Assembly (NCBI GenBank): GCA_905178155.1
Contig: CAJINV010000006.1
Location: 502,398-566,397 of the forward strand
Origin: Amoebophrya sp. A120
Lineage: Eukaryota; Protista; Dinoflagellata
Length of the DNA: 64,000 bases
Reading direction: 5' to 3'
The stretch's first letter is position 1, and the number at the start of each line of letters is the position of its first letter. Shown here piece after piece: positions 1-64,000 of the stretch. Under the pieces are notes generated by a model. It was given only the letters and a program-made list of their open reading frames with translations. It had not been told where the DNA came from and searched no databases. The position numbers were made by a program, and so were the translations under genes.

Positions 1-214
1 CCAAGGCGGTTCTAGGAACCGCGACTTCGTCCGCGGGAGTCGTGGACGTTGTTGTCGTCGAGGTTTTATTTGCCGTACTACTAGAAGTCGCCTGGTGGTT
101 GCTTGCTGATGCTGATGCTGTGCCTGCTGTTGAAGAGGACAGGAGTTGTCCTGGCCGAGAAGTCGCGTGCCGCTGCGCTTGCAGCCGGCGGTATTCCAGC
201 AGCTGTGGGTCCAT
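1..214 (-). CDS. 5' part of a hypothetical Ser/Thr-rich protein (MDPQLLEYRRLQAQRH...), runs off the window
   Basis: ATG at 214, frame open to base 1, same orientation as all other genes. Confidence 0.55.
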   Translation of the reverse strand, partial: MDPQLLEYRRLQAQRHATSRPGQLLSSSTAGTASASASNHQATSSSTANKTSTTTTSTTPADEVAVPRTAL

Positions 215-984
215 TATTGAAGTGAGATTTTTGCCGCAGATTGGGATCTTCGTGTGCGGATACTTTCGGAAAAGAAAAGCCGGCAAATCAGATTCTGATA
301 AATAAGGTTAAGTGCGAAAAAGAAAAAGTCAAATAAACCGATCTAGAAAAAAACGGAGACTAGCGCGAGAAGCTGCTTAGTTCTTGCACTTGCTCTTGGC
401 AACATCACGCCATAAAGTCGCTGTCGCGCCTACGCCTTCTAGTACAGGATAATACAAGAACTCCCTAAATGAAAAATTTTGTACGTAACTATTTCTGTTT
501 TTCCCGTTCAAGCTGGCACCGCCACTGTTCTTTCAAGACAGAAACGAAAACGTATACTACTACTCCTGCTTCGTATCTATGTACTGCCTGCGCGTCGTGT
601 GCTAGCGTATAATCTGGGTCACGGCGTACCCAGCAATCTGCCACAGCACGCTTTGTTCTTTCGGAGGCAGAAATGCATTCACTTCAGTTGCCGCAGCGAC
701 CACAGAGATGCAGGCGACCTACGAGAATTTTACTGTGATCTTACGAGCCTCCTCCGAAAAAAAGAGGTCAGTGCACGGAGCGGTGAACACGCTTTGTGCC
801 CTTATGCGTATGCTCCTGGTGTCATAGTTATAACAATCCGCGGGCACTACAATTTGTTCGGCGGCTTTGCTGTCTGGATCAAGCTCGAAAGCATCAGATG
901 GAAGAAGCGAGTTCATTTTGCAAGCCCGTCTCGGCGTCGCAGCCTCCACACAGGGAGAAGAGATGGGTGGCGCAAGCAACAGCG

Positions 985-2745
985 GCGGCGCGGCGTCCGG
1001 GCTTAATCAATCAAAGTCCAGGCCCGCGCATGCCGGAAATATCGAGAGGCAGACGAAGGGGGCGCGCGGCCTGCCAAACTCGAGCAAGGGACCGCGCAGG
1101 GCGGTAGGCGCCGGCCACGGCCGAAACCCCGGCAGATAAATCGAGGGCGCAGCCCTGTGGCCTTCTGGCCACACAACGAACGCGCCCGCGCAGGCAGGGC
1201 CCCAAAGCAGCAGCGCAGGGGCCTGAACTTGCTGCGGGGCGCTCTTCTGCATGATCGGAAAACGAAAAGCCGCCAGGGTTCGCGACGTGGTCGACGGTCG
1301 TGGCTGGCCCGCCGGCCCATCGTTCGCCTCAATCCTCGCCACTGCGCCATCAAGATGCTGGGCCAGGGCGGCGGCTCGTTCGCACGCAAAGGGGCTGCCG
1401 GCCCCGCTTTCATTCTGGGCCGGGCCGGCGGGGGCGGGCCGGCCGGACGCCAAGCCATGCCGGCGGGCAATAGCGGGCCAGAGCGGCGCCGGCTAAACGC
1501 GCAGCAGCCGCAGCGCCGAGGCACTCCGCGCAGCGTGCGGCGCAGGATGGCCCTCCGCGGCGCCGGCCGGCGGCGGCGCTTCCGCCCCCAGCTGTAGCCG
1601 GGCCGGGCTTAACCCAACCACCGCCGCCGAGGCCCGGGCGGGAATCGCCTGCCGCGACCGCTTCGCCCGGCCGCGGGTCGAGGGCTTGCGCAACTTCCCC
1701 GCCGCCTTCTTCCCGCGCGCCGGCCGCGCACCGATCTGGCTGGAGCGTGGTTTTTCATCGTCGCAATTCTGCATCGTCGTCAGCTGTAATCTTGCATCAG
1801 GCCCGCCACAAAGCAGCGCAGCGACGAAACACCCGCGGGACCGCGCTACTGCGCCACCTGTCGCGGCCAAAATTCGCTCCCAGGCAATCGGCCCCCACGA
1901 GACAGAGCAAGCCGCGAGGCGCTCGTCAACTGCGCAACCTACGCTGGCCATCGTGCTGCGTGGCCCCATACAAATACGCGCCCGCGACGTTTCGGAAAAA
2001 GATAGCGAAAGGCGCTGGGCATTGCCCCGGGACCGGCCGCCCGGGGCTGCTGGCTTACTGGCCGCACGAAGCCACCGCGCGCCCGCCCTGGCGTCCGCTC
2101 GGCAATGATTGGGGGGGCCGCCCCTTTCTCCCGTCTCGGGCCCGGGCCCCTCCTTATCAGGCTCGGGGATGTCGCACGCAGCCAGTTTCCGAGTGGCGGG
2201 GCTTCGGGTGCTCGTAATCGTCTGCACCCCCGGGCCAGTCTGCCTGCTCTTCGGCGCTGTTCGAGTCGGACAGTTGGCAGGCCTTGGCGATGTTCCTTAT
2301 CGCCTCCGGAACGTCGCCGATCGCCTGGATGCCCTTATACCGTTCCGAGGCAGCTGGCCCGAGCGAGTCGAGCCGCTCCTTCAGCGCCTTGCTCATTAAC
2401 TTCAAGACGTCCTCGGCCAAAGCCTTCTTCCATCCAAATGGCAGCTCCCGCGATTAGCCGATGGCCATCCCGCCGTCGGCCTCGATCTCCATCTTCCGCC
2501 CCGCGCGCCGGCACTCGGCGCCGCGCTCGGAACTGGTCGCAGCCAACAAGAAGGCCGGGGCGCGTCGCAGTGCGTGACCAGTGGGCCGGAAAAACGGAGC
2601 GCGCGCACAGGTCCGCCCAGGCTGCTAGAACGCCGGACCAGCCCGGTCGCCTGCCATCGAGTTCCGCCCGGCCTTCGCACGGCCTGCGGCCGCAGCCTTG
2701 TGGCGCGCGTCAATGTGCGCGCCGGCTACTGCTTTGCGCTGGTTA
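985..2745. repeat. GC-rich island, probable decayed mobile or repeat element
   Basis: Abrupt switch to very high GC, only broken ORF fragments; boundaries approximate, no TSD found. Confidence 0.45.
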
Positions 2746-4519
2746 GCAAAAAAAAGGCTCACGTAATCCCATGTCGTGATCAGAGTAGTAGTTCCGTCCT
2801 GCACCGTGCAGCTTCTTGGTGAACACAAAAACTTTCCCTCGTACGCACGAGGGGAAATCTACTGCTTCACTGCCACTGAGTGTCGGCAGTGCCCGCTTTT
2901 ATCGTTGTATTTTTCTATCCATTCTTGTCGCGGTGCACTCCTCGTGTCATATTGAAATGATCGCCGTTCATTTTCTTCTAAGGCTAAAACCTCCAAAACC
3001 CCTCCTTCTTGTTCATTAATAAATACCTCCGTACTAGTAGTACGGTGCCATCTTGCATGACTCAGGCCCTGCATCTCTACGATATATATTCTAAGCATCT
3101 ACCTGCGCCGGGGGCCCGAGCTACATACATGGCGAACAACCACAAAAATTGCAATATCAACAGCGGACAAAAAAAATTTTGCTCAGAAGTAAAATATAGA
3201 AACCGTGTACGAAAAGTGCTTCTAGGAAGCTCAATCGTGGTGGAGCTGCGATGCAGCTTCACTCAGAATACTGTAACTATCGGTAATGTTAAAAAAACGA
3301 GCCTTCGCGGCCACTCGAACTCGATATTATATATTTAGCTGATCTAATGTACTGATAAAAAGCCTAAACCACCGTGCCTGTGCTGTAGAAAATAGGTAAT
3401 ATTCTCTGAAGTGCAACAGCTGCCTTCCGCCACTCAGACACTGCTGCTATTCCTCTACCTCGTGTTCCCTCTCACGACGAGAAACACCACCACATTACAC
3501 CTCCACAACTAATCCTGCTCCACACCTCCGCCCCGGAGAATCAGTTTCCAGGCTGCCCGAGGAAAAGACTCTGTTCAACTTTTTCTCGTCCCGTCAGAGC
3601 CAGCAGCTGCAGGGGAAGTTGTGTGGTTGAATTCCAGCAAGCTGCTAGGCGGTAAGTAGTTGCAGAAAGGGAAACAAGTCGGCCTTCTTTGGAGTTGTAG
3701 TACGCTCGTGTTAGTTTCCCCTCTTTCAGCGGACCTTCTAAGTAACCTTTCTTGCATCAACTCTCCCTACGTGCGGCGCAGGTGTAGAAAAAGAAGTTGC
3801 AGTGCCACTGCTGAGAAATTTGTTGCAAGAGCTTGTCGTAGTTTTCTATCTTGAAGTTGCCGAGTCGCCGGTCCTGCTCCGAAATTTATCGGGTTATTTT
3901 AGGACAAGCGGACTCGACGTTTTGATGTTGTTCGTCGCACGTTCATTGTCATTGTGTCGTGTAGAAGCACACCGATTGTTTGGAGGATGACATCCGTCGT
4001 CCGTCGTCGTCCCCACCACGGAGGTGTAAGAAGTTACTTACTTATATATACTTACGCAGGTTGGTAAAAATACGAAAAAAAAAAACTCGTTTGTTCGTCC
4101 TCCCGAATCGTGCTGTTGTTGGGCGCAATTGGTGCACTTCGTACTTGAAGACGTGCCGGTGGAGAGAGAATTTTGATGTTTTGTGCTAGTTGTCCTGCGC
4201 ATGATTACTTGTACTGCATGATCATGAGCCGCATTGCCATTGTATGTCCGCTGCAGTTTGTGCATCACAGTCCGTTTATTTCGCTTTCCTGTAAAATCGA
4301 TAAATTAAAAGCTCGTCGTTGTTGTAGAACTTCGGGTAATCAATGTAGCTGCGAAAGCACTATTTTCCCGCCTTCCACGATGTCCACCACGCGCGAACTC
4401 CTCTACTTCTCCGATGGACGTTTAGCGCAGGACGTTGATGTAACTGTGCAGCTTTGAAGATCCAATTCTAGTTGTAAAAAACCCGCTTTCTTGCTATATC
4501 GGTAGTGTACTTCTTATTC

Positions 4520-7500
4520 TCAATACTCCTGTCGACTCAGCACCGACTGCGGGACCATCATATGTCGTACCTCTTTTGGCTGACAGGTGATCACCTCGAG
4601 TCGCACCTGAGTTTCGTTCGAATAATATTCCTATGCATCGCAAATGTGTCTGGATCTGGAAAAGTGCAACGTTTGTCATGCACGTTTTGCATGGCGTGTG
4701 AGGTCTGTGATGCATGCCCTGGCATCACAGATTCTGTGAGATCTTTGCCATGCCTTTTCCGCATGAGAAACTGCGTCTCGGCTTGCTCAAAAGTGCACAG
4801 CTTTATTGGTAATCATGCAACACAGATTTTTGAATGATTCAGACTTAGCATGACAAGTTGTACTCTTCCAGACCCAGACATATTTGCAGTGCATAATTCC
4901 TCTTCGTTCAGCTCGACTCTCGCCCAGGTCCGCAGAAGACTCCGCTCCGTCCGGAATTCCACGCGTGGTGGGGATGTCATTTTTTCTTTATTTTCCGCCT
5001 TTTGGATACTATCCGAAGGAGGTGGAGACGGCGCTGTCGAATCGCGCTGCCGTGGTTGATGGCCGCCGGTTGGCCAATTGGTCAAGTCAGTAGTACTTCT
5101 GCTCGGCGCGGCCAAAGATGAAGTTGTTGTCGTTAAAAACTGCGATGTTGAAGCTGCTGATGCGGGTAGTTGAAGTTGTTCTTGCTGTCGATCAACATCA
5201 TGTTGTCCTTGTTCTACTACTCCGAGCGACAAATTCCCGGCGCAATCCTCAATAAACGTAACAGCAGGCATTGTGGCAGCACTACGACAGGGTAGTGGTG
5301 CTACACGGGAAGGTACAGAAACACTCGTGTCAGGAGCGTACTGATGTTCTACTTCCAGGGCAGGAGTGGGACTGGGAGGTCCTCCGGATGAATCGGAACT
5401 ACTCATAAACGGAACATGAGGTGTGGAAAGGCCGTCGCTGTGCAGGTAGTAGTGCATCTGTTCCTCTTGCTGTGAAGATGTTGTTCCTCCTCCTGCAGCT
5501 TTCGTTCGTGTAGAAGAAGAAGCTGCTCCTGCTGCAGCGTGGGTGTAGTAGTCCACCTCCGCCCCTTGTTTATTTCCCCCGTCTAGTTGCGCAGTTCCAA
5601 CTGTGGGTATCGTATCACTTCGTCTACTATCGTCCCTGTTTACGCTCATCTCCACATCTCCTTCTTCTTTTCGGTCAATTTTCACAGTCTTCGTCTCCAC
5701 CTTCACCCTCCGTTCCAGTAAGTGATACACCCGAAAATCCATCCGTTTCAAATTTCCGGTATAGTAGTCGAACGCAAATTCGAAATGGAATTTGTTATGG
5801 CTGCGAATGTGGAAGTAATGTGCATCCTCTCCACTCGAACCGGCGATAAACGTGGTTTCAAACTCGAAGTGGGGTAGTTTCAGGAAGGATTTTTTGCTTT
5901 CCGCCTGTAGTTCCGAGGATTCCGCAGGTGGGAAACCGGCGCTCGCCGCGGGGACAGAAGAGGAGCTACTGTAGTCTGAAGAACTTCCGGATGTTGATGG
6001 TTGCGCATGATTCAACATATTATCCGGTACTTCTTGCCGCAAAGATGAAGCTGCAGTGGGGATTTCCGTTTGAAAAAATTCCGCGGCTCCAAACTCAAAA
6101 TCAACGGCCGGGTCGATGAATGTTTTGTAAATTTTCACATTCGTTGTTTTTTCTACAATAGTCATACTCTTTCCGTCAAAGGAAACAGTTTTCACTTCTC
6201 CATTACTACTCTCCTGCTGCGAGATGCGGTCTGCGGCGGCCTGCAGCAGGTCGTTTTTGAGCAACACTTATACATTGCAAATAAGTCTGGGTCCTCTCCT
6301 GGATGAAATTTGTGATGCTAAAGTGTGGACGAGTCTAGTGCTTTATTCAAGTGCAGCCAAGCATGACAAATTCATTGGACGCGGTGTGAAGATGCGTAGC
6401 ACGCATGACGAACTAAAGCGTCTTTGCATGCTACAAAAAGGTATTTATTAACGCCTTTATTGCTCGATTACGCAACACAGATTTTTCAGGTATGCTACAC
6501 AGGTAACACACGTTCCACTTTTCCAGACGCAGATCGATATTCGCAATGCATAAAACCTCGGTGACTTCTGGCCGCGCTCGCACCGAGTTCCAGATGGCGG
6601 CCGAGATGAGGGTATGAACTGCAAAAGCATCGCACTCGTAGTAATTGCAATCATGCATTACAAATCTTTTTCTTCTAGGTAAAACCGCATCACAAATTTA
6701 GAGTTCTCATGCTGAGGGAATTTGTCATGCGATTTATACTAGAAGTACGATGCTTTTCCATTTCATAGAGAGAGATGGATTTTTTCGTGATGCGCCACTC
6801 CTGCAGTTTTTGGTAGTAGACACTCGGAGTCATTTGCATCTGCTGCAGTTGCAACACCGGGATGGATTGTTGTTGTTCCCGATTGTACATAGCATTGATT
6901 CCATGATCTTGTTCTCCTGGTGCATCGATTAAATGGTTCATCCCAGTTATAATTTGTTGCTGTTGCACACCTGGACCTCCTCCTCCCAAATGCTCTATCA
7001 ATTCCCGGCCCGCAGCGGTCCTCGGGGTTAACGTTCCGCTGGACATCATCGTTCCTTGAAAATAAACCAGTCGACTGTCCTGCACCCGTCCATTCCGAAG
7101 TAATTTCACCTCATCGGCCGTTGTACTAGTCGCGGCTGCACTACTAGTTGGTGCACCTCTACTCATTGTAGCTCTTCCTCGTGGTAGCGATCTGTCCGCT
7201 TTCAAGACTAACCGCCTCGCCTGCCGGTGGAGTATGTGAACGGCAGCTTTCAACCGGTTTCTTGTACTGTGTATGCATGGCAAATAAGTACGCTTGGGTC
7301 TGCTGGATGAAACTTGTGATGCAAGTCAGTCAAGAATAAGTGCACTATAATGAGCCGGGAAGCATGACATATTTTTTCATGCTTCTGTGCTGCGTATTCC
7401 GCATGAGAAACTGCGTTTTCGCATGACATACGAGGGAGGCTGTTTGTGTTTGTGGCCACGCAATACAGAGTTCAGAGTCACGCCAGACTAGCATGACAAA

Positions 7501-10500
7501 AAATCTCGCAAGTTTCCACGCCGAGACATCTTTGCGTTCGATACTGTGTTCATCCGCCACCGCGTCGGAATCCACCTGGCTGATCTGCGTCTCCTCGCTC
7601 GTTTATGGATTGCAAAAGTCTCTGGGCGGTCTGGAACAAAGCAACTTGTCATGCCAAATCTGAATCATGTAAAAATCTGTGTTGCATGATTACCCAGCAA
7701 AGCTGTCCACTTCTCACCGACTCACGAGGCAGTTTCTCATGCAGGATAGGCATGCTAGAACTCTCACAGAATTTGTCATGCTATGTCCTACATACCAGAC
7801 CTCATGGGTCATGGAAAACCTGCATGACAAGTGTGGCATTCTTCCAGACCCAGACATATTTGCATTTGATATCGTTCGCTGTGGAGTAAAAATCGCGTTG
7901 ATCATCATTTTCTGCATTTTCATAACCACTTGTTCGAGGGATGGCGCAGAGCGAACGAGGGACAACTGCAACGGGCACTGCCTGCTCACGGCAGCCGATG
8001 ATGTTGGCAGAATACTGCCACCAACGCGCGTTTGTACCAACCGCTGCCTCAAGAACGCTCCGCGCGTCATGGTGGTGGTGGCGGTTGTGGGGGCGTCGAC
8101 GTCTAGATCCAGCTCGGCTGGATAGTCATCGGAATCAGAATCAGAATCGTCACTTGATGTTGCGGATGAACTTTCTTCTACCACATCCAACATCTGCGCA
8201 TAAACTGGTCCTTGTTCCGAAGAACCCGTACTAGTTTCCCCGGAAGCACCAATTACACCGCTGCTCACGCTCGCGGTTAACGACTCTTCGAAGAATGATT
8301 CATCCACCTCCGCTAGCTTTTTGGTCATCTGGGTCACGAACATTTTGTAGTCCATCGGCGTCCACAGGTTTGTGTTTTGGTTGAGCAAGGTATCTAAATA
8401 AGATGTTGAACCCGCGTTGTTCGCCTTCTCGACGTCTGGCCTATCGGAAGAGGACGTTGCTCCAGAAGATGACGCTGCGCCCCCGTACACGATCCTGGCC
8501 GTTCCTACGAGCGAGTTGAAGTCTTTTGCGGTTAAGTATCGACAAAGAAAAAAACTGTGTAAGTGTAAGTCTGTCATGTTGGAAGGCTAAGGGCAGGGCG
8601 TCCCCATGTAAATTATTTCGACAAACAGTAGCCGCATACCCGGTAAACTCTAGCGGAATTTATTGGGCAGTGCGATTTCTACCGAAGAACAACCACAGCA
8701 TCTACTGGGACGGCTGCGACGAAAGATGTGTGGGTGCCCAAGTAGAAATAGTTCTGCGCAACGCCATCAACTAGCACCGAGGGAGAAAAAAGAAAGGTAG
8801 AAAAGTGAGAAGCGAGATACTAAGACACAGCCCCACTTACGAAAGAAACACCCTAAAAAGTGGACACACCTATGCGTAGCAGAGTAAAATGTCCTGAACG
8901 CGGGAGCGCGCGCATGAAGAATCAAGCAAGGACGTGCATGCAAATGGCCGAGCAAGTAAATATATGTAGAGAGTGAAACTCTGGTGAAAAAACGGGCAAG
9001 CAGGAACCCGGATGGACAAACGAGAACATCATGACCAAACCAAAGACCACAAAAAGCATGACAAACTAGGCCAGTCTGCTACACAAGGTGAAGCCAGGGT
9101 GGAATTTAGATGTAACCCTGAACGGTAAGCCCATAAAAAATCTAAAGCTCTACACAAAATTCTATCACTAGACCGGTCAATCCACTTCTGCCTGTACCGT
9201 CTCTAACTCGATGGTTTTCTCTGCCACCCTAAGAAGTGGCAAGTGAATGCATGTCATGCCAAGTAGAGACCACTACGACGCGCAACAGCGGCGCAAGCCA
9301 AGTTTTCATTCCCAGAAGGCAGGAGCCCTCGCATACAAAAGTGCCAGTAACCCTGAACAACATACAAAACAGACAGCCGGGCTGTAGAAAACAACAAGGG
9401 AAACTGGCAGCGGGAGGGGAAGAGGAAAACCTAGTGTCGTAGCTAGTCGAGAAAACCGGAGGTAGAGTGCTCGCTATTTTCCGCGTCTTAGTTGGTTGCT
9501 CAAGGGTACAGGCGCCGGCTCCACCATGAGCAACCACGCGAAAAATACGTGGATATTACTGTTTACTATAGTAAAATATAGTTCGAACTTATCTACGTCA
9601 TACAATCATATTTATATAGAAGCTAATAGAGATTCTCTCAGAAAACCAACGCTCTCAGTGTAAGTCAGAGATTCTCTCAGAAAACTAAGTGTAAGTCTGT
9701 CATGCAAAACATGCAACACTGTATACATTTGTCATGCTAGCCAGCCAAGCGAAGCGAAATTTGCATTTCTTTGTCATGCAGAACAAATTTGTCATGCTGT
9801 CACCCGAAGACACCTACACTAACACACTTTCTTCTCTTGCATATTAGGAGTCGTTGGTTCATCAGCTTCACCGGAGGGGGAGAGGAGGTGGGACATCTGT
9901 TATAATCGTTCATCTCGCAAAGGAACACCCCGGGCGGATGCTGGCCGGACCTGCAGGGACCGTCTTCACCCCTTGATGCGCCACCAGTAGTTCCTGCGTC
10001 CCAAGAACTACTACTAGCATCATCAAAACTTCTTCCAGCCGTAAGCACCGAACTAAAACCCGGGTGAGCATCAACCTTGGCGCCGATCGCACTGCCGCTA
10101 CAAAACGTCGTAGAACTACAGGAGCTACTACTCGCGGTTCCTATGTAGTTGCAAAACCCGGCGGAAATCCCCCCATCTATCAAATGCAAATATGTCTGGG
10201 TCTGGAAAAGTGCAAGTTTGTCATGCTTGTCTCACGTGACTCTTGAACCTGTAATGCGTGAGCAGGAAAAGAGCCTCTTGCCTGTCATGCAAAAATGTAG
10301 TTTGTCATGCGGAAAGCGAAACACAAAGGCGCCCAGAAACTTGTCATGCGTGGCTGCCTATTGCAGTCGTGTCCCTACAATTCATAAAGTAGCATCACAA
10401 GTTTCCAGACCCAGACATATTTGCATTTGATACCATCTTCCTCCTCACAACTTGTTTGTTCCGGAATCGCTTTCGCGAACGCAATTTGGTTATGCAGTGC

Positions 10501-12138
10501 AAAAGCATAAGCATCGTACTACTAGTATAAATTGCATTACAAATTCGCTTAGCATATGCAAATAAAATTTGTAATGCGGATAAACGCAATTTAAGTACGA
10601 GTATTCGATACTTTTGCAGTTCATATTGGTTTCTCAAAATCTGCTCCCGAAATTCGTCCAGGGTCTCGGGAAAAAGGTTGGTCGGGTGGGTTAAGGGCAC
10701 GAAGCTGAACGGCTCGCCGGTCATGGTTAAAATCTTCAGCATCTTGTGCTCGGGGGTGGTCGGAACTAACGTGAACTTAAATGTGTGGTTTACCACGGTC
10801 AACGTCGGGTGGGGTTTGTAGCAGTACTGCTTGTAGAGCTGCTTCTGCATTAGCGCCTCCTGAAACACGTGCTTCCCATTTTCTTCCTCTTTCAATATCC
10901 GCGTGTAGAGGTGGTTCAAGACCGGGTAGAGCAAGTCGTCTTTCATCAAATACGACCCGTACTGCGTGAATTCCCTGGGTAACAAAACCGGTGCCTGCAG
11001 CGCGTAGTTGACGGGCACTTTAAATTGCTGTAACAACTGCATCACCGTGACGGGCGGGTCGTCTAGCGCGATTAACGGCCAGTGCTTCTGCAAAGTGAAG
11101 CCAAACGGTGTCTGCACCGTGATCGCCAACATATTGTCGACGCGGTTCTTGATTTTATGGTTACAATCAAGTTTCGAGATTATGTAATTTGAAGCCGCAC
11201 TGCTTGCTGTATTTCCTTGCAGCATCGTTGTTGTGTCGTTTCCTGCTTCGGTCCGTGTTGGTTTTTGCAATTTCACGCAGGCGCCGCGCTTGAACGGAAT
11301 CCGAGAAGCGTTTTTTCCGCGATAAAATAAGGGACCATTATGCGGTGGCTGCTGCGGTTGCTGTGAAGAAGTAGAGGGCATTTGTGGTTCCTGGTCATAA
11401 TGAACAACATGATGATGCGCCGCAGAAGCGGTATCTACCTCGCGGCTACTGCGTGTGGTGGTCGTCGCATGTGAATTATGTGGCGCGGCTGTGCTTGCTG
11501 AGGTCCTCGCGTGGGAGGTAGAAGTCTCCTGCTGTGATGACTGCGGCTGAGCGGCACCATTGCGGCCCCGTGCAGCAGCTTCAGAAGCTCTACTACCGTG
11601 CTGTCTACCTCCCTTTCCTTTCCCTTTCCCTTTACCAGTTCGCGGCCGGCGATGGAAAAAATGTTGCCCCGCGCCCTGGTTGTTCGCCGAACCTGCTGCA
11701 TTATGCGCAGTACGACGACCGTCGCTGCTTCCAATTCCATACACCGGTGTTATAATTTCGGAGCCAACGAGGAAAATCCACCAGCCCAGGAACGCGAGAA
11801 GGAGGTCGAGGCCGCCACACCGGGTCTATGCATTGCAAATATCCCTGGATGTCTGGAAACTTGTGATGCTGGTTGGCGAATCCTGAGGACGCCACAAGTG
11901 ACGGCTCAGCATGACAAGTTTCTGATCTATGCTAGGTGTTGCGTCTTCTGCATGACAAACTGTAATTCGGCATGACAGAAAAGTGCGGCTTTTATTGGGT
12001 AGCGAGCATCACAGACTTCGGGGTCATGCTAGCAGAGCATGACAGGCCTTCCATTCGTCCAGACCCAGACATTTTTGCAATCCATAAGGTCTTCTTGTTT
12101 CCCAGTGCAGCTGCAGGGCGTACCAGCGACATCAGCAT
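4520..12138 (-). CDS. Hypothetical ~1457-aa protein with N-terminal hydrophobic (signal-like) segment; 10 exons, 9 introner introns
   Basis: Exons 12087-12138,10626-11821,10433-10485,9844-10172,7872-8531,7544-7598,6768-7266,6553-6607,4896-6263,4520-4626 sum to 4374 nt; junctions stay in frame (MLMSLVRPAA...LLLAFLGWWIFLVG...SRQEY*). Confidence 0.8.
4632..4895. mobile_element. Introner family A (TIR ~TATCAAATGCAAAAATGTCTGGGTCTGGAA)
   Basis: TIRs, TSD ATTCC. Confidence 0.9.
6269..6552. mobile_element. Introner family A (diverged)
   Basis: TIRs, imperfect TSD ACACT/AAACC, frame restored. Confidence 0.8.
6613..6767. mobile_element. Introner family F (TIR ~TATGAACTGCAAAAGTATCGTAC)
   Basis: TIRs, TSD GAGGG/GAGAG. 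Confidence 0.85.
7272..7543. mobile_element. Introner family A (diverged)
   Basis: TSD CTGTG. Confidence 0.85.
7604..7871. mobile_element. Introner family A
   Basis: TSD TCGTT. Confidence 0.9.
8537..9843. mobile_element. Introner family E (TIR ~TATCCAGAAAAAAACTGTGTAA) interrupted by a 1.1-kb insertion
   Basis: Left end 8537, right end 9843, TSD TTAAG/TTAGG, frame restored (QRLL|TAKD). Confidence 0.8.
8579..9685. mobile_element. Nested insertion, probably a truncated decayed non-LTR retroelement
   Basis: 19-bp direct repeat TAAGTGTAAGTCTGTCATG at 8560-8578 and 9686-9704; duplicated GAGATTCTCTCAGAAAAC at one end; no intact ORF. Confidence 0.65.
10178..10432. mobile_element. Introner family A
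   Basis: Near-perfect TIRs, TSD CCATC. Confidence 0.92.
10491..10625. mobile_element. Introner family F
   Basis: TSD TTGGT. Confidence 0.88.
11827..12086. mobile_element. Introner family A
   Basis: TSD GGGTC/AGGTC. Confidence 0.88.
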
Positions 12139-14473
12139 GATCGTTTAATGTCCTTTCGGTTTCGGTTTCGCCCGCGCTGCGCTGGAAATTATAACACGTT
12201 CGTTGCTCTGTTGTTGGCAGAAGATGCAGAAGGCAGAAGCGCTTGGTGTGGTTCTGCTCGAGCAGGTGGTCCACACTTATTTCATCTAGTGTAAAGTTGA
12301 AGTTTTGTAGTTGTTATATCGTAAAAATCTTATGCAGGGAAGTTGTTCTTGCGTCGATCGTTCGTTTGTTTCAATAACTTGTCAAAATTTTTACGTCTGT
12401 AGTTGCATTTGTCTGATTGCACGGTCAGCCGGAGACAGAGTTTGACCTAACAAACTTTTTCTGCAGCATAATTCTCGTGCCTGATAAGAAGTAGTGTCCT
12501 CGAACAAATTTGTTTGAGAAAAATCCCGTCACCTGTAGGAGATTCCTATTCCAGCATGCGCAGGTTCCATAATATTGCCCCTTCCTTCTACGCAAAAAAT
12601 CAATACCATTTAACTATTGCATTTGCGGATAGAGTTCCTAGTTGTACTGCTCCTGCTGGTGTTAGAAAGAAATAGTAAAACGTAGCATAGTCCAATACTC
12701 CCGAACTGGTTACTATCAATCGATAAAAAAAACCGTACGAGTGCTTGATATCATGAGTGCGCGAAATAATTCTTCGTAGCTGTTTACTCTACTACGAGAC
12801 GAACGATAATTCCGTTTTTTTACTATTGCCGTGACACGTACCTGTCACTTGCCGATTGCGCTGCGCTAGCTGCTGCTGCAACCCTCTCTTCCTGAAGATC
12901 CATCGGACAAACAGAAACAGAAACAGATTCAAATAGAAATAGTCTTTGCATTTAGGCAAATAAACCAATACCTCTGATGTGACACACACAGGCTGTCGAT
13001 CTTCACGCTTTTCATGAAAAATATAGTACAGCTTGTGGTGCTATACAGAGTTCTTCAACGGCATTGAGTTTGGTTGAATTCCAATAGGGTAATTCTTGAA
13101 AATCTTTTACTTAAAAAGTGGTGGTCAGAGAGCACTTGAAATTTACCTTTTATAAAAGTCTCTATCGCTTCTCCAAACGAGAGTAGGACTTTTGCTTTTC
13201 ACAATAGTTCCTGAAATAGTTTTTTTTCACAGCGTATTTGTATTATCGTGCTTCTTGTAGCATGACAACATACGAACCTTCTGCATAGCGTACAGGACGT
13301 ACGGACAAAAAAAGTCCACCGCTCTACTTCGTTACAACCACTGCACAACTGAGATCTTCCGAAACAGCACGAGCGGAGAGTGTGGTCACACCTGCGTGTA
13401 CTAAACAAAGGTGTCGTTTGTAGATAGATCTCTTTCCAAAAGTTGTACAGGAACGTCTGCAATCAGCCGGTTCACCAACATGAAGATCTTACTTCTGCGA
13501 GTAATTGTTCAATGCGAAAACAACACACGACTGAGGTGATGATCTCTTGCTTCTTCGCTTGTCGCCGCCACTGACGATAAAATAGATCCTGCTCGTGCGG
13601 CGACGACTGAAACAGGTAATAAATAGACCCTGCTGCATCAGTCTATTCATTAGTGGTTCTTCACAAAAATGATGCTGACATCTGTAGCTCCATTGCGAGC
13701 CACTTGCGATGCTAAAATTATGGGCTAGACTTGGACTTTCACTTTCCTCGTTTCGATCGGAAAAAAAAAATCAACATCAAAAACGACAAAGAGATCTCCT
13801 CATGTGTAGTTCTGTTTGCAATGCAAACGCCAGTACAGATAGAGCTTCTTACGTGTTTTGGATCTCCGCGTAGATGAACTGTTGATGATGAACATCAGCA
13901 GATCAGACCCATCTTCATGCTCGCGAAATATTAAAATCATGTCCTACTGTCTAACCACAGGACGGATAATTTCATCTGAACAGCAGTACTACCCTCTGGT
14001 CGTCGTCGTGACATGGAGAGCATTTGCTCTTTCCTGTTACAGTCTACTACTTCCAGTCGTGGTCCTACACGACAGAAGTTTTTTCGCTTTCCTCGCCCCC
14101 ACAAGAAATCGAAATCTGTGTGGCGTTAAACAAAAATGTTCGACTGTGGTGGTAAACAAGATTTTGTTTTCTTGTTCACCACTGCTGTTCGACAGGGAGG
14201 TGCTGATCGATAAGTCAACAAGGTCCACCCCACGTTCCGCATAAAAACTTTCGCTAGCACAATGATTGGAATTATGGGACCTCCTGTCACGCGACAACAA
14301 TGCCGGTGGTCTTCATGAAATCCATGTGACTAGTACCATCGTTTTATAGCTATTTAGACAATTGTTGAAGTAGATGAGAAGTATGATTTGAGGATGGTAC
14401 TAGCCGGGGCAAAATTGTAGATACAACCTCTTATCAAAGCATACACTGCCTTCTCCCTGAATTCTTGTAAACC

Positions 14474-16104
14474 TGCGCGACTAAATAGTAGTACAATTCG
14501 GATATTTATAGGCTCTCGGAAATTCATGTGAGAATCCATGTCTGAAAAAAAAAAATTCGCAAATTTCGAAACCCTCTGCGAATCTCATAACACGCGCCCA
14601 AAACCCAGCCCCGGCGAACCCCATTATGGTACCAAAGTCAACAAGGCCCCGAAAAGGGGGCTTCTAGAACTCTGAAAGATGCGCGCCGCTTTTCTTCCAG
14701 AACTCTGGAGCTTCTCTGTTGTGGACTTCGAACAAGCCGGCCCCCGATCCGGAGCCGGGTGATCCCCGAATGCCGGGGTTGGCTCCGCTGCCTAGTCCAT
14801 GAGGTGCCCACCACGGCTTTGAGGTTCCGAAGCCAACAAATTCGACGCACTTGAATTTCTCAGGCTCTGAAAGAAAAACGCCTTTTTTCTTTCAGAGCCT
14901 GAGAAATTCAAGTGTGTCGACTTCGAACAAGCCGGCCCCCGGTCCGGAGCCGGGTGATCCCCGAATGCCGGAGCTGGCTCCCTTGTCTATTGCGCTGAGT
15001 GGGCGACGGAGCTCCGAAGCTTCTGAAACCAAGAAGTTCCGGAGCGCTGGGTTTCCAAGATCGGACCCGCAGAAGGCAGCTCGCCCTGAAGGCGAGTCGC
15101 CTCATGGGGATTTGACTCGACAACACAATCCGAAACATTGGCGAGAGACGTTCGGCAGAAAAGGAGCAAATTTCTGAGCAGTGAATTTCTGGAATTCAGA
15201 AAGAAGCGAGCCCGCTTTCTTTCAGAACTCTGGGAAATTCATGTGCGAGACCAAGTGCGTAAATTTAAAGTTCTCGGCTGAGACTCCTCGAAAAGAGTCC
15301 CCAGAAGGACCCTTTTTTTCGCTTCCCCCGATGGCAATAAATTCAAGTGCGTAAATTTAAAAGACTCCTTCGAAGGAGTCCTTGCAAGGAGTCCCCGCCT
15401 GGACTCATTGCAAGGTGTAGCCGGAAGAGTCGAACGCAAATCCAAAACGAAAACGATTCATCCCCAACAATTTGCACTAGCACCAGCAGATGCCCCAACT
15501 ACCTCCTCCCCCAACCCCCGCTACCTCCCCTGGAGCCCGAGCCTTCTCCTTCCCAACCCAGACCACCTCCTCTACAAGTTCAGCCGCCTCCTCCCTGAGC
15601 CAGGTCTTCTCCTGTGGGCCCCGGCCAACTTCACGCGGAGCCCAGACCACTTCTTCCACAGCCTAAGCGCCCTCATTCGGAGCCCGGACCCCCTCCTTCC
15701 AAACCTACGCCACATTTTTCGGAACCCAGGCGACCCTCGTCCCAACCCGGAAACGGCCCCTGCCCTCCCGCTGCTTTCTTCTAAATTGCCAGAGCCGAGG
15801 CGCTTCAGCTTTGAAGGCAAAACCCATCGCCCCCTTCTGAGCTGAGCCCGCCCAACCCTTGCAGACCTACCTGCCCCAGAGGCCGAAGCTGGAGGAGCCT
15901 GGCTATGCTGGTAGCCACGTGGGGCCGTGTCATTTGTCTCTCCTCGAGCCACCTCGCAGTCGGGGGCGGGTTATACAAAAATGGCCTGAGTTGAGGCGCC
16001 TCACTTCACGAAGGGCAACCAGCTTGCCGAACTGAGGCGAAGGAGCTCAGCTTTGTTGGCATTGCTTGTCCAGGGCCCCGAGTGCGCGACTAAATAGTAG
16101 TACA
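14474..16104. mobile_element. 1.6-kb hairpin-rich non-coding element with 22-bp flanking direct repeats
   Basis: TGCGCGACTAAATAGTAGTACA at 14474-14495 and 16083-16104; internal ~50-bp direct repeat (14727/14921); 37-bp stem hairpin 14842-14920. Confidence 0.55.
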
Positions 16105-16497
16105 TCGGTAAAATGTAAATTCGGATATTGCAGTGATTGGAACAAGACACAGAAAGGGATAAGAAAGTTAAGTCATCTAGAACATAAAAATACTTGACTT
16201 GTTTAGTAGTGAGAAACCAAAATGCTACTGCATCATGGCACCGAGAATAAAATAGCAGCAGCCCAAAGATTTTCATAATTGCAGACCAAGAACAAATAAT
16301 TGCTGACTACAAAGAACAACTTGCAAGCCCTGCTAGATTTATGCATGCAAGACCTGCTCGATTTATGCAACGAAAGAAAAACAATAGATAACCATAGCGG
16401 CAACATCAAATAGCACCATTCTACTGCACAGTGTCAAACGGCACACGCTGCTAGGTGGGCCGGAGCCGAAACCTCGTAGCCTCCTCCGTAATTAGAT

Positions 16498-18059
16498 TCA
16501 GTACAGAAACATCACCGGCTCTGGATTGTAGGGCCACGTGCACACCCACTCTGAAAAGCACTCAGCTATAGCTTTTCTGGATCCAACATCCTTGCCGCGG
16601 TCAACACAGGCCTTAAAGTAAGTATCCTGTTCCCACCTCATTCGCCAATCTCGCCAAGCCGGGTTTAGCCGCTTCCCGCGGTCTCGCGCACACTCCTCCG
16701 CTGCGTCAACAGTAGGCAAGTTATGAAACTTGTGCGGATGTTTCAAACTCACACGCGGAGTCGAACCAATCATCTTGGGCTCGTGGTTGTAGGCGACCCA
16801 GACCTGATACCGGTCGCCCCAATGCTTGTACCGAGGGCCTGCGAAGTCAGGGCCGGCGTCGGTCACTTCTTTCATTTCTTCTGCCCACTTTTCTCGCCAT
16901 GCTCGCCACTTTGGATTTAGTCGCTTTGCGTTTTCCCGCGTGTATTTCTGTGCCAGCTCGAGAGTAGGCAGCTCATCATACGTGTGCGGATGGTTCTCAG
17001 ACACCATAAAGCGATGCATCTGCGGCTCCGGGTTCTTGCGCACCCAGGAATGATAGCGGTTAGCAGCAGGTTGAATGAAAATGATGCCGGGGCCAGCGGA
17101 AATGTTATCGCCCACCTCGGTGGTTCCTTCTTCAACCTGACTCCACTCCTTTCGCCACTGGCGCCACTTTCTCTTCAAACGCAATCCGTTAGCCCGCGCG
17201 TGCTCCTCTGCCTGCGTGAGTGTGGGCAACTCATTGTAATTGTGCTGCGGCTCACTCACTGACAGATTATCCGCCGATTGGGTGCTGGTGCTGGGCCTGG
17301 GGGAATTGGCTTTTTTATTTTTATATGATCCGCCTAGTACAACCGGCTCCTTCCCCTCAAGCTGAGCGCTGTTCGAGGAAATCAAATGCAAAAATGTCTG
17401 GGTCTGGAAGAGTGCAGACTTGTCATGCATATTTTCCATGCCCCATGAGGTCTGGAATGCACGACCTAGCATGACAGACTCGGTGAGAGTTTTATCATGC
17501 CAATCCTGCATGAGAAACTCCCTCCAAAGTTGGTCGAAAGTGGACAGCTTTTGGCACTCGCGCAACACAGATTTCTGCATGTTTCGGATTTAGCATGACA
17601 AGTTGCAATCTTCCAGACATCCAGGGATTTTTGCAACCCATAGAGGACTTCTCTCGGCAAATAAACGTGGTCTCCGCCTGCTCCACTTGGCACCCCAATG
17701 CGCCGGCTATCCCGAATAAAATAAACGTCCCCACCTCATAGTTGTAATGCAAATCGACATGCTGAAAATGTTTCTCATGCGGAGCTCCATGAGAGCCGTT
17801 CTTCCCTAGTCGTGTTTCGGATTTTGTCATGCTCCAAGAAGCGCGATGCGCTAGATCTGTGACGCTTCTGACAACTAGCTAAACAGGATAAAACTACTGG
17901 GCCAAGCTTGTCATGCGCAACGACCAAAGCTGGTGCATTTGTCTAGCAGATTCCGCATGTTGACTCTGGGCGGGTGGGGACGTTTTTACTCAGGATACCG
18001 GCGGGCAGAAGAGTAACATCCTCTTCGCTTTTCTCTACCAAGATGCCCTCCATCGACAT
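16498..18059 (-). CDS. Hypothetical ~332-aa protein with three ~75-aa Trp-rich repeats; 3 exons
   Basis: Exons 17998-18059,17643-17702,16498-17374 = 999 nt in frame; repeat H..ELPT..A...R....RL...WR.WR..W...EP.M x3; start codon tentative. Confidence 0.75.
17380..17642. mobile_element. Introner family A
   Basis: TSD GAGGA, first base T>A. Confidence 0.88.
17708..17997. mobile_element. Introner family B (TIR ~TATCCTGAGTAAAAACGTCCCCACC)
   Basis: TSD CCGGC. Confidence 0.9.
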
Positions 18060-18212
18060 CGATTGGTAATTGGCTCCTGAACGTCTACGACAATGTCGAT
18101 GGTCCGAGGTTTTTAAAAGGTTGATGATGTTGAGGCAGTTGTACTACCTATGTACAGTTCTCAGACGAGTCGAAGAAAAGTAGTAGCTGTACTGGCGTAT
18201 TAACTAGTGCTA

Positions 18213-18237
18213 GATGATGATGATGATGATGATGATG
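18213..18237. repeat. (GAT)8 microsatellite
   Basis: Directly visible. Confidence 0.9.
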
Positions 18238-19130
18238 TCACCCAGTAAAGGGTTTTTTTGAGTTGTAAGTAGTGGAATTGCAAATACGTAGTCGAAAACA
18301 ACTACGAAAGCGTTGTGTGACTGAGAAAAAAGCAATTTGGACTTGCTCAACTATGCTCCAAAAGGAGGGAAAATTATCCGAATAGTGGATTGCGCCACTT
18401 ACGCGCGCCGCTTGCGCAAAATTTTTGGGGCTCGGAACAAACCAGCACCTGGGAGGGCGTAGTATTGGCACGGAGCAGGGATTGAAATGGTTAAACGACA
18501 GGAAAATACTACAAGCGCCCAATTCTTCTGCGTCAAAAGTTCAAAACACCGACTCCGACTCCGAGGCAGCCTCACTACGATGACTTAGTTGCTACAATAG
18601 ATACCACACAATATTCACCGATAAAGATCACGCTAACTGTCCGAACCTGGTGCAACACAAACATCCCGGGACCGGTTTTCTTCTATCGCTTGCTGCAATC
18701 AAATCAAAACCGACAATAAGAATGATATCAAATCAAAACCGATATTACATCTACGTGCTCGTGCGGTTCCGGTTGCATGTGACGCGTAAAGGTATTCAAA
18801 CAGTCTATGTGAAGAGTGGATCACAAACTGTTGCTGACGTGTGTAGTAAGTTGCGACGAGAACGTTGAGTTTGGCTTGATTGGGACGTTTTTCGTTTCGA
18901 TCGAAAAAAAATGCCGTCATGTGTTCACATGTTTCCAGTCGTTCTGCACGGCAGGTTTTTGATTTTGTTGCTACATATAAGTACTTACATCAAGTTCTGG
19001 TGCCGCGCCGCGCGGCCTGTTCCCGCGCTGCACTTCATCTCCTGCAAGACGACTTGGTTCATCTTAGTGGTGCTTGAAACTACAAGCAGCTTGTTTGTCC
19101 AGGGTTGGGTTCGACACGCGTACGATTTTT

Positions 19131-19634
19131 CTACTTTTTCTTCTTCCCTTCATGTGGAGGTTCCTCATCATCCGAACCTTTTTTCCCCTCAAATCTACTC
19201 ACCCCAGTGACAAAAGCTTCCGAAGATAAATACACGAAATACAAGTACACTAAGCAGCTAAATCCGCAAATAAACGTCATCGGAATCGCCGGGACGATTT
19301 TTTTCGGGTTTTTCCAGTACCGCTTTAGGAAAAAACCGGCCAAGATAACCGACAGCGCCGCTAACAACGCAGATCCGTTCCTCATATTGTTCGTGTTCAC
19401 CACGGCGGTGCGAAAAAAGAAGTAACTCGTCCCCTCAATGAGTCCCGCGGTCAAAGCGCCGGCGAGGAGGGAGATGTAGGAGTTTTGCACCGTGTACCCA
19501 ATCGCACCGCCGAGGAGGAACAGCGCGGCGTAAACGGAGGAGTAACGCACCAGCGGGTTGCCAACCGGCTCGTCTGGCTGGTCGTCATCTTTATTCCCAC
19601 TCGCTGGTGGTCGTGTAGCTGTTGTGGAGGACAT
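19131..19634 (-). CDS. TMEM14 (Tmemb_14/FAX-like) small membrane protein, intronless
   Basis: YAALFLLGGAIGY..NSYISLLAG motif, about 4 hydrophobic helices, RYWKNPKKIVPA. Confidence 0.75.
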   Translation of the reverse strand: MSSTTATRPPASGNKDDDQPDEPVGNPLVRYSSVYAALFLLGGAIGYTVQNSYISLLAGALTAGLIEGTSYFFFRTAVVNTNNMRNGSALLAALSVILAGFFLKRYWKNPKKIVPAIPMTFICGFSCLVYLYFVYLSSEAFVTGVSRFEGKKGSDDEEPPHEGKKKK

Positions 19635-20119
19635 GATTGGGCTATCGAATTTGCTAACCTTCCTACGCGCCTTTATTATTCTGCGGAGATGAAGCGGCCT
19701 CGCATGATTTCTACTTTTTGCTTTTCTTTACTGCAGCGGACATCACCCGGAACGCCTTGCGCCAGCGACTGAAATCAAAGAAACCTGTAAACCAGAAGAG
19801 AACTTCGGCAGGTGATAGAACGAAGACAAAGTAGATCGTCGAAAAGCTCCAAAAAGACAGGAGGCACCTGGATCTGAAAAAAGACAGAAGACCATCGAAT
19901 GACAGAATACAACTGGATCTGGAACACGGTACCGCTTTCGATATTTCCATAGAACCACGTCGCCATCGACGTGCCATGGATGACTGGGTAGTTTCAAAAC
20001 ATTTTTTTCACCTGATTCACCTGATAGATTCTTGCGTTGAGAAAAAATCGTTCACTTGCACGACCAGCAACCACGGCAGGACATAGGTCTCCACCAGCGA
20101 GCATGTATTAAGCACCTAT

Positions 20120-21604
20120 TCAATGTCTCGCTTGCGCAAAGGCGACAATCATCCAAAACAAAAGGAAGAAGCCAAATCCCACCATCCCGTAGACCCAGGT
20201 CGGCAACGGCAACGCCTGCTCCACATCATAGTAATACGTCAGTATCGATTGAAAAACATTCGGATACGCCTGCTGCCCGATGATCTTCGCACATTTCGTG
20301 TTCATGGTGCACCGGAAGACGATTTCGGTAACTAACGGGTTGGAAATCCCATCTTCGGTGATGTTGCTGCACGAGGTCGACGCATTTGGTTCAAACGAAC
20401 TGGGGTTGTACTGCAACTCCAGTTCGGGTACTCCCCTGCTGAACACCAAGTTCCACTCCTCATCCAAAGCTTCGGCGGTTATTTGCGGGTGGTGCGAGGA
20501 TTTTGCTGTTGATTCCGTAGCAGTCGTCGAGGCTGTGCTTGTGGTAGACGAAGACGAGGGAAAATCAAAATTGTCGAATTCGCCTGCACCATCGGAGTTT
20601 TCGCCAAAAGCAGCTGCAGAGGATGCAAGAATCCCTTTCTGCTTTCGGTTCACCAGGTTAGTCTTAGTCGTTTTCTGTTCGTTGGTAGAAGTTCCTCCCG
20701 AGGTGCTGTTGCTACTTGCAGTGGACGAGCGGTTGGTGTTGCGCATGAAATCATCCTCCATGTGGTCCTCATCAGCAACGGACCTCAGCGCGTGAGATTT
20801 TTCGCCTGATCTTCCCTCCGAATCTGAAACAGCCTTGCTTTCATCTCCTCGTCCAAGAAATATAACCCTTTTAACAATCGCCAAAATCCTGTAAGACCAC
20901 CTTTGCTGCTCCAAAAACTTTTCGTACCGTTCGTTGTGCAAAACCTCTCCGTCGAACTTCTTCCTCCGCACGTCCTCCGCCAATTTTTCCGATTCCCGCA
21001 TTTTGTTCCGCTTTTCCTCCAACGCCTTTAACTCTTGTTCCACTGCCGTTCTCACTTGCCGTTTCACCACTCTTTCGAACTCTCGTTGGATCAACTGCTC
21101 ATCCGCCAACCCCAATCTTTCCAACACCGACAAGGCGCCCTCGAAGCGAAATTCTAACCGCATTTTCTCATCGTTAAACCTCGGCTGGTAACCACGCGGC
21201 CCGTAGAGCTTGATTTTGTTCAAAGGAAGGTCGATGGAATTGTTATCCATCTGGTAATGATTGTTGCTCGGCGATTTTGAAAGTTTAAGTGTGAAGTTCT
21301 GGCTCGCGTAATCGGAAATGATGGAGAGTTCTTCCTGCAGTTTTTGTTGGGAAGATGAAGAGGATGATGAACTTTTCGCTTTTGATGTAGTTGTGGAACT
21401 CTCATCCTCTCCCACTTGTTTCGCGTAAAGCGCCTGCCCCAGTTCCTGCCCGGCGGTCACGTACAGCCAGCGCTGGCAGGTAAGTTCCTCATCACAGTTT
21501 GCGTCGTTTAAGGTAGGGGGGTGGGGAAAGAAACCGGTACTGGAGCTGGTACTAGCAAAGGAGGACGAAGGAGCAAAAGAGGTTGCGGTAAAGGTGGAAG
21601 ACAT
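20120..21604 (-). CDS. Hypothetical 494-aa protein with coiled coil and C-terminal transmembrane helix, intronless
   Basis: Long ORF, E/K-rich central region, hydrophobic WVYGMVGFGFFLLFWMIVAF tail. Confidence 0.75.
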   Translation of the reverse strand: MSSTFTATSFAPSSSFASTSSSTGFFPHPPTLNDANCDEELTCQRWLYVTAGQELGQALYAKQVGEDESSTTTSKAKSSSSSSSSQQKLQEELSIISDYASQNFTLKLSKSPSNNHYQMDNNSIDLPLNKIKLYGPRGYQPRFNDEKMRLEFRFEGALSVLERLGLADEQLIQREFERVVKRQVRTAVEQELKALEEKRNKMRESEKLAEDVRRKKFDGEVLHNERYEKFLEQQRWSYRILAIVKRVIFLGRGDESKAVSDSEGRSGEKSHALRSVADEDHMEDDFMRNTNRSSTASSNSTSGGTSTNEQKTTKTNLVNRKQKGILASSAAAFGENSDGAGEFDNFDFPSSSSTTSTASTTATESTAKSSHHPQITAEALDEEWNLVFSRGVPELELQYNPSSFEPNASTSCSNITEDGISNPLVTEIVFRCTMNTKCAKIIGQQAYPNVFQSILTYYYDVEQALPLPTWVYGMVGFGFFLLFWMIVAFAQARH

Positions 21605-22788
21605 TTTGTTGCTTTTTCTTTTGTCGTATGGGCGAGTACTACGCTACAAGTGGATGAAATGCGAGTGACACAAACCATAAGAAATTTCTCATCTTTTCGC
21701 CTTTGGATTTATGAGGGGAATAAAAAACAAAGTACCATTGTCGAGGGTAAAAAAAAAACATGGAAATCACTCTGAACTAGATTCTCGGCGTGTGTACTAA
21801 AATGCAATGTCACCTGGTGCGGGCCTGAAGAATTTATTTCAAACGCGGAAAAAAATTTTGACTACATTTTCCGTAATGAAGTAAGTACTATAACCGATGC
21901 AAGTGGTCGTGTAATGGTGAAACCAGATATCACTTTTGATTTCTGCCTCTTGTGCGAACACGGTGCCATCCGAACGGTTTATTTTCGACGGGGTAGAGGA
22001 GACCCCCATGTAGTCCCGACCATGAGTTCTTGGGACTGCGGTCGACGAGGCGATATTTTTCAAATTTCATAACAAAATGTGTACAGGTCGTAGTGGTCGT
22101 CTTTCTGGTGGTTTCTTAAGTGATTTAATTGCAACAAACTTTGAATACATAGAGAAGTTGTGGACATTCCGAAACAAAATTCTTCAGCTACAAAAGAAGC
22201 AATGGAACTAGAAAATCATGCTCTAGAAGTAGAGCACTTGTAAACATTCACAATACAAATCACAGTTGCGTCTGCGTGCAACTACTAGAAGGTGTAAAAA
22301 TAAATCGGCTATAAAAAGTTGATACTGCAAATAAAGCTAGCAAGCGCTACCGGTGCTGCGGCCTTGCGTTTCTCTCTTGTAGTGCTCTCTTGTTTGAATA
22401 AACGGATAATTGTTCAGAAGCTAAGTGGTGCATTTCATTTCAAATACACGCGTACGATACGATAATCATAAAATTTCGGCTTTCCTCGTTCTGGAATAAT
22501 CTCGTCTAACATCGACGTCCTCGGTAAAAAAATAATCACGATGCGTAAAAATAAAACTCAGTACGAATGAAGACTTCAGCTGGTAAATTTCGATTGTAAC
22601 AATGTCCTCCAAAAGCTGATGTGTCTATCACAGTGCACTTCATCAGTAAAAAATCTCAAAATCTCGGATTCTCTGTGTTCCTTTCCGTCAAGATATTAAG
22701 CTGTGGGCGTGGTAAAAAAACGAAGCTTGGCCGCTGATCTAGTCTACTATGTGATCTCACACTTCTTGATTCCATGGTTACCTTTGGA

Positions 22789-25700
22789 TCAAAACGCTTT
22801 CACCCTTTCCAGCACGGCCGCAAACTTTTCATCTAATTCCTTCTCTTTCTGATTCAATTCCGTTGTCAATTGGTAAATCAGCGCCTCAATCTTTTCCGCT
22901 TCCCTTTTCCCCCGCGCCTTCTCCGCCATGGCGTGGACGATCTCTAGTTTCCGCTCCAGCGTGTTGAAAGTTTTCTCCAGCGTGCGCAAGTGGTCGCTCG
23001 TCAATTCCTGTAGCTCTTCCGGAAATTGTAGATCCTTCTCTTTCGTAGTCCCGTCGGTCAACTTTGCGTTGTATCTAATGTAAAAATGTCTGGGTCTGGA
23101 AGATTGCCAGGTTTGTCATGCATTTTTCGCATGACGCCTGATGCTTGTAATGCATGACCTAGCAACGCAATTTTTAGAGGGCTTCCTAATGGCTGTTCCG
23201 CATGAGAAATGCCCTCTCCGCGTAACACAAACTGGAGTCCTGTTGCTGGTCATGCAATACAGATTTTTTTGGAATCCAAAGACAGCATTACAAGTTGCAA
23301 TCTTCCAGACCCAGACATTTTTACATTTGATACGTTGGTAATTCTCGCCATCTCCGTCTCAATTTCCTTCAAATGCGTCTGCGTCATGCGCAGCACGATA
23401 GTCTTGATCGAGTCGTCCAGCAATTGCACTCTCCGCAGCAGGTAGTCGAACGCGAGCACGTCCCGGCGCTTCTTTTGAATCTCGGTCTCCTCAACTTCTT
23501 CTTCCTCCGAGCTCTCTGTTTCCTCTTTTTTTGGCTTCTTTCCGTACTTGCCCACCCACCGGCCGGACGTGTAGCCGAGGCCGTGTTCTGCATCGATCAT
23601 GTCATAAACTTCCGTTTCTCTTACCTTCTTTTTTTTCTTCTGCGCTTTTTTCCCTTTTTTCGCGATCAAGTCGCTCACGGATTTTTTGCTGCTTTGCGCT
23701 TCTTTGTCATCGTCCGCAGCAACATCTCCCCCAGTCCCGTCGTCCCAAAACTCTTCTTCGTCTGCATTTCCCGCCGCTTCCGCCGCGCTGTCACGGTTGC
23801 CACGGTTCATCTTGCTGCTGGTGCGGTCCTTGTCTGGATCTTCGGAAATTTCCTCCTGGATAAACGCTATGCAGTGCAAAAGTATCGTACTCGTACTAAT
23901 TGCGTTTATGCATTACAAATCTCTTTGTTAAGGCAAATCTGCATTACAAATTCAATTTGTGATGCTAAGTAAATTTGTAATGCAACTTATACTAGTACGA
24001 TACTTTCGCAGTTCATAAACACCACTTCCACGTTCTCCCTGCCATGCCGGTCACTCGCGGTCGACTCGCGTTCGCCGCCGGCCAGGTCTCCAGAGACTCC
24101 GTACGGATTTTTCTTCGCCTCGTCTTCATCTTCCAAGACGGTAACCTGCAGCTCCACCTCTTTATTGTCCTTCACCACGAGTTCTTTTGCGTATATCTTC
24201 TTCACCCGCGTCAAAATGGTTCGCACTACGGACATATCAAATGCAAAAATGTCTGGGTCTGGCAGAGTCATGCCGCTTTTGCATGACACAGAAGGTCTGG
24301 CATGGAAGCTCTAGCATCACAGGTTTCGAGAAGCTTCCGCAATGCCGAACCTGCATCACAAATGCCCGATTAAGATGGCAGAAAGTGGGCAGCTTTTGCT
24401 GCCTATGCATGAGAGATTCTTATGAATGTGAATGTGTTGTGAAATGCGCATCACAAGTTCGCATTCTTCCAGAGCCAGACATTTTTGCAGTTGATAGGAC
24501 AACTCCGATTCGATGATCGTTGCATCCGAAGCCAGGTCCTTTTCCAAGTGACTCGCCGCCTCGACAATCAATTGCACATCTGACTCCGCGAGCAACTGGG
24601 CATTCGGCGTGAGCTTGACCATCTCCTTGACCGTTTTCGAGAACAAGGCGACCTCCTTTTGCCGCTCCGTCAATCGTTCGCGAAAATTTTTCGCGTCGAA
24701 ATTTTTGAACTTCGTCAGAATCCGGGCGTCATTGCCCGTCGCGAGCAGTCTTTTCTTTTTCAAGTCTTCCAGGAGAAAATCTTCCAAATCTTGGTACTCA
24801 AACTCGAATTGCTCTGTCAAATCCTGTATGAATTGCAGAAGTCTCGCACTTGTAGTAAGTAATCGCAGTCATGCTCATGCACCATTACAAATCTCCTTCT
24901 TAACCTAAGTCCGCATATACAAATTTCATTTTTCATGCTGGGGGAATTTGTCGTGCGAATTCTACTAAAGTACGATACTCTTTTGCAATCCATATCCTGC
25001 AGGTGCTGGTGCAGAGCGTGGTCCACGGCGTCCACCAAATCACGATCGGTTTTGTTTTCGATCAAATCATCCAAATTGGTCGCCTGTTCGGGATCCTCGG
25101 CCGCTTTTACAAGCATCTGCTTTACGTCCGATTTGGTCTGATCCGTCGTGATGTTATTTCCCTTATTTCCTGAGCCGTCGTTCTTACCGTTTGATGTACG
25201 GAGTTTCTTCGACTCCTTAGCAGTGCCACTTGGGCTTCGCGATGAACCGCGCGAGGACACCGATGTTTCACTTCGGCTCCCGCTCCGCTGCTCCTTCTTC
25301 TGTTTTTCCTTCTTTTTCACAAAAATAGTTTTCGTGGTTCCGTCGTTATCGACGACTTGCTATTCTGAGTAAAAACATCCCTACCCCAGAGTCCTCAACA
25401 TGCGAAATCTGCTATACAAATCCACCAGCTTTGGTTGTTTCGCATGACAAGTTTGTCTTCGTAGTGTAATCCTGTTATAGATACTTAGTTCACAAGCATG
25501 ACAGATCCAGCATATCATGCTGATTCCAGCATCGCAAAATCCCAAATACGAAAAAAAAATGCTTCTCATGGGGCTCCGCTTGAGCAACGTGTCTCTTTTA
25601 ATTTTTGGCATGCAGATTTGCATGACAACTCTGGGGAGGTGGGGACGTTTTTACTCAGGATACTTGCTTTTCCTTCACTTGGTCCGCGACTATTGGCTTC

Positions 25701-28700
25701 TGCTTACTCAGTATCAAACAAAAAAAGTTCGTCACGATCACTCATGCGCATTCTTGCAATACAAAATTGTTTGTCATGCGTAAAAATGCATCACAGCCAA
25801 ACTTTATTAGGGATTTCCCTAGTGTTTCTGCAACACAGAGGAAAGTAGTGATGCCAAAAAAATTTGTAATGCAAAACCCGCAAGTTAGTGACTGTGACAA
25901 ACTTTTTCCTCTCCATACTCAGCTTCCCACCCGGGATGGAAATGGAAGACGGCATCAGCTGCATCGACGGTGGGGTATGTAAATTCTTGGTTTTGTACAT
26001 GGCTGCATTCGGGGCGGCAGCGCGTGGTGAGCTGCCCCGCGAAGTAGAGCTCTTGCTGGTACTGTCGCTCGGAAGATTATTATTTCCATACGGCGTATCC
26101 CACGAAAAAAGTGTATACAGTTACACACTTTTTTATTGTAGTGAATTCAGCAACGCAAATTGCTCTGCATGAGAGAGAAAACTTGTAATGCAGCAATCCT
26201 ACGGGAATAAAACATAAACACCTATGAAACGAGGCTCCTATGCATATCCTGCATGACAGAGCTTGTCTGTCTTGCTTGGCCTGCATAGACTATGTGTGTA
26301 ACTGTAACACTTTTTTCTCGCGATACGGCGTCAAGGTTTTCACCACACTCGCGTTCACCACCGCCCGGTTACCGCGGGACAGTATCAAATACAAAAAATA
26401 TGCCTGGATGTCTGGAAGCGTACAATTTTGTCATGCAGAATTTCCATGCGCCATAAGGTCTGGAATGCAGGACCTAGCATGACAGATTGTGCGAGGTATC
26501 TATCATGCCTCTATTCCTGCATGAGAAACTCCCTCTCATCATGGTGGTCAACAGAAAAGGAAAGCTTTTGGCGATCGCGCAAGACAGATTTTTGTGTGGT
26601 CCAAATGACGCATCACAAGTTCCATCCTTCCAGACGCCGAGGGCATATTTGCAATGCATAGACAGCGCGCGCTCCCGATTTAGCCGGGAAATTGGTCCGG
26701 TATAGAGAGAAAAAAGTTTGTCACAGTCACTAAGCTGCAGGTTTTGCATTACAAATTTTTTTAGCATCACAAGCTCTCCTTGTAATGCAGAAACACTAGG
26801 GAAATCCCTTATGAAGTGTGGCTGTGATGCATTTTTACGCATGACAGACAATTTTGTATTGCAAAAATGCCCATGAGTGATCGTGACGAGCTTTTTTCTT
26901 TTGATATCCGGTGGACCCGGAATACTCCGACCGGCCGCTCTGCATGAAGTCAAAATGCGCACTGCCCTCCGCGTATCAAATGCAAAAATCCCTGGATGTC
27001 TGGAAGGTGGCAAGTTGTCATGGTAAATCTGAATCACGTAAAAATCTGTCTTGCATGATTACCAAAAGCTGTGCATTTTTGACCAAGTTAGGATGGAGTT
27101 TCTCATCGACAGGATAGGCATGATAGGAATCTCACAGAATGTCTGTCATGCTGAGTCCCGCATTCCAGATTTCACGGGTCATGGAAAATCTGCGTGACAA
27201 GTTTACACTTTTCCAGACCTCCAGGGATTTTCGCACTTGATACCGCGTGCAGCTGATGAGCAATCGGGTCGATCATTTGATGATCGTAGTCAATGATGTG
27301 CATTGCAAATATGTCTGGGTCGAGATTTGTGATGCAGGACGTCAAGGACAACAAGATCTGTAATGCATGAATACCATTGGCCAGTTTTTTTGTCGTGCTG
27401 GATATGGTAGTTTGTCATGCTAAATGCGAATGAAATCCCCAAAGAATGCCGAGGGAAATTTCTCATGCTGTTATACCTACAAGCAGCAAGTTTGCAATGC
27501 AAGTATCAGCAACACAAGTTTATTCCAGACCCAGACAACATATTTGCAGCTGATAGATGATGCTCGCTTGCGACTGCGACTGTCCCGACTCCATGTCCCT
27601 ACTACCAGGCTCGGGAATCTGCTCTGTGTATCAAAATGAAAAATCCCCCCTCCCGATATCAAAATGGAAATTTGTGATGCTGACTTGTGGTCACAAATCA
27701 TCGTTGTCTTGCCTATAACGCAATAGGAGCCATGTGGCGCATTCCAAAGCAAATCTGTCATGCGCTTGCGGCTACTGTAAACCTGTTTTCCATGCGTAAT
27801 TGCTAGCCTTCTGGATACCCAAACAGGCTTAGAGCATGCCGCCAAGCACTTTCTGCAAGACAAACCTGATTTGTGTTCCCAAATCCAGCATCAGAAACTT
27901 CGTTTTGATATGGGGAGGAGGATTTTTCCTCGCAATACTGTGCGCCGGGATGCCTCGGAGCCCTCCGCACGCGGCTGCCGGTGGTGCGGTCCTCCGGCGC
28001 CTATCCAGAAAAAAAAGTGTGTAACTGTAACTTTCTTTGAGGAACAGCATCACAAATTTACTCTACGTGACAGAGAAAACCTGTCATGCGTGGGTTGTAA
28101 GGCAAAACACACATAAAAAGAGGGCCTCATGGCTGTCTCGCATGACAGGTGTAACTCTGTTGCATGTTCTGCAACACAAATTTTTACTTCTTACACAGTT
28201 TTTTTCTTGCATAGCGCCCTGGAAGAAGTTATTGTTCGTCAGCTCGTCGGCCTCCGCAATGGTAGAATACAACCGCTTATGCATTGCAACAGTATCGTAC
28301 TAGTAGTGATTTTTGCATGACAAAGTTGTCATCAGCATGAGAAATGAAATTTCTGATGCTGATTTACCTTGAGAAAGAGCTTTGTCATGCATAATTGCAA
28401 TATACTATGAGTACGATACCTTTCCCCAGGATACCGGTACGCCGGATCGTTCGGGTGGATTTGGTTCGTTCCCGGGATCACATTCGGATGAATCATGGTT
28501 ACACAGCTCGGATTTTTATCCACTGCAAAAGTATCGCACTTGTACTAATTGCGACAATGCATTACAAATCTTTTTCTTCAGGCAAATCCGCATGACAAAT
28601 TTTATTTGTAATGCTAAGTCAATTTGTGATGCAATTTATGCTTAGTAGTACGATACTTTTGCAGTGCATACGGATGTTGAATCAGGACGTTTGGAGGTAC

Positions 28701-31700
28701 TACTGTCGCGGCTCCGCCGGGTAGTAGTTGTGTCATTTTGTCCTTGTGGTGGTGATGGTGGTGATGATGATGCCCACTACTGACCACGTGACTCCCCGCT
28801 GTGAAGCCCGCCGCCGCCACTTGAGTCGTCGTTTCATTGTTCCCGACTGCAGTGGAAAATGTCACTTTTTTGTCCATTGCCGACTTCCGCTGCTCCGACG
28901 TGGTCAAATTGTCCAGTTGCGCCACCATGTTCCCGAGGTTATCAGCATGATCTGAATGCAGCAGCGACGAGGGTCGCGTCCAATCGCAGGACAACGCGTT
29001 AGCCGCTTTTTTCAAGTCCACCCCCGGCGGCGGCACGATCTCGCCCTGTGTCGTGTGAGCTCCTCTGGTCGTGCTGCCAGGAGCAGCTGTGTTATTTGTA
29101 GTGTGCACAACTCCCCTGCTTGTTTCTTCGTCCCCCCGCGGGGGGCTTTTGCTCCGCTGCGCAATCACTTCGACGTCTATCACGGGGCAGGCCACCTTCG
29201 TTTGACACAGCTGCTGAAATACCGGTAACAGCGTTCCGCTCGGGAGCAGTTTCGGGCGCGTGGCTATCAAAAGGAAAAGTCCCCCCCTCCCCATGTCAAC
29301 ACGAAGTTTCTGATGCCGGCTTTGTGTAGTACACAGATGCCAACTGTCTTGCTGGCGAGGACTGCAGGCACATACTAACTGTGAGTAGAGAGGCCTGGGC
29401 CTACGCGCTTAGCATGAAAAACATCCGCACTGTAGGCCCAACAGCATCACCAACCGCCTGCATAATGCGGCGAAGCCTGTGGAGTTGCCTTCTTGCAAGA
29501 CAGACGTGATTTGTGGTCACAAATCAGCCACACAAATTTTCGAAAATAACGTACCTTGGCAATATGGGAAGGGGTGATTTTTCCTTACGATAATGGCGTG
29601 CGGCACGCGAATGGAAAAGAAAGTCGGAAACTGTGCTGCCGACTGTCTTTGCGTGTTCAGCAACTTGTTGATCTGTTGGGGCGGCGGCCCCTGCACGACA
29701 CCAGCGGTGGTTTTTGACGTGGTTTGCGCTTGAGGATTCGGCGAGGTCGTGGCAGAGGAGATAATTATGAACTGCAAAAGTATCGTAGTCGTACTCGTAT
29801 AAATGCATTACAAATTTCCTCAGCATGAGAAATAAAATTTGTAATGCTGATTTACCTTGAGGAAAAGATTTGTAATGCATGACTGCAATACGAATACGAT
29901 GCTTTCATAATAATGACCATGTGCTGCTGCTGTGGATCCTGCTGTTGAGAAGAAGTCCCTTGTATGGATGTGTCAGAGTTGAAATCGACAAAGTTGAAAT
30001 GATTTGCCATGCATAAAATGCGACACAAAGACTGACGCTATTGCTGAAGGCGCAAGGGAGGCAGATTCTAGTGCTGGTAAGGGTCAAGAATTGGGCTGCT
30101 GACTAGCATGACAGGGAGCAGCCACCTTTCCCTAAACAGCATGACAGACTTGCTTCAGAGGCCAGGAAAATTTGTCATGCGCCGATTGGAAACTGTGGGT
30201 GTCTAACTGGTATAGATTTTATGCATCACAAATTATTTCAACTTTGTTAATTTCAATCCTGACAGTTCCATACCTTGTTTCGACAGCGTACTAATTCTGC
30301 CGCTCCGGACCGGACTCACCGGGCTTTATCCTGTGTAAAAACGTCCCCACCCCATAGTCAACTTGGGAAATCTGCTAGACAAATCAACCAGCTTTGGCTG
30401 TTGCGCATGACAAATTTGGTCTCGGGGTGTAATCCTGATTTAGCTTGTTCAGAAGCATCACAGAGCTAGCCTATTGTGCTGATTGGAGCATTACAAATTC
30501 CAAAACACGATCAAGAAATGCGTGTCATAGGGCTCCGCATGAGAAACATTTTGAGCATGCAGGTTTGCATGACAAATGTGGCTTGGGGACGCTTTTACAC
30601 AGGATAGGCTTCCCGGCGGACTGAGTGTCGGCAACGCCGGTAACACCATATCCATTTGCGATGGAGGGGTCGGCGGCGCGGGGCCGCTGGGCGGGGACCA
30701 CGCGCCCAGAGCTGTGGCACCAGCGGCTGACGATTGCCGCCCTGGCACGGAGGAGCTCACCCCCGGCTTCGGGGAAGACGAACGGTAGTAGGAACCAGGC
30801 TTGTCAAACAATGAAGGCGGGACGGAACTACCCGGCTTTGCTTGCTGTTTCAGTTTCTGCTGTAGGCTGGTATTAGTATTACTGCTCTTGTCCTTGAAAT
30901 AGTTTTGGATGCAGAACCCGACATCTAACTCGTCGTCTTGTTCGTGTAACAGCCCGATAAGCGGCTCGGTCGGTTTATGGAAGTGTCAGAATCGAAATTG
31001 ACAAAGTCGAAAAATTTGTGATGCATGAAATCGATACCAGTTGGCGCCTCAGTTTCCAGGTGGCGCATGACAAATTTCGGGAGCACCCGAATCCAGTCTG
31101 TCATGCTGTTTGGGCAAAGAAGACTGCTCCTGTCATGCTACTCTGGCAGCACATTGCATGCCCCTAGACAGGCTTATAATCGGTCTCATTTACCTGCTTC
31201 CCAATACAGGCCTTCAGTGCCCTACATTTGACGCATCACAAGTTTTTCGATTTTGTCGATTTCGATCCTGACACTCCCATACGGTTTCACGTGGCTGTAG
31301 AGGTCTTCGCGACTTTCCAAAAACCTCCGCGCCCCAAGCTGGAAAAACGCCGCAGCCGAATCTTTATCCTTGCGCACCCCATGGTTTTTGCCGCCCAACC
31401 TCCCCGCTTCCCTTTCCAAAGTCATCGCCAGTTCTTCGATGTAAGCGTTCGTCTTTTCCACCAGTTGGGCCTCGTACTTCCCAAAAGCGTGAATTTCGGG
31501 ATTGTCCATCCAGCCGTTAGATTGCTTGATCGTATCACATGCAAAAGTGTCTGGGTCTGGAACGTTGGAACTTGTGAAGCTAACTTTGGACTCTAAACAA
31601 AATCTGTATTATGACCAGCAAGAGGAGTCTAGTTTGTGCTACGCGGGGAGGACATTTGTCATGCGGAGTAGGCATCCGGAAGCCCTCTAAAAATCTGTGA

Positions 31701-34420
31701 TGCTAGGTCGTGCATTACAGGCATCCTGGGTCATGCAAAATATGCATGACAAACCCGGCAACATTCCAGATCCAGACATTTTTGCATTTGATAGATCGTG
31801 ATTCGGATCAACTCCAGCATGTTTTTCCAGCAGTGCTTGGTGACTTCCTATCCTCAGGAAAAACGTCCCCACGACCCCATAGTCAAGTTGGAAACTCTGC
31901 AACACAAATCCAGAAGATTTGGGAATTACGCATGACAAGTTCTTTCTCGCTGTATCGTAGTGCTGGTTAGCAAGGGGAGCCGCATGACAAAACCGCCCCC
32001 TTATCCTGTTTGCAGCATTACAAATGCCAAAACACGATTGAAAATGCCTCTCTACTTCGGGATGCGCATTACAAGTTGTGTGCCTGCGCTTGCAATTCTG
32101 CATGACAACTCTGGGCTGGGGACGTTTTTACTCAGGATACTTCCTGCAGAAAGTTCGTTTCCGCTTCGGAAAGGATCAAAAATTTGGCGTTGGGGAGAAG
32201 GTTTCGGTCTTCGTGCTGTTGCATTTCCTCGATCGACTCCGCGTTTTGTTCCCAGTACTCCTCAAACTCTAGGCGGAACAGCTTGGTGCAAAAGTCCTCG
32301 ATCTCCTTCCGGCCCACCGGGTTGAAAGCGTATTCGCCGATGATCAAGCGGGACAAGACCACGCAGTACGGCTCGAAAAAAACCATGCCTAGTTCCACCG
32401 CGAGGTTTGTCTGCGCCGAGAACCGCGCGAACCGGCGCAAAATCGCGGACTTGGGCAAACTCAGGGCCCCGGTGGGCGGCGCTGTGTCCGAGGGGGCCCC
32501 GGTGAGCTGTGTCGCCTGCACCAACTGCTCGCACCAGTTGCAAAAGTTCAAATCTTTCGACAAAATTTCAGACTTGAACCGCTGCTGTTGCGAGAGCGAC
32601 ACCCGCTTCGGCGAAGTAGACGTGGCAGCTGCCTGCGTATCCAGCAAGGGTCTTCTAACGATCTCAGTCGAGGGACTTCTACTTGACCGTCTCGTTGGAG
32701 GTGGTGCCGTAGATTGCTGTGCAGCTTTAATACCATTCCGGCCCACGACGAAATCTTCGCCAGCTGCTCCTACTTCCGCATAATTAGAAGTGGAGTTCCT
32801 ACCATACCTGCTCGGTCGGCTACTACTTGCTGCTTGTTCGGGCAAAACCGCCGGCTTCGCGGCGACTGCGAGCGCCCCTCCGTCACTGACCCTCACATTG
32901 ATGTTCGTCAGGCTCTTGATAGTCCTACTACTGGCGTCCACTGGAACATTTTTTTCAGAAAAAGCCACTTGCTCCGCTGCCGAGGCCCTGGTCTCTCTTC
33001 TCCCCTCCCTTTTTTCAAGCACCTGCTGTGAGGGAGGACCCGTAATTCCGAAGTTCTGCATGTCGTAATCCTCGTAAAAGTTGTCACCTGCTTGTTCAAC
33101 AAAGGTGTTGTCCTCAAATTCTTGTTTTAGTGCGCTGACTGCATCAGAAGGAGAGGTTCTTTGTGACGTCGTTTGTTCTTCCGGTGCGGCCGAGTCAGCA
33201 CTCATGAAGACGTATTGTAAGGAAAAATCCCCCCTCCCCATATCGAAAAAGTATGATTCCGAAAATTTGCGTTGCTGATTTGAGACCACAAATCACGTCT
33301 GTCTTGCAAGAAGACAAGTGCAGAAACTTCCGCTCCATTATGGAAGCGATTAGGCATGCTGTTGCGCCTAGGGGGCAGCCGTTTGTAATGCTAAGCAACT
33401 AGACCCAAACGCCCCTACCTAGGCCGAGGATCTGGCTGCGCTGCCTTACTGCAAGACAAATCAGATTTGTGTACGCAAATCCGGCATCAGAAACTTCGTT
33501 TTGATATGGGGAAGGGGGACTTTTCCTTTTGATAAGACGCTCTCCTTGTTCGCGGCCACTGGATTGTCTTTTTTCTTGAACGCAGACTGCCTTCTTGCAG
33601 GCGACGACAGGGATATGGGGGTTGTTGTTCTTGCTCGGTTCCGGCCGTCCCCGGGTTGTTGTACTTGTGCTTCTTTTTCTTCTTCTTCTTCTTCGCCCTC
33701 CTCCTCCTGTCTCGTCCCCGAATAATTATCATTTTCCTTCGCAGAAGTCCTCGCTGCAGAAGTCATAATCGAGGCCACCCGCGCCGCGGACTCTCGTCCT
33801 TCCCAGACCGCCGACATAGCGACCAGCATGTCATCCTCCCCTTGCTCATCAAGAACGGGCTCTTGCTCCGCAGCAGCCTTGATGTTGTCCTCCGCTCGCG
33901 TACTGTTGTTGAGCTGCTCCGAGGCAGAGGTGTCTTCCCATTCAATGTTCGTGTTCCCCCCGCTGCTCGTATTTATTATTTTGATTTTCTCGCTGCTTGG
34001 TGGCTCCTGCTTTGACGGCGACGACGAGCTGGAGCTCTTCCCCATCAGTATGCTTTTGAAGGATCTGCCCTCGACCACCGCTTTCTCGCCCTCCGGCTGC
34101 AGGCGTGCTGGCTTCATGTTGTTGGTCCTACTGCGCTGCTGCTGGGTACTAGTTAAAGGCGGAGAAGTAGAAATAGAAACACCAGCAGCACTACTGGAAG
34201 AAGTACTACTTTGTTGGAACTTCGCCAACAGCCTACTGTTCAGCGGCGGTGAGGAGGACTCGAGGTCTTGCACTTCTACTTGCGAGGATGTTGTAAAAAT
34301 GCGGTTTTGCAACATGCCAGGTTGTAGTTCTTGGTCCCCCGCCGGCTCCTCATCTTCCGTAGACTCCCACTCTTGGTCGTTGTTGGACTCGTTTGTCGCA
34401 CTGCCTGCGGGCTGTACCAT
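22789..34420 (-). CDS. Hypothetical ~1950-aa protein, low-complexity N-terminus and coiled-coil C-terminus; 24 exons, 23 introner introns
   Basis: Exon sum after removing each element plus 5 bp = 5853 nt (multiple of 3); junctions checked join the provided ORF fragments in frame (ESV|FMS, QEV|TKHCW, VKP|TEPL). Confidence 0.78.
23072..23332. mobile_element. Introner family A
   Basis: TSD CGTTG. Confidence 0.92.
23868..24017. mobile_element. Introner family F
   Basis: TSD AACGC/AACAC. Confidence 0.87.
24235..24496. mobile_element. Introner family A
   Basis: TSD GGACA. Confidence 0.9.
24827..24994. mobile_element. Introner family F
   Basis: TSD TCCTG. Confidence 0.87.
25361..25662. mobile_element. 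Introner family B
   Basis: TSD CTTGC. Confidence 0.9.
25712..25917. mobile_element. Introner family H
   Basis: TSD CTCAG; inverted sister copy at 26701. Confidence 0.88.
26096..26325. mobile_element. Introner family E
   Basis: TSD CGGCG; sister copy at 57922. Confidence 0.9.
26383..26660. mobile_element. Introner family A
   Basis: TSD GACAG. Confidence 0.9.
26701..26906. mobile_element. Introner family H (opposite orientation)
   Basis: TSD TCCGG. Confidence 0.88.
26974..27242. mobile_element. Introner family A
   Basis: TSD CCGCG. Confidence 0.9.
27297..27555. mobile_element. Introner family A (TGT start)
   Basis: TSD AATGA/GATGA. Confidence 0.82.
27629..27937. mobile_element. Introner family C (TIR ~TATCAAAAGGAAAAATCCCCCCTCCCCATATC)
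   Basis: TSD CTGTG. Confidence 0.9.
28002..28213. mobile_element. Introner family E
   Basis: TSD GCGCC. Confidence 0.9.
28278..28433. mobile_element. Introner family F
   Basis: TSD CCGCT/CCGGT. Confidence 0.83.
28517..28670. mobile_element. Introner family F
   Basis: TIRs; flanks CGGATTTT/CGGATGTT (possible 8-bp TSD). Confidence 0.83.
29265..29592. mobile_element. Introner family C
   Basis: TSD GTGGC/ATGGC. Confidence 0.87.
29766..29909. mobile_element. Introner family F (right TIR shortened)
   Basis: TSD ATAAT. Confidence 0.83.
29963..30272. mobile_element. Introner family D (TIR ~TATGGATGTGTCAGAGTTGAAATCGACAAAG)
   Basis: TSD CCTTG. Confidence 0.9.
30327..30606. mobile_element. Introner family B
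   Basis: TSD GGCTT. Confidence 0.9.
30976..31281. mobile_element. Introner family D
   Basis: TSD CGGTT. Confidence 0.9.
31533..31793. mobile_element. Introner family A
   Basis: TSD GATCG. Confidence 0.9.
31849..32139. mobile_element. Introner family B
   Basis: TSD CTTCC. Confidence 0.9.
33213..33534. mobile_element. Introner family C
   Basis: TSD AGACG. Confidence 0.9.
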
Positions 34421-35035
34421 TTTCTGTTAGAAGTACGATTTGGTTTCACTACTAGACTTTTGGTGGCTGCTGTGACCTGTAGTTGACATAGACTAGACCT
34501 CTATGATCCTTTTTAATATCGAAGTACGTATACGAGTACTTCTAAAAACTCTGAAGCGCCATACCTAGTTTTACGAGGGTCGAAACTCGAACTCCTCCAG
34601 GTCGTGCAGATGAGATATTAAACACGACAAACGACCAGTTACGCCTTATCTGCTTCACCACAGCTGCAGCTCATAGCACTAACGAAAAAAAATTCAACCA
34701 CCCGTACTGTTCTTTTCCCAGTTTCATTTCCGAGTTGTTAGATTGTGATACCTCACGACGTAATGGATGATCTACCTAGTTACGCCCAATTTTCACGACG
34801 AAGTAGATGAATTACGACAATGCTACGAATCTTGTTCCCTCCAAGAGCAGCCCACGCCGAAGACCTGTTTTCTTCTAACGTCGTTGGCCGATGTGGGCAG
34901 CTCTTGGACCACGATGTGTTGCGGTGGAAGACGATGTTTCTTCTATTAACACACATGTTGGCAACTATAATCAACGAAAGCTTGAGCTTTTTTTTTCATG
35001 TTATAAACAGATCGATGAGCTGTGCGACGGTTGAT

Positions 35036-35869
35036 TTTAGACATATCGAACAAGCAAGCAAAAACGATTCTGTGACGTCGAAGTTCGTAACCACAACACG
35101 TAAAAGAAGCGAACAGAAGATGTTGATGATGAAACAACGATGGTGTTGTAGATGTTTGATCAATGTTGGCGTGCAACAATCTCCGCGTTTTGGAGTTTGT
35201 AATGCAAATGGGCGCAAGAGGTTTTGATCAATGTTGGTGTGCAACAATCTCCGCGTTTTGGAGTTTGTAATGCAAATTGTCACAGGATGTTTTATTTTTC
35301 ACAGTTATTTGAACGTTCGAAAAACGAAGAAGATGATGATGAGAAGAAAAATCTGTGTTGCTGTTGTGAGGTCTTTCACGTAGCGGCAAACAGGCGCACA
35401 TTCTCGAGTTTTTCGAGATACACGACGACGAACGACGACCCCAGTGTCGTGATCCTTCATTTCTTCACTTTTGAACATGCGCATTTTCTCACCGAAACTA
35501 GGAAAGGACAGTACGAGAAGCACCGCTCAAAGTACGTCGCGGCACGGTGCAACAGCAAGAATTTTTCGCACTTTCTTGATTTGCCATGCTGTTTTTGAAC
35601 CGTTACTATAGAAGCTCTCAAATTCTCAACCGGAAACTGAAAAACACGAAAATATGATGATGAACGACAGCGACTTGCGCTGAGGTTTTCGGCCGTAATC
35701 TTTCCCTGTTCACGACAACGACAACGAAGACAAGAAGATGAATATCGGTGGCGCACAAGAAACGATGATGAATAAATCGGACTAGTTATGCTGTAGATGC
35801 AAGCAGAGTTTAGACATATCGAAGCAAGCATACACCATTCTGTGACGTCGAAGTTCGTAACCACAACAC
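35036..35869. repeat. Local duplications in an intergenic region
   Basis: ~60-bp repeat (...ATTCTGTGACGTCGAAGTTCGTAACCACAACAC) at ~35036 and ~35809; ~54-bp tandem repeat at ~35156 and ~35224. Confidence 0.7.
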
Positions 35870-36378
35870 AGCACTACTGCCTTTCACCGAACACGTCGGG
35901 ATTGCCACAGAACAACCCGTATGCCTGGTATCACGAATACAAGTTTAAAAAAATCATTTGCGATAAAGCGAGAGCGAGTCCTCAACGAACACAAAAAACA
36001 ATTGCAGCAGCAACAGACTTGTGTCAGTAGCAGCACGACGACCGTTGTTCATTTTTATTCTCTAGTACCGCATGATTGTACAGGTACACTTCACACCACG
36101 AGACGACCTTTTCGTCCCAAAAGCGAGGTTTTCTTGACATGTTGAAGCCTTGAAGTTTGTAGAGTCGAAGTGAGCAATATGTTTGCAGCACCGCAGCAGT
36201 TTTACTCTCCGATGGGCATGGCCGCACCCTTACCGGGTGTCGGAGAATTCGCGGGTCGAGGTGCTGGCGCAGCATGATTTTTGTACGCAGCCGCTACAAC
36301 TGGTGGTCCTACTTTTCCCCTGCTCCTGCTCTTGTTACAGGATCTAAACTTGTAGCAAGGGTTTCCATAAATGAAGGC

Positions 36379-39300
36379 TCACCCTGCCAACTTCCCGGAA
36401 GCACAGTCGACGAGATACTGCTCGCAAGCAAGCCAGTTTCGGGAATCGCAAGAAAAAACTGTCGCAGGGTCTCAAGTTGTAATGCGGGGGCTCCACTTGA
36501 GACGGTTTTTTCTTATGCTCGACATCGACATGAAAGACATCTTTCAACACTATATGCGTAAAACATGTTTCCTCTAGTGTCCTCTGAAGACGTCGCATCA
36601 CAGGTTTATTTACGTGTCATGCTGCGCGAACTTGTGCTTTGCTGCGTCCGCGAAGACAGTTTGAGGCTGAGACAGTTTTTGCGTGATGTGATATCGGGTC
36701 CATAACGAGGACAACTCTGTTGTTTCGACAAAACGACCCTGAAGTAGACTCGTTGGGGTTGGCTCCAGCTGCTGCGAGCCTTTTAAACAATCTGCTTGCT
36801 CTACTCGCAGCTCCAGCTGCGTACCCGCACCGCTTTGAGCAGTATAGAAATTCGAGTAGTACTGCTGGGTCAGTTCCAACCGTCGCAGCTATGAATTGCA
36901 AATATGTCTGGAAGAATGCAACTTGTGATGCTAAATCTGAATCAAGTAAAAGTCTGTGTTGCATCATGATTACCAAAAGCTGTCCACTTTTGACCTAATC
37001 GCGAGGCAGTTTCTCATGCAGGATAGGCATGATAGAGACCACCGCACAGAATCTGTCATGCTATGTCCTACATGCCAGACCTTATGGGTCATGGAAAACC
37101 TGCATGACAAGTCTGGCATTCTTCCAGACCCAGACACTTTTGCATTTGATAGCAGCGCCTGCGTCACAAAGTGGTCATCGGAAAGCGTAAGCGCTTCTTC
37201 GCTGCGGCGCATATGCATTGCAAACGTATGATCTTCGCACCTCGTTTACTTCTAATCGCCATCTCGCATGACAGATTCGGTTTGCTTATGCTTTTCCTTT
37301 TGCTATAATCTGAGTATGCATGACAAATTCCATTTTTCCTTCTGACAAAAGTTATGATGCACCTCAAGTACTACAGGTTTACGACCGTCTTGCAATGCGT
37401 AGCGCAGCAAGTCCAACAAGTTTTCCCTCACTTCTTGCGGCATTATCAAATGCAAAAATGTCTGGGTCTGGAAGGTTGGAACTTGCGATACTAACTTTGG
37501 ACTCCAAAAAAAATCTGTATTGCATGACCAACAAGAGGAGTCTCGTTTGTGCTACGCGGGGAGGGCATTTGTCATGCGGAGTAGGCATCAGGAAGCCCTC
37601 TAAAAATCTGTGATGCTAGGTCGTGCATTACAGACATCGTGGGTCAAGCAAAATACACATGACAAACCCGGCAACATTCCAGACCCAGACATATTTGCAT
37701 TTGATAGGCATGGTTCTCCGACATGTCGCCCCCGGGTCTGAGGGGTAGACACTGTACAACTGCATCGCAGGGTCTATCCTGTGCAAAAAATAAAAATAAA
37801 CTGTAGTTTACAATCATTCACTCCACAAATCAGCAGGCGGACGTGGAGGCACGTTTGAACTTGAAGGTTATCATCTCCCAGGTTTTCAACTACAATAATA
37901 GTGTTTTCGAGCTGAAGAGAAAAGATCGAGAAATGAGTAAAGCAAAAAATTATTGCTCATTCTCATTCATCATGACGTTTTTTTCTATAGATGAGTCTGT
38001 AGTTCCTTATCATCTGTAGTATTCGGGATCGTACACAACTTGTCCTGGTAGGCCGTAATGGGCGTAGCATGATGTCGTGGACCTGAATAGCACATAAAAG
38101 TCAATTTCATTTTTCACACAGGATAGCATTGGTAAGAGCCTCTTCTTCAGTTGCAGTCTTGGCTGCCAGTTCGGTGCAGGAACTTCTACCCGTGGAAGCG
38201 CTTGTTGTCACGACCAGGCTGTCATCGATCCTTTCGCCCGAACAAGCCGTTGAAGTTAGACAGCTTGCTTTTATTTTTCCGCAAGAACTACTACAACCGA
38301 CAATAAACGGATCAAAAAATTCTTCCGCCCTCCTGCAGACCGTGCACTGGCAAACAAATCCCTTCTGCGAGTACAGAATGCGCTATGAGAGTGCACAGCT
38401 CCCCCTCCCCCTCGTTTGCATTGCACAAACAGCAACACAAGCGTCTGCAAGAGCGCAGGTTTCGAATGACAAATCCACATCGGACTGTAGTACTGTTTGA
38501 GGTTCCAGAACTTGTCATGCGGAAAGTGCCAAGAGGCAAAGGGTGGATTTGGTATTTTGCATGACAAATGAGGGGGAGCGGGAGTTGTGCACTCTGATAT
38601 GCGCCGGCGCAGTTTCGCGGACACGTGGGTCATATCAAATGCAAAAATGTCTGGGTCTGGAAGAGTGCGCGATTTGTCATGCTGCTTTTCCATGACCCAC
38701 CCATGAGGTCTGGAATGCAGGACCTAGCATGACAGATTCTGCGAGACCTTTCTAAGGCCTATCCTGCATGAGAAACTCCCTCCCGACTTGGTCAAAACTG
38801 GACGACTTTTGGTAATCATGCAACACAGATTTCTGCATGCTGCAGATTTAGCATGACAAGTTGCATTCTTCCAGACCCAGACATTTTTGTATTTGATAGG
38901 TCAGGTGCGGTGGCAGGTAGCACGCAAGAAGGAGCGAGTCAGGCGGAATATCTTTATCAACTGCAAATATGTCTGGGTGGTCTGGAACATTGCCATGTTT
39001 GTCATGCATATTTGGCGTGACCAAGGATGTCTGTAATGTTGCATGCCCTAGCATCATAGATTTGTACAGGGCTTCCTGCTGCCTATTCCGCATTACAATG
39101 GCCGTCCCCGCGTAGCACACACTGAACTCCTCTTGGTCTTGCTGGTCATCATGCCATAAATTTTTTTAGAGTCCAAAGCCAGCATCACAAGTCCCAACTT
39201 TCCAGACCCATACCTCTACATATTTGCAATGCATAATCTTGCACAGCCGTCCATTTCCCAACCGTCTTTACCGCGTCGGAGCTGTATACCACATTCGGGT

Positions 39301-41525
39301 GCAGACAGGTGTGCGCAATCTTGGTTCCCAGGTCAAACAGCGCGGCCTGTTGGCCCTGGTTGAACGAATGCGCATTGATCGCCAGGACACGAAGTAGTTT
39401 GCTGAGGATTTCGTGCGGAGTAACGTTTAAGTTGGGCGGATCAAGAAGTGCAATATGACCTGCTGGTGCTGCAGCACGACCATCGGAATTTCCATCTTCT
39501 GACGTAGTTGTTCGGTCACTTGAGGTCGTCCTTGTGTAATGAACATCTAAGTCTCCGGCTAAAAGTTTACTATTTTCTGCTCCCAACTCGTGCAACTCCT
39601 GACGCACCTCGCTGGAAGTCGAGCTGTGTGGGGTCGTCGCGGGGGATGTGGTCGTCGGTTCTGCAACTAACTCGACGTCCCCTACTGTAGTCCAGGGCGC
39701 CCCCCGAAGCCAGAGCTGCGCCGTATCACGCGGAAAATTGCCAGCATTTTTCGCAGGTGTACTTTTGTCCTCCTTACCATGCTGCACCAATGAACTTCAA
39801 CTTTATGCAATCTTACCATAATAAAACTCCTTTTCCTTCATTATAGAGCAGCGGCCTAGTTCTTGCGCTGGAAGCTGCTTTTCTTTTGGTGTGGTAAAAA
39901 TATGTCCTTGCAAAAAGATGAAGAACTCTAGTACATACTACCATAATGATAGCGTTTTTTCTCCCCGTCATACTCCGCTGCCAAGGCACAGGAGCGCGCT
40001 ACTGGGTTGATCTGATCATAATTCATCTTGTTCACCTCGATCGTACTTTTAGTTGCACTGCTGTTGCACGGCGTCGCTGAAACTACGCTCGTCGTCGCGG
40101 TAGTAGACGCAGTAGAAGGTGACCTCGTACTACTGCCTTCCTCCTCACTCCACGACGCTAGTGTAGCTGAGCCCGCTGTTTGTGTTTTCATCATCTTCAA
40201 CACAGCCATTTCTGGAACGAGACCACGACCAGCCTGACGAAGCTGAGGCTGAGGACTTTGTTCTACTTCAGGACGACCCAGATCATGTGGTCTTACGCGA
40301 CCAGCACCCAACATGAGTTCTTCTTGTTCCTCCAGTACTCCTTCCGTGTGGTCAGTTGCAACGACAAAATCACGGTCGCAGCTGCTCGGACGAGTATCAT
40401 GATCCACGCCGTGCTGACCCTGACCCGGCTCCGCGAAACATTTTATCTTGCAAGAAGGATCTTCAACACTCGACGGCTCGCAAATCGCCTGGTACGAGCC
40501 CTTATGCATTGCAAATATCGATCCGTGTCTGGAAGCTGAATGCAAGATTTGTCATGCGTGTCTGGCATGACTCTGGTCTGAGGTTCTTTGTGATGCGTAC
40601 GCACGAACGTACGCACGAACAGCCCCTCTTGCCTGCCATGCAAATAAAACGCCATTTGCCGTGCAGAATACGCAACCAACAGACCGGGACGTATTTGCAT
40701 TTGATATCCCTCTGCCAAGACGTACCGCTGCGTCTGCGGATCTGCGTCCACGAACTCGAGCGCCAATGGGATTAGGTTACTATGCATTTTTGCAAATATT
40801 GTGTGTGGGTCTGGAATACAGGTGGAACTGGAACTTGTAAAAATGCATGTCTGGCCTAATTCCTGGAAAATCTGAAGATCGTTCCATGTGTCATGCGAAA
40901 TAAAGAACGCGACTGGTAAAATGCGTGCTAGGCATGATCAAAAGGCGCTGCAAAAACTTGCCATGCCTGGCTGCCATTGCAAGTGTTGCAAGCATTCGCA
41001 ACTCAACATCACAGGTTCTTTTCAGAACCAGAACTTCGGTATTTGCAATGCATAGTTCCGCGAATCAAACGACGTGTCCTGCGGCCAGGCGGTGGGGCTG
41101 CCGAGCAGCTGCTCATGCTCCGAGGTGGACTTCTTGTATTCATTACACTTTATGTGTTCATCTTCATCCCCTGCAAAAGCACAGCCTGATCCATTTATTC
41201 CCTCCTCAGGACGACCGACGACCAGTCCCACCGTCGTGCGCTCCCTTCCGATCGGGGCAAAGGCCGCAATCGGGGGTAGGGGGTGGTTGGAGGTGAGCAA
41301 TATGGGCTTCTCCTCCAGCACAACGTCGCCTTTTTTGACAGAAAATCGGTTGAAGAGACAGGTGCCGCCCAGTTCCGGGACGAACTGGGTGTAGACGTGG
41401 TGATTCATCTGCTGTTTATTCCGTTCAGAACCTTTTTCCATCTGTGGGCCGCGAGGATGACCAGTGTTGAGATCACCGGTCGAAAAATTATGTTGGGAGG
41501 AAAAAGTACTATCACCCCGCGCCAT
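36379..41525 (-). CDS. SMYD-like SET-domain lysine methyltransferase, about 12 exons
   Basis: Spliced motifs GTCLF...KKGDVVLEEKP; INAHSF...ALFDLGTKIAHTCLHPN...AVQDIPPDSLLLACYL...RRRILYSQKGFVCQCTVC (post-SET CxCxxC); junction near 39800-39950 not resolved. Confidence 0.72.
36444..36693. mobile_element. Introner family I (diverged)
   Basis: AAAAACTGTC...GACAGTTTTT TIR core, TSD TCGGG. Confidence 0.75.
36890..37151. mobile_element. Introner family A
   Basis: TSD GCAGC. Confidence 0.9.
37212..37401. mobile_element. Introner, unassigned family
   Basis: TATGCATTGCAA...TTGCAATGCGTA, TSD GCGCA. Confidence 0.85.
37444..37706. mobile_element. Introner family A
   Basis: TSD GGCAT. Confidence 0.92.
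37775..38125. mobile_element. Old or degenerate introner
   Basis: TATCCTGTG...CACAGGATA ends, TSD eroded, removal plus 5 bp keeps frame. Confidence 0.65.
38384..38599. mobile_element. Introner family J (TIR ~TATGAGAGTGCACAGCTCCCCCTC)
   Basis: TSD TGCGC. Confidence 0.9.
38633..38898. mobile_element. Introner family A
   Basis: TSD GGTCA. Confidence 0.92.
38955..39235. mobile_element. Introner family A
   Basis: TSD ATCTT. Confidence 0.88.
39804..39951. other. Probable degenerate intron in the SET gene
   Basis: TAT...ATA ends and in-frame stops between two SET-coding exons; boundaries uncertain. Confidence 0.4.
40503..40706. mobile_element. Introner family A-like (short)
   Basis: TSD GCCCT/TCCCT. 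Confidence 0.83.
40781..41054. mobile_element. Introner family A (diverged)
   Basis: TSD GTTAC/GTTCC. Confidence 0.82.
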
Positions 41526-42871
41526 ACTCAAAAAGGATTCCCCAGACTTCGTTTTATTCGCGCGTAAATAACACTAATACTAAAGCTAAACAGAAAAGAA
41601 AAAGAACGGGGGCAACAGTATGTTCAGGGTAAGTAGGTCCTGCAAGAACTGCTATTTCTTTGATGTTAAGTACTTACATCCTCAAGGAGGTGGTCATTTG
41701 CAAGGATATGAAGCACCATGCTGCTCGCCACCACATCGATATCAAATGGAGGGTGAAAAGAGTCAAAACGAAGACCAAGAGCTGCCTCTAGAAGTAGTAC
41801 TCGTCGTGAAAGAAGTTGTATAAAGATTTCAACCGAGGAGCGGGAAATTTTAAAAACAACTCGAGCAAAAAACACTATGCACGATACCGACAGGGCCTGC
41901 TTTTCGTGATGTGAGCCATGGTGTGTAAAATATCCATCTGCCTGTCGGGAAAGCTTTGTATCTTCAGAGTACAAGAACCGAATGAAGGCACGACAGAAGC
42001 GGGCACCGAGAACATTCTTGTCCAACACTGTTTTCAACAGAACCAACATAGCACTACTAGTAGAAGGAACTACACCGACATGCTGGCAAAATTCACAACG
42101 AGACGAAACCGAAAGCAGGAAGTCGAAGTACTAATCGCATCGGTAAATAAAATTTCTACCGAAAGTGTCGACGCGGCAGACGAAGCAGAATTACGAACGC
42201 TTGCTTTAGTATTTCAAGCTTGCTTCTGGTTCTGCAAAACTGGTAGCTGTTGTATCAGAGCGACACATGACAAGCTTATACAGTAAACCGATAGCCTCGT
42301 CAGCGTTTTCGCGAATCATCGAAGCTCTCTTATTGGACAAATCGTACAGGCAGTAGCTTCTACCAAGTTCGAAGCCGTGACTCTCTTTATTCCTGGTACA
42401 GGCATTAAGCGAAACCAGCATTACAAAGTTACATGGGCCACAATCTATCGTGATAGAGTAGGACTACTACAACATTAAGGCATACATTTTTGTCATAGCG
42501 ACGTCTTCAGAGAAGTAGAAGTTCTTTTTGTCATATACAGTGTCGCGAAACGTGGCAAGCACAGCTATTGTTCAATTTCTTTACTTTACGACCACAGCGT
42601 GCAGTTCGGATTTTTAAGTAATTCGATAAATCGATACGTTGCTATAGCGAAGCTATCACGTAGAGTGCTAATTATACGAAGATTGGAAATTGTGAGCAAG
42701 CGAAGCACGGCGCTTTCTGTTGCTTTCAGGTTATTAATGACACAGAAGTAGATTGCGTATTGAGACACGACATCGAGAAAAATTGCTAGTCTTTATTTCT
42801 ATCTCACCATCAGGAGCCAAGAATTTTGATTTTCTGGCAGCACTACTTGGCAAACCTCCACTCTCCCGTCC

Positions 42872-45800
42872 TCAGCATGGGGGGTTGGTCCAGTCAAAGA
42901 TCTTGTTTCGGTCCGTATTATATCCATTGCAAATCTGTCTGGGTCCTCTGAAAGGATGCAAACTTGTGATGCGGATTCTGGAACAGACAAAAATCTGTAT
43001 TGCGTAGTCAGCAAAAGGCACCCGATTTTTGTCTCCAGAAGAGGGCATTTGTCATGCAGAATAGGCATGGAGAAGCTGCCACAGAGTTTGTCATGCTCTG
43101 TGTGCATTCCAGACCTCTTTGTAGATGTAAAAAATGCATGACAAATGTCTGATTCCTTCCAGACCCAGACATATTTGCATTTGATATATTGTAGGCGTAG
43201 GGTGCGGTGGTCCGCCAGGTGTCAAACGCGCTCGGCTATCCTGTGTAAAAACGTCCCCACCCCAGAGTTGTAATGCAAATGCGCAATGACCGGATCGTTT
43301 GTAATGCGCAGCTCCATGAGAGGCATTTCCAGTCGTGTTTTGGAATTTGTAATGCTGTAAACAGGATGAGAGAGTGGCTTTCTCATGCGACTTCCCTTGC
43401 TAACCAGCACTACACTGCAGAGACAAACTTGTCATGCGAAACTCCCAAAGCTTGGAGATTTGTCTAGCAGATTTCCCATCTTGACTATGAGGCGGGGACG
43501 TTTTTGCTCAGGATATCGGCCCTTCGTTGCCCACCAGATTCGGTGTCATTCCGATGGTCCCCAGGGTTGGATTGATGGACGCCAAGCCGGCGGGACGGAC
43601 ATCTGTCAGGCGATTCGGTTGATTGTCATGCATCGATGACGATGACAAAAAGACAAAAAGACCTATATTCGTCTTCGAGTTGCTGCAAGACAAAATGCAA
43701 AATGTGTCAAACGCGACAGGTTTCAGCTTGTCTATGTCTAGCTTTAGCACTAGCACGCATAAACGGAAAATAAACTTTGAATCATAAAGGTACCTCCCAT
43801 CCTGGCTTTCAATTTGGAGGTTAGCTCCTCCGACTCCCTCGTCCTCCTGCCAATATGAATGTGTCAGGTTTGAAATCGTCAAAGCTGAAATAGTTTGTCA
43901 TGCATAAAACGGATAACAGTTAGACCTACAGTTTGTTGTCGGTGCATGACAAATTTTCCCGGTCCCGGAAAAGAGTCTGTCACGCGGTTTAGGGCAAAAG
44001 AGCTGCCTTCTGTCATGCTAGTTAGCAGTCCAACTTTTGACCCTTACCAGGACTATAATCTGCCTCCCGTGGGTCCTCTGCAATAGAGTCACTTTTTGTA
44101 TCGCATTTTATGCATTACAAATTTTTTCAACTTTGACGATTTCAAACCTGACGCTTCCATAGCCAATGTCGTGGCCGTAAATGTACGGATTTTCGCTGAA
44201 CTCACGAGCTATACCCCGCTCAGGTGTTACAATCTCAAACGTTACAATAGAATATGGAAATCTGTGACGCAGGAGTGCATGATCTGGCCAACTCTCATGA
44301 GATTGCGCATGACAAGTTCCAGAGCCCCAAACCCCACTACAATCTGTCGAACTTTGTATTGCAGAAAGTGGAACGCTCTGCAAGTCTGTCATGCTCATCA
44401 GGCAAGACATCAAGTCTCAGACTCTATTGTAACGTTTGAGATCGTAACACCTGAGCGGGTTATACGAGCTGTCGCGGTTTTTTGGTTCTCCCTCATGACC
44501 TATCAAATGTAAAAATGTCTGGGTCTGGAAGATTCTGAGACTTGTCATGCATGTTTTGCATTGTCCATGATGTCTGTGATGCATGCCCTAGCATCACAGA
44601 TTTTTTGAGGGCTTCGCGATGCCTATTCCGCATGACAAATACCCTCTCCGCGTAGCAAAAATTGCATTCCCTTTGCTGCTCACGCAATACAGATTTTTTT
44701 TGGAATTCAAATTCAGCATGACAAGTTGCATTCTTCCAGACCCAGACATTTTTACATTTGATATGACCCGCATGTACTCGTCGTGCCCCGGATTGTTTTT
44801 TTCTGTGATAAAATGATCATGAAGTAGTTTGTTGAGTTTTTGTCATGCTAAACCAACAAGCAAGAATCACTTTGTCATGCGAAAATTACAATATTAGCAC
44901 CACCTCTTCAAAATCAACACATACCGCTTGCGAAGTCCCTAATCTGTATTGTCGCGCGGGCCATCTGTATGCCATGAAAAAACTGTTTCACTGTGGTGAT
45001 TTTGCAAGATCTGCATTACAAGTTTGTTACAGATGACACGGAAAATTTGCGATGCGCGCTTTCCAAGGGAAAACACGCTTGAAAATCCAATGTCTTGCAG
45101 GTGTAGCAAGACAAACACTTTGGTGCTCCGTTTTCTGCATCACAAGTTCACAGTGAAACAGTTTTTTCTTGCGATAATCTGCGTCCTGTTGAGCGGCCGG
45201 GACATTTCTTATGGCGTTCTCAACTGTTACACGCTCAACTGTTACATGATTTGTCATGCAAAATGACCATGAGCCGCCAGACGATCAAGCTGATTCGCAT
45301 AAGAGATTATCGAAGGGCCAAACAAGATCTAAATCTGTGCCGAATTTGTGATGCAAAATTTGCAAGCTTGCCCCTTTCCCTATGGCTCTTTTAGCATCAC
45401 AAATTCGTGTAACAGTTGAGAATGTAGAATTTGAGAACGCCATATCTCTTTCGGAAACGTTGGGACTTGGATATCGCGGACCAACTTCTCACCCGGCCGA
45501 ATTTCGTCGCGCCCCACGTAGGGAATCTGGCAGTTTTTTTTGTCATGCGAAGACGCGCAATGGGATGGGAAGAACTTGCCATCCAGAAACAAAAACTACA
45601 AAAACATTTTTTGAAACGACGAGCTGACATAAACATATCACTAGTACGTATTGCACGTGCCCTTGAAAACCGTGGCCCTGCCACCTCTCGGACCGGAGTT
45701 CGTTATCGATCACCGGTTGCTGAATATCGTGAGAAAAACCTGTCTCAGTCGTACTCCTAAATTTTTGCAGTTTCAGCATTACAGATTCCCTCAGAACGAG

Positions 45801-46396
45801 CATGAGACGCAAATAAATCTGTGATGCGTCAAATGCAAGAGGAAACGCGTACAAAGTGCCTTTGTTTTTCTTGGCTATCGAGCATGATAACAAACTGTGT
45901 CGACGAAGGTCCGGATCACAAGTTGAGAGTGAGACAGTTTTTTCTCTCCATACTGAATCAGCATGTTGTAGTAGTCCTTGGCGTATCAAATGTAAAAATG
46001 TCTGGGTCTGGGAGATTCTATGACTTGTCATGCACGTTTTGCATCAGCCATGATGTCTGTGATGCATGCCGTAGCATCACAGATTTTTAGAGGGATTCTT
46101 GATGCCTATTTCGCATGACAAATTCCCTATCCGCGCAGCAAAAATTACATTCCCTTTCTTGCTAGTCATGCAATACAAATTTTTTTGGAATCCAAATGCA
46201 GCATCACAAGTTGCATTCTTCCAGACCCAGACATTTTTCCATTTGATATGGCGTCCGTCCGTTTTTCCCGACTGTATTCTCGGTGCATGTCGAGAAACAC
46301 GGGGGCCGGGTTTAGACTGCTGTACTCCTTCGTTTCCGCCGGTCCATGATGTCCCGGCTTCGAGGAGGAGGAGCTGCTGCTACTACCGCCCGTCAT
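42872..46396 (-). CDS. Hypothetical ~240-aa protein; 13 exons, 10 introners plus 2 canonical GT-AG introns (43603-43793, 45527-45647)
   Basis: Exon sum 723 nt, open frame MTGGSSS...DYYNMLIQ...IPYVGRDEIRPGE...GHDEYMRVMREN...FDWTNPPC*. Confidence 0.68.
42921..43186. mobile_element. Introner family A
   Basis: TSD TATTA/TATTG. Confidence 0.87.
43237..43515. mobile_element. Introner family B
   Basis: TSD TCGGC. Confidence 0.9.
43854..44161. mobile_element. Introner family D
   Basis: TSD GCCAA. Confidence 0.9.
44210..44464. mobile_element. Introner family G (TIR TATAC/ACCCGCTCAGGTGTTAC...)
   Basis: ~40-bp TIR, TSD CGAGC. Confidence 0.9.
44501..44763. mobile_element. Introner family A
   Basis: TSD TGACC. 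Confidence 0.92.
44792..44923. mobile_element. Degenerate introner (TIR largely lost)
   Basis: Two TTGTCATGC motifs, ATA end, removal needed for frame (FASG|HDEY). Confidence 0.55.
44968..45176. mobile_element. Introner family I-like
   Basis: AAAAAACTGTTTCACTGTG TIR, TSD ATCTG. Confidence 0.88.
45210..45444. mobile_element. Introner family K (TIR TATGGCGTTCTCAA)
   Basis: TSD TTTCT/TCTCT. Confidence 0.87.
45725..45952. mobile_element. Introner family I
   Basis: TSD CTGAA. Confidence 0.87.
45984..46248. mobile_element. Introner family A
   Basis: TSD TGGCG. Confidence 0.92.
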
Positions 46397-47372
46397 TTTT
46401 ATTCTCAAGTACCTCTAATATTTTACTTCGGATTTCTCTTCTTGCGACTTCTTGAGTGCCTATGGGTCAGTCTTTATGCAGTGGTACTAGGAGCGGTTTT
46501 TAATAAGAGTACTGCCACTCGAACAAAAATGAAAGCCTAATATCTTCGTTGGTTTTATTTTTCACATGCACGATATAAAGCACTGCCGTTCTTGCAGCTG
46601 TTTTTTAAGGATTAAACCACGCCTTCGTTTATTATTGCCCTCCAAATATATCACAACCTTGCGTTCATCGTATCTATAAAAATATTAACAGACTCAGACT
46701 CGGAGTGCATTGCTTCGATTTTTCGATCGAGACTATAACTTGCTTCGATCGAGCACACACCGACTCGAAACCAACTACAACTCCGTAGTCATTTCCTCAA
46801 TCGATATTGTTCTACTTCCCTCAAGAGTGCTGCCGCAGAGTTCAACACGTTTCAGCAGCAGCTACAGATGACGAACCTAATGCGAATCTCCCTTCACACT
46901 TCGATCAGAAACTACTGACAAACGATGTTTCTACGATTGGCTGCTCTATCTTTACCTACGACAATCTTATCTTTATGTACGACAATCTTCATGTCCGCAG
47001 CAATGGTCGTGCTCGGGAACCGCGATGTGATTTGACATTTATCACGTAGTACAACTTCTACAACACTGAGTCTCTCTCCACCTCTTAGGATGTTGCACTA
47101 CAGTAAGGCCGATGCGTGCGCTGGTTGATAATCTTCATCCTCTTCCTGCCCTTGTATTTGTAGAATTCAAGTCCTTCGCAAAAATGCAGCTTGGTGCTGC
47201 ACGAGGGCTACACCTGCTAAATCTATCATGCTGTGTTTCACACCGGAAAAGATAAAAAGAAGCCACAGGTCACACTACGGAGTCAATTAAAAATCAAATT
47301 CAATTGGAAAAAATAACGGATCCTCCCAAGTTCAGCTGCAGCATCACCGATGGCGAAAACGTGTGCGTTAGC

Positions 47373-49776
47373 TCACAACAACTTCATCACTTCCTCCGCA
47401 TCCTGCACCGCTTCCTGCATGATCTTTTCGTTCCGTCCCTCCGCTGCTTTTACGTCCGGTTTCACGTCTTCCACTTCATACTCAGTCTCCGCCTTCTCCG
47501 CCTCGATCGGCCCCTGGTAGCCGAGATCCTTTCTTATCCTGTGAAAAAACGTCCCCACCCCAAAGTTGTAATGCAAATCTGCATGCTTAAAATGTTTCTC
47601 ATGCGGAGACCCACGAGAGGCGCTTTCTCATGTTGATTTGAGACTTGCCATGCTCTAATCAGCATGAGAAAGAGAATCTGTGATGCTACTGCACTAGCTG
47701 AATACGATTAAATCGCTCGCCCAAGTTTGTCATGCGCGACAGCCAAAGCTTAGGGATTTGTGTAGCAGATTTCCCATCTTGACTATCGGGTGGGGGCGTT
47801 TCTCTCCAGGATATTTCTCGCATCGTCATCATCCCCCTTCACCTCCGCCGGCGGCTCGGGCACATCCACGGTCTGGTCCACTGGTTTCTTCTATCAACTC
47901 CAAAAATGTCTGGGTCTGGAAAGACGAAACTTGTGATGCGCATCTCACAACACACAAAAATCTCTCATGCATAGACAGCAAGAGTTGTTGCCCATTTTTG
48001 TCACCGTAAAAATAGGCGATTGTTCGACGTCATGCGGATAGGCATCGACGCAGCTACTTCTCAATAAAACCTGTAATGCTAGACCTTGCTTGCCAGACCT
48101 GCCGGTGGTCATGGAAAAACAGCATGACAAAAATCTGCATCCTTCCAGAGGACCCAGACATATTTGCATTTGATATCTTCGGGGGATACGACGCCTCACA
48201 CGGCGCGCTGCTCGCTCCCGGCTTGCACTTCGGTTTACACAATTCCAACTTCCTCTCACCCTCCACGCCGGACTGGTTACTCGCCAGCGAGTCAGTGACA
48301 AATTTCTTCCCGTTCGGTTTTTTTCCCTGCTCGCACTCGCGCAGGCAGAAGAAGGAGAGATCCAATGGTTTTTTTCGCGAGTCCTGCATCAGACACTGCT
48401 GCCGGCCGGAGGTATCCGCCAACCCAGTGCGCAGGTTGACGCACCGCTTCACAATCGCGTTCTTCTTCTGCGGCGTAAACTGCTCTCGCGCTATCCGCTC
48501 CGTGTCTTCGACCTTTTGATACGTTTTGAAAAGACTGGAGTCCCCGCCGGTGTTTGCGTCTGCGTCCAGGATTTTTTTTTCTTTGATCTCCTTGTCCCCA
48601 ACCTCCGCGATCCTCAGTAAAAACGTCCCCACTCCGGAGTTGTCGTGCAGATTTGCAATAACAGGAACATTTGTGATGCGCATCCGCATGATAGGCATTT
48701 CCAGTTGTGTTTTGGAATTTGTATTATGCTGCAAACAGGATAAGCAAATGGATTTGCGATGCGGCTGTCCTTGCCAGCAACCTGTACTACACTGCGGACT
48801 GCAACTTGTCATGTGTGACTCCCAAAACTTCTAGGTTTGTGTTGCAAAATCCACATCTTGACTCCAGGGAGGTGGGGACGTTTTTACATAGGATATCGGC
48901 CACGACGTTGTTCCCTTCGCGAATCTCCGGGGGCAGCACGTCACAGACAGGTGCAGCTGCTTTCGTGGTTGTTTCAACAACATCCTGCTTCGACGACGCT
49001 GTTGTAGTGATAGACTTTCTGAACAAGAAAGACAGCACGTTGTCCTTCGAACTCGCAGTCGTCACACTTGCCTTCTCCGAAACGAAACAGCACTCGCAGT
49101 CGCAGGGTGGGGTTTCCAGGTTGCCGTTAGCCGGATCCTGTTCATTCACTAGATCATCCAACCACTCCTGCTTCGCAACCGGAAAAGCAGACTATGAGAA
49201 TGCGCAACTCCTCCCCCCTCATTTCTTGTGTTGCATGACCAGTACCACAAGCGGAAGCGCGGGCAAAGATGCAGCTTTTGCATGACAAATTCCTAGAGGA
49301 TTGTAGTTCTGTTTTGCCTTTCGGAATCATGATCTGTCATGCAAAAAGTGCTATCAGGGAGAAGGTAGATTTGGGATTTTGCATGACAAATGAGGGGGAG
49401 GGAAAACTGTGCACTGTCATACAGACTCGCTGTCGTCCGCAAAGACCTCGTCTGGGCTGTCGCCCGTGGGCTCACTCTGCGTTATGACGTCCAGCGGGGA
49501 CGGGATTTGTCTTACCGTTTGTGGAAAAGAAATTTTGTTGCGCTGTACTTTTTGTCTTCCTGCTGCGCCTTGAATGTGAGAAGTAGTAATTCTGCTCCAT
49601 TCATGATTCCAATGGCCCTCCTCCTCCAAACCGGGTAGGCGGAGTGCAGCTGCAATTAGAGTAGAGGTAGTCGTTGTGGTGTGCAGAAGCTGGCAAGAAG
49701 AAAGCACGACAGACACCACGCACCGGAGGTCGGTCGGTGCGACCATCCATCTCTTGCGAGAGGACTTCATCCGCAT
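47373..49776 (-). CDS. Hypothetical ~434-aa Cys-containing, possibly secreted protein; 5 exons
   Basis: Exons 49422-49776,48896-49187,48176-48603,47814-47886,47373-47529 = 1305 nt in frame. Confidence 0.72.
47535..47813. mobile_element. Introner family B
   Basis: TSD TTTCT. Confidence 0.9.
47892..48175. mobile_element. Introner family A
   Basis: TSD TCTTC. Confidence 0.9.
48609..48895. mobile_element. Introner family B (GAT start)
   Basis: TSD TCCGC/TCGGC. Confidence 0.86.
49193..49421. mobile_element. Introner family J
   Basis: TSD CAGAC. Confidence 0.88.
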
Positions 49777-50651
49777 TGTTTATTTTCTAGTATTGCATCT
49801 GATTCCGATTCTTTCGTCTCTCCCTCAGAGCTTGCGCACCACCACCCGAGCAGCACTTGCATGCACTCCACCGGAAATATTAATCACAAGAACTAAGTAC
49901 AACACTCTGTTGTATCTATTATTTCTCATCGCGCTGATGCCACTCTTCTCAACATCTCAGGGGTAGTTCATCCACTTGTAGGCACGCTTACAACCCTTGT
50001 GACCGCCTCCTCGCACAGCGCGGCTCTCGCTTGCGACCCTTGCTTAATATCGCACTAGTAGAACACGGAAAAATGAAAGAACGGAGGGAAAAAACCTATA
50101 TCTCCGCCCCTTCTATTTTCTTCCTGTGTCTTGTTGTTTGTTTGTTGAGGATGGTCATGTGGAACCGTTTGAAAGTTGCTCTTTCTTCTCGTCACATGGT
50201 TAGCGCTATAATTTCAACAAAAAGTACTTACTACTTGGCAGAGCTGCTTTGGCTTCTGCCTTAGAAAAAGGAACTGCAGGTAGGAGGGAGAAATTCAAAC
50301 TCTGTTGCTGCCCAAGTTTTTTGTAAAACTTAAAGGCAGCTGAAGGAGCGCTCAAATTATAGAGAGATAAAGAGCGCGAAGTGAAAAGCTACTGTTGACT
50401 AGAAAAAGGAAAAAAACTGCCGTAAACGTGTGAAAGAGTTGAAAGTCTAAATTTTGTCGAGCCAGAGGTTCGATGCTTTTGAGGTGATGCTGTACAAAGT
50501 TACCTTGTCCTGTGAAAGAGTTTGTGTGCTCATGTTTTTTGTCTTGTGAAAAAGTTCTTCATTTGTCTTACTACGGTTTCGGTTCAAAGTTGCTACTACG
50601 ATTTATTTGCAGCCCCACCTACAAAAACAAATCGAGGCATTTTTATCAAAA

Positions 50652-53600
50652 TCAACAGCAGACAAAGCCAGGGGGTGCCCCCATTGATGATGTCGTTGAC
50701 GACGTACTAGTTGTCGCATTTTTCCCACTTGTTCCTCCCATCTCGTATCCAGGAAAAAAACTGTGTAAGTGTAACTTTGTAAGGAAGAGCAGCATCACAA
50801 ATTCGCTTTGCACTACAGGGAAAACCTGTCATGCGCAGCTAGTAAGTGGAAACACGTATGATAGTAGCCTATGACGCACTTCCAGCATGACAACTGTATA
50901 CTGTTTTGCATTTTCTGCATCACAGATTTACACTTACACAGTTTTTTTCTTGCATATCTCGGGCGCTACAGACACCGGAGGTTCTTCGCTTCCGACACAG
51001 GCTTCCAGCCGACACACCTGCGTCCAGTGCAGCGGCCCGCAAGGTATGAACTGCAAAAATGTCTGGGTCTGGATGAATGCAGGTGTTCGTGTTTGTGATG
51101 CCGGTTTTGCATGACCCAGAGTGTCTGGCATGCAGGACCAGCATCACAGGTTCTTCGAGAGGAGCTTCACGATGCCTACTCTGCATGAGAAATCGGCTCT
51201 CACCATGCCCAAACATTCGCAGCTTTTGCTGTTTGTGCAAGACAGATTTTTGCGTGATCTGAAATGCGCATCACAAGTTGCAACCTTCCAGACCCAGACA
51301 TATATATTTGCAATGCATACAAGGCATTCCAGCCCCGCTTTGTTCGATCAGCACCCTTCGCGTTTGTTCGTAGCTACCCTCGCCACAGGTCACAGAGCAG
51401 TCCTTTTCCGCGTCCCCTTCCCACGAGGACACCACGCAATCGATTTCTATGGGAGTGTCAGGATCGAAATCAACAAAATCGAAAAACTTGTAATGCATAA
51501 AATGTATGGCACGCAAGGCCTGTATTGGGGGGGCAGGCAAATGAGACCGATTGCAAGCCTGTTTAGGGGTATGCAATGTGCTGCCAAAGTAGCTTGACAG
51601 GAGCAGCCTTCTTTGCCCAAACAGCATGAGAGACTGGATCTAGGTGCTCCCGAAATTTGTCATGCGCCACTTGGAAATTGACGCTCCAACTGACTTCGAT
51701 TTTGAGCATCACAAAATTTTCGATTTTGTCAATTTCGATTCTGACACTCCCATAATGTCAGGAGAGGGAATAGTATTACCGGTCGTGTTCGCTCCACCTG
51801 TAATACTTGTATTCACGACCGGGCATGCCTCCAAATTGCACTCTTCCACGACTTCCTTGGCCTCACAGCTCTTCCCGTTCCCCGTGGGTGAAACGGAGAT
51901 GCTCCGTCGCTTTACGTAGTGCCCACTTCCGCACGTAACCGTGCAGTCGGCCACAGGGTCGAAGGGTGCCCATTCGGACATGACGCAGTCGAGATCTTCT
52001 TGTTCACCTCCGGCTGGAGGGGGGCTATCCGTAGTCGTACTCGTTATCGGGCATGTCGTCTCTGCGTCGCACGGTGTCTGTTCTTCCAGGGTGAACTCAT
52101 CACACGGGCGGCCGGCGCCGGTGTCCGCACTGATGATCTCCCTTGTCCGTGTAGTCCGCATGCCGGCCCCGCAGGTGACGGAGCAGGCGCCGCTGCTGTC
52201 TATATCAAATGCAAAAGTGTCTGGGTCTGGAACAAAGCAACTTGTCATGCGAGATCTGAACCATGTAAAAATTTGTGTTGCATGATTACCAAAAGCTGCC
52301 CACTTTTGAGTTAAGTAATCGAGAAGCAGTTCCTCATGCAGGATAGGTATGATAGCACTCTCACAGAATCTGTCATGCTATGTCGTCCATACCAGACCTC
52401 ATGAATCATGAAAAACCTGCATGACAAGTCTGGCACTGTTCCAGACCCAGACATTTTTGCATTTGATAGTCCACCCAGTCCGACAAAACGCAGTCCACCG
52501 GACAAAGAACCCCGAGGTTGCAGTCCTCCCACCGCGTCCTCTGCGCGTCGCAGGTCTGGCCGGTACCGACTGGATGGACCTCGATTGTCCGCTCTTGCTG
52601 GTACTGGCCGATTATTCTGCGGGAAAACGTCCCCACCCCAGCGTTGTCATGCAAATCTGCATGCCAAAAAAGTTTCTCATGCGGAGCCCCATGAGAAACA
52701 TTTGCTAGCCGTGTTTTGCGATTTGTGATGCTAGCATCAGCATGCAATGCTTGGTCTGTGATGCTGCTGAACTAGCCAGACAGGATTACACTACAAGGCC
52801 AAACTTGTCATGCGGAACAAACAAAGCTGGCTGCTTTGTGTAGCAGGTTTTCCATCTTGACTCTGGTGTGGGAACGTTTTTACTAAGGATACCGATGCCC
52901 CCGCAACTAACCGAACACTCTTTCACGTCGCCCGCCCACTCACTCAGCACGCAGTCCTATGCATTGCAATTATCGATCTGGGTGGTCGGGAAGAATTTTT
53001 ATGCAGGTTTGTCATGCTTGTCTCACATGACAGTTGAATCTGTAAAATGCGCGAGCAGGAACAAAGCCTCTTCCCTGTCATGCAAAAGTGCAGCTTGCCA
53101 TGCGGAAATCGAAACACAACAAAGGAGCCCAGAAACTTGTCATGCGTGGCTCCGTATTGCAAGTATACGCCCACCATTCGCAAACTAGCATCACAAGTTC
53201 TTTCCAGAGCCAGATCGATTATATTTGCATTTGATAAGTCCACGGGGCACGCACTTAACTCGCAATTGCGGAGCCGCGACCTCTCTGTGCTGCAGGGAAC
53301 GCCGGCCCCCACGGCCGGGGTGACGACCGACCGCGTCTGTGTGTACGTCCCGGGCCCGCAGGTCGGGGAACAACTACTGACGTCGCCCGCCCAATCACTC
53401 AGGACGCAGTCCACCGGCTATCCTTCGGAACAAAGACGTCCACACCGTAGAGTCAATGATTGGGAACTCTGCAGCACAAATCTACATGTTCTGAGAGTCA
53501 CGCATGACAAGTTTTCTCTGTATTGTGGTGAAGGTTTTTAGCACCAAGGAAGTCGCATCACAAACGCATGTCCTCAACCTGTTTACAGCAATACAAATGA

Positions 53601-56600
53601 TCCCAAAAGCAAAACTCGATTGAAAATGCCTCTCATGGGAATGCGCATTACAACTGTTCCTGTGATTGCAAATCTGCATGACAACTGTGAAGTGGGGACG
53701 GTTTTGCTCAAGATACCGGTGCGGGGGTGGTTGTCGTCGTGCGACAGTCGGGGAGGCGGTAAACGCCCCACTTCGGATGCCCGTATCGTGAGGAAAAATC
53801 CCCCCTCCCCATACTCACAATGGAAATTTGTGATGCTGATTTGTGACCACAAATCAGCTTTGTCTTGCATATGAGGCAAATGGGAGCCGTGTGGCGCATT
53901 CCACAGCCAAGCTCTCATGCGCTTTTGCCTACTGCAAAGCTGTCTGTCATGCCCGAGTGCTAGCCTTTTTCATACCTAATCATGCTTAGGAAATGCCTGC
54001 AAGCGCTTTCTGGAATGCAGAGCTGATTTGTGTACACAAAATCCAGCAATAAAAATTTGCGTTTCAATATGGGGAGGAGGCTTTTTGCACTTTGATAGCC
54101 CGGCGTCCTCCGTCTCGATGGGGTGCGTGTCAAACATCGCCTGATACCGCCAGAAGCAGCCCGTTTGATCGTTGGAGAGAGTCCCAGCACCTGCGTCCTC
54201 CTCCGTCGGGGACAACCGGCCCCGAAACTCCATCCGCAGCCACGTGTTCAGGGCGGGCGAGCCGCTGAAGAGAAAAGGAACGTCTTCGTTCTATCCTGAT
54301 TAAAAGCGTCCCCACACCAGAGTCAAGATGGGGATTTTGCAACACAAACCTAGGAGTTTTGGGAGTCACGCATGACAAGTTTCAGTCCGTAAAGTAGTGC
54401 AAATTAGCAAGGAAAGCCGCATCACAAATCGACCTGCTAATCCTGTTTACAGCATTACAAGTTCCCAAAACACGATTGAAAATGCCTGTCATGGGGTTGC
54501 GCATCACAAATGTTCCTGTCATGGCAAATCTGCATGACAACTCTGGGGTGGGGACGTTTTTCATCAGGATACGTTCCACTTGTTTCGGCTTTTCCACACG
54601 TGTCGATTCGGCCAGTATGCATTGCAAAAATCATGTCCGGGAGGTCTGGAAGGATGCAAGGTGTGTCATGCTTGTCCGGCATGACTGAAGAGTTTGTGAT
54701 GCGTGTCCAAGAAGAGACCCTACTTCCGCTCGTCATGCAACACGCAGCTTGTCATGCCAACACTAAGACTTGCGCGAATATTTTATTTCTCATGCTTGGC
54801 TGTGCATTACAGACGAGAAATCACTATTCACAACTCAGCATTACAAGTTTCCAGACATCCAGATCGATATTTGCATTTGATAGCCAGCCGACGTTGCCGT
54901 GCATGTGCCCGTTTACCACGGCAATCACACAGCTGTCGTCCACCAGGTCGTTGATAACTTCGTGCGTCATCCCCTTGTGAGCAGCGCCACGTGTGAAAAT
55001 GTGCAAAAACAACACCGCGTACCGTGACCCGTTAGGACTCGACGCCTGCCACTCCGGGTCGCCGCAGGTCTTGCGCAGCTCCTCGCGGAGCCAATCGACA
55101 CTGTGGCGGAGGCCGTTCAGTGTACGGCAATGCGCCGTGTTGGTGTAGTGGTAGAGGCTATCCCCCTATGGATTGTAAAAATGTCTGGGTCTGGAAGAAT
55201 TGGAACTTGTGATGCTTACTTTGGTCTCTAAAAAAGTCTGTATTGCATGACCAGCAAGAGGAGTCTAGTTTGTGCTACGCGGGGAGGGCGTTTGTCATGC
55301 GGAGTAGGCATCGGGAAGCCCTCTTAAAATCTGCGATGCTAGGTAGTCGTGCATTGCAGACATCCTGGGTCATCCAAAACATGCATGACAAGTCTCAGAA
55401 TCTTCCAGACCCAGACATTTTTACATTTGATACCCCCGTTCTCCCGTCGCAGGCTTCCACACCGTACGTGGACCACTGACTCGGCGACCGGAAGTATCAA
55501 AATGAAAAATCCCCCCTCTCCATATCAAAACGGAAATTTGTGATGCTGATTTGTGGCCACAAATCAGCTTTGTATTGCACAGAGGCACTGCGGCCAGATC
55601 CCCAGGCTAGGTCGGGGCGTTTGGGTCTAGTAGTTCAGCATGGCAAACGGCCCCCCTTTAGGCCCAACAGCGTGACAAATCGCTTCCATAATGGGGCGGA
55701 AGCTTCTGCCCTTGTCTTCTTGCAAGACAGATGTGATTTGTGACCTCAAATCCGCAACACAAATTTCTGAAAACATACCTTTTCAATATGGGGAGGGGGG
55801 ATTTTTCCTCTCAATAGGAAGCAGTCGGCCCCGCGGCCGCGCTGCGCGCACGTACCTTCATAGGCAGGGTGCATGTGCAGGGCAAACATGCGGAACCGGC
55901 CATTGTCGTGCGGATGGGTCCAAGCGTAGGACCCGGACTCCCGGTGAAAAGCGTCAATCACGGAGTTTTTTCGGAAGGTGTCACTCGCAGTACCGAACTG
56001 TTCCGCACTTTTCGTCGCCGCCCTTTTTGAGACGGGAAACCGATTCGAGGCCGCGAAGCCGGATTGCGTGTCACCGCTCGCCGGATCCCGGTCGGCCGTC
56101 GATACCAGTGTTCGGATGTACTGCAACTGACCCATCGCTCTTCCGTTCCCGCACCACAGGCGCCCGACCTGCGCTTGCTCGTACAGATACCCATACGTCA
56201 CCTCATAGTCGTGGTTGCCCAGGAGGGGCAGCACGTACCAGTCCTTGCGTGGGTTAAACTGGTGCAAAAATTTGGAGAAGTACTCTTCAATCTGCGGCTG
56301 CGTTCCGAGGTGCGTTAAGTCCCCCACCACGACCACATCCTGCCGTGCGTAGTTGCCCGGGGGCAGCGCCGTTGTCCCAGGTAAATCGACGAGACCCCCG
56401 CCGTCGTCGGCGGGCAAATTGTGGGCCTCATCATGCTATCAAATGCAAAAGCGTCTGGGGCTGGAAACTTGTGATGCTGGGTGGCGTATCATGAGGAGGC
56501 CACAAGTGCTGGCTCAGCGTGACAAGTTTCTGAGCTTCTAGGTGAAGGTGTTGCCTATTCTGCATGACAAACTACGTTTCTACATGACAGAAAAGTGGGG

Positions 56601-59127
56601 CTCTTGGGTAACGCGCATGACAGATTTGAAAGTCATGCCAGACAAGCATGACAAACATGCACTCTTCCAGACCCAGACATTTTTACATTTGATACATGCC
56701 ACTGACAGCCCGCGCGGTTCGCTTTGCAGGCCATGACACCTTGGGTCACAGCGCCCTGCACGGTGTCGCTGTGAAAAAAATCGCACTTATCCTGTGTAAA
56801 AACGTCCCCACCTACCCAGAGTTCTTGTCATGCAAATCTGCATGCTCAAAATGTTTGTCATGCGGAGCCCCATGAGAAGCATGATTTTCTGGTCGTGTTT
56901 TGGAATTTGTATTGCGCCAATCAGCATGATATACGAGATCTTCTGTGACGCTGCTGAACTACCTCAAACAGCACTACAGTACACTGCGACTCCAAATTGT
57001 GATGCAAAACAGCCAAAACTCGTGGACTTGTCTAGCCGATTTCCCATCTTGATCTTGACTATGGGGAGGTGGGGACGTTTTTACATAGGATAACGCTCGC
57101 TCGCCTGCTGCGTCGCGTACGAAGAGCCCGGCAAGACCTCGAAGCCCTTGAAAGTGCTCTTGTACCCGAATTGCACGTCCCCGACCACGAAAAGGTCGTA
57201 GGACTCGTAGTCCTGCTGTCCGGGAGAAAAGGAAGTTGGCGCCGTCTGAAAGTAGTTGTAGTATCCTGAGTAAAAACGTACCCACACCAGAGTCAGGATG
57301 GGGATTTTGCAACACAAACCTAGGAGTTTTGTGAGTCACGCAGGACAAGTTTCAGTCCGTAAGGTAGTGCAAGTTAGCAAGGAAAGCCGCATCACAAATC
57401 GATCTGCTGATCCTGTTTACAGCATTACAAGTTCCCAAACACGATTGAAAATGCCTGTCATGGGGTTGCGCATCACAAATGTTCCTGTCATGGCAAAGTC
57501 GCATGACAACTCTGGTGTGGGTACGTTTTTACTCACGATATGTAGGACTCGATGCTCCCGACTTGCTGCTCGCTCGTGGTGCAGCCTGCGGTGGAGAACG
57601 TGCCACTTTCCTATCAAGTGTAAAAGTGTCTGGGTCTGGAAGATTGCCAGGTTTGTCATGCATATTTTGCATAACCCATGATGTCTGTAATGCCCGGCCG
57701 ATCATCACAAATTTTTAAGGGGCCTTCTGATGCGTATTCCCCACGAGAAACGCGCGCTCCGCGTAGCACAAACTGAACTCCTCTTGCTGGTCATGCAATA
57801 CAGATTTTTTTTACCTTCCAAAGACGGCATGACAAGTTGCATTCTTCCAGACCCAGACATTTTTACATTTGATATTTCCTGAAAATAGCCGTCTGCGGTG
57901 CAGTATTTCACGTTGCGAAACTATCCCACGAGAAAAGTGTTACAGTTAAGTACACATTTGTAGTGAATTCAGCAACACAAATTTCTCTGTATGAGAGAGG
58001 AAACTTGTAATGCAGAAATCCTACAGGAAATAAACACCTATGAAACGAGGCTCCTATGCACATCCGGCATGACAGAGCTTGTCTGTCTTGCTTGGCCTGC
58101 ATGGACTATGTGTAAAAACTGTAACAGTTTTTTCTTGCGATAGAAACGCCAGCTGTCTCTGGTTGCTGCTCTCGGACCCGTTCTGCTGGTCCAGGCACCA
58201 ACACTTGCTATGCCTGATTGCTTGCTGTATCAAATGCAAATATGTCTGGGTCTGGAAGTTTGTGATGCTAAAATGTGCAAGAGGAATGCACTCCCTTCAT
58301 GCAGGAAAGCATGACAAGTTTACAAAGAACGCTTTCTCACACAAACTCCGCATGGCAAACTGCGTTTTTGTATGACCACAGGAAAGGCTACCACTTTTGT
58401 TGGTCATGCAATACAGATTTCACAGGAATGCAAGACGAGCATTACAATTTCCAACTTTATTCCAGACCCAGACATATTTGCATTTGGTATGCTGAATGTC
58501 GCGGCTAACCGAGTCCGGCACCCAAGCACTGCTCCCCGGAACGGGCGAGCAGTCCACGCCCTTTAGCTTTTCGAGTTCCGTATTTTTCATCTTCATCTCT
58601 AGGGTAGAAGTGCCAGTGCTGGCCCTTTGATTCTCCAGCCGCTCACGCACCTGTTCCTTTGCAGCGGAAGTAGAAGCCCGCGACGCAGCAGCCAGCTTCT
58701 GGAGCAGGGATGTAGAGCTTGCTCTGGTCCTCGCTTTGTTCGAACTAATCCTGCCGAGATGTTGTGATCGTGCTGTAGTTCTGCGGCCCATGCTAGAAAT
58801 TGTTCCAGCATTGTTGTTCTTTCTCCCTCGCGTTCTCTTTGTTCCCAGCAGTTGTGCCTGGTAGGCAGCGGCAAACGGAACATCAAATAAGCCGTCGACA
58901 TTTTTATAACTGGAATCTGTTGCCGTAGAATAAGTGGGGGAAAGTGAATGGATAAGTTTTGTGGAAGTTGTTTTTGCGGGAGTGAACCATAATGTCGAGA
59001 GCCGATGGAGAAGATTAATAGTGGTACAACTCGGGTGGAGCCACACAAGGAGGACAATGGTTTTTTTGACCATTACTGAATGCTGATCCACAATTTTCTT
59101 TGGGAGAACAACAATATTAAACATCAT
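50652..59127 (-). CDS. ~1144-aa calcineurin-like metallophosphoesterase fused to five spondin-type TSP1 repeats; 19 exons, 18 introners
   Basis: Exon sum 3435 nt; motifs VVGDVQFG, VVGDLTH, LGNHDY, LFLHIF, VNGHMH; TSP1 DCVLSDW...CSxTCG...RxR x5; ends PPGFVCC*. Confidence 0.82.
50746..50956. mobile_element. Introner family E
   Basis: TSD TCTCG. Confidence 0.9.
51045..51319. mobile_element. Introner family A
   Basis: TSD CAAGG. Confidence 0.9.
51448..51754. mobile_element. Introner family D (inverted relative to 30976)
   Basis: TSD ATTTC/ATGTC. Confidence 0.88.
52203..52468. mobile_element. Introner family A
   Basis: TSD GTCTA/GTCCA. Confidence 0.9.
52613..52891. mobile_element. Introner family B
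   Basis: TSD CCGAT. Confidence 0.9.
52958..53236. mobile_element. Introner family A (diverged)
   Basis: TSD AGTCC. Confidence 0.88.
53419..53715. mobile_element. Introner family B (diverged)
   Basis: TSD CCGGC/CCGGT. Confidence 0.85.
53784..54097. mobile_element. Introner family C
   Basis: TSD GCCCG. Confidence 0.9.
54292..54571. mobile_element. Introner family B
   Basis: TSD CGTTC; close sister of 57262. Confidence 0.92.
54616..54882. mobile_element. Introner family A
   Basis: TSD GCCAG. Confidence 0.88.
55167..55432. mobile_element. Introner family A
   Basis: TSD CCCCC. Confidence 0.9.
55495..55816. mobile_element. Introner family C
   Basis: TSD GGAAG. Confidence 0.9.
56437..56694. 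mobile_element. Introner family A
   Basis: TSD CATGC. Confidence 0.9.
56788..57092. mobile_element. Introner family B
   Basis: TSD GCACT/ACGCT. Confidence 0.85.
57262..57540. mobile_element. Introner family B
   Basis: TSD TGTAG. Confidence 0.92.
57612..57874. mobile_element. Introner family A
   Basis: TSD TTTCC. Confidence 0.92.
57922..58142. mobile_element. Introner family E
   Basis: TSD GAAAC. Confidence 0.9.
58228..58489. mobile_element. Introner family A (GTA end)
   Basis: TSD TGCTG. Confidence 0.9.
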
Positions 59128-59871
59128 GATAAAGATACAACTTTCTATGGGGCGACAAAGCGTCTACAGACGAAAGACGACAATAAAGACAGGAAGACAA
59201 TAGAATACTTTCTGTTTCTGAAACGGTCGGCGGGGTGCAAATAAATTTACACGGTTGTAAGTAGCATCCAGGTTCATCTTTCTGGGAGGATTTCTTGCCT
59301 GTGAAACTGAAAAATCTCGGTGGATCATCACGTCGCATCATCCAGTTGGTGGAGCTAAAAACGACATAACCACCTACGATGCAGAAGATTGCTTGGACGA
59401 TCATGGAGCAGTACGAGTACGACTACGAGAGCTGCAGGACGATTAAAAATTATTGGACGATGTATAAAACAAGAAATAAGTGCGACACCACAAGGAACAA
59501 GCGAATCATGTTGAGAGGTGGTTGTAGACACGATGATTTCTTTTTCCGCTTGATCAAGAAATACTGTCTGATACATTGACCCGACCACGCGTAGGGTCGT
59601 GTGGTCATGGCGCGATCTTCAGTATTAAATACTGTTTATAGGTTTTCAGTTTTGATGTTGTCCAAGAGCAAGTATTCGGAGTAAATTCGCTTCTAATTCA
59701 GTGGGACGACGAGAACTTACACCAGCCTTCATTTCAGAAACCATTAACGAAAGCGGCGCGAAACTGCAACTGCTGCGCCTGCGACGAGTACACGACGGAA
59801 AAAATACAAACAACGGATTGGAATTGCTGGACGATATTATTTGCTCATTCTGGGGTCATCCTCGTCCACCT

Positions 59872-62800
59872 CTAACAGCACAACCCTGAATAATCCGGGG
59901 GGTCTCCTACAGCAGTAGCGCCATTACTTTCCGTGCTCAAAACTTCTAAATCTCCAGCTGCATTGGAGATGTTAGCAGGGACTAGATCGGGAGGTGTCGC
60001 GTTCGTCGAAGAAAAATCTGTTGTGTTGTTCTGCAGACCACTAGGTGTAGAAGTTGTACCATCTTCAGTGCTGCCAGCACTACTGTTCGTAGAAACACTA
60101 CTAATACTACATTCCTGCAAAACTCCTTCACAGGCTTCCTCCTTTTCCAACGCAAAACCGCTGCAGGGACGCCCACCCCCAACCGCGTCACTGAGCACTT
60201 CTCTCGTCAGTCGGCGCACCCCAGCGCCACAGGTTACGCTACAGGAGGTTGTAGTACTGCCACCCCACTCAGTGAGCTGACAATCCCTGTCCACCGGCGT
60301 AGTTGGTGGATCATCTACGACAGGAGCTGATGTCGACACGGTCGGGGTTGTTGTCCCCCCGTCCTCGTCGCGACACGCGGGGAGCCGAAACGCACCGTGC
60401 CGCATAATGTTTGCTTCGTCTGGATCTGCTTCCACGGGCTTGGTCTTGTACATGCTCTGGAACCGCCAGAAACACTATCAAATGCAAAAATGTCTGGGTC
60501 TGGAACTTGTGGTGCGAACTTTGGACTCTAAAAACGTCTGTATTGCATGACTAGCAAGAGCAGTCTAGTTTGTGCTACACGGGGAGGGCGTTTGTCATGC
60601 GGAGTAGGCAGCAGTAAGCCCTCTAAAAATCTGTGATGCTAGGTCGTGCATTACAGACGTCCTGGGTCATGTGAAACATGCATGACAAGTCTCAGAATCT
60701 TCCAGACCCAGACATTTTTGCATTTGATAAACACGACGCGGCCGGAGATGCGGTGTCAAGAACCTCCTGCTCTCCGCCACTATCAGCCTCCGCGCTGGCG
60801 CGGCCGGTGAATTCCATGCGCAGCCAGGTGTTCATGGCCGGGGAGCCGGCGAAGAGAAAGGGCACATTATTAAGAGGAAAAATCCCCCCTCCCCATATCG
60901 AAAACGAAAGTTGTGACGCTGTATTTGAGTACACAAATCGACTTGTATTGCTAGAAGGCCAAGAGCCGCAGCTGGGGCCTCGTTTGCAGGCAATTTGTCA
61001 TGCTGTTTCCTACTTCCAGCTGCCTCCTGTCATGCTGAAGATGCAAGGCTTTCCCAAGCCACCCAGCACTACAGTCAGAATCTTTTCCCTTCTAGCATGA
61101 CAAAGCTGATTTGTGACTACAAATCTGCAACACAGATTTCCGTTTTGATATGGGGAGGGGGGATTTTTCTTCTTGATACACATCGTCGCCCCACTTGTTA
61201 ACGCTTTTCCACGAGTTTTTGACCTCCCACCCAATCCGCTCGTGGCAGTGGCCGTTTACAACGGCGACGACGCAACTGTCGCGCACCAAATCGTGGATCA
61301 CGTCCGCCGTCATTCCACTCTCGGCGCCGTGGTTCTTCCCGTTTTTAAAAATGTGCACGAATAGCACGGCGTACCGCGACCCCTTGTGCCCCCTCGCGGC
61401 CCAGGTCTCGTCGTCGCACGTCTTCAGCAGCTGGTCCCGCAGCCAGTCCACGCTCGGCCGCAAGTGTCCCAACGTGCGGCAGTGCCCCGTGTTTTCCTTG
61501 TGATACAAGGCGTGGCCGTATCCTGTGCAAAAGTACTATCGCACTCGTTTAGTGATTGCATTTATGCATTACAAATCTCTTTCGCAAGACAAATTAGCAT
61601 TGCAAATCTAATTTGTAATGCTGGGCTAAAACTTGTAATGCAAATTAAACTAGTAGGATGCTTTTGCATTGCATAGGCCGCGCACCCCGTCACACGCCTC
61701 CATGCCGTACGTGGAAAGCTGTCCCGCTATCGTGAGGAAAAATCCCCCCACCCCATACCAAAAAGGGATACTTGTGATGCTGATTTGTAGCCACAAATCG
61801 TCTCTGTGTTGCAAGCAGGCCAATCCAAAGACTCCTTCGCATTGTGCTGGCGGTTTCTGATGCTATGGGGCCTACAGAGTACACATTTGCCATGCTACGC
61901 GCCTACGTCAAAGCCCTTCTACTTAGGCTTGGTATGGGCCTGCAGTTCCCTACTGCAAGACAGACCTGATTTGTGTACGCAAATCCAGCATCAGCAACTT
62001 CGTCTTGATATGGGGAGGGGGGATTTTTCCTTTTGATACCCGCGCATTCTTTCCCGCCGGGCGCGCACCCCGCGGAGGGCGCCTTGCCGGCATTGCAGTT
62101 TTCTTGGTTACACCCCTCGGTCGAAAAACATTTCCCGTCGGCGTTCACGTACCCCCGCTGCGCACAGGTGCCCTCGTAGGCCGGGTGCATGTGCAGGGCG
62201 AACATCCGAAACCGCCCGTGGTCCTGCGGGGGGGTCCAGGCGTAGGACCCCGACTCGCGGTGAAACGCGTCAATAACGGAATTGTGCGCCCACTGCGGGT
62301 GTGTATCCAAAACCGCGTTCGCGGCGCGCTTGGTCACCGGGAAGCGCACAGACTGCGCGCATCAAAGTGAAAAAAGCCCCCACAACATACGCAAAAGGCG
62401 ATTTGTGTTGCTGGATTTGTGTACACAAATGAGCTTTGTATTGCAGCGAGAGTTTGTCGGCATATTCTAAGCCCATTTAGATACGCATCCGGCTAGCAGC
62501 TGCGCATGAGAAACAAGGCTGAGATAGGCGAAAACGCATGACAGGCTGGCTGCACAATGCGCCACATGGGTGCCGTTTGCCTTGTACGCAAGACAGACCT
62601 GATTTGTGGTCGCAAATCAGCATCACAAATTTCCTTTTCGATATGAGGAGGGGGGATTTTTTCCTCGCAATAGCGCGAGGGGGTGATGCGCCTCGTCTAT
62701 GGATGTGTCAGAGTTGAAATCGACAAAGTTGAAATAATTTCCCATGCATAAATTGCAAGGCATGAACTGCCTCTCTTGCAGGGACGGCAAGTGATGCCGA

Positions 62801-63859
62801 CTGTCAGCCTGTTTGGGGTCTGCGATAGAGCTACTAAAGTAGCACTACAGAAGACGCCTTCTGGGGCCCCTAAACAGCATGACAAACTGGATTTGGACGG
62901 TGCCAAAATTTGTCATGCGCCGCTTAGAAATTGGGCTTCCACCTGGTATCGATTTTATGCATTACAAATTATTTCAACTTTGTCGATTTCAACTCTGACA
63001 CATCCATATCGTCGGATATTGGTGTAAAGTCCGCGGTCGTGAGCATTACCCGAATGTACTGTAGTTGTGCCATGGCCCGACCCACCCCGCTATCAGATGT
63101 AAAAGTGTCTGGGTCTGGAAGAATGCATGTTTGTCATGCTTGTCTGGGATGATTCTTAAATCTGTCATGCACGTTACCCAAGAGCCCAATTGTTCTGTCA
63201 TGCAGAAACGCAGTTTGTCATGCAGAATAGGCAACACCTAGAAGCTCAGAAAGTTGTCATGCTGAGCCAGCACTTGTGGCGTCCTCCTGATACGCCACTC
63301 AGCATCACAAGTTCCCAGACCCAGACATTTTTGCATTTGATACCCGCACCAGCGGTGGGCGTCTCTGTGCGGGAACAGGTAGGGGTAGCGGTTCTGGTAG
63401 TCGTGGTTGCCCAGCATGGGCAGCACGTACCAATCCTCCTTCGGATCGTCAAATTGATGCAGAAACTTTTCGAAATACTCTTCCAACTGGCTCATAATGC
63501 CCAGATGCGTCAAGTCTCCCACGACAATGACGTCCTGACGAGGATGTGCAACCATTGAAGCCGAGGACCCAGCAGGACTTGCCCCCGAGGATTCAGGGAG
63601 CTGAACAATTGTGGTAGTAGTTGTTGTAGTCCCAGCAGATGACTGGTCTTGTGCCTCCACTAGCCTCATCGCGTCCGCGTGCCACGTGCAACTCCCCCGG
63701 TCCGCCTTGCAGGCCTTCACGCCCGCGTCGAGGGCGGCGGGTATGGTTGTGGTATCATGGGGAAACGACTGTTTCTCCCCGTTTTCGGTCCTCTTTCGCG
63801 TTGCGGACTCGGATTCGGGGGGGTCCAGCTCGAACCATTTGTCAAAGTGGCTTGTGTAA
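59872..63859 (-). CDS. Paralogous metallophosphoesterase with one TSP1 repeat, 5' end outside the window
   Basis: Exons 63343-63859,63009-63085,62673-62692,62039-62354,61676-61722,61179-61513,60730-60862,59872-60470; VVGDLTHLG, LGNHDY, VNGHCH; ends PPDYSGLCC*. Confidence 0.82.
60476..60729. mobile_element. Introner family A
   Basis: TSD AACAC. Confidence 0.92.
60868..61178. mobile_element. Introner family C
   Basis: TSD CACAT. Confidence 0.9.
61519..61675. mobile_element. Introner family F
   Basis: TSD GGCCG. Confidence 0.87.
61728..62038. mobile_element. Introner family C
   Basis: TSD CCCGC. Confidence 0.9.
62360..62672. mobile_element. Introner family C (CAT start)
   Basis: TSD GCGCG. 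Confidence 0.87.
62698..63008. mobile_element. Introner family D
   Basis: Perfect ~40-bp TIR, TSD TCGTC. Confidence 0.92.
63091..63342. mobile_element. Introner family A (inverted sister of 56437)
   Basis: TSD CCCGC. Confidence 0.92.
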
Positions 63860-63864
63860 CCCAG

Positions 63865-64000
63865 TATGCATTGCAAATATCCCTGGATGTCTGGAAGGTG
63901 GCAACTTGTGATCCTGTCTGTGGATTCTAAAAAAATTTGTCCTGCATGAGGAGGAAGACGAGTCCAGCTTTTGCTACGCGGAGAGGGCATTATTTCTCAT
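63865..64000. mobile_element. Introner family A, cut by the window edge
   Basis: Left TIR TATGCATTGCAAATATCCCTGGATGTCTGGAA. Confidence 0.8.

What the first reader, a model, noticed from the sequence alone, without database searches (positions are those of the whole stretch)
4632..64000. About 85 MITE-like elements act as seamlessly removed introns (element plus one 5-bp TSD)
Seen: at least 11 TIR families, nearly all TAT...ATA with 5-bp TSDs, roughly a third of the window. Deleting element+5 bp gives exon sums divisible by 3 (4374, 999, 5853, 1305, 3435 nt) and rebuilds SET, phosphoesterase and TSP1 motifs. Known: inverted/direct-repeat non-canonical introner elements were reported in Amoebophrya A25/A120 (Farhat et al. 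2021); to my knowledge the removal mechanism is unresolved. Inference: one machinery removes all families, either from RNA or by ciliate-IES-like DNA excision.
Basis: partly seen in the sequence, partly recalled or inferred. Interest (0 to 1): 0.85.

Follow-up and report, generated by a model that had tools for sequence, protein, structure and literature searches.

The report
Known introners, one ruler-like splice cut
These are the already published transposon-like introns of the marine parasite Amoebophrya A120: transcript contigs lack exactly the element plus five bases, and the informative junctions all fit one cut position (one base before the element, four after), likely made on RNA by a spliceosome that no longer needs the usual GT-AG signals.

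Summary
Observation confirmed: 83 complete TIR elements plus one cut off (35% of the window). 76 run TAT...ATA, 63 have an exact 5-bp target duplication, and all lie in eight minus-strand genes. The DNA encodes Amoebophrya sp. A120 proteins, and these are the introner elements of Farhat et al. 2021, so the system is known. Added here: RNA-type contigs skip exactly element+5 at 9 of 11 elements laid. Three public A120 proteins match my spliced models across 48 elements. Twelve imperfect duplications all fit one register, exon-NNNN|N-TAT...ATA-NNNN|N-exon, and only that one. Removal is independent of element orientation, of interior length (135-1307 bp) and of duplication identity, which argues against microhomology or reverse-transcriptase artefacts. 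DNA contigs keep the elements, so IES-like DNA excision is not supported. The register equals that of a GT-AG intron made from an nnAGG duplication, and the 5' T is better kept than its mirror (1 vs 10 of 321). A relaxed spliceosome is my best guess (0.55), and it is untested. The upper bound of the register rests on two sites. The scan reached the same 1+4 cut earlier on other DNA of this genome.

The parts
4523..12144 (-). Gene A, 1457 aa after splicing; 9 elements: 4632-4895, 6269-6552, 6613-6767, 7272-7543, 7604-7871, 8537-9843, 10178-10432, 10491-10625, 11827-12086
   Evidence: All 9 skipped as element+5 in RNA-type contigs; one 4925-nt contig is laid in pieces from 4896 to 10172 with 0 differences
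6269..6552 (-). Element with imperfect duplication (transcript sense GGTTT upstream, AGTGT downstream): at least 4 upstream bases are kept
   Evidence: RNA joint in X3, X4, X6
11827..12086 (-). Element with imperfect duplication (GACCT / GACCC): fifth base comes from the downstream copy, so at most 4 upstream bases are kept
   Evidence: RNA joint in one X4 contig, depth 4.2
8537..9843 (-). 1307-bp element: a short introner plus an insert of about 1.1 kb between 19-bp direct repeats (8560, 9686); removed whole as 1312 nt
   Evidence: RNA joint 8531 to 9844 in three runs; anatomy
16501..18143 (-). Gene B, 332 aa; 2 elements: 17380-17642, 17708-17997
   Evidence: ORF restored; no RNA joint listed, exon cover near zero
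22792..34426 (-). Gene C, 1950 aa; 23 elements: 23072-23332, 23868-24017, 24235-24496, 24827-24994, 25361-25662, 25712-25917, 26096-26325, 26383-26660, 26701-26906, 26974-27242, 27297-27555, 27629-27937, 28002-28213, 28278-28433, 28517-28670, 29265-29592, 29766-29909, 29963-30272, 30327-30606, 30976-31281, 31533-31793, 31849-32139, 33213-33534
   Evidence: Model identical to public protein P0001 over 1381 of 1381 aa across 22 elements
28517..28670 (-). Element with no duplication in register (ATCCG / AAAAT; a matching copy lies 3 nt further out); the cut follows distance from the element end, not the repeat
   Evidence: P0001 fits only 4 or 5 upstream bases kept
28278..28433 (-). Element where keeping the downstream copy would create a stop codon
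29265..29592 (-). Element giving the second upper bound (at most 4 upstream bases kept)
   Evidence: P0001 has Thr, not Met
29963..30272 (-). The one element whose duplication (CAAGG) makes the fixed register a canonical GT-AG intron
36382..41573 (-). Gene D (SET-like, weak), 761 aa; 11 elements: 36444-36693, 36890-37151, 37212-37401, 37444-37706, 37775-38125, 38384-38599, 38633-38898, 38955-39235, 39724-39972, 40503-40706, 40781-41054
   Evidence: Model identical to P0002 over the first 660 aa across 8 elements; P0002 then reads into 37212-37401, while homolog P0003 keeps the downstream exons
37775..38125 (-). Diverged element whose two repeat copies share only 2 of 5 bases (AATGC / GACCC); still removed in register
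   Evidence: P0002 and the independent homolog P0003 both read L-T-N-A-A-M
39724..39972 (-). Degenerate element found through P0002; mismatch at position 4 shows the upstream base is kept
42875..46396 (-). Gene E (P0004, 245 aa); 9 elements: 42921-43186, 43237-43515, 43854-44161, 44210-44464, 44501-44763, 44968-45176, 45210-45444, 45725-45952, 45984-46248; plus three GT-AG introns starting GTAC, GTAT, GTAC
   Evidence: canonical introns read by eye against P0004; whole-length identity not computed
47376..49779 (-). Gene F, 434 aa; 4 elements: 47535-47813, 47892-48175, 48609-48895, 49193-49421
   Evidence: ORF restored
50655..59163 (-). Gene G, metallophosphoesterase-like plus TSP1 repeats, 1144 aa; 18 elements: 50746-50956, 51045-51319, 51448-51754, 52203-52468, 52613-52891, 52958-53236, 53419-53715, 53784-54097, 54292-54571, 54616-54882, 55167-55432, 55495-55816, 56437-56694, 56788-57092, 57262-57540, 57612-57874, 57922-58142, 58228-58489
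   Evidence: Model identical to database protein P0005, 1144 of 1144 aa; Pfam
59875..64000 (-). Gene H, paralog of G, runs off the window; 7 elements: 60476-60729, 60868-61178, 61519-61675, 61728-62038, 62360-62672, 62698-63008, 63091-63342, and a truncated one from 63865
   Evidence: ORF restored

Best explanation
These are Amoebophrya A120 introner elements: short inverted-repeat elements with 5-bp target duplications that stay in the DNA and are missing from transcript contigs together with exactly five flanking bases, likely cut from the pre-mRNA by a relaxed spliceosome that measures from the element's own ends. SHOWN: removal of element+5; both orientations removed; no base preference in the duplication; removal where the duplication has decayed; one register fits all 12 informative sites (the exon keeps four bases of the upstream copy and the last base of the downstream copy, so the intron is N-TAT...ATA-NNNN). 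INFERRED: the elements spread as non-autonomous cut-and-paste transposons; the symmetrical ends (TAT, seven variable bases, A-run) are the only splice signals, which is why orientation and interior do not matter; the 5' end is read like a GTAY donor without the G; the 3' site is set by distance (four bases after ATA) rather than by AG. Because the cut falls at the same offset in both copies, the pre-insertion message is restored, so insertion into any exon position would be nearly harmless.
For: RNA joints equal element+5 at 9 of 11 elements laid. P0001, P0002 (first 660 aa) and P0005 are identical to models spliced by this rule across 22, 8 and 18 elements. Lower bound (4 or more upstream bases kept): 6269 (RNA), 28517, 37775, 39724 (proteins). 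Upper bound (4 or fewer): 11827 (RNA), 29265 (protein). Six more sites are compatible. Homolog P0003 from another organism confirms the product at 37775. Orientation: 29 of 62 members of the seven largest clusters are flipped, and RNA shows removal of both orientations (4632 vs 7604; 10178 vs 7272 and 11827). FOR THE SPLICEOSOME: the register is that of a GT-AG intron when the duplication is nnAGG (1 of 80 here, 9 of 241 in a second assembly). The 5' T deviates in 1 of 321 against 10 of 321 at its mirror (p=0.011, post hoc). The commonest 5' variant is TAC, and three ordinary introns in gene E begin GTAC, GTAT, GTAC. Farhat et al. found 83 of 89 spliceosomal proteins and all snRNAs but U1 in A120. 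In Fritillaria a U2 spliceosome handles transposon-derived non-canonical introns.
Against: No trace of canonical preference: G at intron +1 in 25 of 80 (p=0.47), AG at the end in 3 of 80, none in the second assembly either. The ends are predicted to pair with each other (mean 0.74-0.83 at TAT), which would hide a donor site. The similar ruler-type introns of Euglena are thought to be non-spliceosomal and give circles. The polarity signal is not significant in the second assembly alone (p=0.12) and is one of three positions examined. An A/T-drift test of the register was null. The upper bound rests on one low-depth contig and one annotated residue. Public proteins and RNA runs may share source data. 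P0002 reads into element 37212 (a 5' TAC variant), so removal may not always be complete. No lariat, intermediate or factor was observed.
Confidence: 0.55

Rival explanations
1. Same RNA-level removal and same register, but done by a dedicated non-spliceosomal machine (a structure-guided endonuclease plus ligase) that binds the terminal stem and cuts one base before and four bases after it, as proposed for euglenid nonconventional introns.
For: The ends are predicted to pair into a stem. There is no G or AG bias. U1 snRNA was not found in A120. Euglena introns use paired motifs with fixed free spacers of 3 and 5-6 nt (PMC12501133 passages) and are excised as circles (review). A 1.1-kb insert does not disturb removal.
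Against: The register coincides with the canonical exon|GT...AG|exon register, and the 5' T is kept better than its mirror, which a purely symmetrical stem would not demand. No candidate enzyme was identified.
Confidence: 0.33
2. The elements are excised precisely from DNA before transcription, like ciliate IESs, perhaps only in one life stage.
For: The ends are those of DNA transposons. The DNA and RNA runs are different samples, and their life stages are not known to me. Contigs drop rare alleles.
Against: Eight single-copy DNA contigs (24-36x, 0 differences) cross 18 exon/element borders, 10 of them with 31 or more letters on each side, and one spans element 45725-45952 whole. A symmetrical DNA cut gives no reason for the kept bases to follow the transcription direction at 12 of 12 sites. 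Precise heritable excision would erase the elements in an organism with, to my knowledge (recalled), no separate somatic nucleus.
Confidence: 0.05
3. The mRNA keeps the elements; the junctions are reverse-transcriptase template switches across a hairpin with direct repeats, and translation copes by ribosomal bypassing.
For: A hairpin plus direct repeat is the usual setting for such artefacts (PMC13149111 passage). Any 5-base repeat contains a full codon in every frame.
Against: Removal is in register where the repeat copies share 2 of 5 or 1 of 5 bases (37775, 28517). Implied RNA depth inside elements is 3.5 or less against 20-23 in exons in five of six bins; the sixth (20 and 69) holds a multi-copy element end and is likely inflated by other loci. 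80 of 80 elements tested would add a stop or a frameshift.
Confidence: 0.03

Closest known systems
Introner elements / non-canonical introns of Amoebophrya sp. A120 (Farhat et al. 2021, PMC7789003; seen: abstract, passages, sections 10, 16, 25, supplement legends; figures not held)
   Same: Same organism by protein identity. Inverted repeats start TAT, then seven variable bases, then an A-run. 5-bp direct repeats are shown in their Fig. S19. Many families, RNA-seq-supported removal, non-GT-AG ends, mean length near 240 nt.
   Different: The paper describes direct repeats of variable length and position, splice sites as variable relative to the hairpin, and borders as unknown. Here one 5-bp duplication and one cut register fit all informative sites, and orientation independence is shown. 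I could not see their Figs S19-S23, which may already hint at this.
Euglenid nonconventional introns (PMC12501133, passages; PMC6221363, abstract; review PMC11282704, section 6)
   Same: Paired terminal motifs set at fixed distances from free-sequence ends; MITE-like origin proposed; coexist with GT-AG introns.
   Different: Motif CAG...CTG with spacers of 3 and 5-6 nt and a purine starting the next exon, against TAT...ATA with spacers 1 and 4 and no purine rule (45 of 80). Unrelated lineage.
Fritillaria borealis non-canonical introns (review PMC11282704, section 6; PMC13326754, passages)
   Same: MITE-derived, with TIR and TSD, excised by an adapted U2 spliceosome: a precedent for the favoured mechanism.
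   Different: They keep preferred ends (AG-AC, AG-AT), and U1 is present. Here 46 end combinations occur among 80 elements and U1 was not found.
MITEs / TIR-type introners of Micromonas, Aureococcus, Polarella (as described in PMC7789003 and PMC11282704)
   Same: Short non-coding TIR elements whose splicing removes the element plus one target duplication.
   Different: Those use canonical or near-canonical splice dinucleotides supplied by the element or the duplication.

Membership tests
Amoebophrya A120 introner elements | Located in the A120 genome | tested here: met
   P0001, P0002 and P0004, named A120 by their source, match window exons at 100%
Amoebophrya A120 introner elements | Inverted repeat starting TAT, seven variable bases, then three or more A | tested here: met
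   End profile of 80 elements: TAT in 76-80 per position, A in 65-74 at positions 11-13
Amoebophrya A120 introner elements | 3-5 nt direct repeat at the borders | tested here: met
   63 of 83 exact at 5 bp; 281 of 394 in a second assembly
Amoebophrya A120 introner elements | Absent from transcripts, with non-GT-AG ends | tested here: met
   9 of 11 RNA joints; GT-AG in register in 1 of 80
MITE (non-autonomous TIR transposon) | Short, TIRs, fixed-length TSD, high copy number | tested here: met
   mean DNA depth up to about 100,000 in element-bearing bins against about 30 in unique DNA
MITE (non-autonomous TIR transposon) | Mobilised by a cognate autonomous transposase | not tested
   No transposase-sized ORF in the long element (103 and 108 aa at most inside it, no Pfam hit) or in seven longer elements of the second assembly. 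Earlier scan notes name hAT-like candidates elsewhere; I did not check them.
U2 spliceosomal intron | GT/GC donor and AG acceptor | tested here: not met
   1 of 80
U2 spliceosomal intron | Branch point and lariat intermediate | not testable with these tools
   The first A of the terminal ATA is well kept at the 3' end but not significantly more than its mirror (4 vs 10 deviations of 321, p=0.17)
Euglenid nonconventional intron | CAG...CTG-type paired motif, 3 and 5-6 nt spacers, purine at the start of the 3' exon | tested here: not met
   TAT...ATA, spacers 1 and 4, purine in 45 of 80
Euglenid nonconventional intron | Excised as a full-length circle | not testable with these tools
   Needs intron-product sequencing
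Ciliate IES (features recalled, not from a call) | Removed from DNA in the expressing nucleus | tested here: inconclusive
   The one DNA run laid keeps the elements; other life stages not examined

The most novel reading that the evidence does not exclude
Amoebophrya A120 has a splicing system with no required base at either splice site: it finds any TAT...ATA element in either orientation and cuts by ruler at -1 and +4, which exactly undoes a 5-bp target duplication. The published 'highly variable' splice sites would then be one code, the genome's exons would be open ground for one transposon superfamily, and the spliced elements would in turn shelter retroposon-like inserts. In its boldest form the machine is a new non-spliceosomal nuclease-ligase.
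Probability: 0.3. Interest if true: 0.75.

Novelty: already known. Interest (0 to 1): 0.42.

Why it matters
The elements and their removal from RNA were published in 2021, but the borders were left unknown and the mechanism open. A single register turns tens of thousands of apparently random junctions into one testable rule. It says where to look for lariat or circle junctions, which bases to mutate in a minigene, and how to annotate these genes correctly. It also shows how a host can make transposon insertions into coding sequence nearly neutral, which bears on how bursts of intron gain happen. I did not find the register stated in print: seven library searches and the passages read showed none. 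Subscription papers such as Roy et al. 2023 and the figures of Farhat's supplement were not visible to me.

Tried and rejected
No whole genome is held for the window, so no genome-wide count was possible. The first read-laying mixed a DNA run with RNA runs; element copies swamped the joint table (15 of 2827 rows shown), so it gave no RNA joints and cannot exclude rare element-free DNA alleles. In that call X3 and X4 had little or no cover over element-free bins of 46.7-60.1 kb; the matching database protein P0005 shows other data exist. An A/T-drift test of which copy is intronic was null (18 vs 16 at positions 1-4 in the second assembly; pooled p=0.52). A residual G or AG preference in the duplication was looked for and not found. 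A nearby GT/GC-AG pair in frame exists within 10 nt for 47 of 82 elements, but none of the 9 RNA joints uses a different length; the 'GT..AG' label at 11822 is on the non-coding strand. Eight of 20 imperfect duplications are silent at protein level and say nothing on the register (27297, 40503, 40781, 42921, 45210, 48609, 52203, 53419). In the second assembly 80 of 321 candidate elements were dropped for lack of a clear strand call. Rfam found nothing in the window. A search for hAT5 5-bp TSD literature gave one listing that I did not read. P0006 gave no alignment output against gene H and was not pursued.


Full report
WHAT IS THERE. A strict scan for inverted repeats flanked by direct repeats gave 39 hits in the window and none in three Markov controls. 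Looser scans and hand curation gave 83 complete elements and one cut off at 63865, 22,470 bp or 35% of the window. 76 of 83 run TAT...ATA. The flanking repeat is exact at 5 bp in 63, has one mismatch in 16, and is never exact at 6-9 bp. Clustering 81 of them gave 11 multi-copy groups and 11 singletons at one threshold, and 18 to 31 groups at others. All lie in eight minus-strand genes. Removing element+5 puts 74 of 83 inside ORFs of 300 aa or more, against 16-23 for frame-shifting offsets; +2 and +8 give 55 and 73. Left in place, 80 of 80 elements tested would add a stop or a frameshift.

WHOSE IT IS. Exon queries returned proteins named Amoebophrya sp. A120 at 100% identity. Farhat et al. 2021 (PMC7789003) describe in A120 29,850 repeated introns, 17% of the assembly. 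Their inverted repeats start TAT, then seven variable bases, then an A-run, with 3-5 nt direct repeats and RNA-seq support. U1 snRNA was not found. They call the splice sites variable relative to the hairpin and the borders unknown. The feature is therefore known; the question is whether more can be said about the cut.

REMOVAL IS EXACT. Contigs of four RNA-type runs (one sample; 'RNA' is the tool's guess, and two silent bins at 13.3-14.2 kb have zero cover) were laid on 4550-18300. Joints skip 269, 289, 160, 277, 273, 1312, 260, 140 and 265 nt, each equal to element+5. That is 9 of the 11 elements there; the other two lie in a gene with almost no exon cover. Three further joints in that table are low-depth rows that do not match an element plus flank. 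Implied depth inside elements is 3.5 or less against 20-23 in exons in five of six bins; the sixth is high and holds a multi-copy element end. Separately, my spliced models equal P0001 (1381 of 1381 aa, 22 elements), P0005 (1144 of 1144, 18 elements) and P0002 (first 660 aa, 8 elements). The A120 gene models were built from mapped transcripts, so they may share data with the runs. One exception: P0002 reads into element 37212, whose 5' end is TAC, whereas homolog P0003 from another organism keeps the exons beyond it. That is either an annotation miss or weak splicing.

THE REGISTER. Twenty elements have unequal repeat copies; twelve are informative. Let k be the number of bases kept from the upstream copy in transcript sense. 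RNA gives k=4-5 at 6269, k=0-4 at 11827, and k=2-5 at 6613 and 8537. Proteins give k=4-5 at 28517, 37775 and 39724, k=0-4 at 29265, k=2-5 at 23868 and 28278 (where the other copy makes a stop), and k=3-5 at 51448 and 56788. Only k=4 fits all twelve: the intron is N-TAT...ATA-NNNN. The upper bound rests on two sites, one a single contig of depth 4.2. At 37775 the copies share 2 of 5 bases, and both P0002 and P0003 give the in-register product. At 28517 a matching repeat lies 3 nt out of register and is ignored. The cut is therefore measured from the element ends, not guided by repeat homology.

ORIENTATION AND INTERIOR DO NOT MATTER. 29 of 62 members of the seven largest clusters are flipped relative to their reference, and RNA shows removal of both orientations within two clusters. 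A second assembly reached by an end-pattern scan (147 loci, 500 kb; relation to this strain not established) gave 429 paired ends, 281 of 394 short ones with an exact 5-bp repeat, and mixed orientations (26/33, 10/11, 15/5, 3/6, 9/8). A 1307-bp element carrying a 1.1-kb insert is removed as cleanly as a 135-bp one.

DNA OR RNA. Eight single-copy contigs of a DNA-like run (24-36x, no differences) run from exon into element at 18 borders, 10 with 31 or more letters on each side, and one spans an element whole. Contigs drop rare alleles and the life stage is unknown, so stage-specific DNA excision is not strictly excluded. A symmetrical DNA cut would not explain why the kept bases follow transcription at all twelve sites, although all genes here are on one strand, so that polarity was not tested on plus-strand genes.

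WHICH MACHINE (inference). For a spliceosome: the register is the one that makes a GT-AG intron when the duplication is nnAGG (1 of 80 here, 9 of 241 elsewhere), which fits the paper's note that 15% of canonical A120 introns have the same repeats. The first T of the element, intron position +2, deviates in 0 of 80 and 1 of 241 at the 5' end against 4 of 80 and 6 of 241 at its mirror (pooled p=0.011, post hoc; strand caller right in 67 of 68 window cases). The commonest 5' variant is TAC, like the GTAC/GTAT donors of three ordinary introns in gene E. Against: there is no G or AG bias at all, the ends are predicted to pair (no shuffle control), and Euglena's analogous ruler introns appear non-spliceosomal. 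I put the relaxed spliceosome at 0.55 and a dedicated nuclease-ligase at 0.33; RNA-level removal overall is about 0.9.

EARLIER NOTES. I reached the 1+4 register and recorded it before opening the scan's notes. Those notes report the same cut on other DNA of this genome, and candidate hAT-like transposases elsewhere; they are unreviewed and I count them as no support.

VERDICT. The fixed, orientation-blind and homology-blind register is a useful refinement that I did not find in the papers I could search, and it makes the open mechanism directly testable. Interest 0.42.

Noticed in passing
window 8560-9704; L034:3862-4492: An insert of about 1.1 kb between 19-bp direct repeats sits at the TGTCATG motif inside element 8537-9843. 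A 354-bp piece of the same insert (97% identical) sits at the same motif in an element of another family in L034, and near-identical copies appear in RNA contigs. It looks like a retroposon-like element that targets introners; it has no ORF over about 110 aa.
   Followed up: partly
window 14474-16104: A 1.6-kb stretch bounded by 22-bp direct repeats, with internal inverted repeats of 85-126 bp. Diverged copies occur in RNA contigs, and one X4 contig joins 14516 to 16188. Possibly another mobile element.
   Followed up: no
window 37212-37401 and 58228-58489: The two elements whose transcript 5' end is TAC. The public model P0002 reads into the first, while P0005 removes the second; TAC may be a weaker signal.
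   Followed up: partly
window 43516-45724: Three ordinary GT-AG introns share a gene with nine introners and also carry the TGTCATG/CATGACA motif that is common inside the elements; they may be decayed elements or share a binding site.
   Followed up: no
window 50655-64000: Two tandem paralogs encoding a phosphoesterase-like domain plus TSP1 repeats, with 18 and at least 7 elements. Whether any insertion sites are shared would date the insertions against the duplication.
   Followed up: no
window 44705-44764, run X9: A raw RNA run under the same species label holds one element end with foreign flanks (108 reads), i.e. a related element apparently left in a transcript of another strain; the rest of the stretch is not covered.
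   Followed up: no
window 1000-2750: GC-rich stretch (55-60% in the first 4 kb) with overlapping open frames on both strands, no elements and no Rfam match.
   Followed up: no
window 20123-21643: A 507-codon minus-strand ORF with no element at all, in an otherwise element-dense region; no Pfam match.
   Followed up: no

What the first reader, a model, noticed from the sequence alone, without database searches (positions are those of the whole stretch)
6613..63342. One 9-mer, GCAT(G/C/T)ACAA, is shared by otherwise unrelated element families
Seen: families A-K have unalignable TIRs and bodies, yet each intact element carries roughly 2-7 copies of GCATGACAA/GCATCACAA/GCATTACAA (variants GCATGAGAA, GCAACACA) in both orientations, about 30-50 nt apart. 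The outermost copies usually sit about 35-50 nt from each end. The motif is rare in exons and intergenic DNA. Inference: it is a common licence signal bound by a host splicing or excision factor, or by a shared transposase, and could be the core of an undescribed intron-definition code.
Basis: partly seen in the sequence, partly recalled or inferred. Interest (0 to 1): 0.85.

Follow-up and report, generated by a model that had tools for sequence, protein, structure and literature searches.

The report
Shared DNA docking word in introners
In what is likely the marine parasite Amoebophrya, dissimilar families of small jumping introns carry the same conserved 9-letter word on both strands, often 31-33 letters apart, and some lacking it in the RNA are still missing from likely-mRNA contigs, so it is likely a landing site for one DNA-binding protein rather than a splice signal, and would be a bait for finding the unknown machinery that spreads these introns.

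Summary
The motif is real: 182 strict copies in 82 curated elements (20,988 bp) against 12 in the other 43,012 bp and 0 in 22,966 bp of coding exon. The elements are the published A120-type Amoebophrya introners (TAT…ATA ends, 5-bp duplication). Motif cores differ from family consensus at 5.0% of positions, flanks at 29%. Masking the motif removes nearly all similarity between eight lineages (754 to 4 hits). An RNA splice code is not supported: copies are 270 sense and 270 antisense, and 6 of 32 elements removed in likely-RNA contigs have no sense copy. Same-direction copies favour 31-33 nt spacing and a ~10.4-nt period (p 0.006-0.05), which points to double-stranded DNA. Also seen here: the word is the top 9-mer in 351 kb of non-element DNA, sits in 3 of 3 RNA-confirmed GT-AG introns, and is where 7 of 8 nested inserts landed. 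Best reading: a site for one DNA-binding protein, likely host-encoded and likely used for mobilisation; the transposase itself is the close rival. No binder was identified. The scan noted motif, spacing and retro-targeting before, on other DNA of this genome.

The parts
4632..63342 (.). 82 curated TAT...ATA elements of 75-351 bp with 5-bp target duplications, inside minus-strand genes
   Evidence: coordinates listed; removing element+5 nt gives minus-strand ORFs up to 1,952 aa
4632..63342 (.). Lineage A (33 copies assigned, ~262 bp, TIR continuing TGTCTGGGTCTGG); outermost motifs point outward, 33-49 nt from the ends; inserted both ways (10 of 21 A1 and 7 of 12 A2 flipped)
17708..57540 (.). 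Lineage B (12 copies, ~280 bp); almost all motif copies point one way; 6 of 12 flipped
6613..61675 (.). Lineage C (8 copies, ~150 bp); motifs point inward, consensus 43>,74>,90<,108<
27629..62672 (.). Lineage D (8 copies, ~312 bp); three motif pairs 32-33 nt apart in the consensus
29963..63008 (.). Lineage E (5 copies, ~308 bp, long TIRs)
30327..30606 (-). Family B copy with 0 sense and 5 antisense motifs in the transcript; removed
   Evidence: contig offset arithmetic, 264 nt
43237..43515 (-). Family B copy with 5 sense and 0 antisense motifs; removed with one duplication copy
   Evidence: joint 43231>43516 in X3, X5, X6
39724..39972 (-). Single-copy element with terminal stem but no motif; removed exactly (249+5 nt)
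   Evidence: X6 pieces 39236-39718 and 39973-40498 adjacent; best PWM score 6.4, P 0.27 vs shuffles; stem z -3.97
24827..24994 (-). Family C copy with only degenerate motifs; removed
   Evidence: joint 24820>24994; PWM 11.2
43603..43793 (-). Canonical GT-AG intron with a sense motif (43623-43631) and an antisense variant
   Evidence: joint CT..AC
44803..44924 (-). Canonical GT-AG intron with two sense motifs 32 nt apart (44840, 44872)
45527..45647 (-). Canonical GT-AG intron with one sense motif (45540-45548)
8537..9843 (.).
8579..9685 (-). Likely non-LTR retroelement fragment inserted between G and C of a motif copy, flanked by a 19-nt duplication (8560-8578, 9686-9704)
   Evidence: 354-bp 97% copy at the same bond in L070 and a ~70% relative in L011; no reverse transcriptase shown

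Best explanation
The 9-mer is conserved, strand-symmetric and spaced in steps of about 10.4 nt in these introners, and it is likely the binding site, on double-stranded DNA, of one protein, likely host-encoded, that dissimilar families likely need in order to be copied rather than spliced. Shown: conservation, strand symmetry, discrete spacing, removal of element plus one 5-nt duplication in likely-RNA contigs with or without a sense copy, and enriched sites outside elements. Inferred: several molecules of the protein bind one face of the helix across the 150-330 bp element and help bring the ends together for the cut-and-paste enzyme, which reads the family-specific TIR. Splicing is inferred to depend on the terminal RNA stem closed by the duplication, so an aged copy can lose the motif and still be removed. 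'Host-encoded' includes a domesticated transposase DNA-binding domain. The broader claim, a double-stranded-DNA protein site and not an RNA splice signal, I put at about 0.85.
For: Selection: core 82/1640 mismatches (5.0%) vs flanks 1074/3721 (28.9%); position 5 changes often (51/205) but never to A (0/51; 4/108 with the relaxed motif). Not trivial descent: cross-lineage profile hits 754, falling to 4 with motifs masked vs 164 with a matched random mask. DNA not RNA: 270 sense/270 antisense in 265 oriented elements; 6 of 32 RNA-supported elements have no relaxed sense copy and 11 no strict one; no position-5 agreement in inverted pairs (41/136 vs 46% expected). Phase: 31-nt spacing in 11 clusters, further peaks near 42, 53, 64, 75, 85, 94 and 124; best period 10.4, p 0.0005 at 10.5 over 12 clusters, p 0.006 over 8 lineages; divergent pairs share one phase (R 0.54). 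Host rather than transposase: top 9-mer in 350,805 bp of non-element DNA (29 vs 3.7), with 6 of 12 same-direction pairs at 32-35 nt; 39 such sites match no family above 18.2 bits, keep 'not G' before the motif (1/39; elements 4/182) but lose the elements' downstream TT; 3 of 3 RNA-confirmed GT-AG introns carry it; TIRs beyond position 13 are family-specific yet conserved (terminal 30 nt 12.8% mismatch), which suggests family-specific enzymes plus a common cofactor (inference).
Against: No binding protein was found and no binding was tested. The period weakens with lineages merged: p 0.047 after scanning periods, and 0.03 at 10.5 / 0.40 scanned once the 29-35 nt pairs are dropped; peaks at 18, 39 and 49 are off-phase. 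Whether selection acts before or after insertion was inconclusive (core 2.8%, ends 3.1%, interior 5.9%). Non-element sites could be remnants of old elements. 'Dispensable for splicing' rests on contigs from one study, labelled RNA only as a guess, and on one fully motif-less element; contigs retaining two motif-poor elements were also seen (40781 at depth 14.8, 37775 at 4.3). hAT subterminal repeats are bound by the transposase itself (PMC10368747, passages), the usual case.
Confidence: 0.45

Rival explanations
1. The motif is a subterminal repeat bound by the DNA-binding domain of the mobilising transposase itself (hAT-like, as in Hermes or Ac). One enzyme, or related enzymes with the same specificity, moves all families, and sites outside elements are remnants or incidental.
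For: Shared TAT-N7-AAA ends and 5-bp duplication imply one enzyme superfamily. hAT ends carry short repeats in both orientations bound by BED domains (PMC10368747), and hAT5 makes 5-bp duplications (PMC12730594). Single-copy, likely old elements have lost the motif (37775, 39724). Unchecked earlier notes report hAT-like giants with these ends.
Against: Constrained sites in non-mobile GT-AG introns. Family-specific conserved TIRs. No transposase Pfam match among 132 of 282 locus ORFs or 14 window ORFs (a weak negative). Farhat et al. report no transposase in A120.
Confidence: 0.33
2. The motif is a DNA-level intron mark. A host protein on the intron DNA helps recruit the U1-less spliceosome during transcription, raising efficiency without being essential.
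For: 3 of 3 RNA-confirmed GT-AG introns and 11 of 25 predicted ones (2 of them decayed elements) score above shuffles at P<=0.05; 0 in coding exons; U1 was not detected in A120 (PMC7789003); strand symmetry would not matter on DNA; a contig retains motif-poor 40781 at depth 14.8 vs 62-79 for exons.
Against: 39724 has no site and is removed. 14 of 25 predicted GT-AG introns lack a site. The predictions are noisy and the three confirmed introns are in one gene.
Confidence: 0.12
3. The motif is an RNA signal, such as a branch point (U-n-A-C core) or a splicing-factor site, carried on both strands so that either insertion orientation is spliced.
For: In the three confirmed GT-AG introns a sense copy ends 13-37 nt before AG; in 136 of 265 elements the last sense copy ends 25-45 nt before the 3' end.
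Against: 6 of 32 removed elements have no sense copy. Sites outside elements: 10 sense, 16 antisense, 13 undetermined. An antisense pair lies in predicted intron L034:3347-3494. Helical phase has no meaning for a single strand.
Confidence: 0.04
4. Sharing is trivial: all families descend from one ancestor and the motif is inherited baggage.
For: Common end signature; some 'families' do align (A1/A2 at 120 bits; clusters 6/7/9 and 2/8). Deep common ancestry is not excluded.
Against: Six-fold lower change than flanks, A excluded at position 5, different layouts in different lineages, no alignment without the motif.
Confidence: 0.03

Closest known systems
Amoebophrya sp. A120 introner elements / non-canonical introns (Farhat et al. 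2021, PMC7789003; Gozashti et al. 2025, PMC12130899)
   Same: TAT + 7 + AAA inverted-repeat ends, short direct repeats, non-GT-AG junctions, co-oriented genes, many families; family lengths seen here (~150, 206-230, 262, 280, 307, 322) resemble listed A120 families classed 'TIR DNA, Unknown' (19 of 58 rows seen).
   Different: Neither paper, in the parts searched, reports an internal motif shared between families, its spacing, or its presence in GT-AG introns. Figures could not be seen.
hAT subterminal repeats (Hermes AAGT/BED domain; Ac, Tol2; PMC10368747) and hAT5 (5-bp duplications; PMC12730594)
   Same: Short motif repeated in both orientations inside the TIRs, asymmetric between ends; 5-bp duplication as in hAT5.
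   Different: Here the site is 9-11 bp rather than 4, is shared by lineages with different TIRs, fills the whole element, is phased at ~10.4 nt and recurs in host introns.
Introners of Micromonas and Aureococcus that insert in nucleosome linkers (as described in PMC9860276)
   Same: Non-autonomous TIR elements that become introns, with a DNA-level spatial pattern; here new copies cluster 25-75 nt from neighbours.
   Different: Those are reported to have canonical splice motifs (PMC7789003); no chromatin data were available here.
Target-specific non-LTR retrotransposons (Tx1, R1, R2/CRE/NeSL, Utopia; PMC4640811)
   Same: Variable-length inserts with 8-20 nt duplications and simple-repeat tails at a fixed position of a multicopy sequence.
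   Different: The target is a 9-bp word shared by spliced transposon families; no reverse transcriptase or endonuclease was found, so the clade is unknown.

Membership tests
Amoebophrya A120-type introner elements | Inverted repeats starting TAT, seven variable bases, then at least three A | tested here: met
   TAT at 141/142 ends, A at positions 11-13 in 118, 125, 136 of 142 (finder required TA); definition from PMC7789003 section 11. Lineages E and I depart at positions 11-13.
Amoebophrya A120-type introner elements | 3-5 nt direct repeats at the exon/intron boundary | tested here: met
   5-bp duplication perfect in 62 of 82, 4/5 in 15
Amoebophrya A120-type introner elements | Removed from transcripts at non-GT-AG junctions | tested here: met
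   18 listed joints and 14 more by contig offsets, all element+5 nt; X1 spans 38870-42981 unbroken; runs are RNA by guess, with a poly-T end at 42276 and GT-AG introns also removed
Amoebophrya A120-type introner elements | Organism is Amoebophrya A120 | tested here: inconclusive
   Inferred from element signature and gene co-orientation; two protein searches returned only the window's own protein; no Rfam match
hAT subterminal repeats | Short repeats in both orientations inside the TIRs | tested here: met
hAT subterminal repeats | Cognate autonomous element encoding a hAT transposase with a BED domain | tested here: inconclusive
   No transposase Pfam match in 132 of 282 locus ORFs or 14 window ORFs; whole genome not held; reported only in unchecked notes
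hAT subterminal repeats | 8-bp duplication (5 bp in hAT5) | tested here: inconclusive
   5 bp here, fitting hAT5 only; 5 bp is not unique to hAT
hAT subterminal repeats | Transposase binds the repeat | not testable with these tools
   needs a binding assay
Spliceosomal branch point | Sense-strand copy near the 3' end of each spliced intron | tested here: not met
   6 of 32 removed elements lack any relaxed sense copy; 270/270 strand symmetry
Spliceosomal branch point | Pairs with U2 snRNA | not testable with these tools
   U2 alignment is a figure in the supplement; no genome held
Target-specific non-LTR retrotransposon (nested inserts) | Insertion at a fixed position with variable-length duplication | tested here: met
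   5 of 8 at the same G^C bond, 2 more within 3 nt, 1 unclear; duplications of 8-20 nt in 5
Target-specific non-LTR retrotransposon (nested inserts) | Encodes reverse transcriptase and endonuclease | tested here: inconclusive
   The window insert has no ORF above ~110 aa; the inserts may be truncated

The most novel reading that the evidence does not exclude
A parasite without detectable U1 snRNA marks introns on the DNA: a host protein binds helically phased GCATBACAA sites in both transposon-derived and ordinary GT-AG introns and hands the nascent RNA to the spliceosome. Transposon lineages converged on this word to be copied and tolerated, and retroelements evolved to target it as a spliced-out haven.
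Probability: 0.12. Interest if true: 0.9.

Novelty: new variant of a known kind. Interest (0 to 1): 0.6.

Why it matters
How A120 introners move and how they are spliced are both open: Farhat et al. found no transposase and no U1 in A120. A conserved 9-11 bp word with a fixed spacing rule gives a defined bait (a double-stranded pair 31-33 nt apart, with an A-at-position-5 control) to isolate the protein. It also splits the problem: the terminal stem likely serves splicing and the motif likely serves a DNA-level step. If the binder is host-encoded, one cofactor site would underlie the largest non-canonical intron invasion described and serve as a target for retroelements.

Tried and rejected
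Branch-point reading: raised, rejected; my visual impression that outside sites precede YAG did not survive the strand test. RNA hairpins between inverted copies: no position-5 agreement in six pair classes. Age test using duplication mismatches: inconclusive. First masking control was not size-matched (48% masked) and was redone. Periodicity in gaps between elements: none. Autonomous element: none found; only the 132 longest of 282 locus ORFs and 14 window ORFs were scanned. Viral contigs: 0 TIR matches; 12 matches to a motif pair, each with only those two copies, taken as chance. No RNA holder was on record in the run listing. Raw-read RNA runs X9 and X10 laid only 12 and 13 reads, at element ends with other flanks, so retention could not be measured. 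Rfam: 0 matches. Protein searches gave self-hits only. U2 sequence: not obtainable. Six first-pass candidates were set aside as false pairs or re-cut by eye (five dropped for good, 39724 kept) and ten elements were added by hand. Seven outside sites that looked like undetected elements were dropped before the flank count. PMC6004678 gave no passage for the terms asked.
Full report
Observation. The strict motif GCAT[GCT]ACAA occurs 194 times in the window, evenly on both strands. I catalogued 82 elements with TAT...ATA ends and 5-bp flanking duplications (five first-pass candidates dropped, ten added by eye). They hold 182 copies in 20,988 bp; the other 43,012 bp hold 12; the A variant is absent; Markov models of the elements expect 1-8. 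Coding exons hold none in 22,966 bp. Of the 12 outside copies, four belong to a compound element at 8537-9843 and four to canonical introns.

What the elements are. The ends read TAT, seven variable bases, AAA, the signature given for Amoebophrya A120 introners (PMC7789003 section 11). Removing each element plus 5 nt gives minus-strand frames of up to 1,952 aa. Contigs of runs X3, X5 and X6 (one study, two samples; RNA by guess, but with a poly-T end and GT-AG introns removed) lack 32 elements, 18 by listed joints and 14 by exact contig offsets, always element+5 nt. Run X1 spans 38870-42981 unbroken. The organism is inferred; protein searches gave only self-hits. The 300 under 400 bp were pooled with the 82, giving 12 multi-copy clusters.

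Against leave-one-out family consensus in six window families, motif core positions differ at 82 of 1,640 (5.0%), 10-nt flanks at 28.9%, other interior at 28.1% and the terminal 30 nt at 12.8%. Position 5 changes at 51 of 205 but never to A. Some clusters are relatives, leaving eight lineages. Between them, profile hits fall from 754 to 4 when motifs are masked, against 164 for a matched random mask. The motif is therefore selected and is nearly all the lineages share internally; deep common ancestry is not excluded.

RNA or DNA. Families insert both ways relative to the transcript (flipped 10/21, 7/12, 6/12, 3/8, 3/8, 2/5). In 265 oriented elements there are 270 sense and 270 antisense strict copies. 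Of the 32 removed elements, 11 have no strict and 6 no relaxed sense copy. Family B is removed with 5 sense/0 antisense (43237) or 0/5 (30327). Element 39724 has no site on either strand, keeps its terminal stem and is removed. Inverted copies show no position-5 agreement. A branch-point reading arose because all three confirmed GT-AG introns have a sense copy ending 13-37 nt before AG. It failed: outside sites were 10 sense, 16 antisense and 13 undetermined, and an antisense pair lies in a predicted intron.

Spacing. Same-direction copies peak at 31-33 nt (31 in 11 clusters) and near 42, 53, 64, 75, 85, 94 and 124, with off-phase peaks at 18, 39 and 49. The best period is 10.4 nt: p 0.0005 at 10.5 and 0.005 after scanning over 12 clusters; 0.006 and 0.047 over eight lineages; 0.03 and 0.40 without the 29-35 nt pairs. 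Divergent pairs share a phase of 5.7 nt and convergent pairs 3.9 nt, close to what binding on one helical face predicts (inference). The 31-33 rule is firm; the wider period is moderate.

Sites outside elements. In 350,805 bp of unique non-element DNA, GCATGACAA is the most over-represented 9-mer (29 vs 3.7), and 6 of 12 same-direction pairs are 32-35 nt apart. Thirty-nine such sites (seven probable undetected elements dropped) match no family above 18.2 bits, keep the avoidance of G before the motif (1/39) and lose the TT that follows it in elements. That pattern fits selection at non-mobile sites better than neutral decay. Eleven of 25 roughly predicted GT-AG introns score above shuffles, two of them decayed elements, and 14 do not. 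The site is thus enriched in host introns but not general.

Nested inserts and clustering. The element at 8537-9843 carries a 1.1-kb insert between G and C of a motif copy with a 19-nt duplication; its removal fuses a 1,459-aa frame. Of eight nested inserts seen, five use this bond, two lie within 3 nt and one is unclear. They look like non-LTR retroelement pieces, but no reverse transcriptase was shown. Elements also cluster 25-75 nt from each other (34 of 72 gaps vs 12.6 simulated).

Mechanism. Most likely (0.45) one host-encoded DNA-binding protein, possibly a domesticated transposase domain, binds phased copies on double-stranded DNA and is a cofactor of mobilisation. Family-specific TIRs would be read by the enzymes, and splicing would rely on the terminal stem. 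Binding, the binder's identity and the role in mobilisation are inferred. The close rival (0.33) is the transposase itself, as for hAT subterminal repeats (PMC10368747). I found no transposase in 132 of 282 locus ORFs or 14 window ORFs, and reports of hAT-like giants elsewhere in this genome are unchecked notes. A DNA-level mark that aids splicing gets 0.12, an RNA signal 0.04 and trivial descent 0.03. The test for selection after insertion was inconclusive. Contigs retaining two motif-poor elements are a small point for a splicing role.

Literature seen. PMC7789003: abstract, passages, sections 11-12 and supplement text searches; figures, including the U2 alignment and logos, could not be seen and may bear on novelty. 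PMC12130899: passages, 12 of 14 supplements searched, 19 of 58 A120 rows seen. PMC11282704, PMC10368747, PMC12730594, PMC12005148, PMC9860276, PMC4640811: passages. PMC6004678: no passage returned. Roy et al. 2023 and Huff et al. 2016 were not read. Searches listed no paper holding the motif together with Amoebophrya or introners (one search listed 25 of 37). The scan's own notes had recorded the motif, its spacing and retro-targeting on other DNA of this genome; I had reached those results before looking.

Verdict. The elements are known. The shared, phased, strand-symmetric site and its presence in host introns were not found in print: a new variant of a known kind. Interest 0.6.

Noticed in passing
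window 8537-9843; L070:3862-4492; L011:4992-6246; L069:571-1051; L035:632-1465; L039:5305-5761; L002:3144-5030; L027:505-1608: Eight nested inserts in elements: five at the G^C bond of a motif copy, two within 3 nt of it, one unclear; several have simple-repeat tails and 8-20 nt duplications.
   Followed up: yes
window genes 4523-63996 and loci L001-L165: Elements cluster next to each other: 34 of 72 gaps in window genes are 25-75 nt (simulation mean 12.6, maximum 27) and none is under 25 (5.4 expected); the loci show the same peak.
   Followed up: partly
window 40781-41054 and 37775-38125: Motif-poor elements are covered by contigs that retain them (X6 depth 14.8 and 4.3 vs 62-79 for exons); may be pre-mRNA, DNA or poorer splicing.
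   Followed up: no
window 28278-28433: The two duplication copies differ by one base, and the frame stays open (1,952 aa) only if the cut keeps part of the right-hand copy, which constrains the splice position.
   Followed up: partly
window 4523-63996: All long reading frames are on the minus strand, one co-oriented block.
   Followed up: yes
window 14560-15400: Palindromic and duplicated non-coding region with a 40-bp 95% hairpin at 14839-14923.
   Followed up: no
window 1000-2750: GC-rich island (63-70%) with overlapping ORFs and no Pfam match.
   Followed up: partly
window 19134-19727: TMEM14-family gene (PF03647) on the minus strand, without elements.
   Followed up: partly
window 35150-35295: 68-nt direct duplication carrying two motif copies in non-coding DNA upstream of the 22792-34426 gene.
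   Followed up: no
window 36444-36518: 75-bp remnant with element-like ends and one motif; it fits the element+5 frame rule.
   Followed up: partly
runs X9, X10 on window 23001-43000: A few reads match element ends with different flanks while exons are not covered, suggesting a related strain that shares families but not sites.
   Followed up: no

What the first reader, a model, noticed from the sequence alone, without database searches (positions are those of the whole stretch)
55162..61680. Different introner families at exactly the same codon position in two paralogs
Seen: paralog 1 reads EACDGRTG|DSLYH with a family A element (55167-55432); paralog 2 reads EACDGVRG|HALYH with a family F element (61519-61675). 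Both TSDs cover the same five codon positions and each matches its own diverged gene (GGGGG vs CGGCC on the sense strand). Two other pairs are only about 8-10 nt apart (54292 vs 60868; 55495 vs 61728), and the rest are unshared. Inference: parallel gain at structural hotspots, or excision followed by re-occupation.
Basis: seen in the sequence. Interest (0 to 1): 0.75.

Follow-up and report, generated by a model that had tools for sequence, protein, structure and literature searches.

The report
Two transposon introns, one shared site
In two old duplicate genes of the marine parasite Amoebophrya, two different transposon-derived introns sit at exactly the same codon; they likely landed there independently, by a coincidence made about twice as likely by a short DNA target motif that both families prefer, so this is an ordinary case of parallel intron gain rather than a proven hotspot.

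Summary
Observation confirmed. A 266-nt family A and a 157-nt family F introner sit at the same nucleotide of two tandem metallophosphoesterase-TSP1 paralogs of Amoebophrya sp. A120 (10 of 10 alignments). Both are removed with one 5-nt TSD in likely-RNA contigs. The paralogs are far older than the elements and each TSD copies its own gene, so these are two independent insertions. A hotspot is not shown: P(at least one exact hit) is 0.034 under a uniform null, 0.057 motif-aware, and 0.15 pooled with control alignments that gave 0 hits. Families A and F share a target half-site, T-N-G 13 to 11 nt before or C-N-A 15 to 17 nt after the TSD start (167 of 218 and 44 of 68 sites, against 12%). The conserved Tyr-His codons supply it fully in paralog 1 and one synonymous transition away in paralog 2. 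Excision and re-occupation has no support. The introners and parallel intron gain are both published; this scan noted the offset motif before on other DNA (e1-10674348).

The parts
55167..55432 (-). Family A introner, 266 nt, TAT...ATA inverted ends, in paralog 1 at EACDGRTG|DSLYH
   Evidence: 217 other family members held, nearest 91%; joint 55161->55433 skips 271 nt
55433..55437 (-). Upstream TSD copy of the A element (GGGGG, sense)
55162..55166 (-). Downstream TSD copy of the A element (GGGGG, sense)
55149..55151 (-). Full target half-site C-N-A at +15..+17 (CCA, in the Tyr-His codons TAC CAC) beside the A element
   Evidence: A-model weight 5.2x mean, 96th percentile
61519..61675 (-). Family F introner, 157 nt, in paralog 2 at EACDGVRG|HALYH
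   Evidence: 67 other members held, nearest 79%; joint 61513->61676 skips 162 nt
61676..61680 (-). Upstream TSD copy of the F element (CGGCC, sense)
61514..61518 (-). Downstream TSD copy of the F element (CGGCC, sense)
61501..61503 (-). Near half-site TCA at +15..+17 (Tyr-His codons TAT CAC), one synonymous transition from C-N-A
   Evidence: F-model weight 0.34x mean, 68th percentile
50652..59127 (-). Paralog 1: 1144-aa metallophosphoesterase plus five TSP1-type repeats, 18 introners (P0001)
   Evidence: 4.1-kb contigs in X3 and X4 follow the spliced form
59872..64000 (-). 3' part of paralog 2: metallophosphoesterase plus one TSP1 repeat (P0002, 1119 aa; its start lies beyond the window), 7 complete introners examined
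55495..55816 (-). Upstream neighbour in paralog 1 (about 320-nt family), 57 nt before the shared site in the spliced gene
61728..62038 (-). Upstream neighbour in paralog 2 (same family as 55495, opposite orientation), 47 nt before the shared site; not at a homologous column
54292..54571 (-). About 280-nt family element in paralog 1, 8 nt from the site of 60868-61178
60868..61178 (-). About 320-nt family element in paralog 2, 8 nt from the site of 54292-54571

Best explanation
Two introners of different families sit at the same codon of two old paralogs and are cut out of likely-RNA contigs with one 5-nt repeat; they likely inserted independently after the duplication, and the match is likely a coincidence helped about twofold by a target motif that both families share. 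Shown: same position, different families, precise removal, and the family-wide motif (T-N-G 13 to 11 nt before, or C-N-A 15 to 17 nt after, the TSD start; one side is enough; independent of gene strand and element orientation). Inferred: a common, unidentified DDE transposase mobilises A and F, touches target DNA about one helical turn outside a 5-bp staggered cut, and so prefers the same columns in both paralogs where conserved codons (here Tyr-His) keep the motif. Also inferred: paralog 2 had TAC when F landed, or TAT is tolerated.
For: Age order: 4-fold sites 57 of 147 identical between paralogs against 91% and 79% identity of the elements to their nearest family members. TSDs differ at 3 of 5 positions between genes yet are 5/5 within each, and TSD identity is not needed for removal (a 3/5 TSD element is removed). 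Truly inherited sites look different: recent duplicates in L034 and L061 carry 100% identical elements. Motif: 167 of 218 A and 44 of 68 F sites against 0.12 at shifted positions; held-out sites fall in the local top 10% for 76% (A) and 58% (F). It is seen in the window (A, 22 of 30) and in the other assembly (A, 145 of 188). 54 of 1596 aligned columns have a full half-site in both paralogs, against 18 if independent. Null: 0.034 uniform, 0.057 motif-aware; controls 0 observed, 0.127 expected; pooled P=0.15.
Against: The F site as it reads today is not a strong motif site (0.34x mean weight; the shared column ranks 114 of 1611 in the A x F product), so the motif explains part of the coincidence at most. 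P=0.03-0.06 for this pair is still on the low side. Pairs within 8 nt are in mild excess across all alignments held (6 observed, 2.7 expected, P=0.054), and three TSP1 repeats have sites within 6 nt of each other (P=0.045). The controls are too small to exclude a severalfold hotspot effect. No transposase was identified.
Confidence: 0.65

Rival explanations
1. True insertion hotspots: chromatin, DNA shape or tolerance of the protein at certain positions makes some columns far more likely to be hit than the motif model predicts, in both paralogs and across families.
For: One exact hit at P=0.03-0.06; 6 pairs within 8 nt against 2.7 expected, P=0.054, and a three-family cluster at the TSP1 repeat start, P=0.045. 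Insertions cluster strongly: 175 of 356 neighbour distances are 30-99 nt against 87 +/- 7 expected, and both shared-site elements have a neighbour 47-57 nt upstream.
Against: 0 exact hits in control alignments. The shift null that keeps each gene's clustering gives the same 0.033, and 0.12 for two pairs within 8 nt. Sites are not significantly in poorly conserved protein stretches (P=0.14). The case was selected after the fact from a genome where the scan has notes on 229 windows.
Confidence: 0.22
2. An intron or element stood at this codon before the duplication, was excised or lost in each copy, and the emptied site was filled again by a new family (excision and re-occupation, as reported for Stowaway).
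For: It would explain an exact match without luck; the site would be phase 0 under the 1+4 cut; repeated loss and gain at one site is reported for a grass MITE (abstract of PMC1925063).
Against: No footprint: the alignment is gapless at the site. None of the other aligned sites (8 in paralog 1, 5 in paralog 2) is shared, so nothing shows elements older than the duplication. It needs at least five events against two. Farhat et al. report that 98.6% of positions conserved between A25 and A120 are canonical introns.
Confidence: 0.09
3. One ancestral element was inherited by both paralogs and its interior was later overwritten by other families through the related inverted ends, keeping the old flanks.
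For: A and F ends are related (TAT start, TGYAAAA at positions 8-14), so templated repair between families is conceivable.
Against: The old TSD would have to change in both of its copies at three positions between the genes and stay 5/5 in each although identity is not needed for removal. The pair is no more alike than random A-F pairs (0.41 against 0.42 +/- 0.02).
Confidence: 0.04

Closest known systems
Introner elements (non-canonical introns) of Amoebophrya sp. A120 (Farhat et al. 2021, PMC7789003; read: abstract, passages, Results parts 2-3, one supplement search; Gozashti et al. 2025, PMC12130899, passages)
   Same: Same organism; inverted ends starting TAT with a run of A, short direct repeats, no GT-AG, many families, removed from transcripts.
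   Different: The parts read compare intron positions between A25 and A120 orthologs; they do not count shared sites between paralogs or describe a flanking target motif.
Parallel intron gain: fungal introner-like elements (PMC4457414, passages), Daphnia pulex (PMC4202315, passages), Micromonas introners (PMC4540971, passages)
   Same: Unrelated introns gained independently at the same or nearly the same position; hotspots proposed from few cases.
   Different: Those are GT-AG spliceosomal introns in alleles or orthologs, often scored within 10-15 nt. Here the match is exact, within one genome, dated by TSDs, and a shared target motif can be measured.
Homoplasious Stowaway MITE insertions in Triticeae beta-amylase (PMC1925063, abstract only)
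   Same: Different MITE lineages at one site.
   Different: There, excision footprints and a species phylogeny show repeated loss and gain; here no footprint is seen, the inserts lie in coding sequence and act as introns.
IS3EU/GingerRoot and IS481EU DNA transposons (PMC10045372, passages)
   Same: IS3EU has TA..TA termini; IS481EU makes TSDs of about 4, 15 or 25 bp, steps of about one helical turn, like the offset of the half-site here.
   Different: IS3EU TSDs are usually 6 bp, here 5 bp; no transposase was found or tested, so this is a lead only.

Membership tests
Amoebophrya A120 introner elements | Host is Amoebophrya sp. A120 | tested here: met
   An exon of paralog 1 is 100% identical to a protein named Amoebophrya sp. 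A120
Amoebophrya A120 introner elements | Inverted repeats starting TAT, then a run of A | tested here: met
   11 of 14 terminal bases pair in both elements; compare Farhat text
Amoebophrya A120 introner elements | 3-5 nt direct repeat at the borders | tested here: met
   5/5 TSD at both
Amoebophrya A120 introner elements | Repeated in the genome as families | tested here: met
   31 A and 8 F among 79 elements of the window
Amoebophrya A120 introner elements | Removed from transcripts without requiring GT-AG | tested here: met
   Joints of 271 and 162 nt in X4 contigs, offsets match in X3; RNA status of these runs is the tool's guess; F has no GT-AG register on the sense strand
Parallel intron gain | Same position in homologous genes | tested here: met
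   10 of 10 alignments
Parallel intron gain | Inserted sequences not homologous by descent at this site | tested here: met
   41% global identity, equal to random A-F pairs; closer kin elsewhere; gene-specific TSDs
Parallel intron gain | Outgroup lacks an intron at the site | not testable with these tools
   No homolog beyond the two A120 proteins; no whole genome held
Insertion hotspot | Coincidence rate above a realistic null | tested here: inconclusive
   P=0.034-0.057 for this pair, 0.15 pooled; near pairs P=0.054
Excision and re-occupation | Footprints or empty alleles at the site | tested here: inconclusive
   No footprint in the alignment; DNA runs of other strains do not cover the junctions
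IS3EU/GingerRoot transposons | TA..TA termini | tested here: met
IS3EU/GingerRoot transposons | TSD usually 6 bp | tested here: not met
   5-bp TSD; joints skip element plus 5 nt
IS3EU/GingerRoot transposons | IS3-like DDE transposase in an autonomous partner | not tested
   No autonomous element was sought or seen

The most novel reading that the evidence does not exclude
In Amoebophrya, conserved codons pre-write the landing sites of introners: several families read one target half-site a helical turn from the cut and favour positions 30-99 nt from an existing element of another family, so paralogs gain introns at identical positions several times more often than chance. Shared intron positions, and the phase-0 excess, would then arise from transposase targeting without common ancestry or spliceosomal proto-splice sites.
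Probability: 0.3. Interest if true: 0.6.

Novelty: new member of a known kind. Interest (0 to 1): 0.3.

Why it matters
How often shared intron positions reflect independent gain rather than ancestry is an old question, usually argued from decayed introns. Here both inserts are young, assignable to families and dated by their TSDs, so the independent gain is unambiguous. The measured target motif turns the vague word hotspot into a number (about 2.4-fold for A x F, 3.7-4.0-fold within a family) that can be tested over all A120 paralogs. As a single case it stays within what chance plus that motif can give.

Tried and rejected
Whole-genome count: no genome is held and the fetched loci are not searchable by handle. 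More homologs: only the two A120 proteins among 1431 candidates; none among 488 shorter candidates; no ortholog of any window gene in 133 loci, only hits to unremoved element sequence. No match of the A-family end in viral contigs. Strain polymorphism: estuary run X9 holds element pieces and one 151-nt exon piece at depth 2 but bridges neither junction; raw RNA runs X10 and X11 laid no exon reads; no holder is on record as RNA. A window-only position matrix over -10..+14 showed only weak GC bias and missed the motif, which lies just outside. Splicing as cause of the motif was rejected: it is equal on both sides in sense orientation (G-11 121, C+15 124 of 289). Insertion into variable protein loops was not significant. 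Local hopping as cause of clustering was rejected: close neighbours are the same family in 22 of 188 against 19% expected. The 55495/61728 pair was rejected as a different-family near match. A search of Gozashti 2025 Dataset S2 for the genus name gave 0 hits, so its family classes were not seen. Paper searches showed no study of shared introner sites between A120 paralogs; figures, unread supplements and subscription journals may hold one. Rows dropped: 8 non-repeated candidates in the window; 85 of 664 candidates; 3 F-like window elements with degenerate ends from then on; one gene with a stop; 1 of 7 paralog 2 and 9 of 18 paralog 1 sites lie outside aligned columns.
Full report
What is there. 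An exon of the first gene is 100% identical to a protein named Amoebophrya sp. A120, and its only other hit among 1431 candidates is the neighbouring gene. Farhat et al. 2021 (PMC7789003; abstract, passages, Results parts 2-3 and one supplement search read) describe these elements: non-canonical introns with inverted repeats starting TAT, 3-5 nt direct repeats, 29,850 copies in 1954 families. The two genes encode a calcineurin-like metallophosphoesterase domain followed by TSP1 repeats.

The observation. Removing each element plus 5 nt opens both frames and gives the annotated proteins across the site. The paralogs align over 537 codons, 299 identical. The A element (55167-55432) and the F element (61519-61675) fall on the same nucleotide column, and codon 593 maps to codon 323 in 10 of 10 alignments. 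Contigs of run X4, which the tool guesses to be RNA, skip 271 nt (266+5) and 162 nt (157+5) at the two sites; record offsets in run X3 match the spliced model in 6 of 6 intervals tested. The 8-nt near pair is right. The 10-nt pair is not a homologous or different-family pair: it straddles a stretch present only in paralog 2, and both elements belong to one family.

Independent insertion. Four-fold degenerate sites of the paralogs are 57 of 147 identical, whereas the A element is 91% and the F element 79% identical to its nearest family member among those held. A and F are 41% identical, the same as 40 random A-F pairs (42 +/- 2%). The TSDs differ between genes at 3 of 5 positions yet are perfect within each gene, and a perfect TSD is not needed for removal, since the element at 56788-57092 with a 3/5 TSD is removed. 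Inheritance would need three matched double changes without selection (inference). Real inheritance looks different: recent duplicates in L034 and L061 carry identical elements. So both elements arrived after the genes had diverged.

Chance. Nine paralog 1 sites and six paralog 2 sites lie on 1611 aligned columns. P(at least one exact match) is 0.034 uniform, 0.033-0.043 with phase weights, 0.050 with a window-trained matrix plus phase, and 0.033 or 0.047 for shift nulls that keep clustering. They merge to 119 pieces of 634 kb from another assembly with the same families; 579 of 664 candidate elements were kept, 74 of them in the window. None holds an ortholog of these genes. Control alignments (paralog pairs in L004 and L048, 16 repeat units in L004, 6 TSP1 units in the window) gave 0 exact matches against 0.127 expected; pooled with this pair, 1 against 0.161, P=0.15. 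Pairs within 8 nt are 6 against 2.7, P=0.054, and three TSP1 repeats carry sites within 6 nt, P=0.045, so a soft regional effect is not excluded. The controls have little power.

A shared target motif. With about 570 sites, families A and F both show T at -13 and G at -11, or the mirror C at +15 and A at +17, counted from the first TSD base. A full half-site is present at 167 of 218 A sites and 44 of 68 F sites against 0.12 at shifted positions; three other families show 12 of 56, 19 of 55 and 11 of 51. One side is enough (either key base 206 of 221, both 55). The signal is equal on both sides of the gene's sense strand and of the element's orientation, which points to DNA target choice and not to splicing (inference). 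Held-out sites rank in the local top 10% for 76% of A and 58% of F. Because codons are conserved, 54 of 1596 columns have a full half-site in both paralogs, against 18 if independent. At the shared site the Tyr-His codons give CCA in paralog 1 (full match, weight 5.2x) and TCA in paralog 2, one synonymous transition away (weight 0.34x). Among sites without a full match, one-transition variants are enriched (34 of 51 A, 13 of 24 F, against about 0.23), so TCA is a plausible decayed or tolerated half-site. The model raises the A x F coincidence rate 2.45-fold and the whole-pair expectation to 0.059, P=0.057. Half-site availability by codon phase (23, 34, 42%) also fits the observed phase bias (81, 89, 119 of 289).

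Mechanism. Shown: same column, different families, precise removal, shared motif. Inferred: one unidentified DDE transposase moves A and F through their related ends, makes a 5-bp staggered cut and contacts target DNA about one helical turn away; conserved codons keep such contacts at homologous columns; luck did the rest. IS3EU has TA..TA ends but usually 6-bp TSDs, and IS481EU makes TSDs in helical-turn steps (PMC10045372, passages); this is a lead, not a test. The one informative joint (56783->57094) fits a cut one base before and four after the element, or two and three; earlier scan notes favour the first, which would make the shared intron phase 0.

Rivals. A true hotspot (0.22) rests on the low single-pair P, the near-pair excess and strong clustering, but controls are empty and the case was chosen after the fact. 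Excision and re-occupation (0.09) lacks footprints and any element old enough; no outgroup or strain data could be had. Overwriting of an inherited element (0.04) fails on the TSDs.

What is known. Parallel gain is reported for fungal introner-like elements (PMC4457414, passages), Daphnia (43 of 90 new introns; PMC4202315, passages) and Micromonas, where hotspots were suggested without statistical support (PMC4540971, passages). GC and linker bias of introners is in PMC9860276 (passages); repeated MITE gain and loss at one site is in PMC1925063 (abstract). Searches showed no count of shared sites between A120 paralogs; figures and unread supplements may bear on this.

Verdict. A real, cleanly documented parallel intron gain by two known introner families, within reach of chance once target preference and selection of the case are counted. 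New member of a known kind; interest 0.3.

Noticed in passing
window and L001-L133, all introner sites: Neighbouring insertion sites are 30-99 nt apart in 175 of 356 cases (null 87 +/- 7), rarely under 30 nt (14 vs 46) or 100-199 nt (36 vs 83). Family lengths step by about 55 nt (150, 212, 262, 321), close to the spacing peak. Unexplained; possibly a chromatin unit or a minimum exon size.
   Followed up: partly
window and L001-L133: Close neighbours (30-99 nt) are the same family in only 22 of 188 cases against 19% expected: possible same-family avoidance, and not local hopping.
   Followed up: partly
window and L001-L133: Target motif differs by family: A and F use T-N-G / C-N-A; the 212-, 227- and 308-nt families share only T-13 / A+17; the 282- and 321-nt families show no position at z>=4. 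This may sort families by transposase.
   Followed up: partly
window 53419-53715, 52958-53236, 51448-51754: Three TSP1 repeats of paralog 1 each have an element of a different family within 6 nt of the repeat start (P=0.045).
   Followed up: partly
window 56783-57094: Element with a 3/5 TSD is removed; the joint fits a cut 1 base before and 4 after the element, or 2 and 3.
   Followed up: partly
window 4523-64000: All 12 long introner-bearing reading frames taken as genes lie on the minus strand, in line with the unidirectional gene clusters reported for Amoebophrya.
   Followed up: no
L001-L133: A second public assembly carries the same introner families at up to 80-93% identity to six window elements of the finding and 87% to a seventh; useful for presence/absence comparison if its orthologs can be fetched.
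   Followed up: partly
L004 and L048: Tandem paralogs in the other assembly: a cysteine-rich CPxDC repeat protein pair (73% identity) and a pair at 30-45% identity, with no shared introner sites.
   Followed up: yes
window 50652-64000: The metallophosphoesterase-TSP1 proteins have no detected relatives outside A120, and both end in Cys-Cys; function not examined.
   Followed up: no
window 28278-28670, 29766-29907, 17380-17642, 48609-48895, 62360-62672: Elements with degenerate ends (first base changed or end eroded); frames stay open when most are removed, but the gene at 27523-30290 kept one stop in my model.
   Followed up: no
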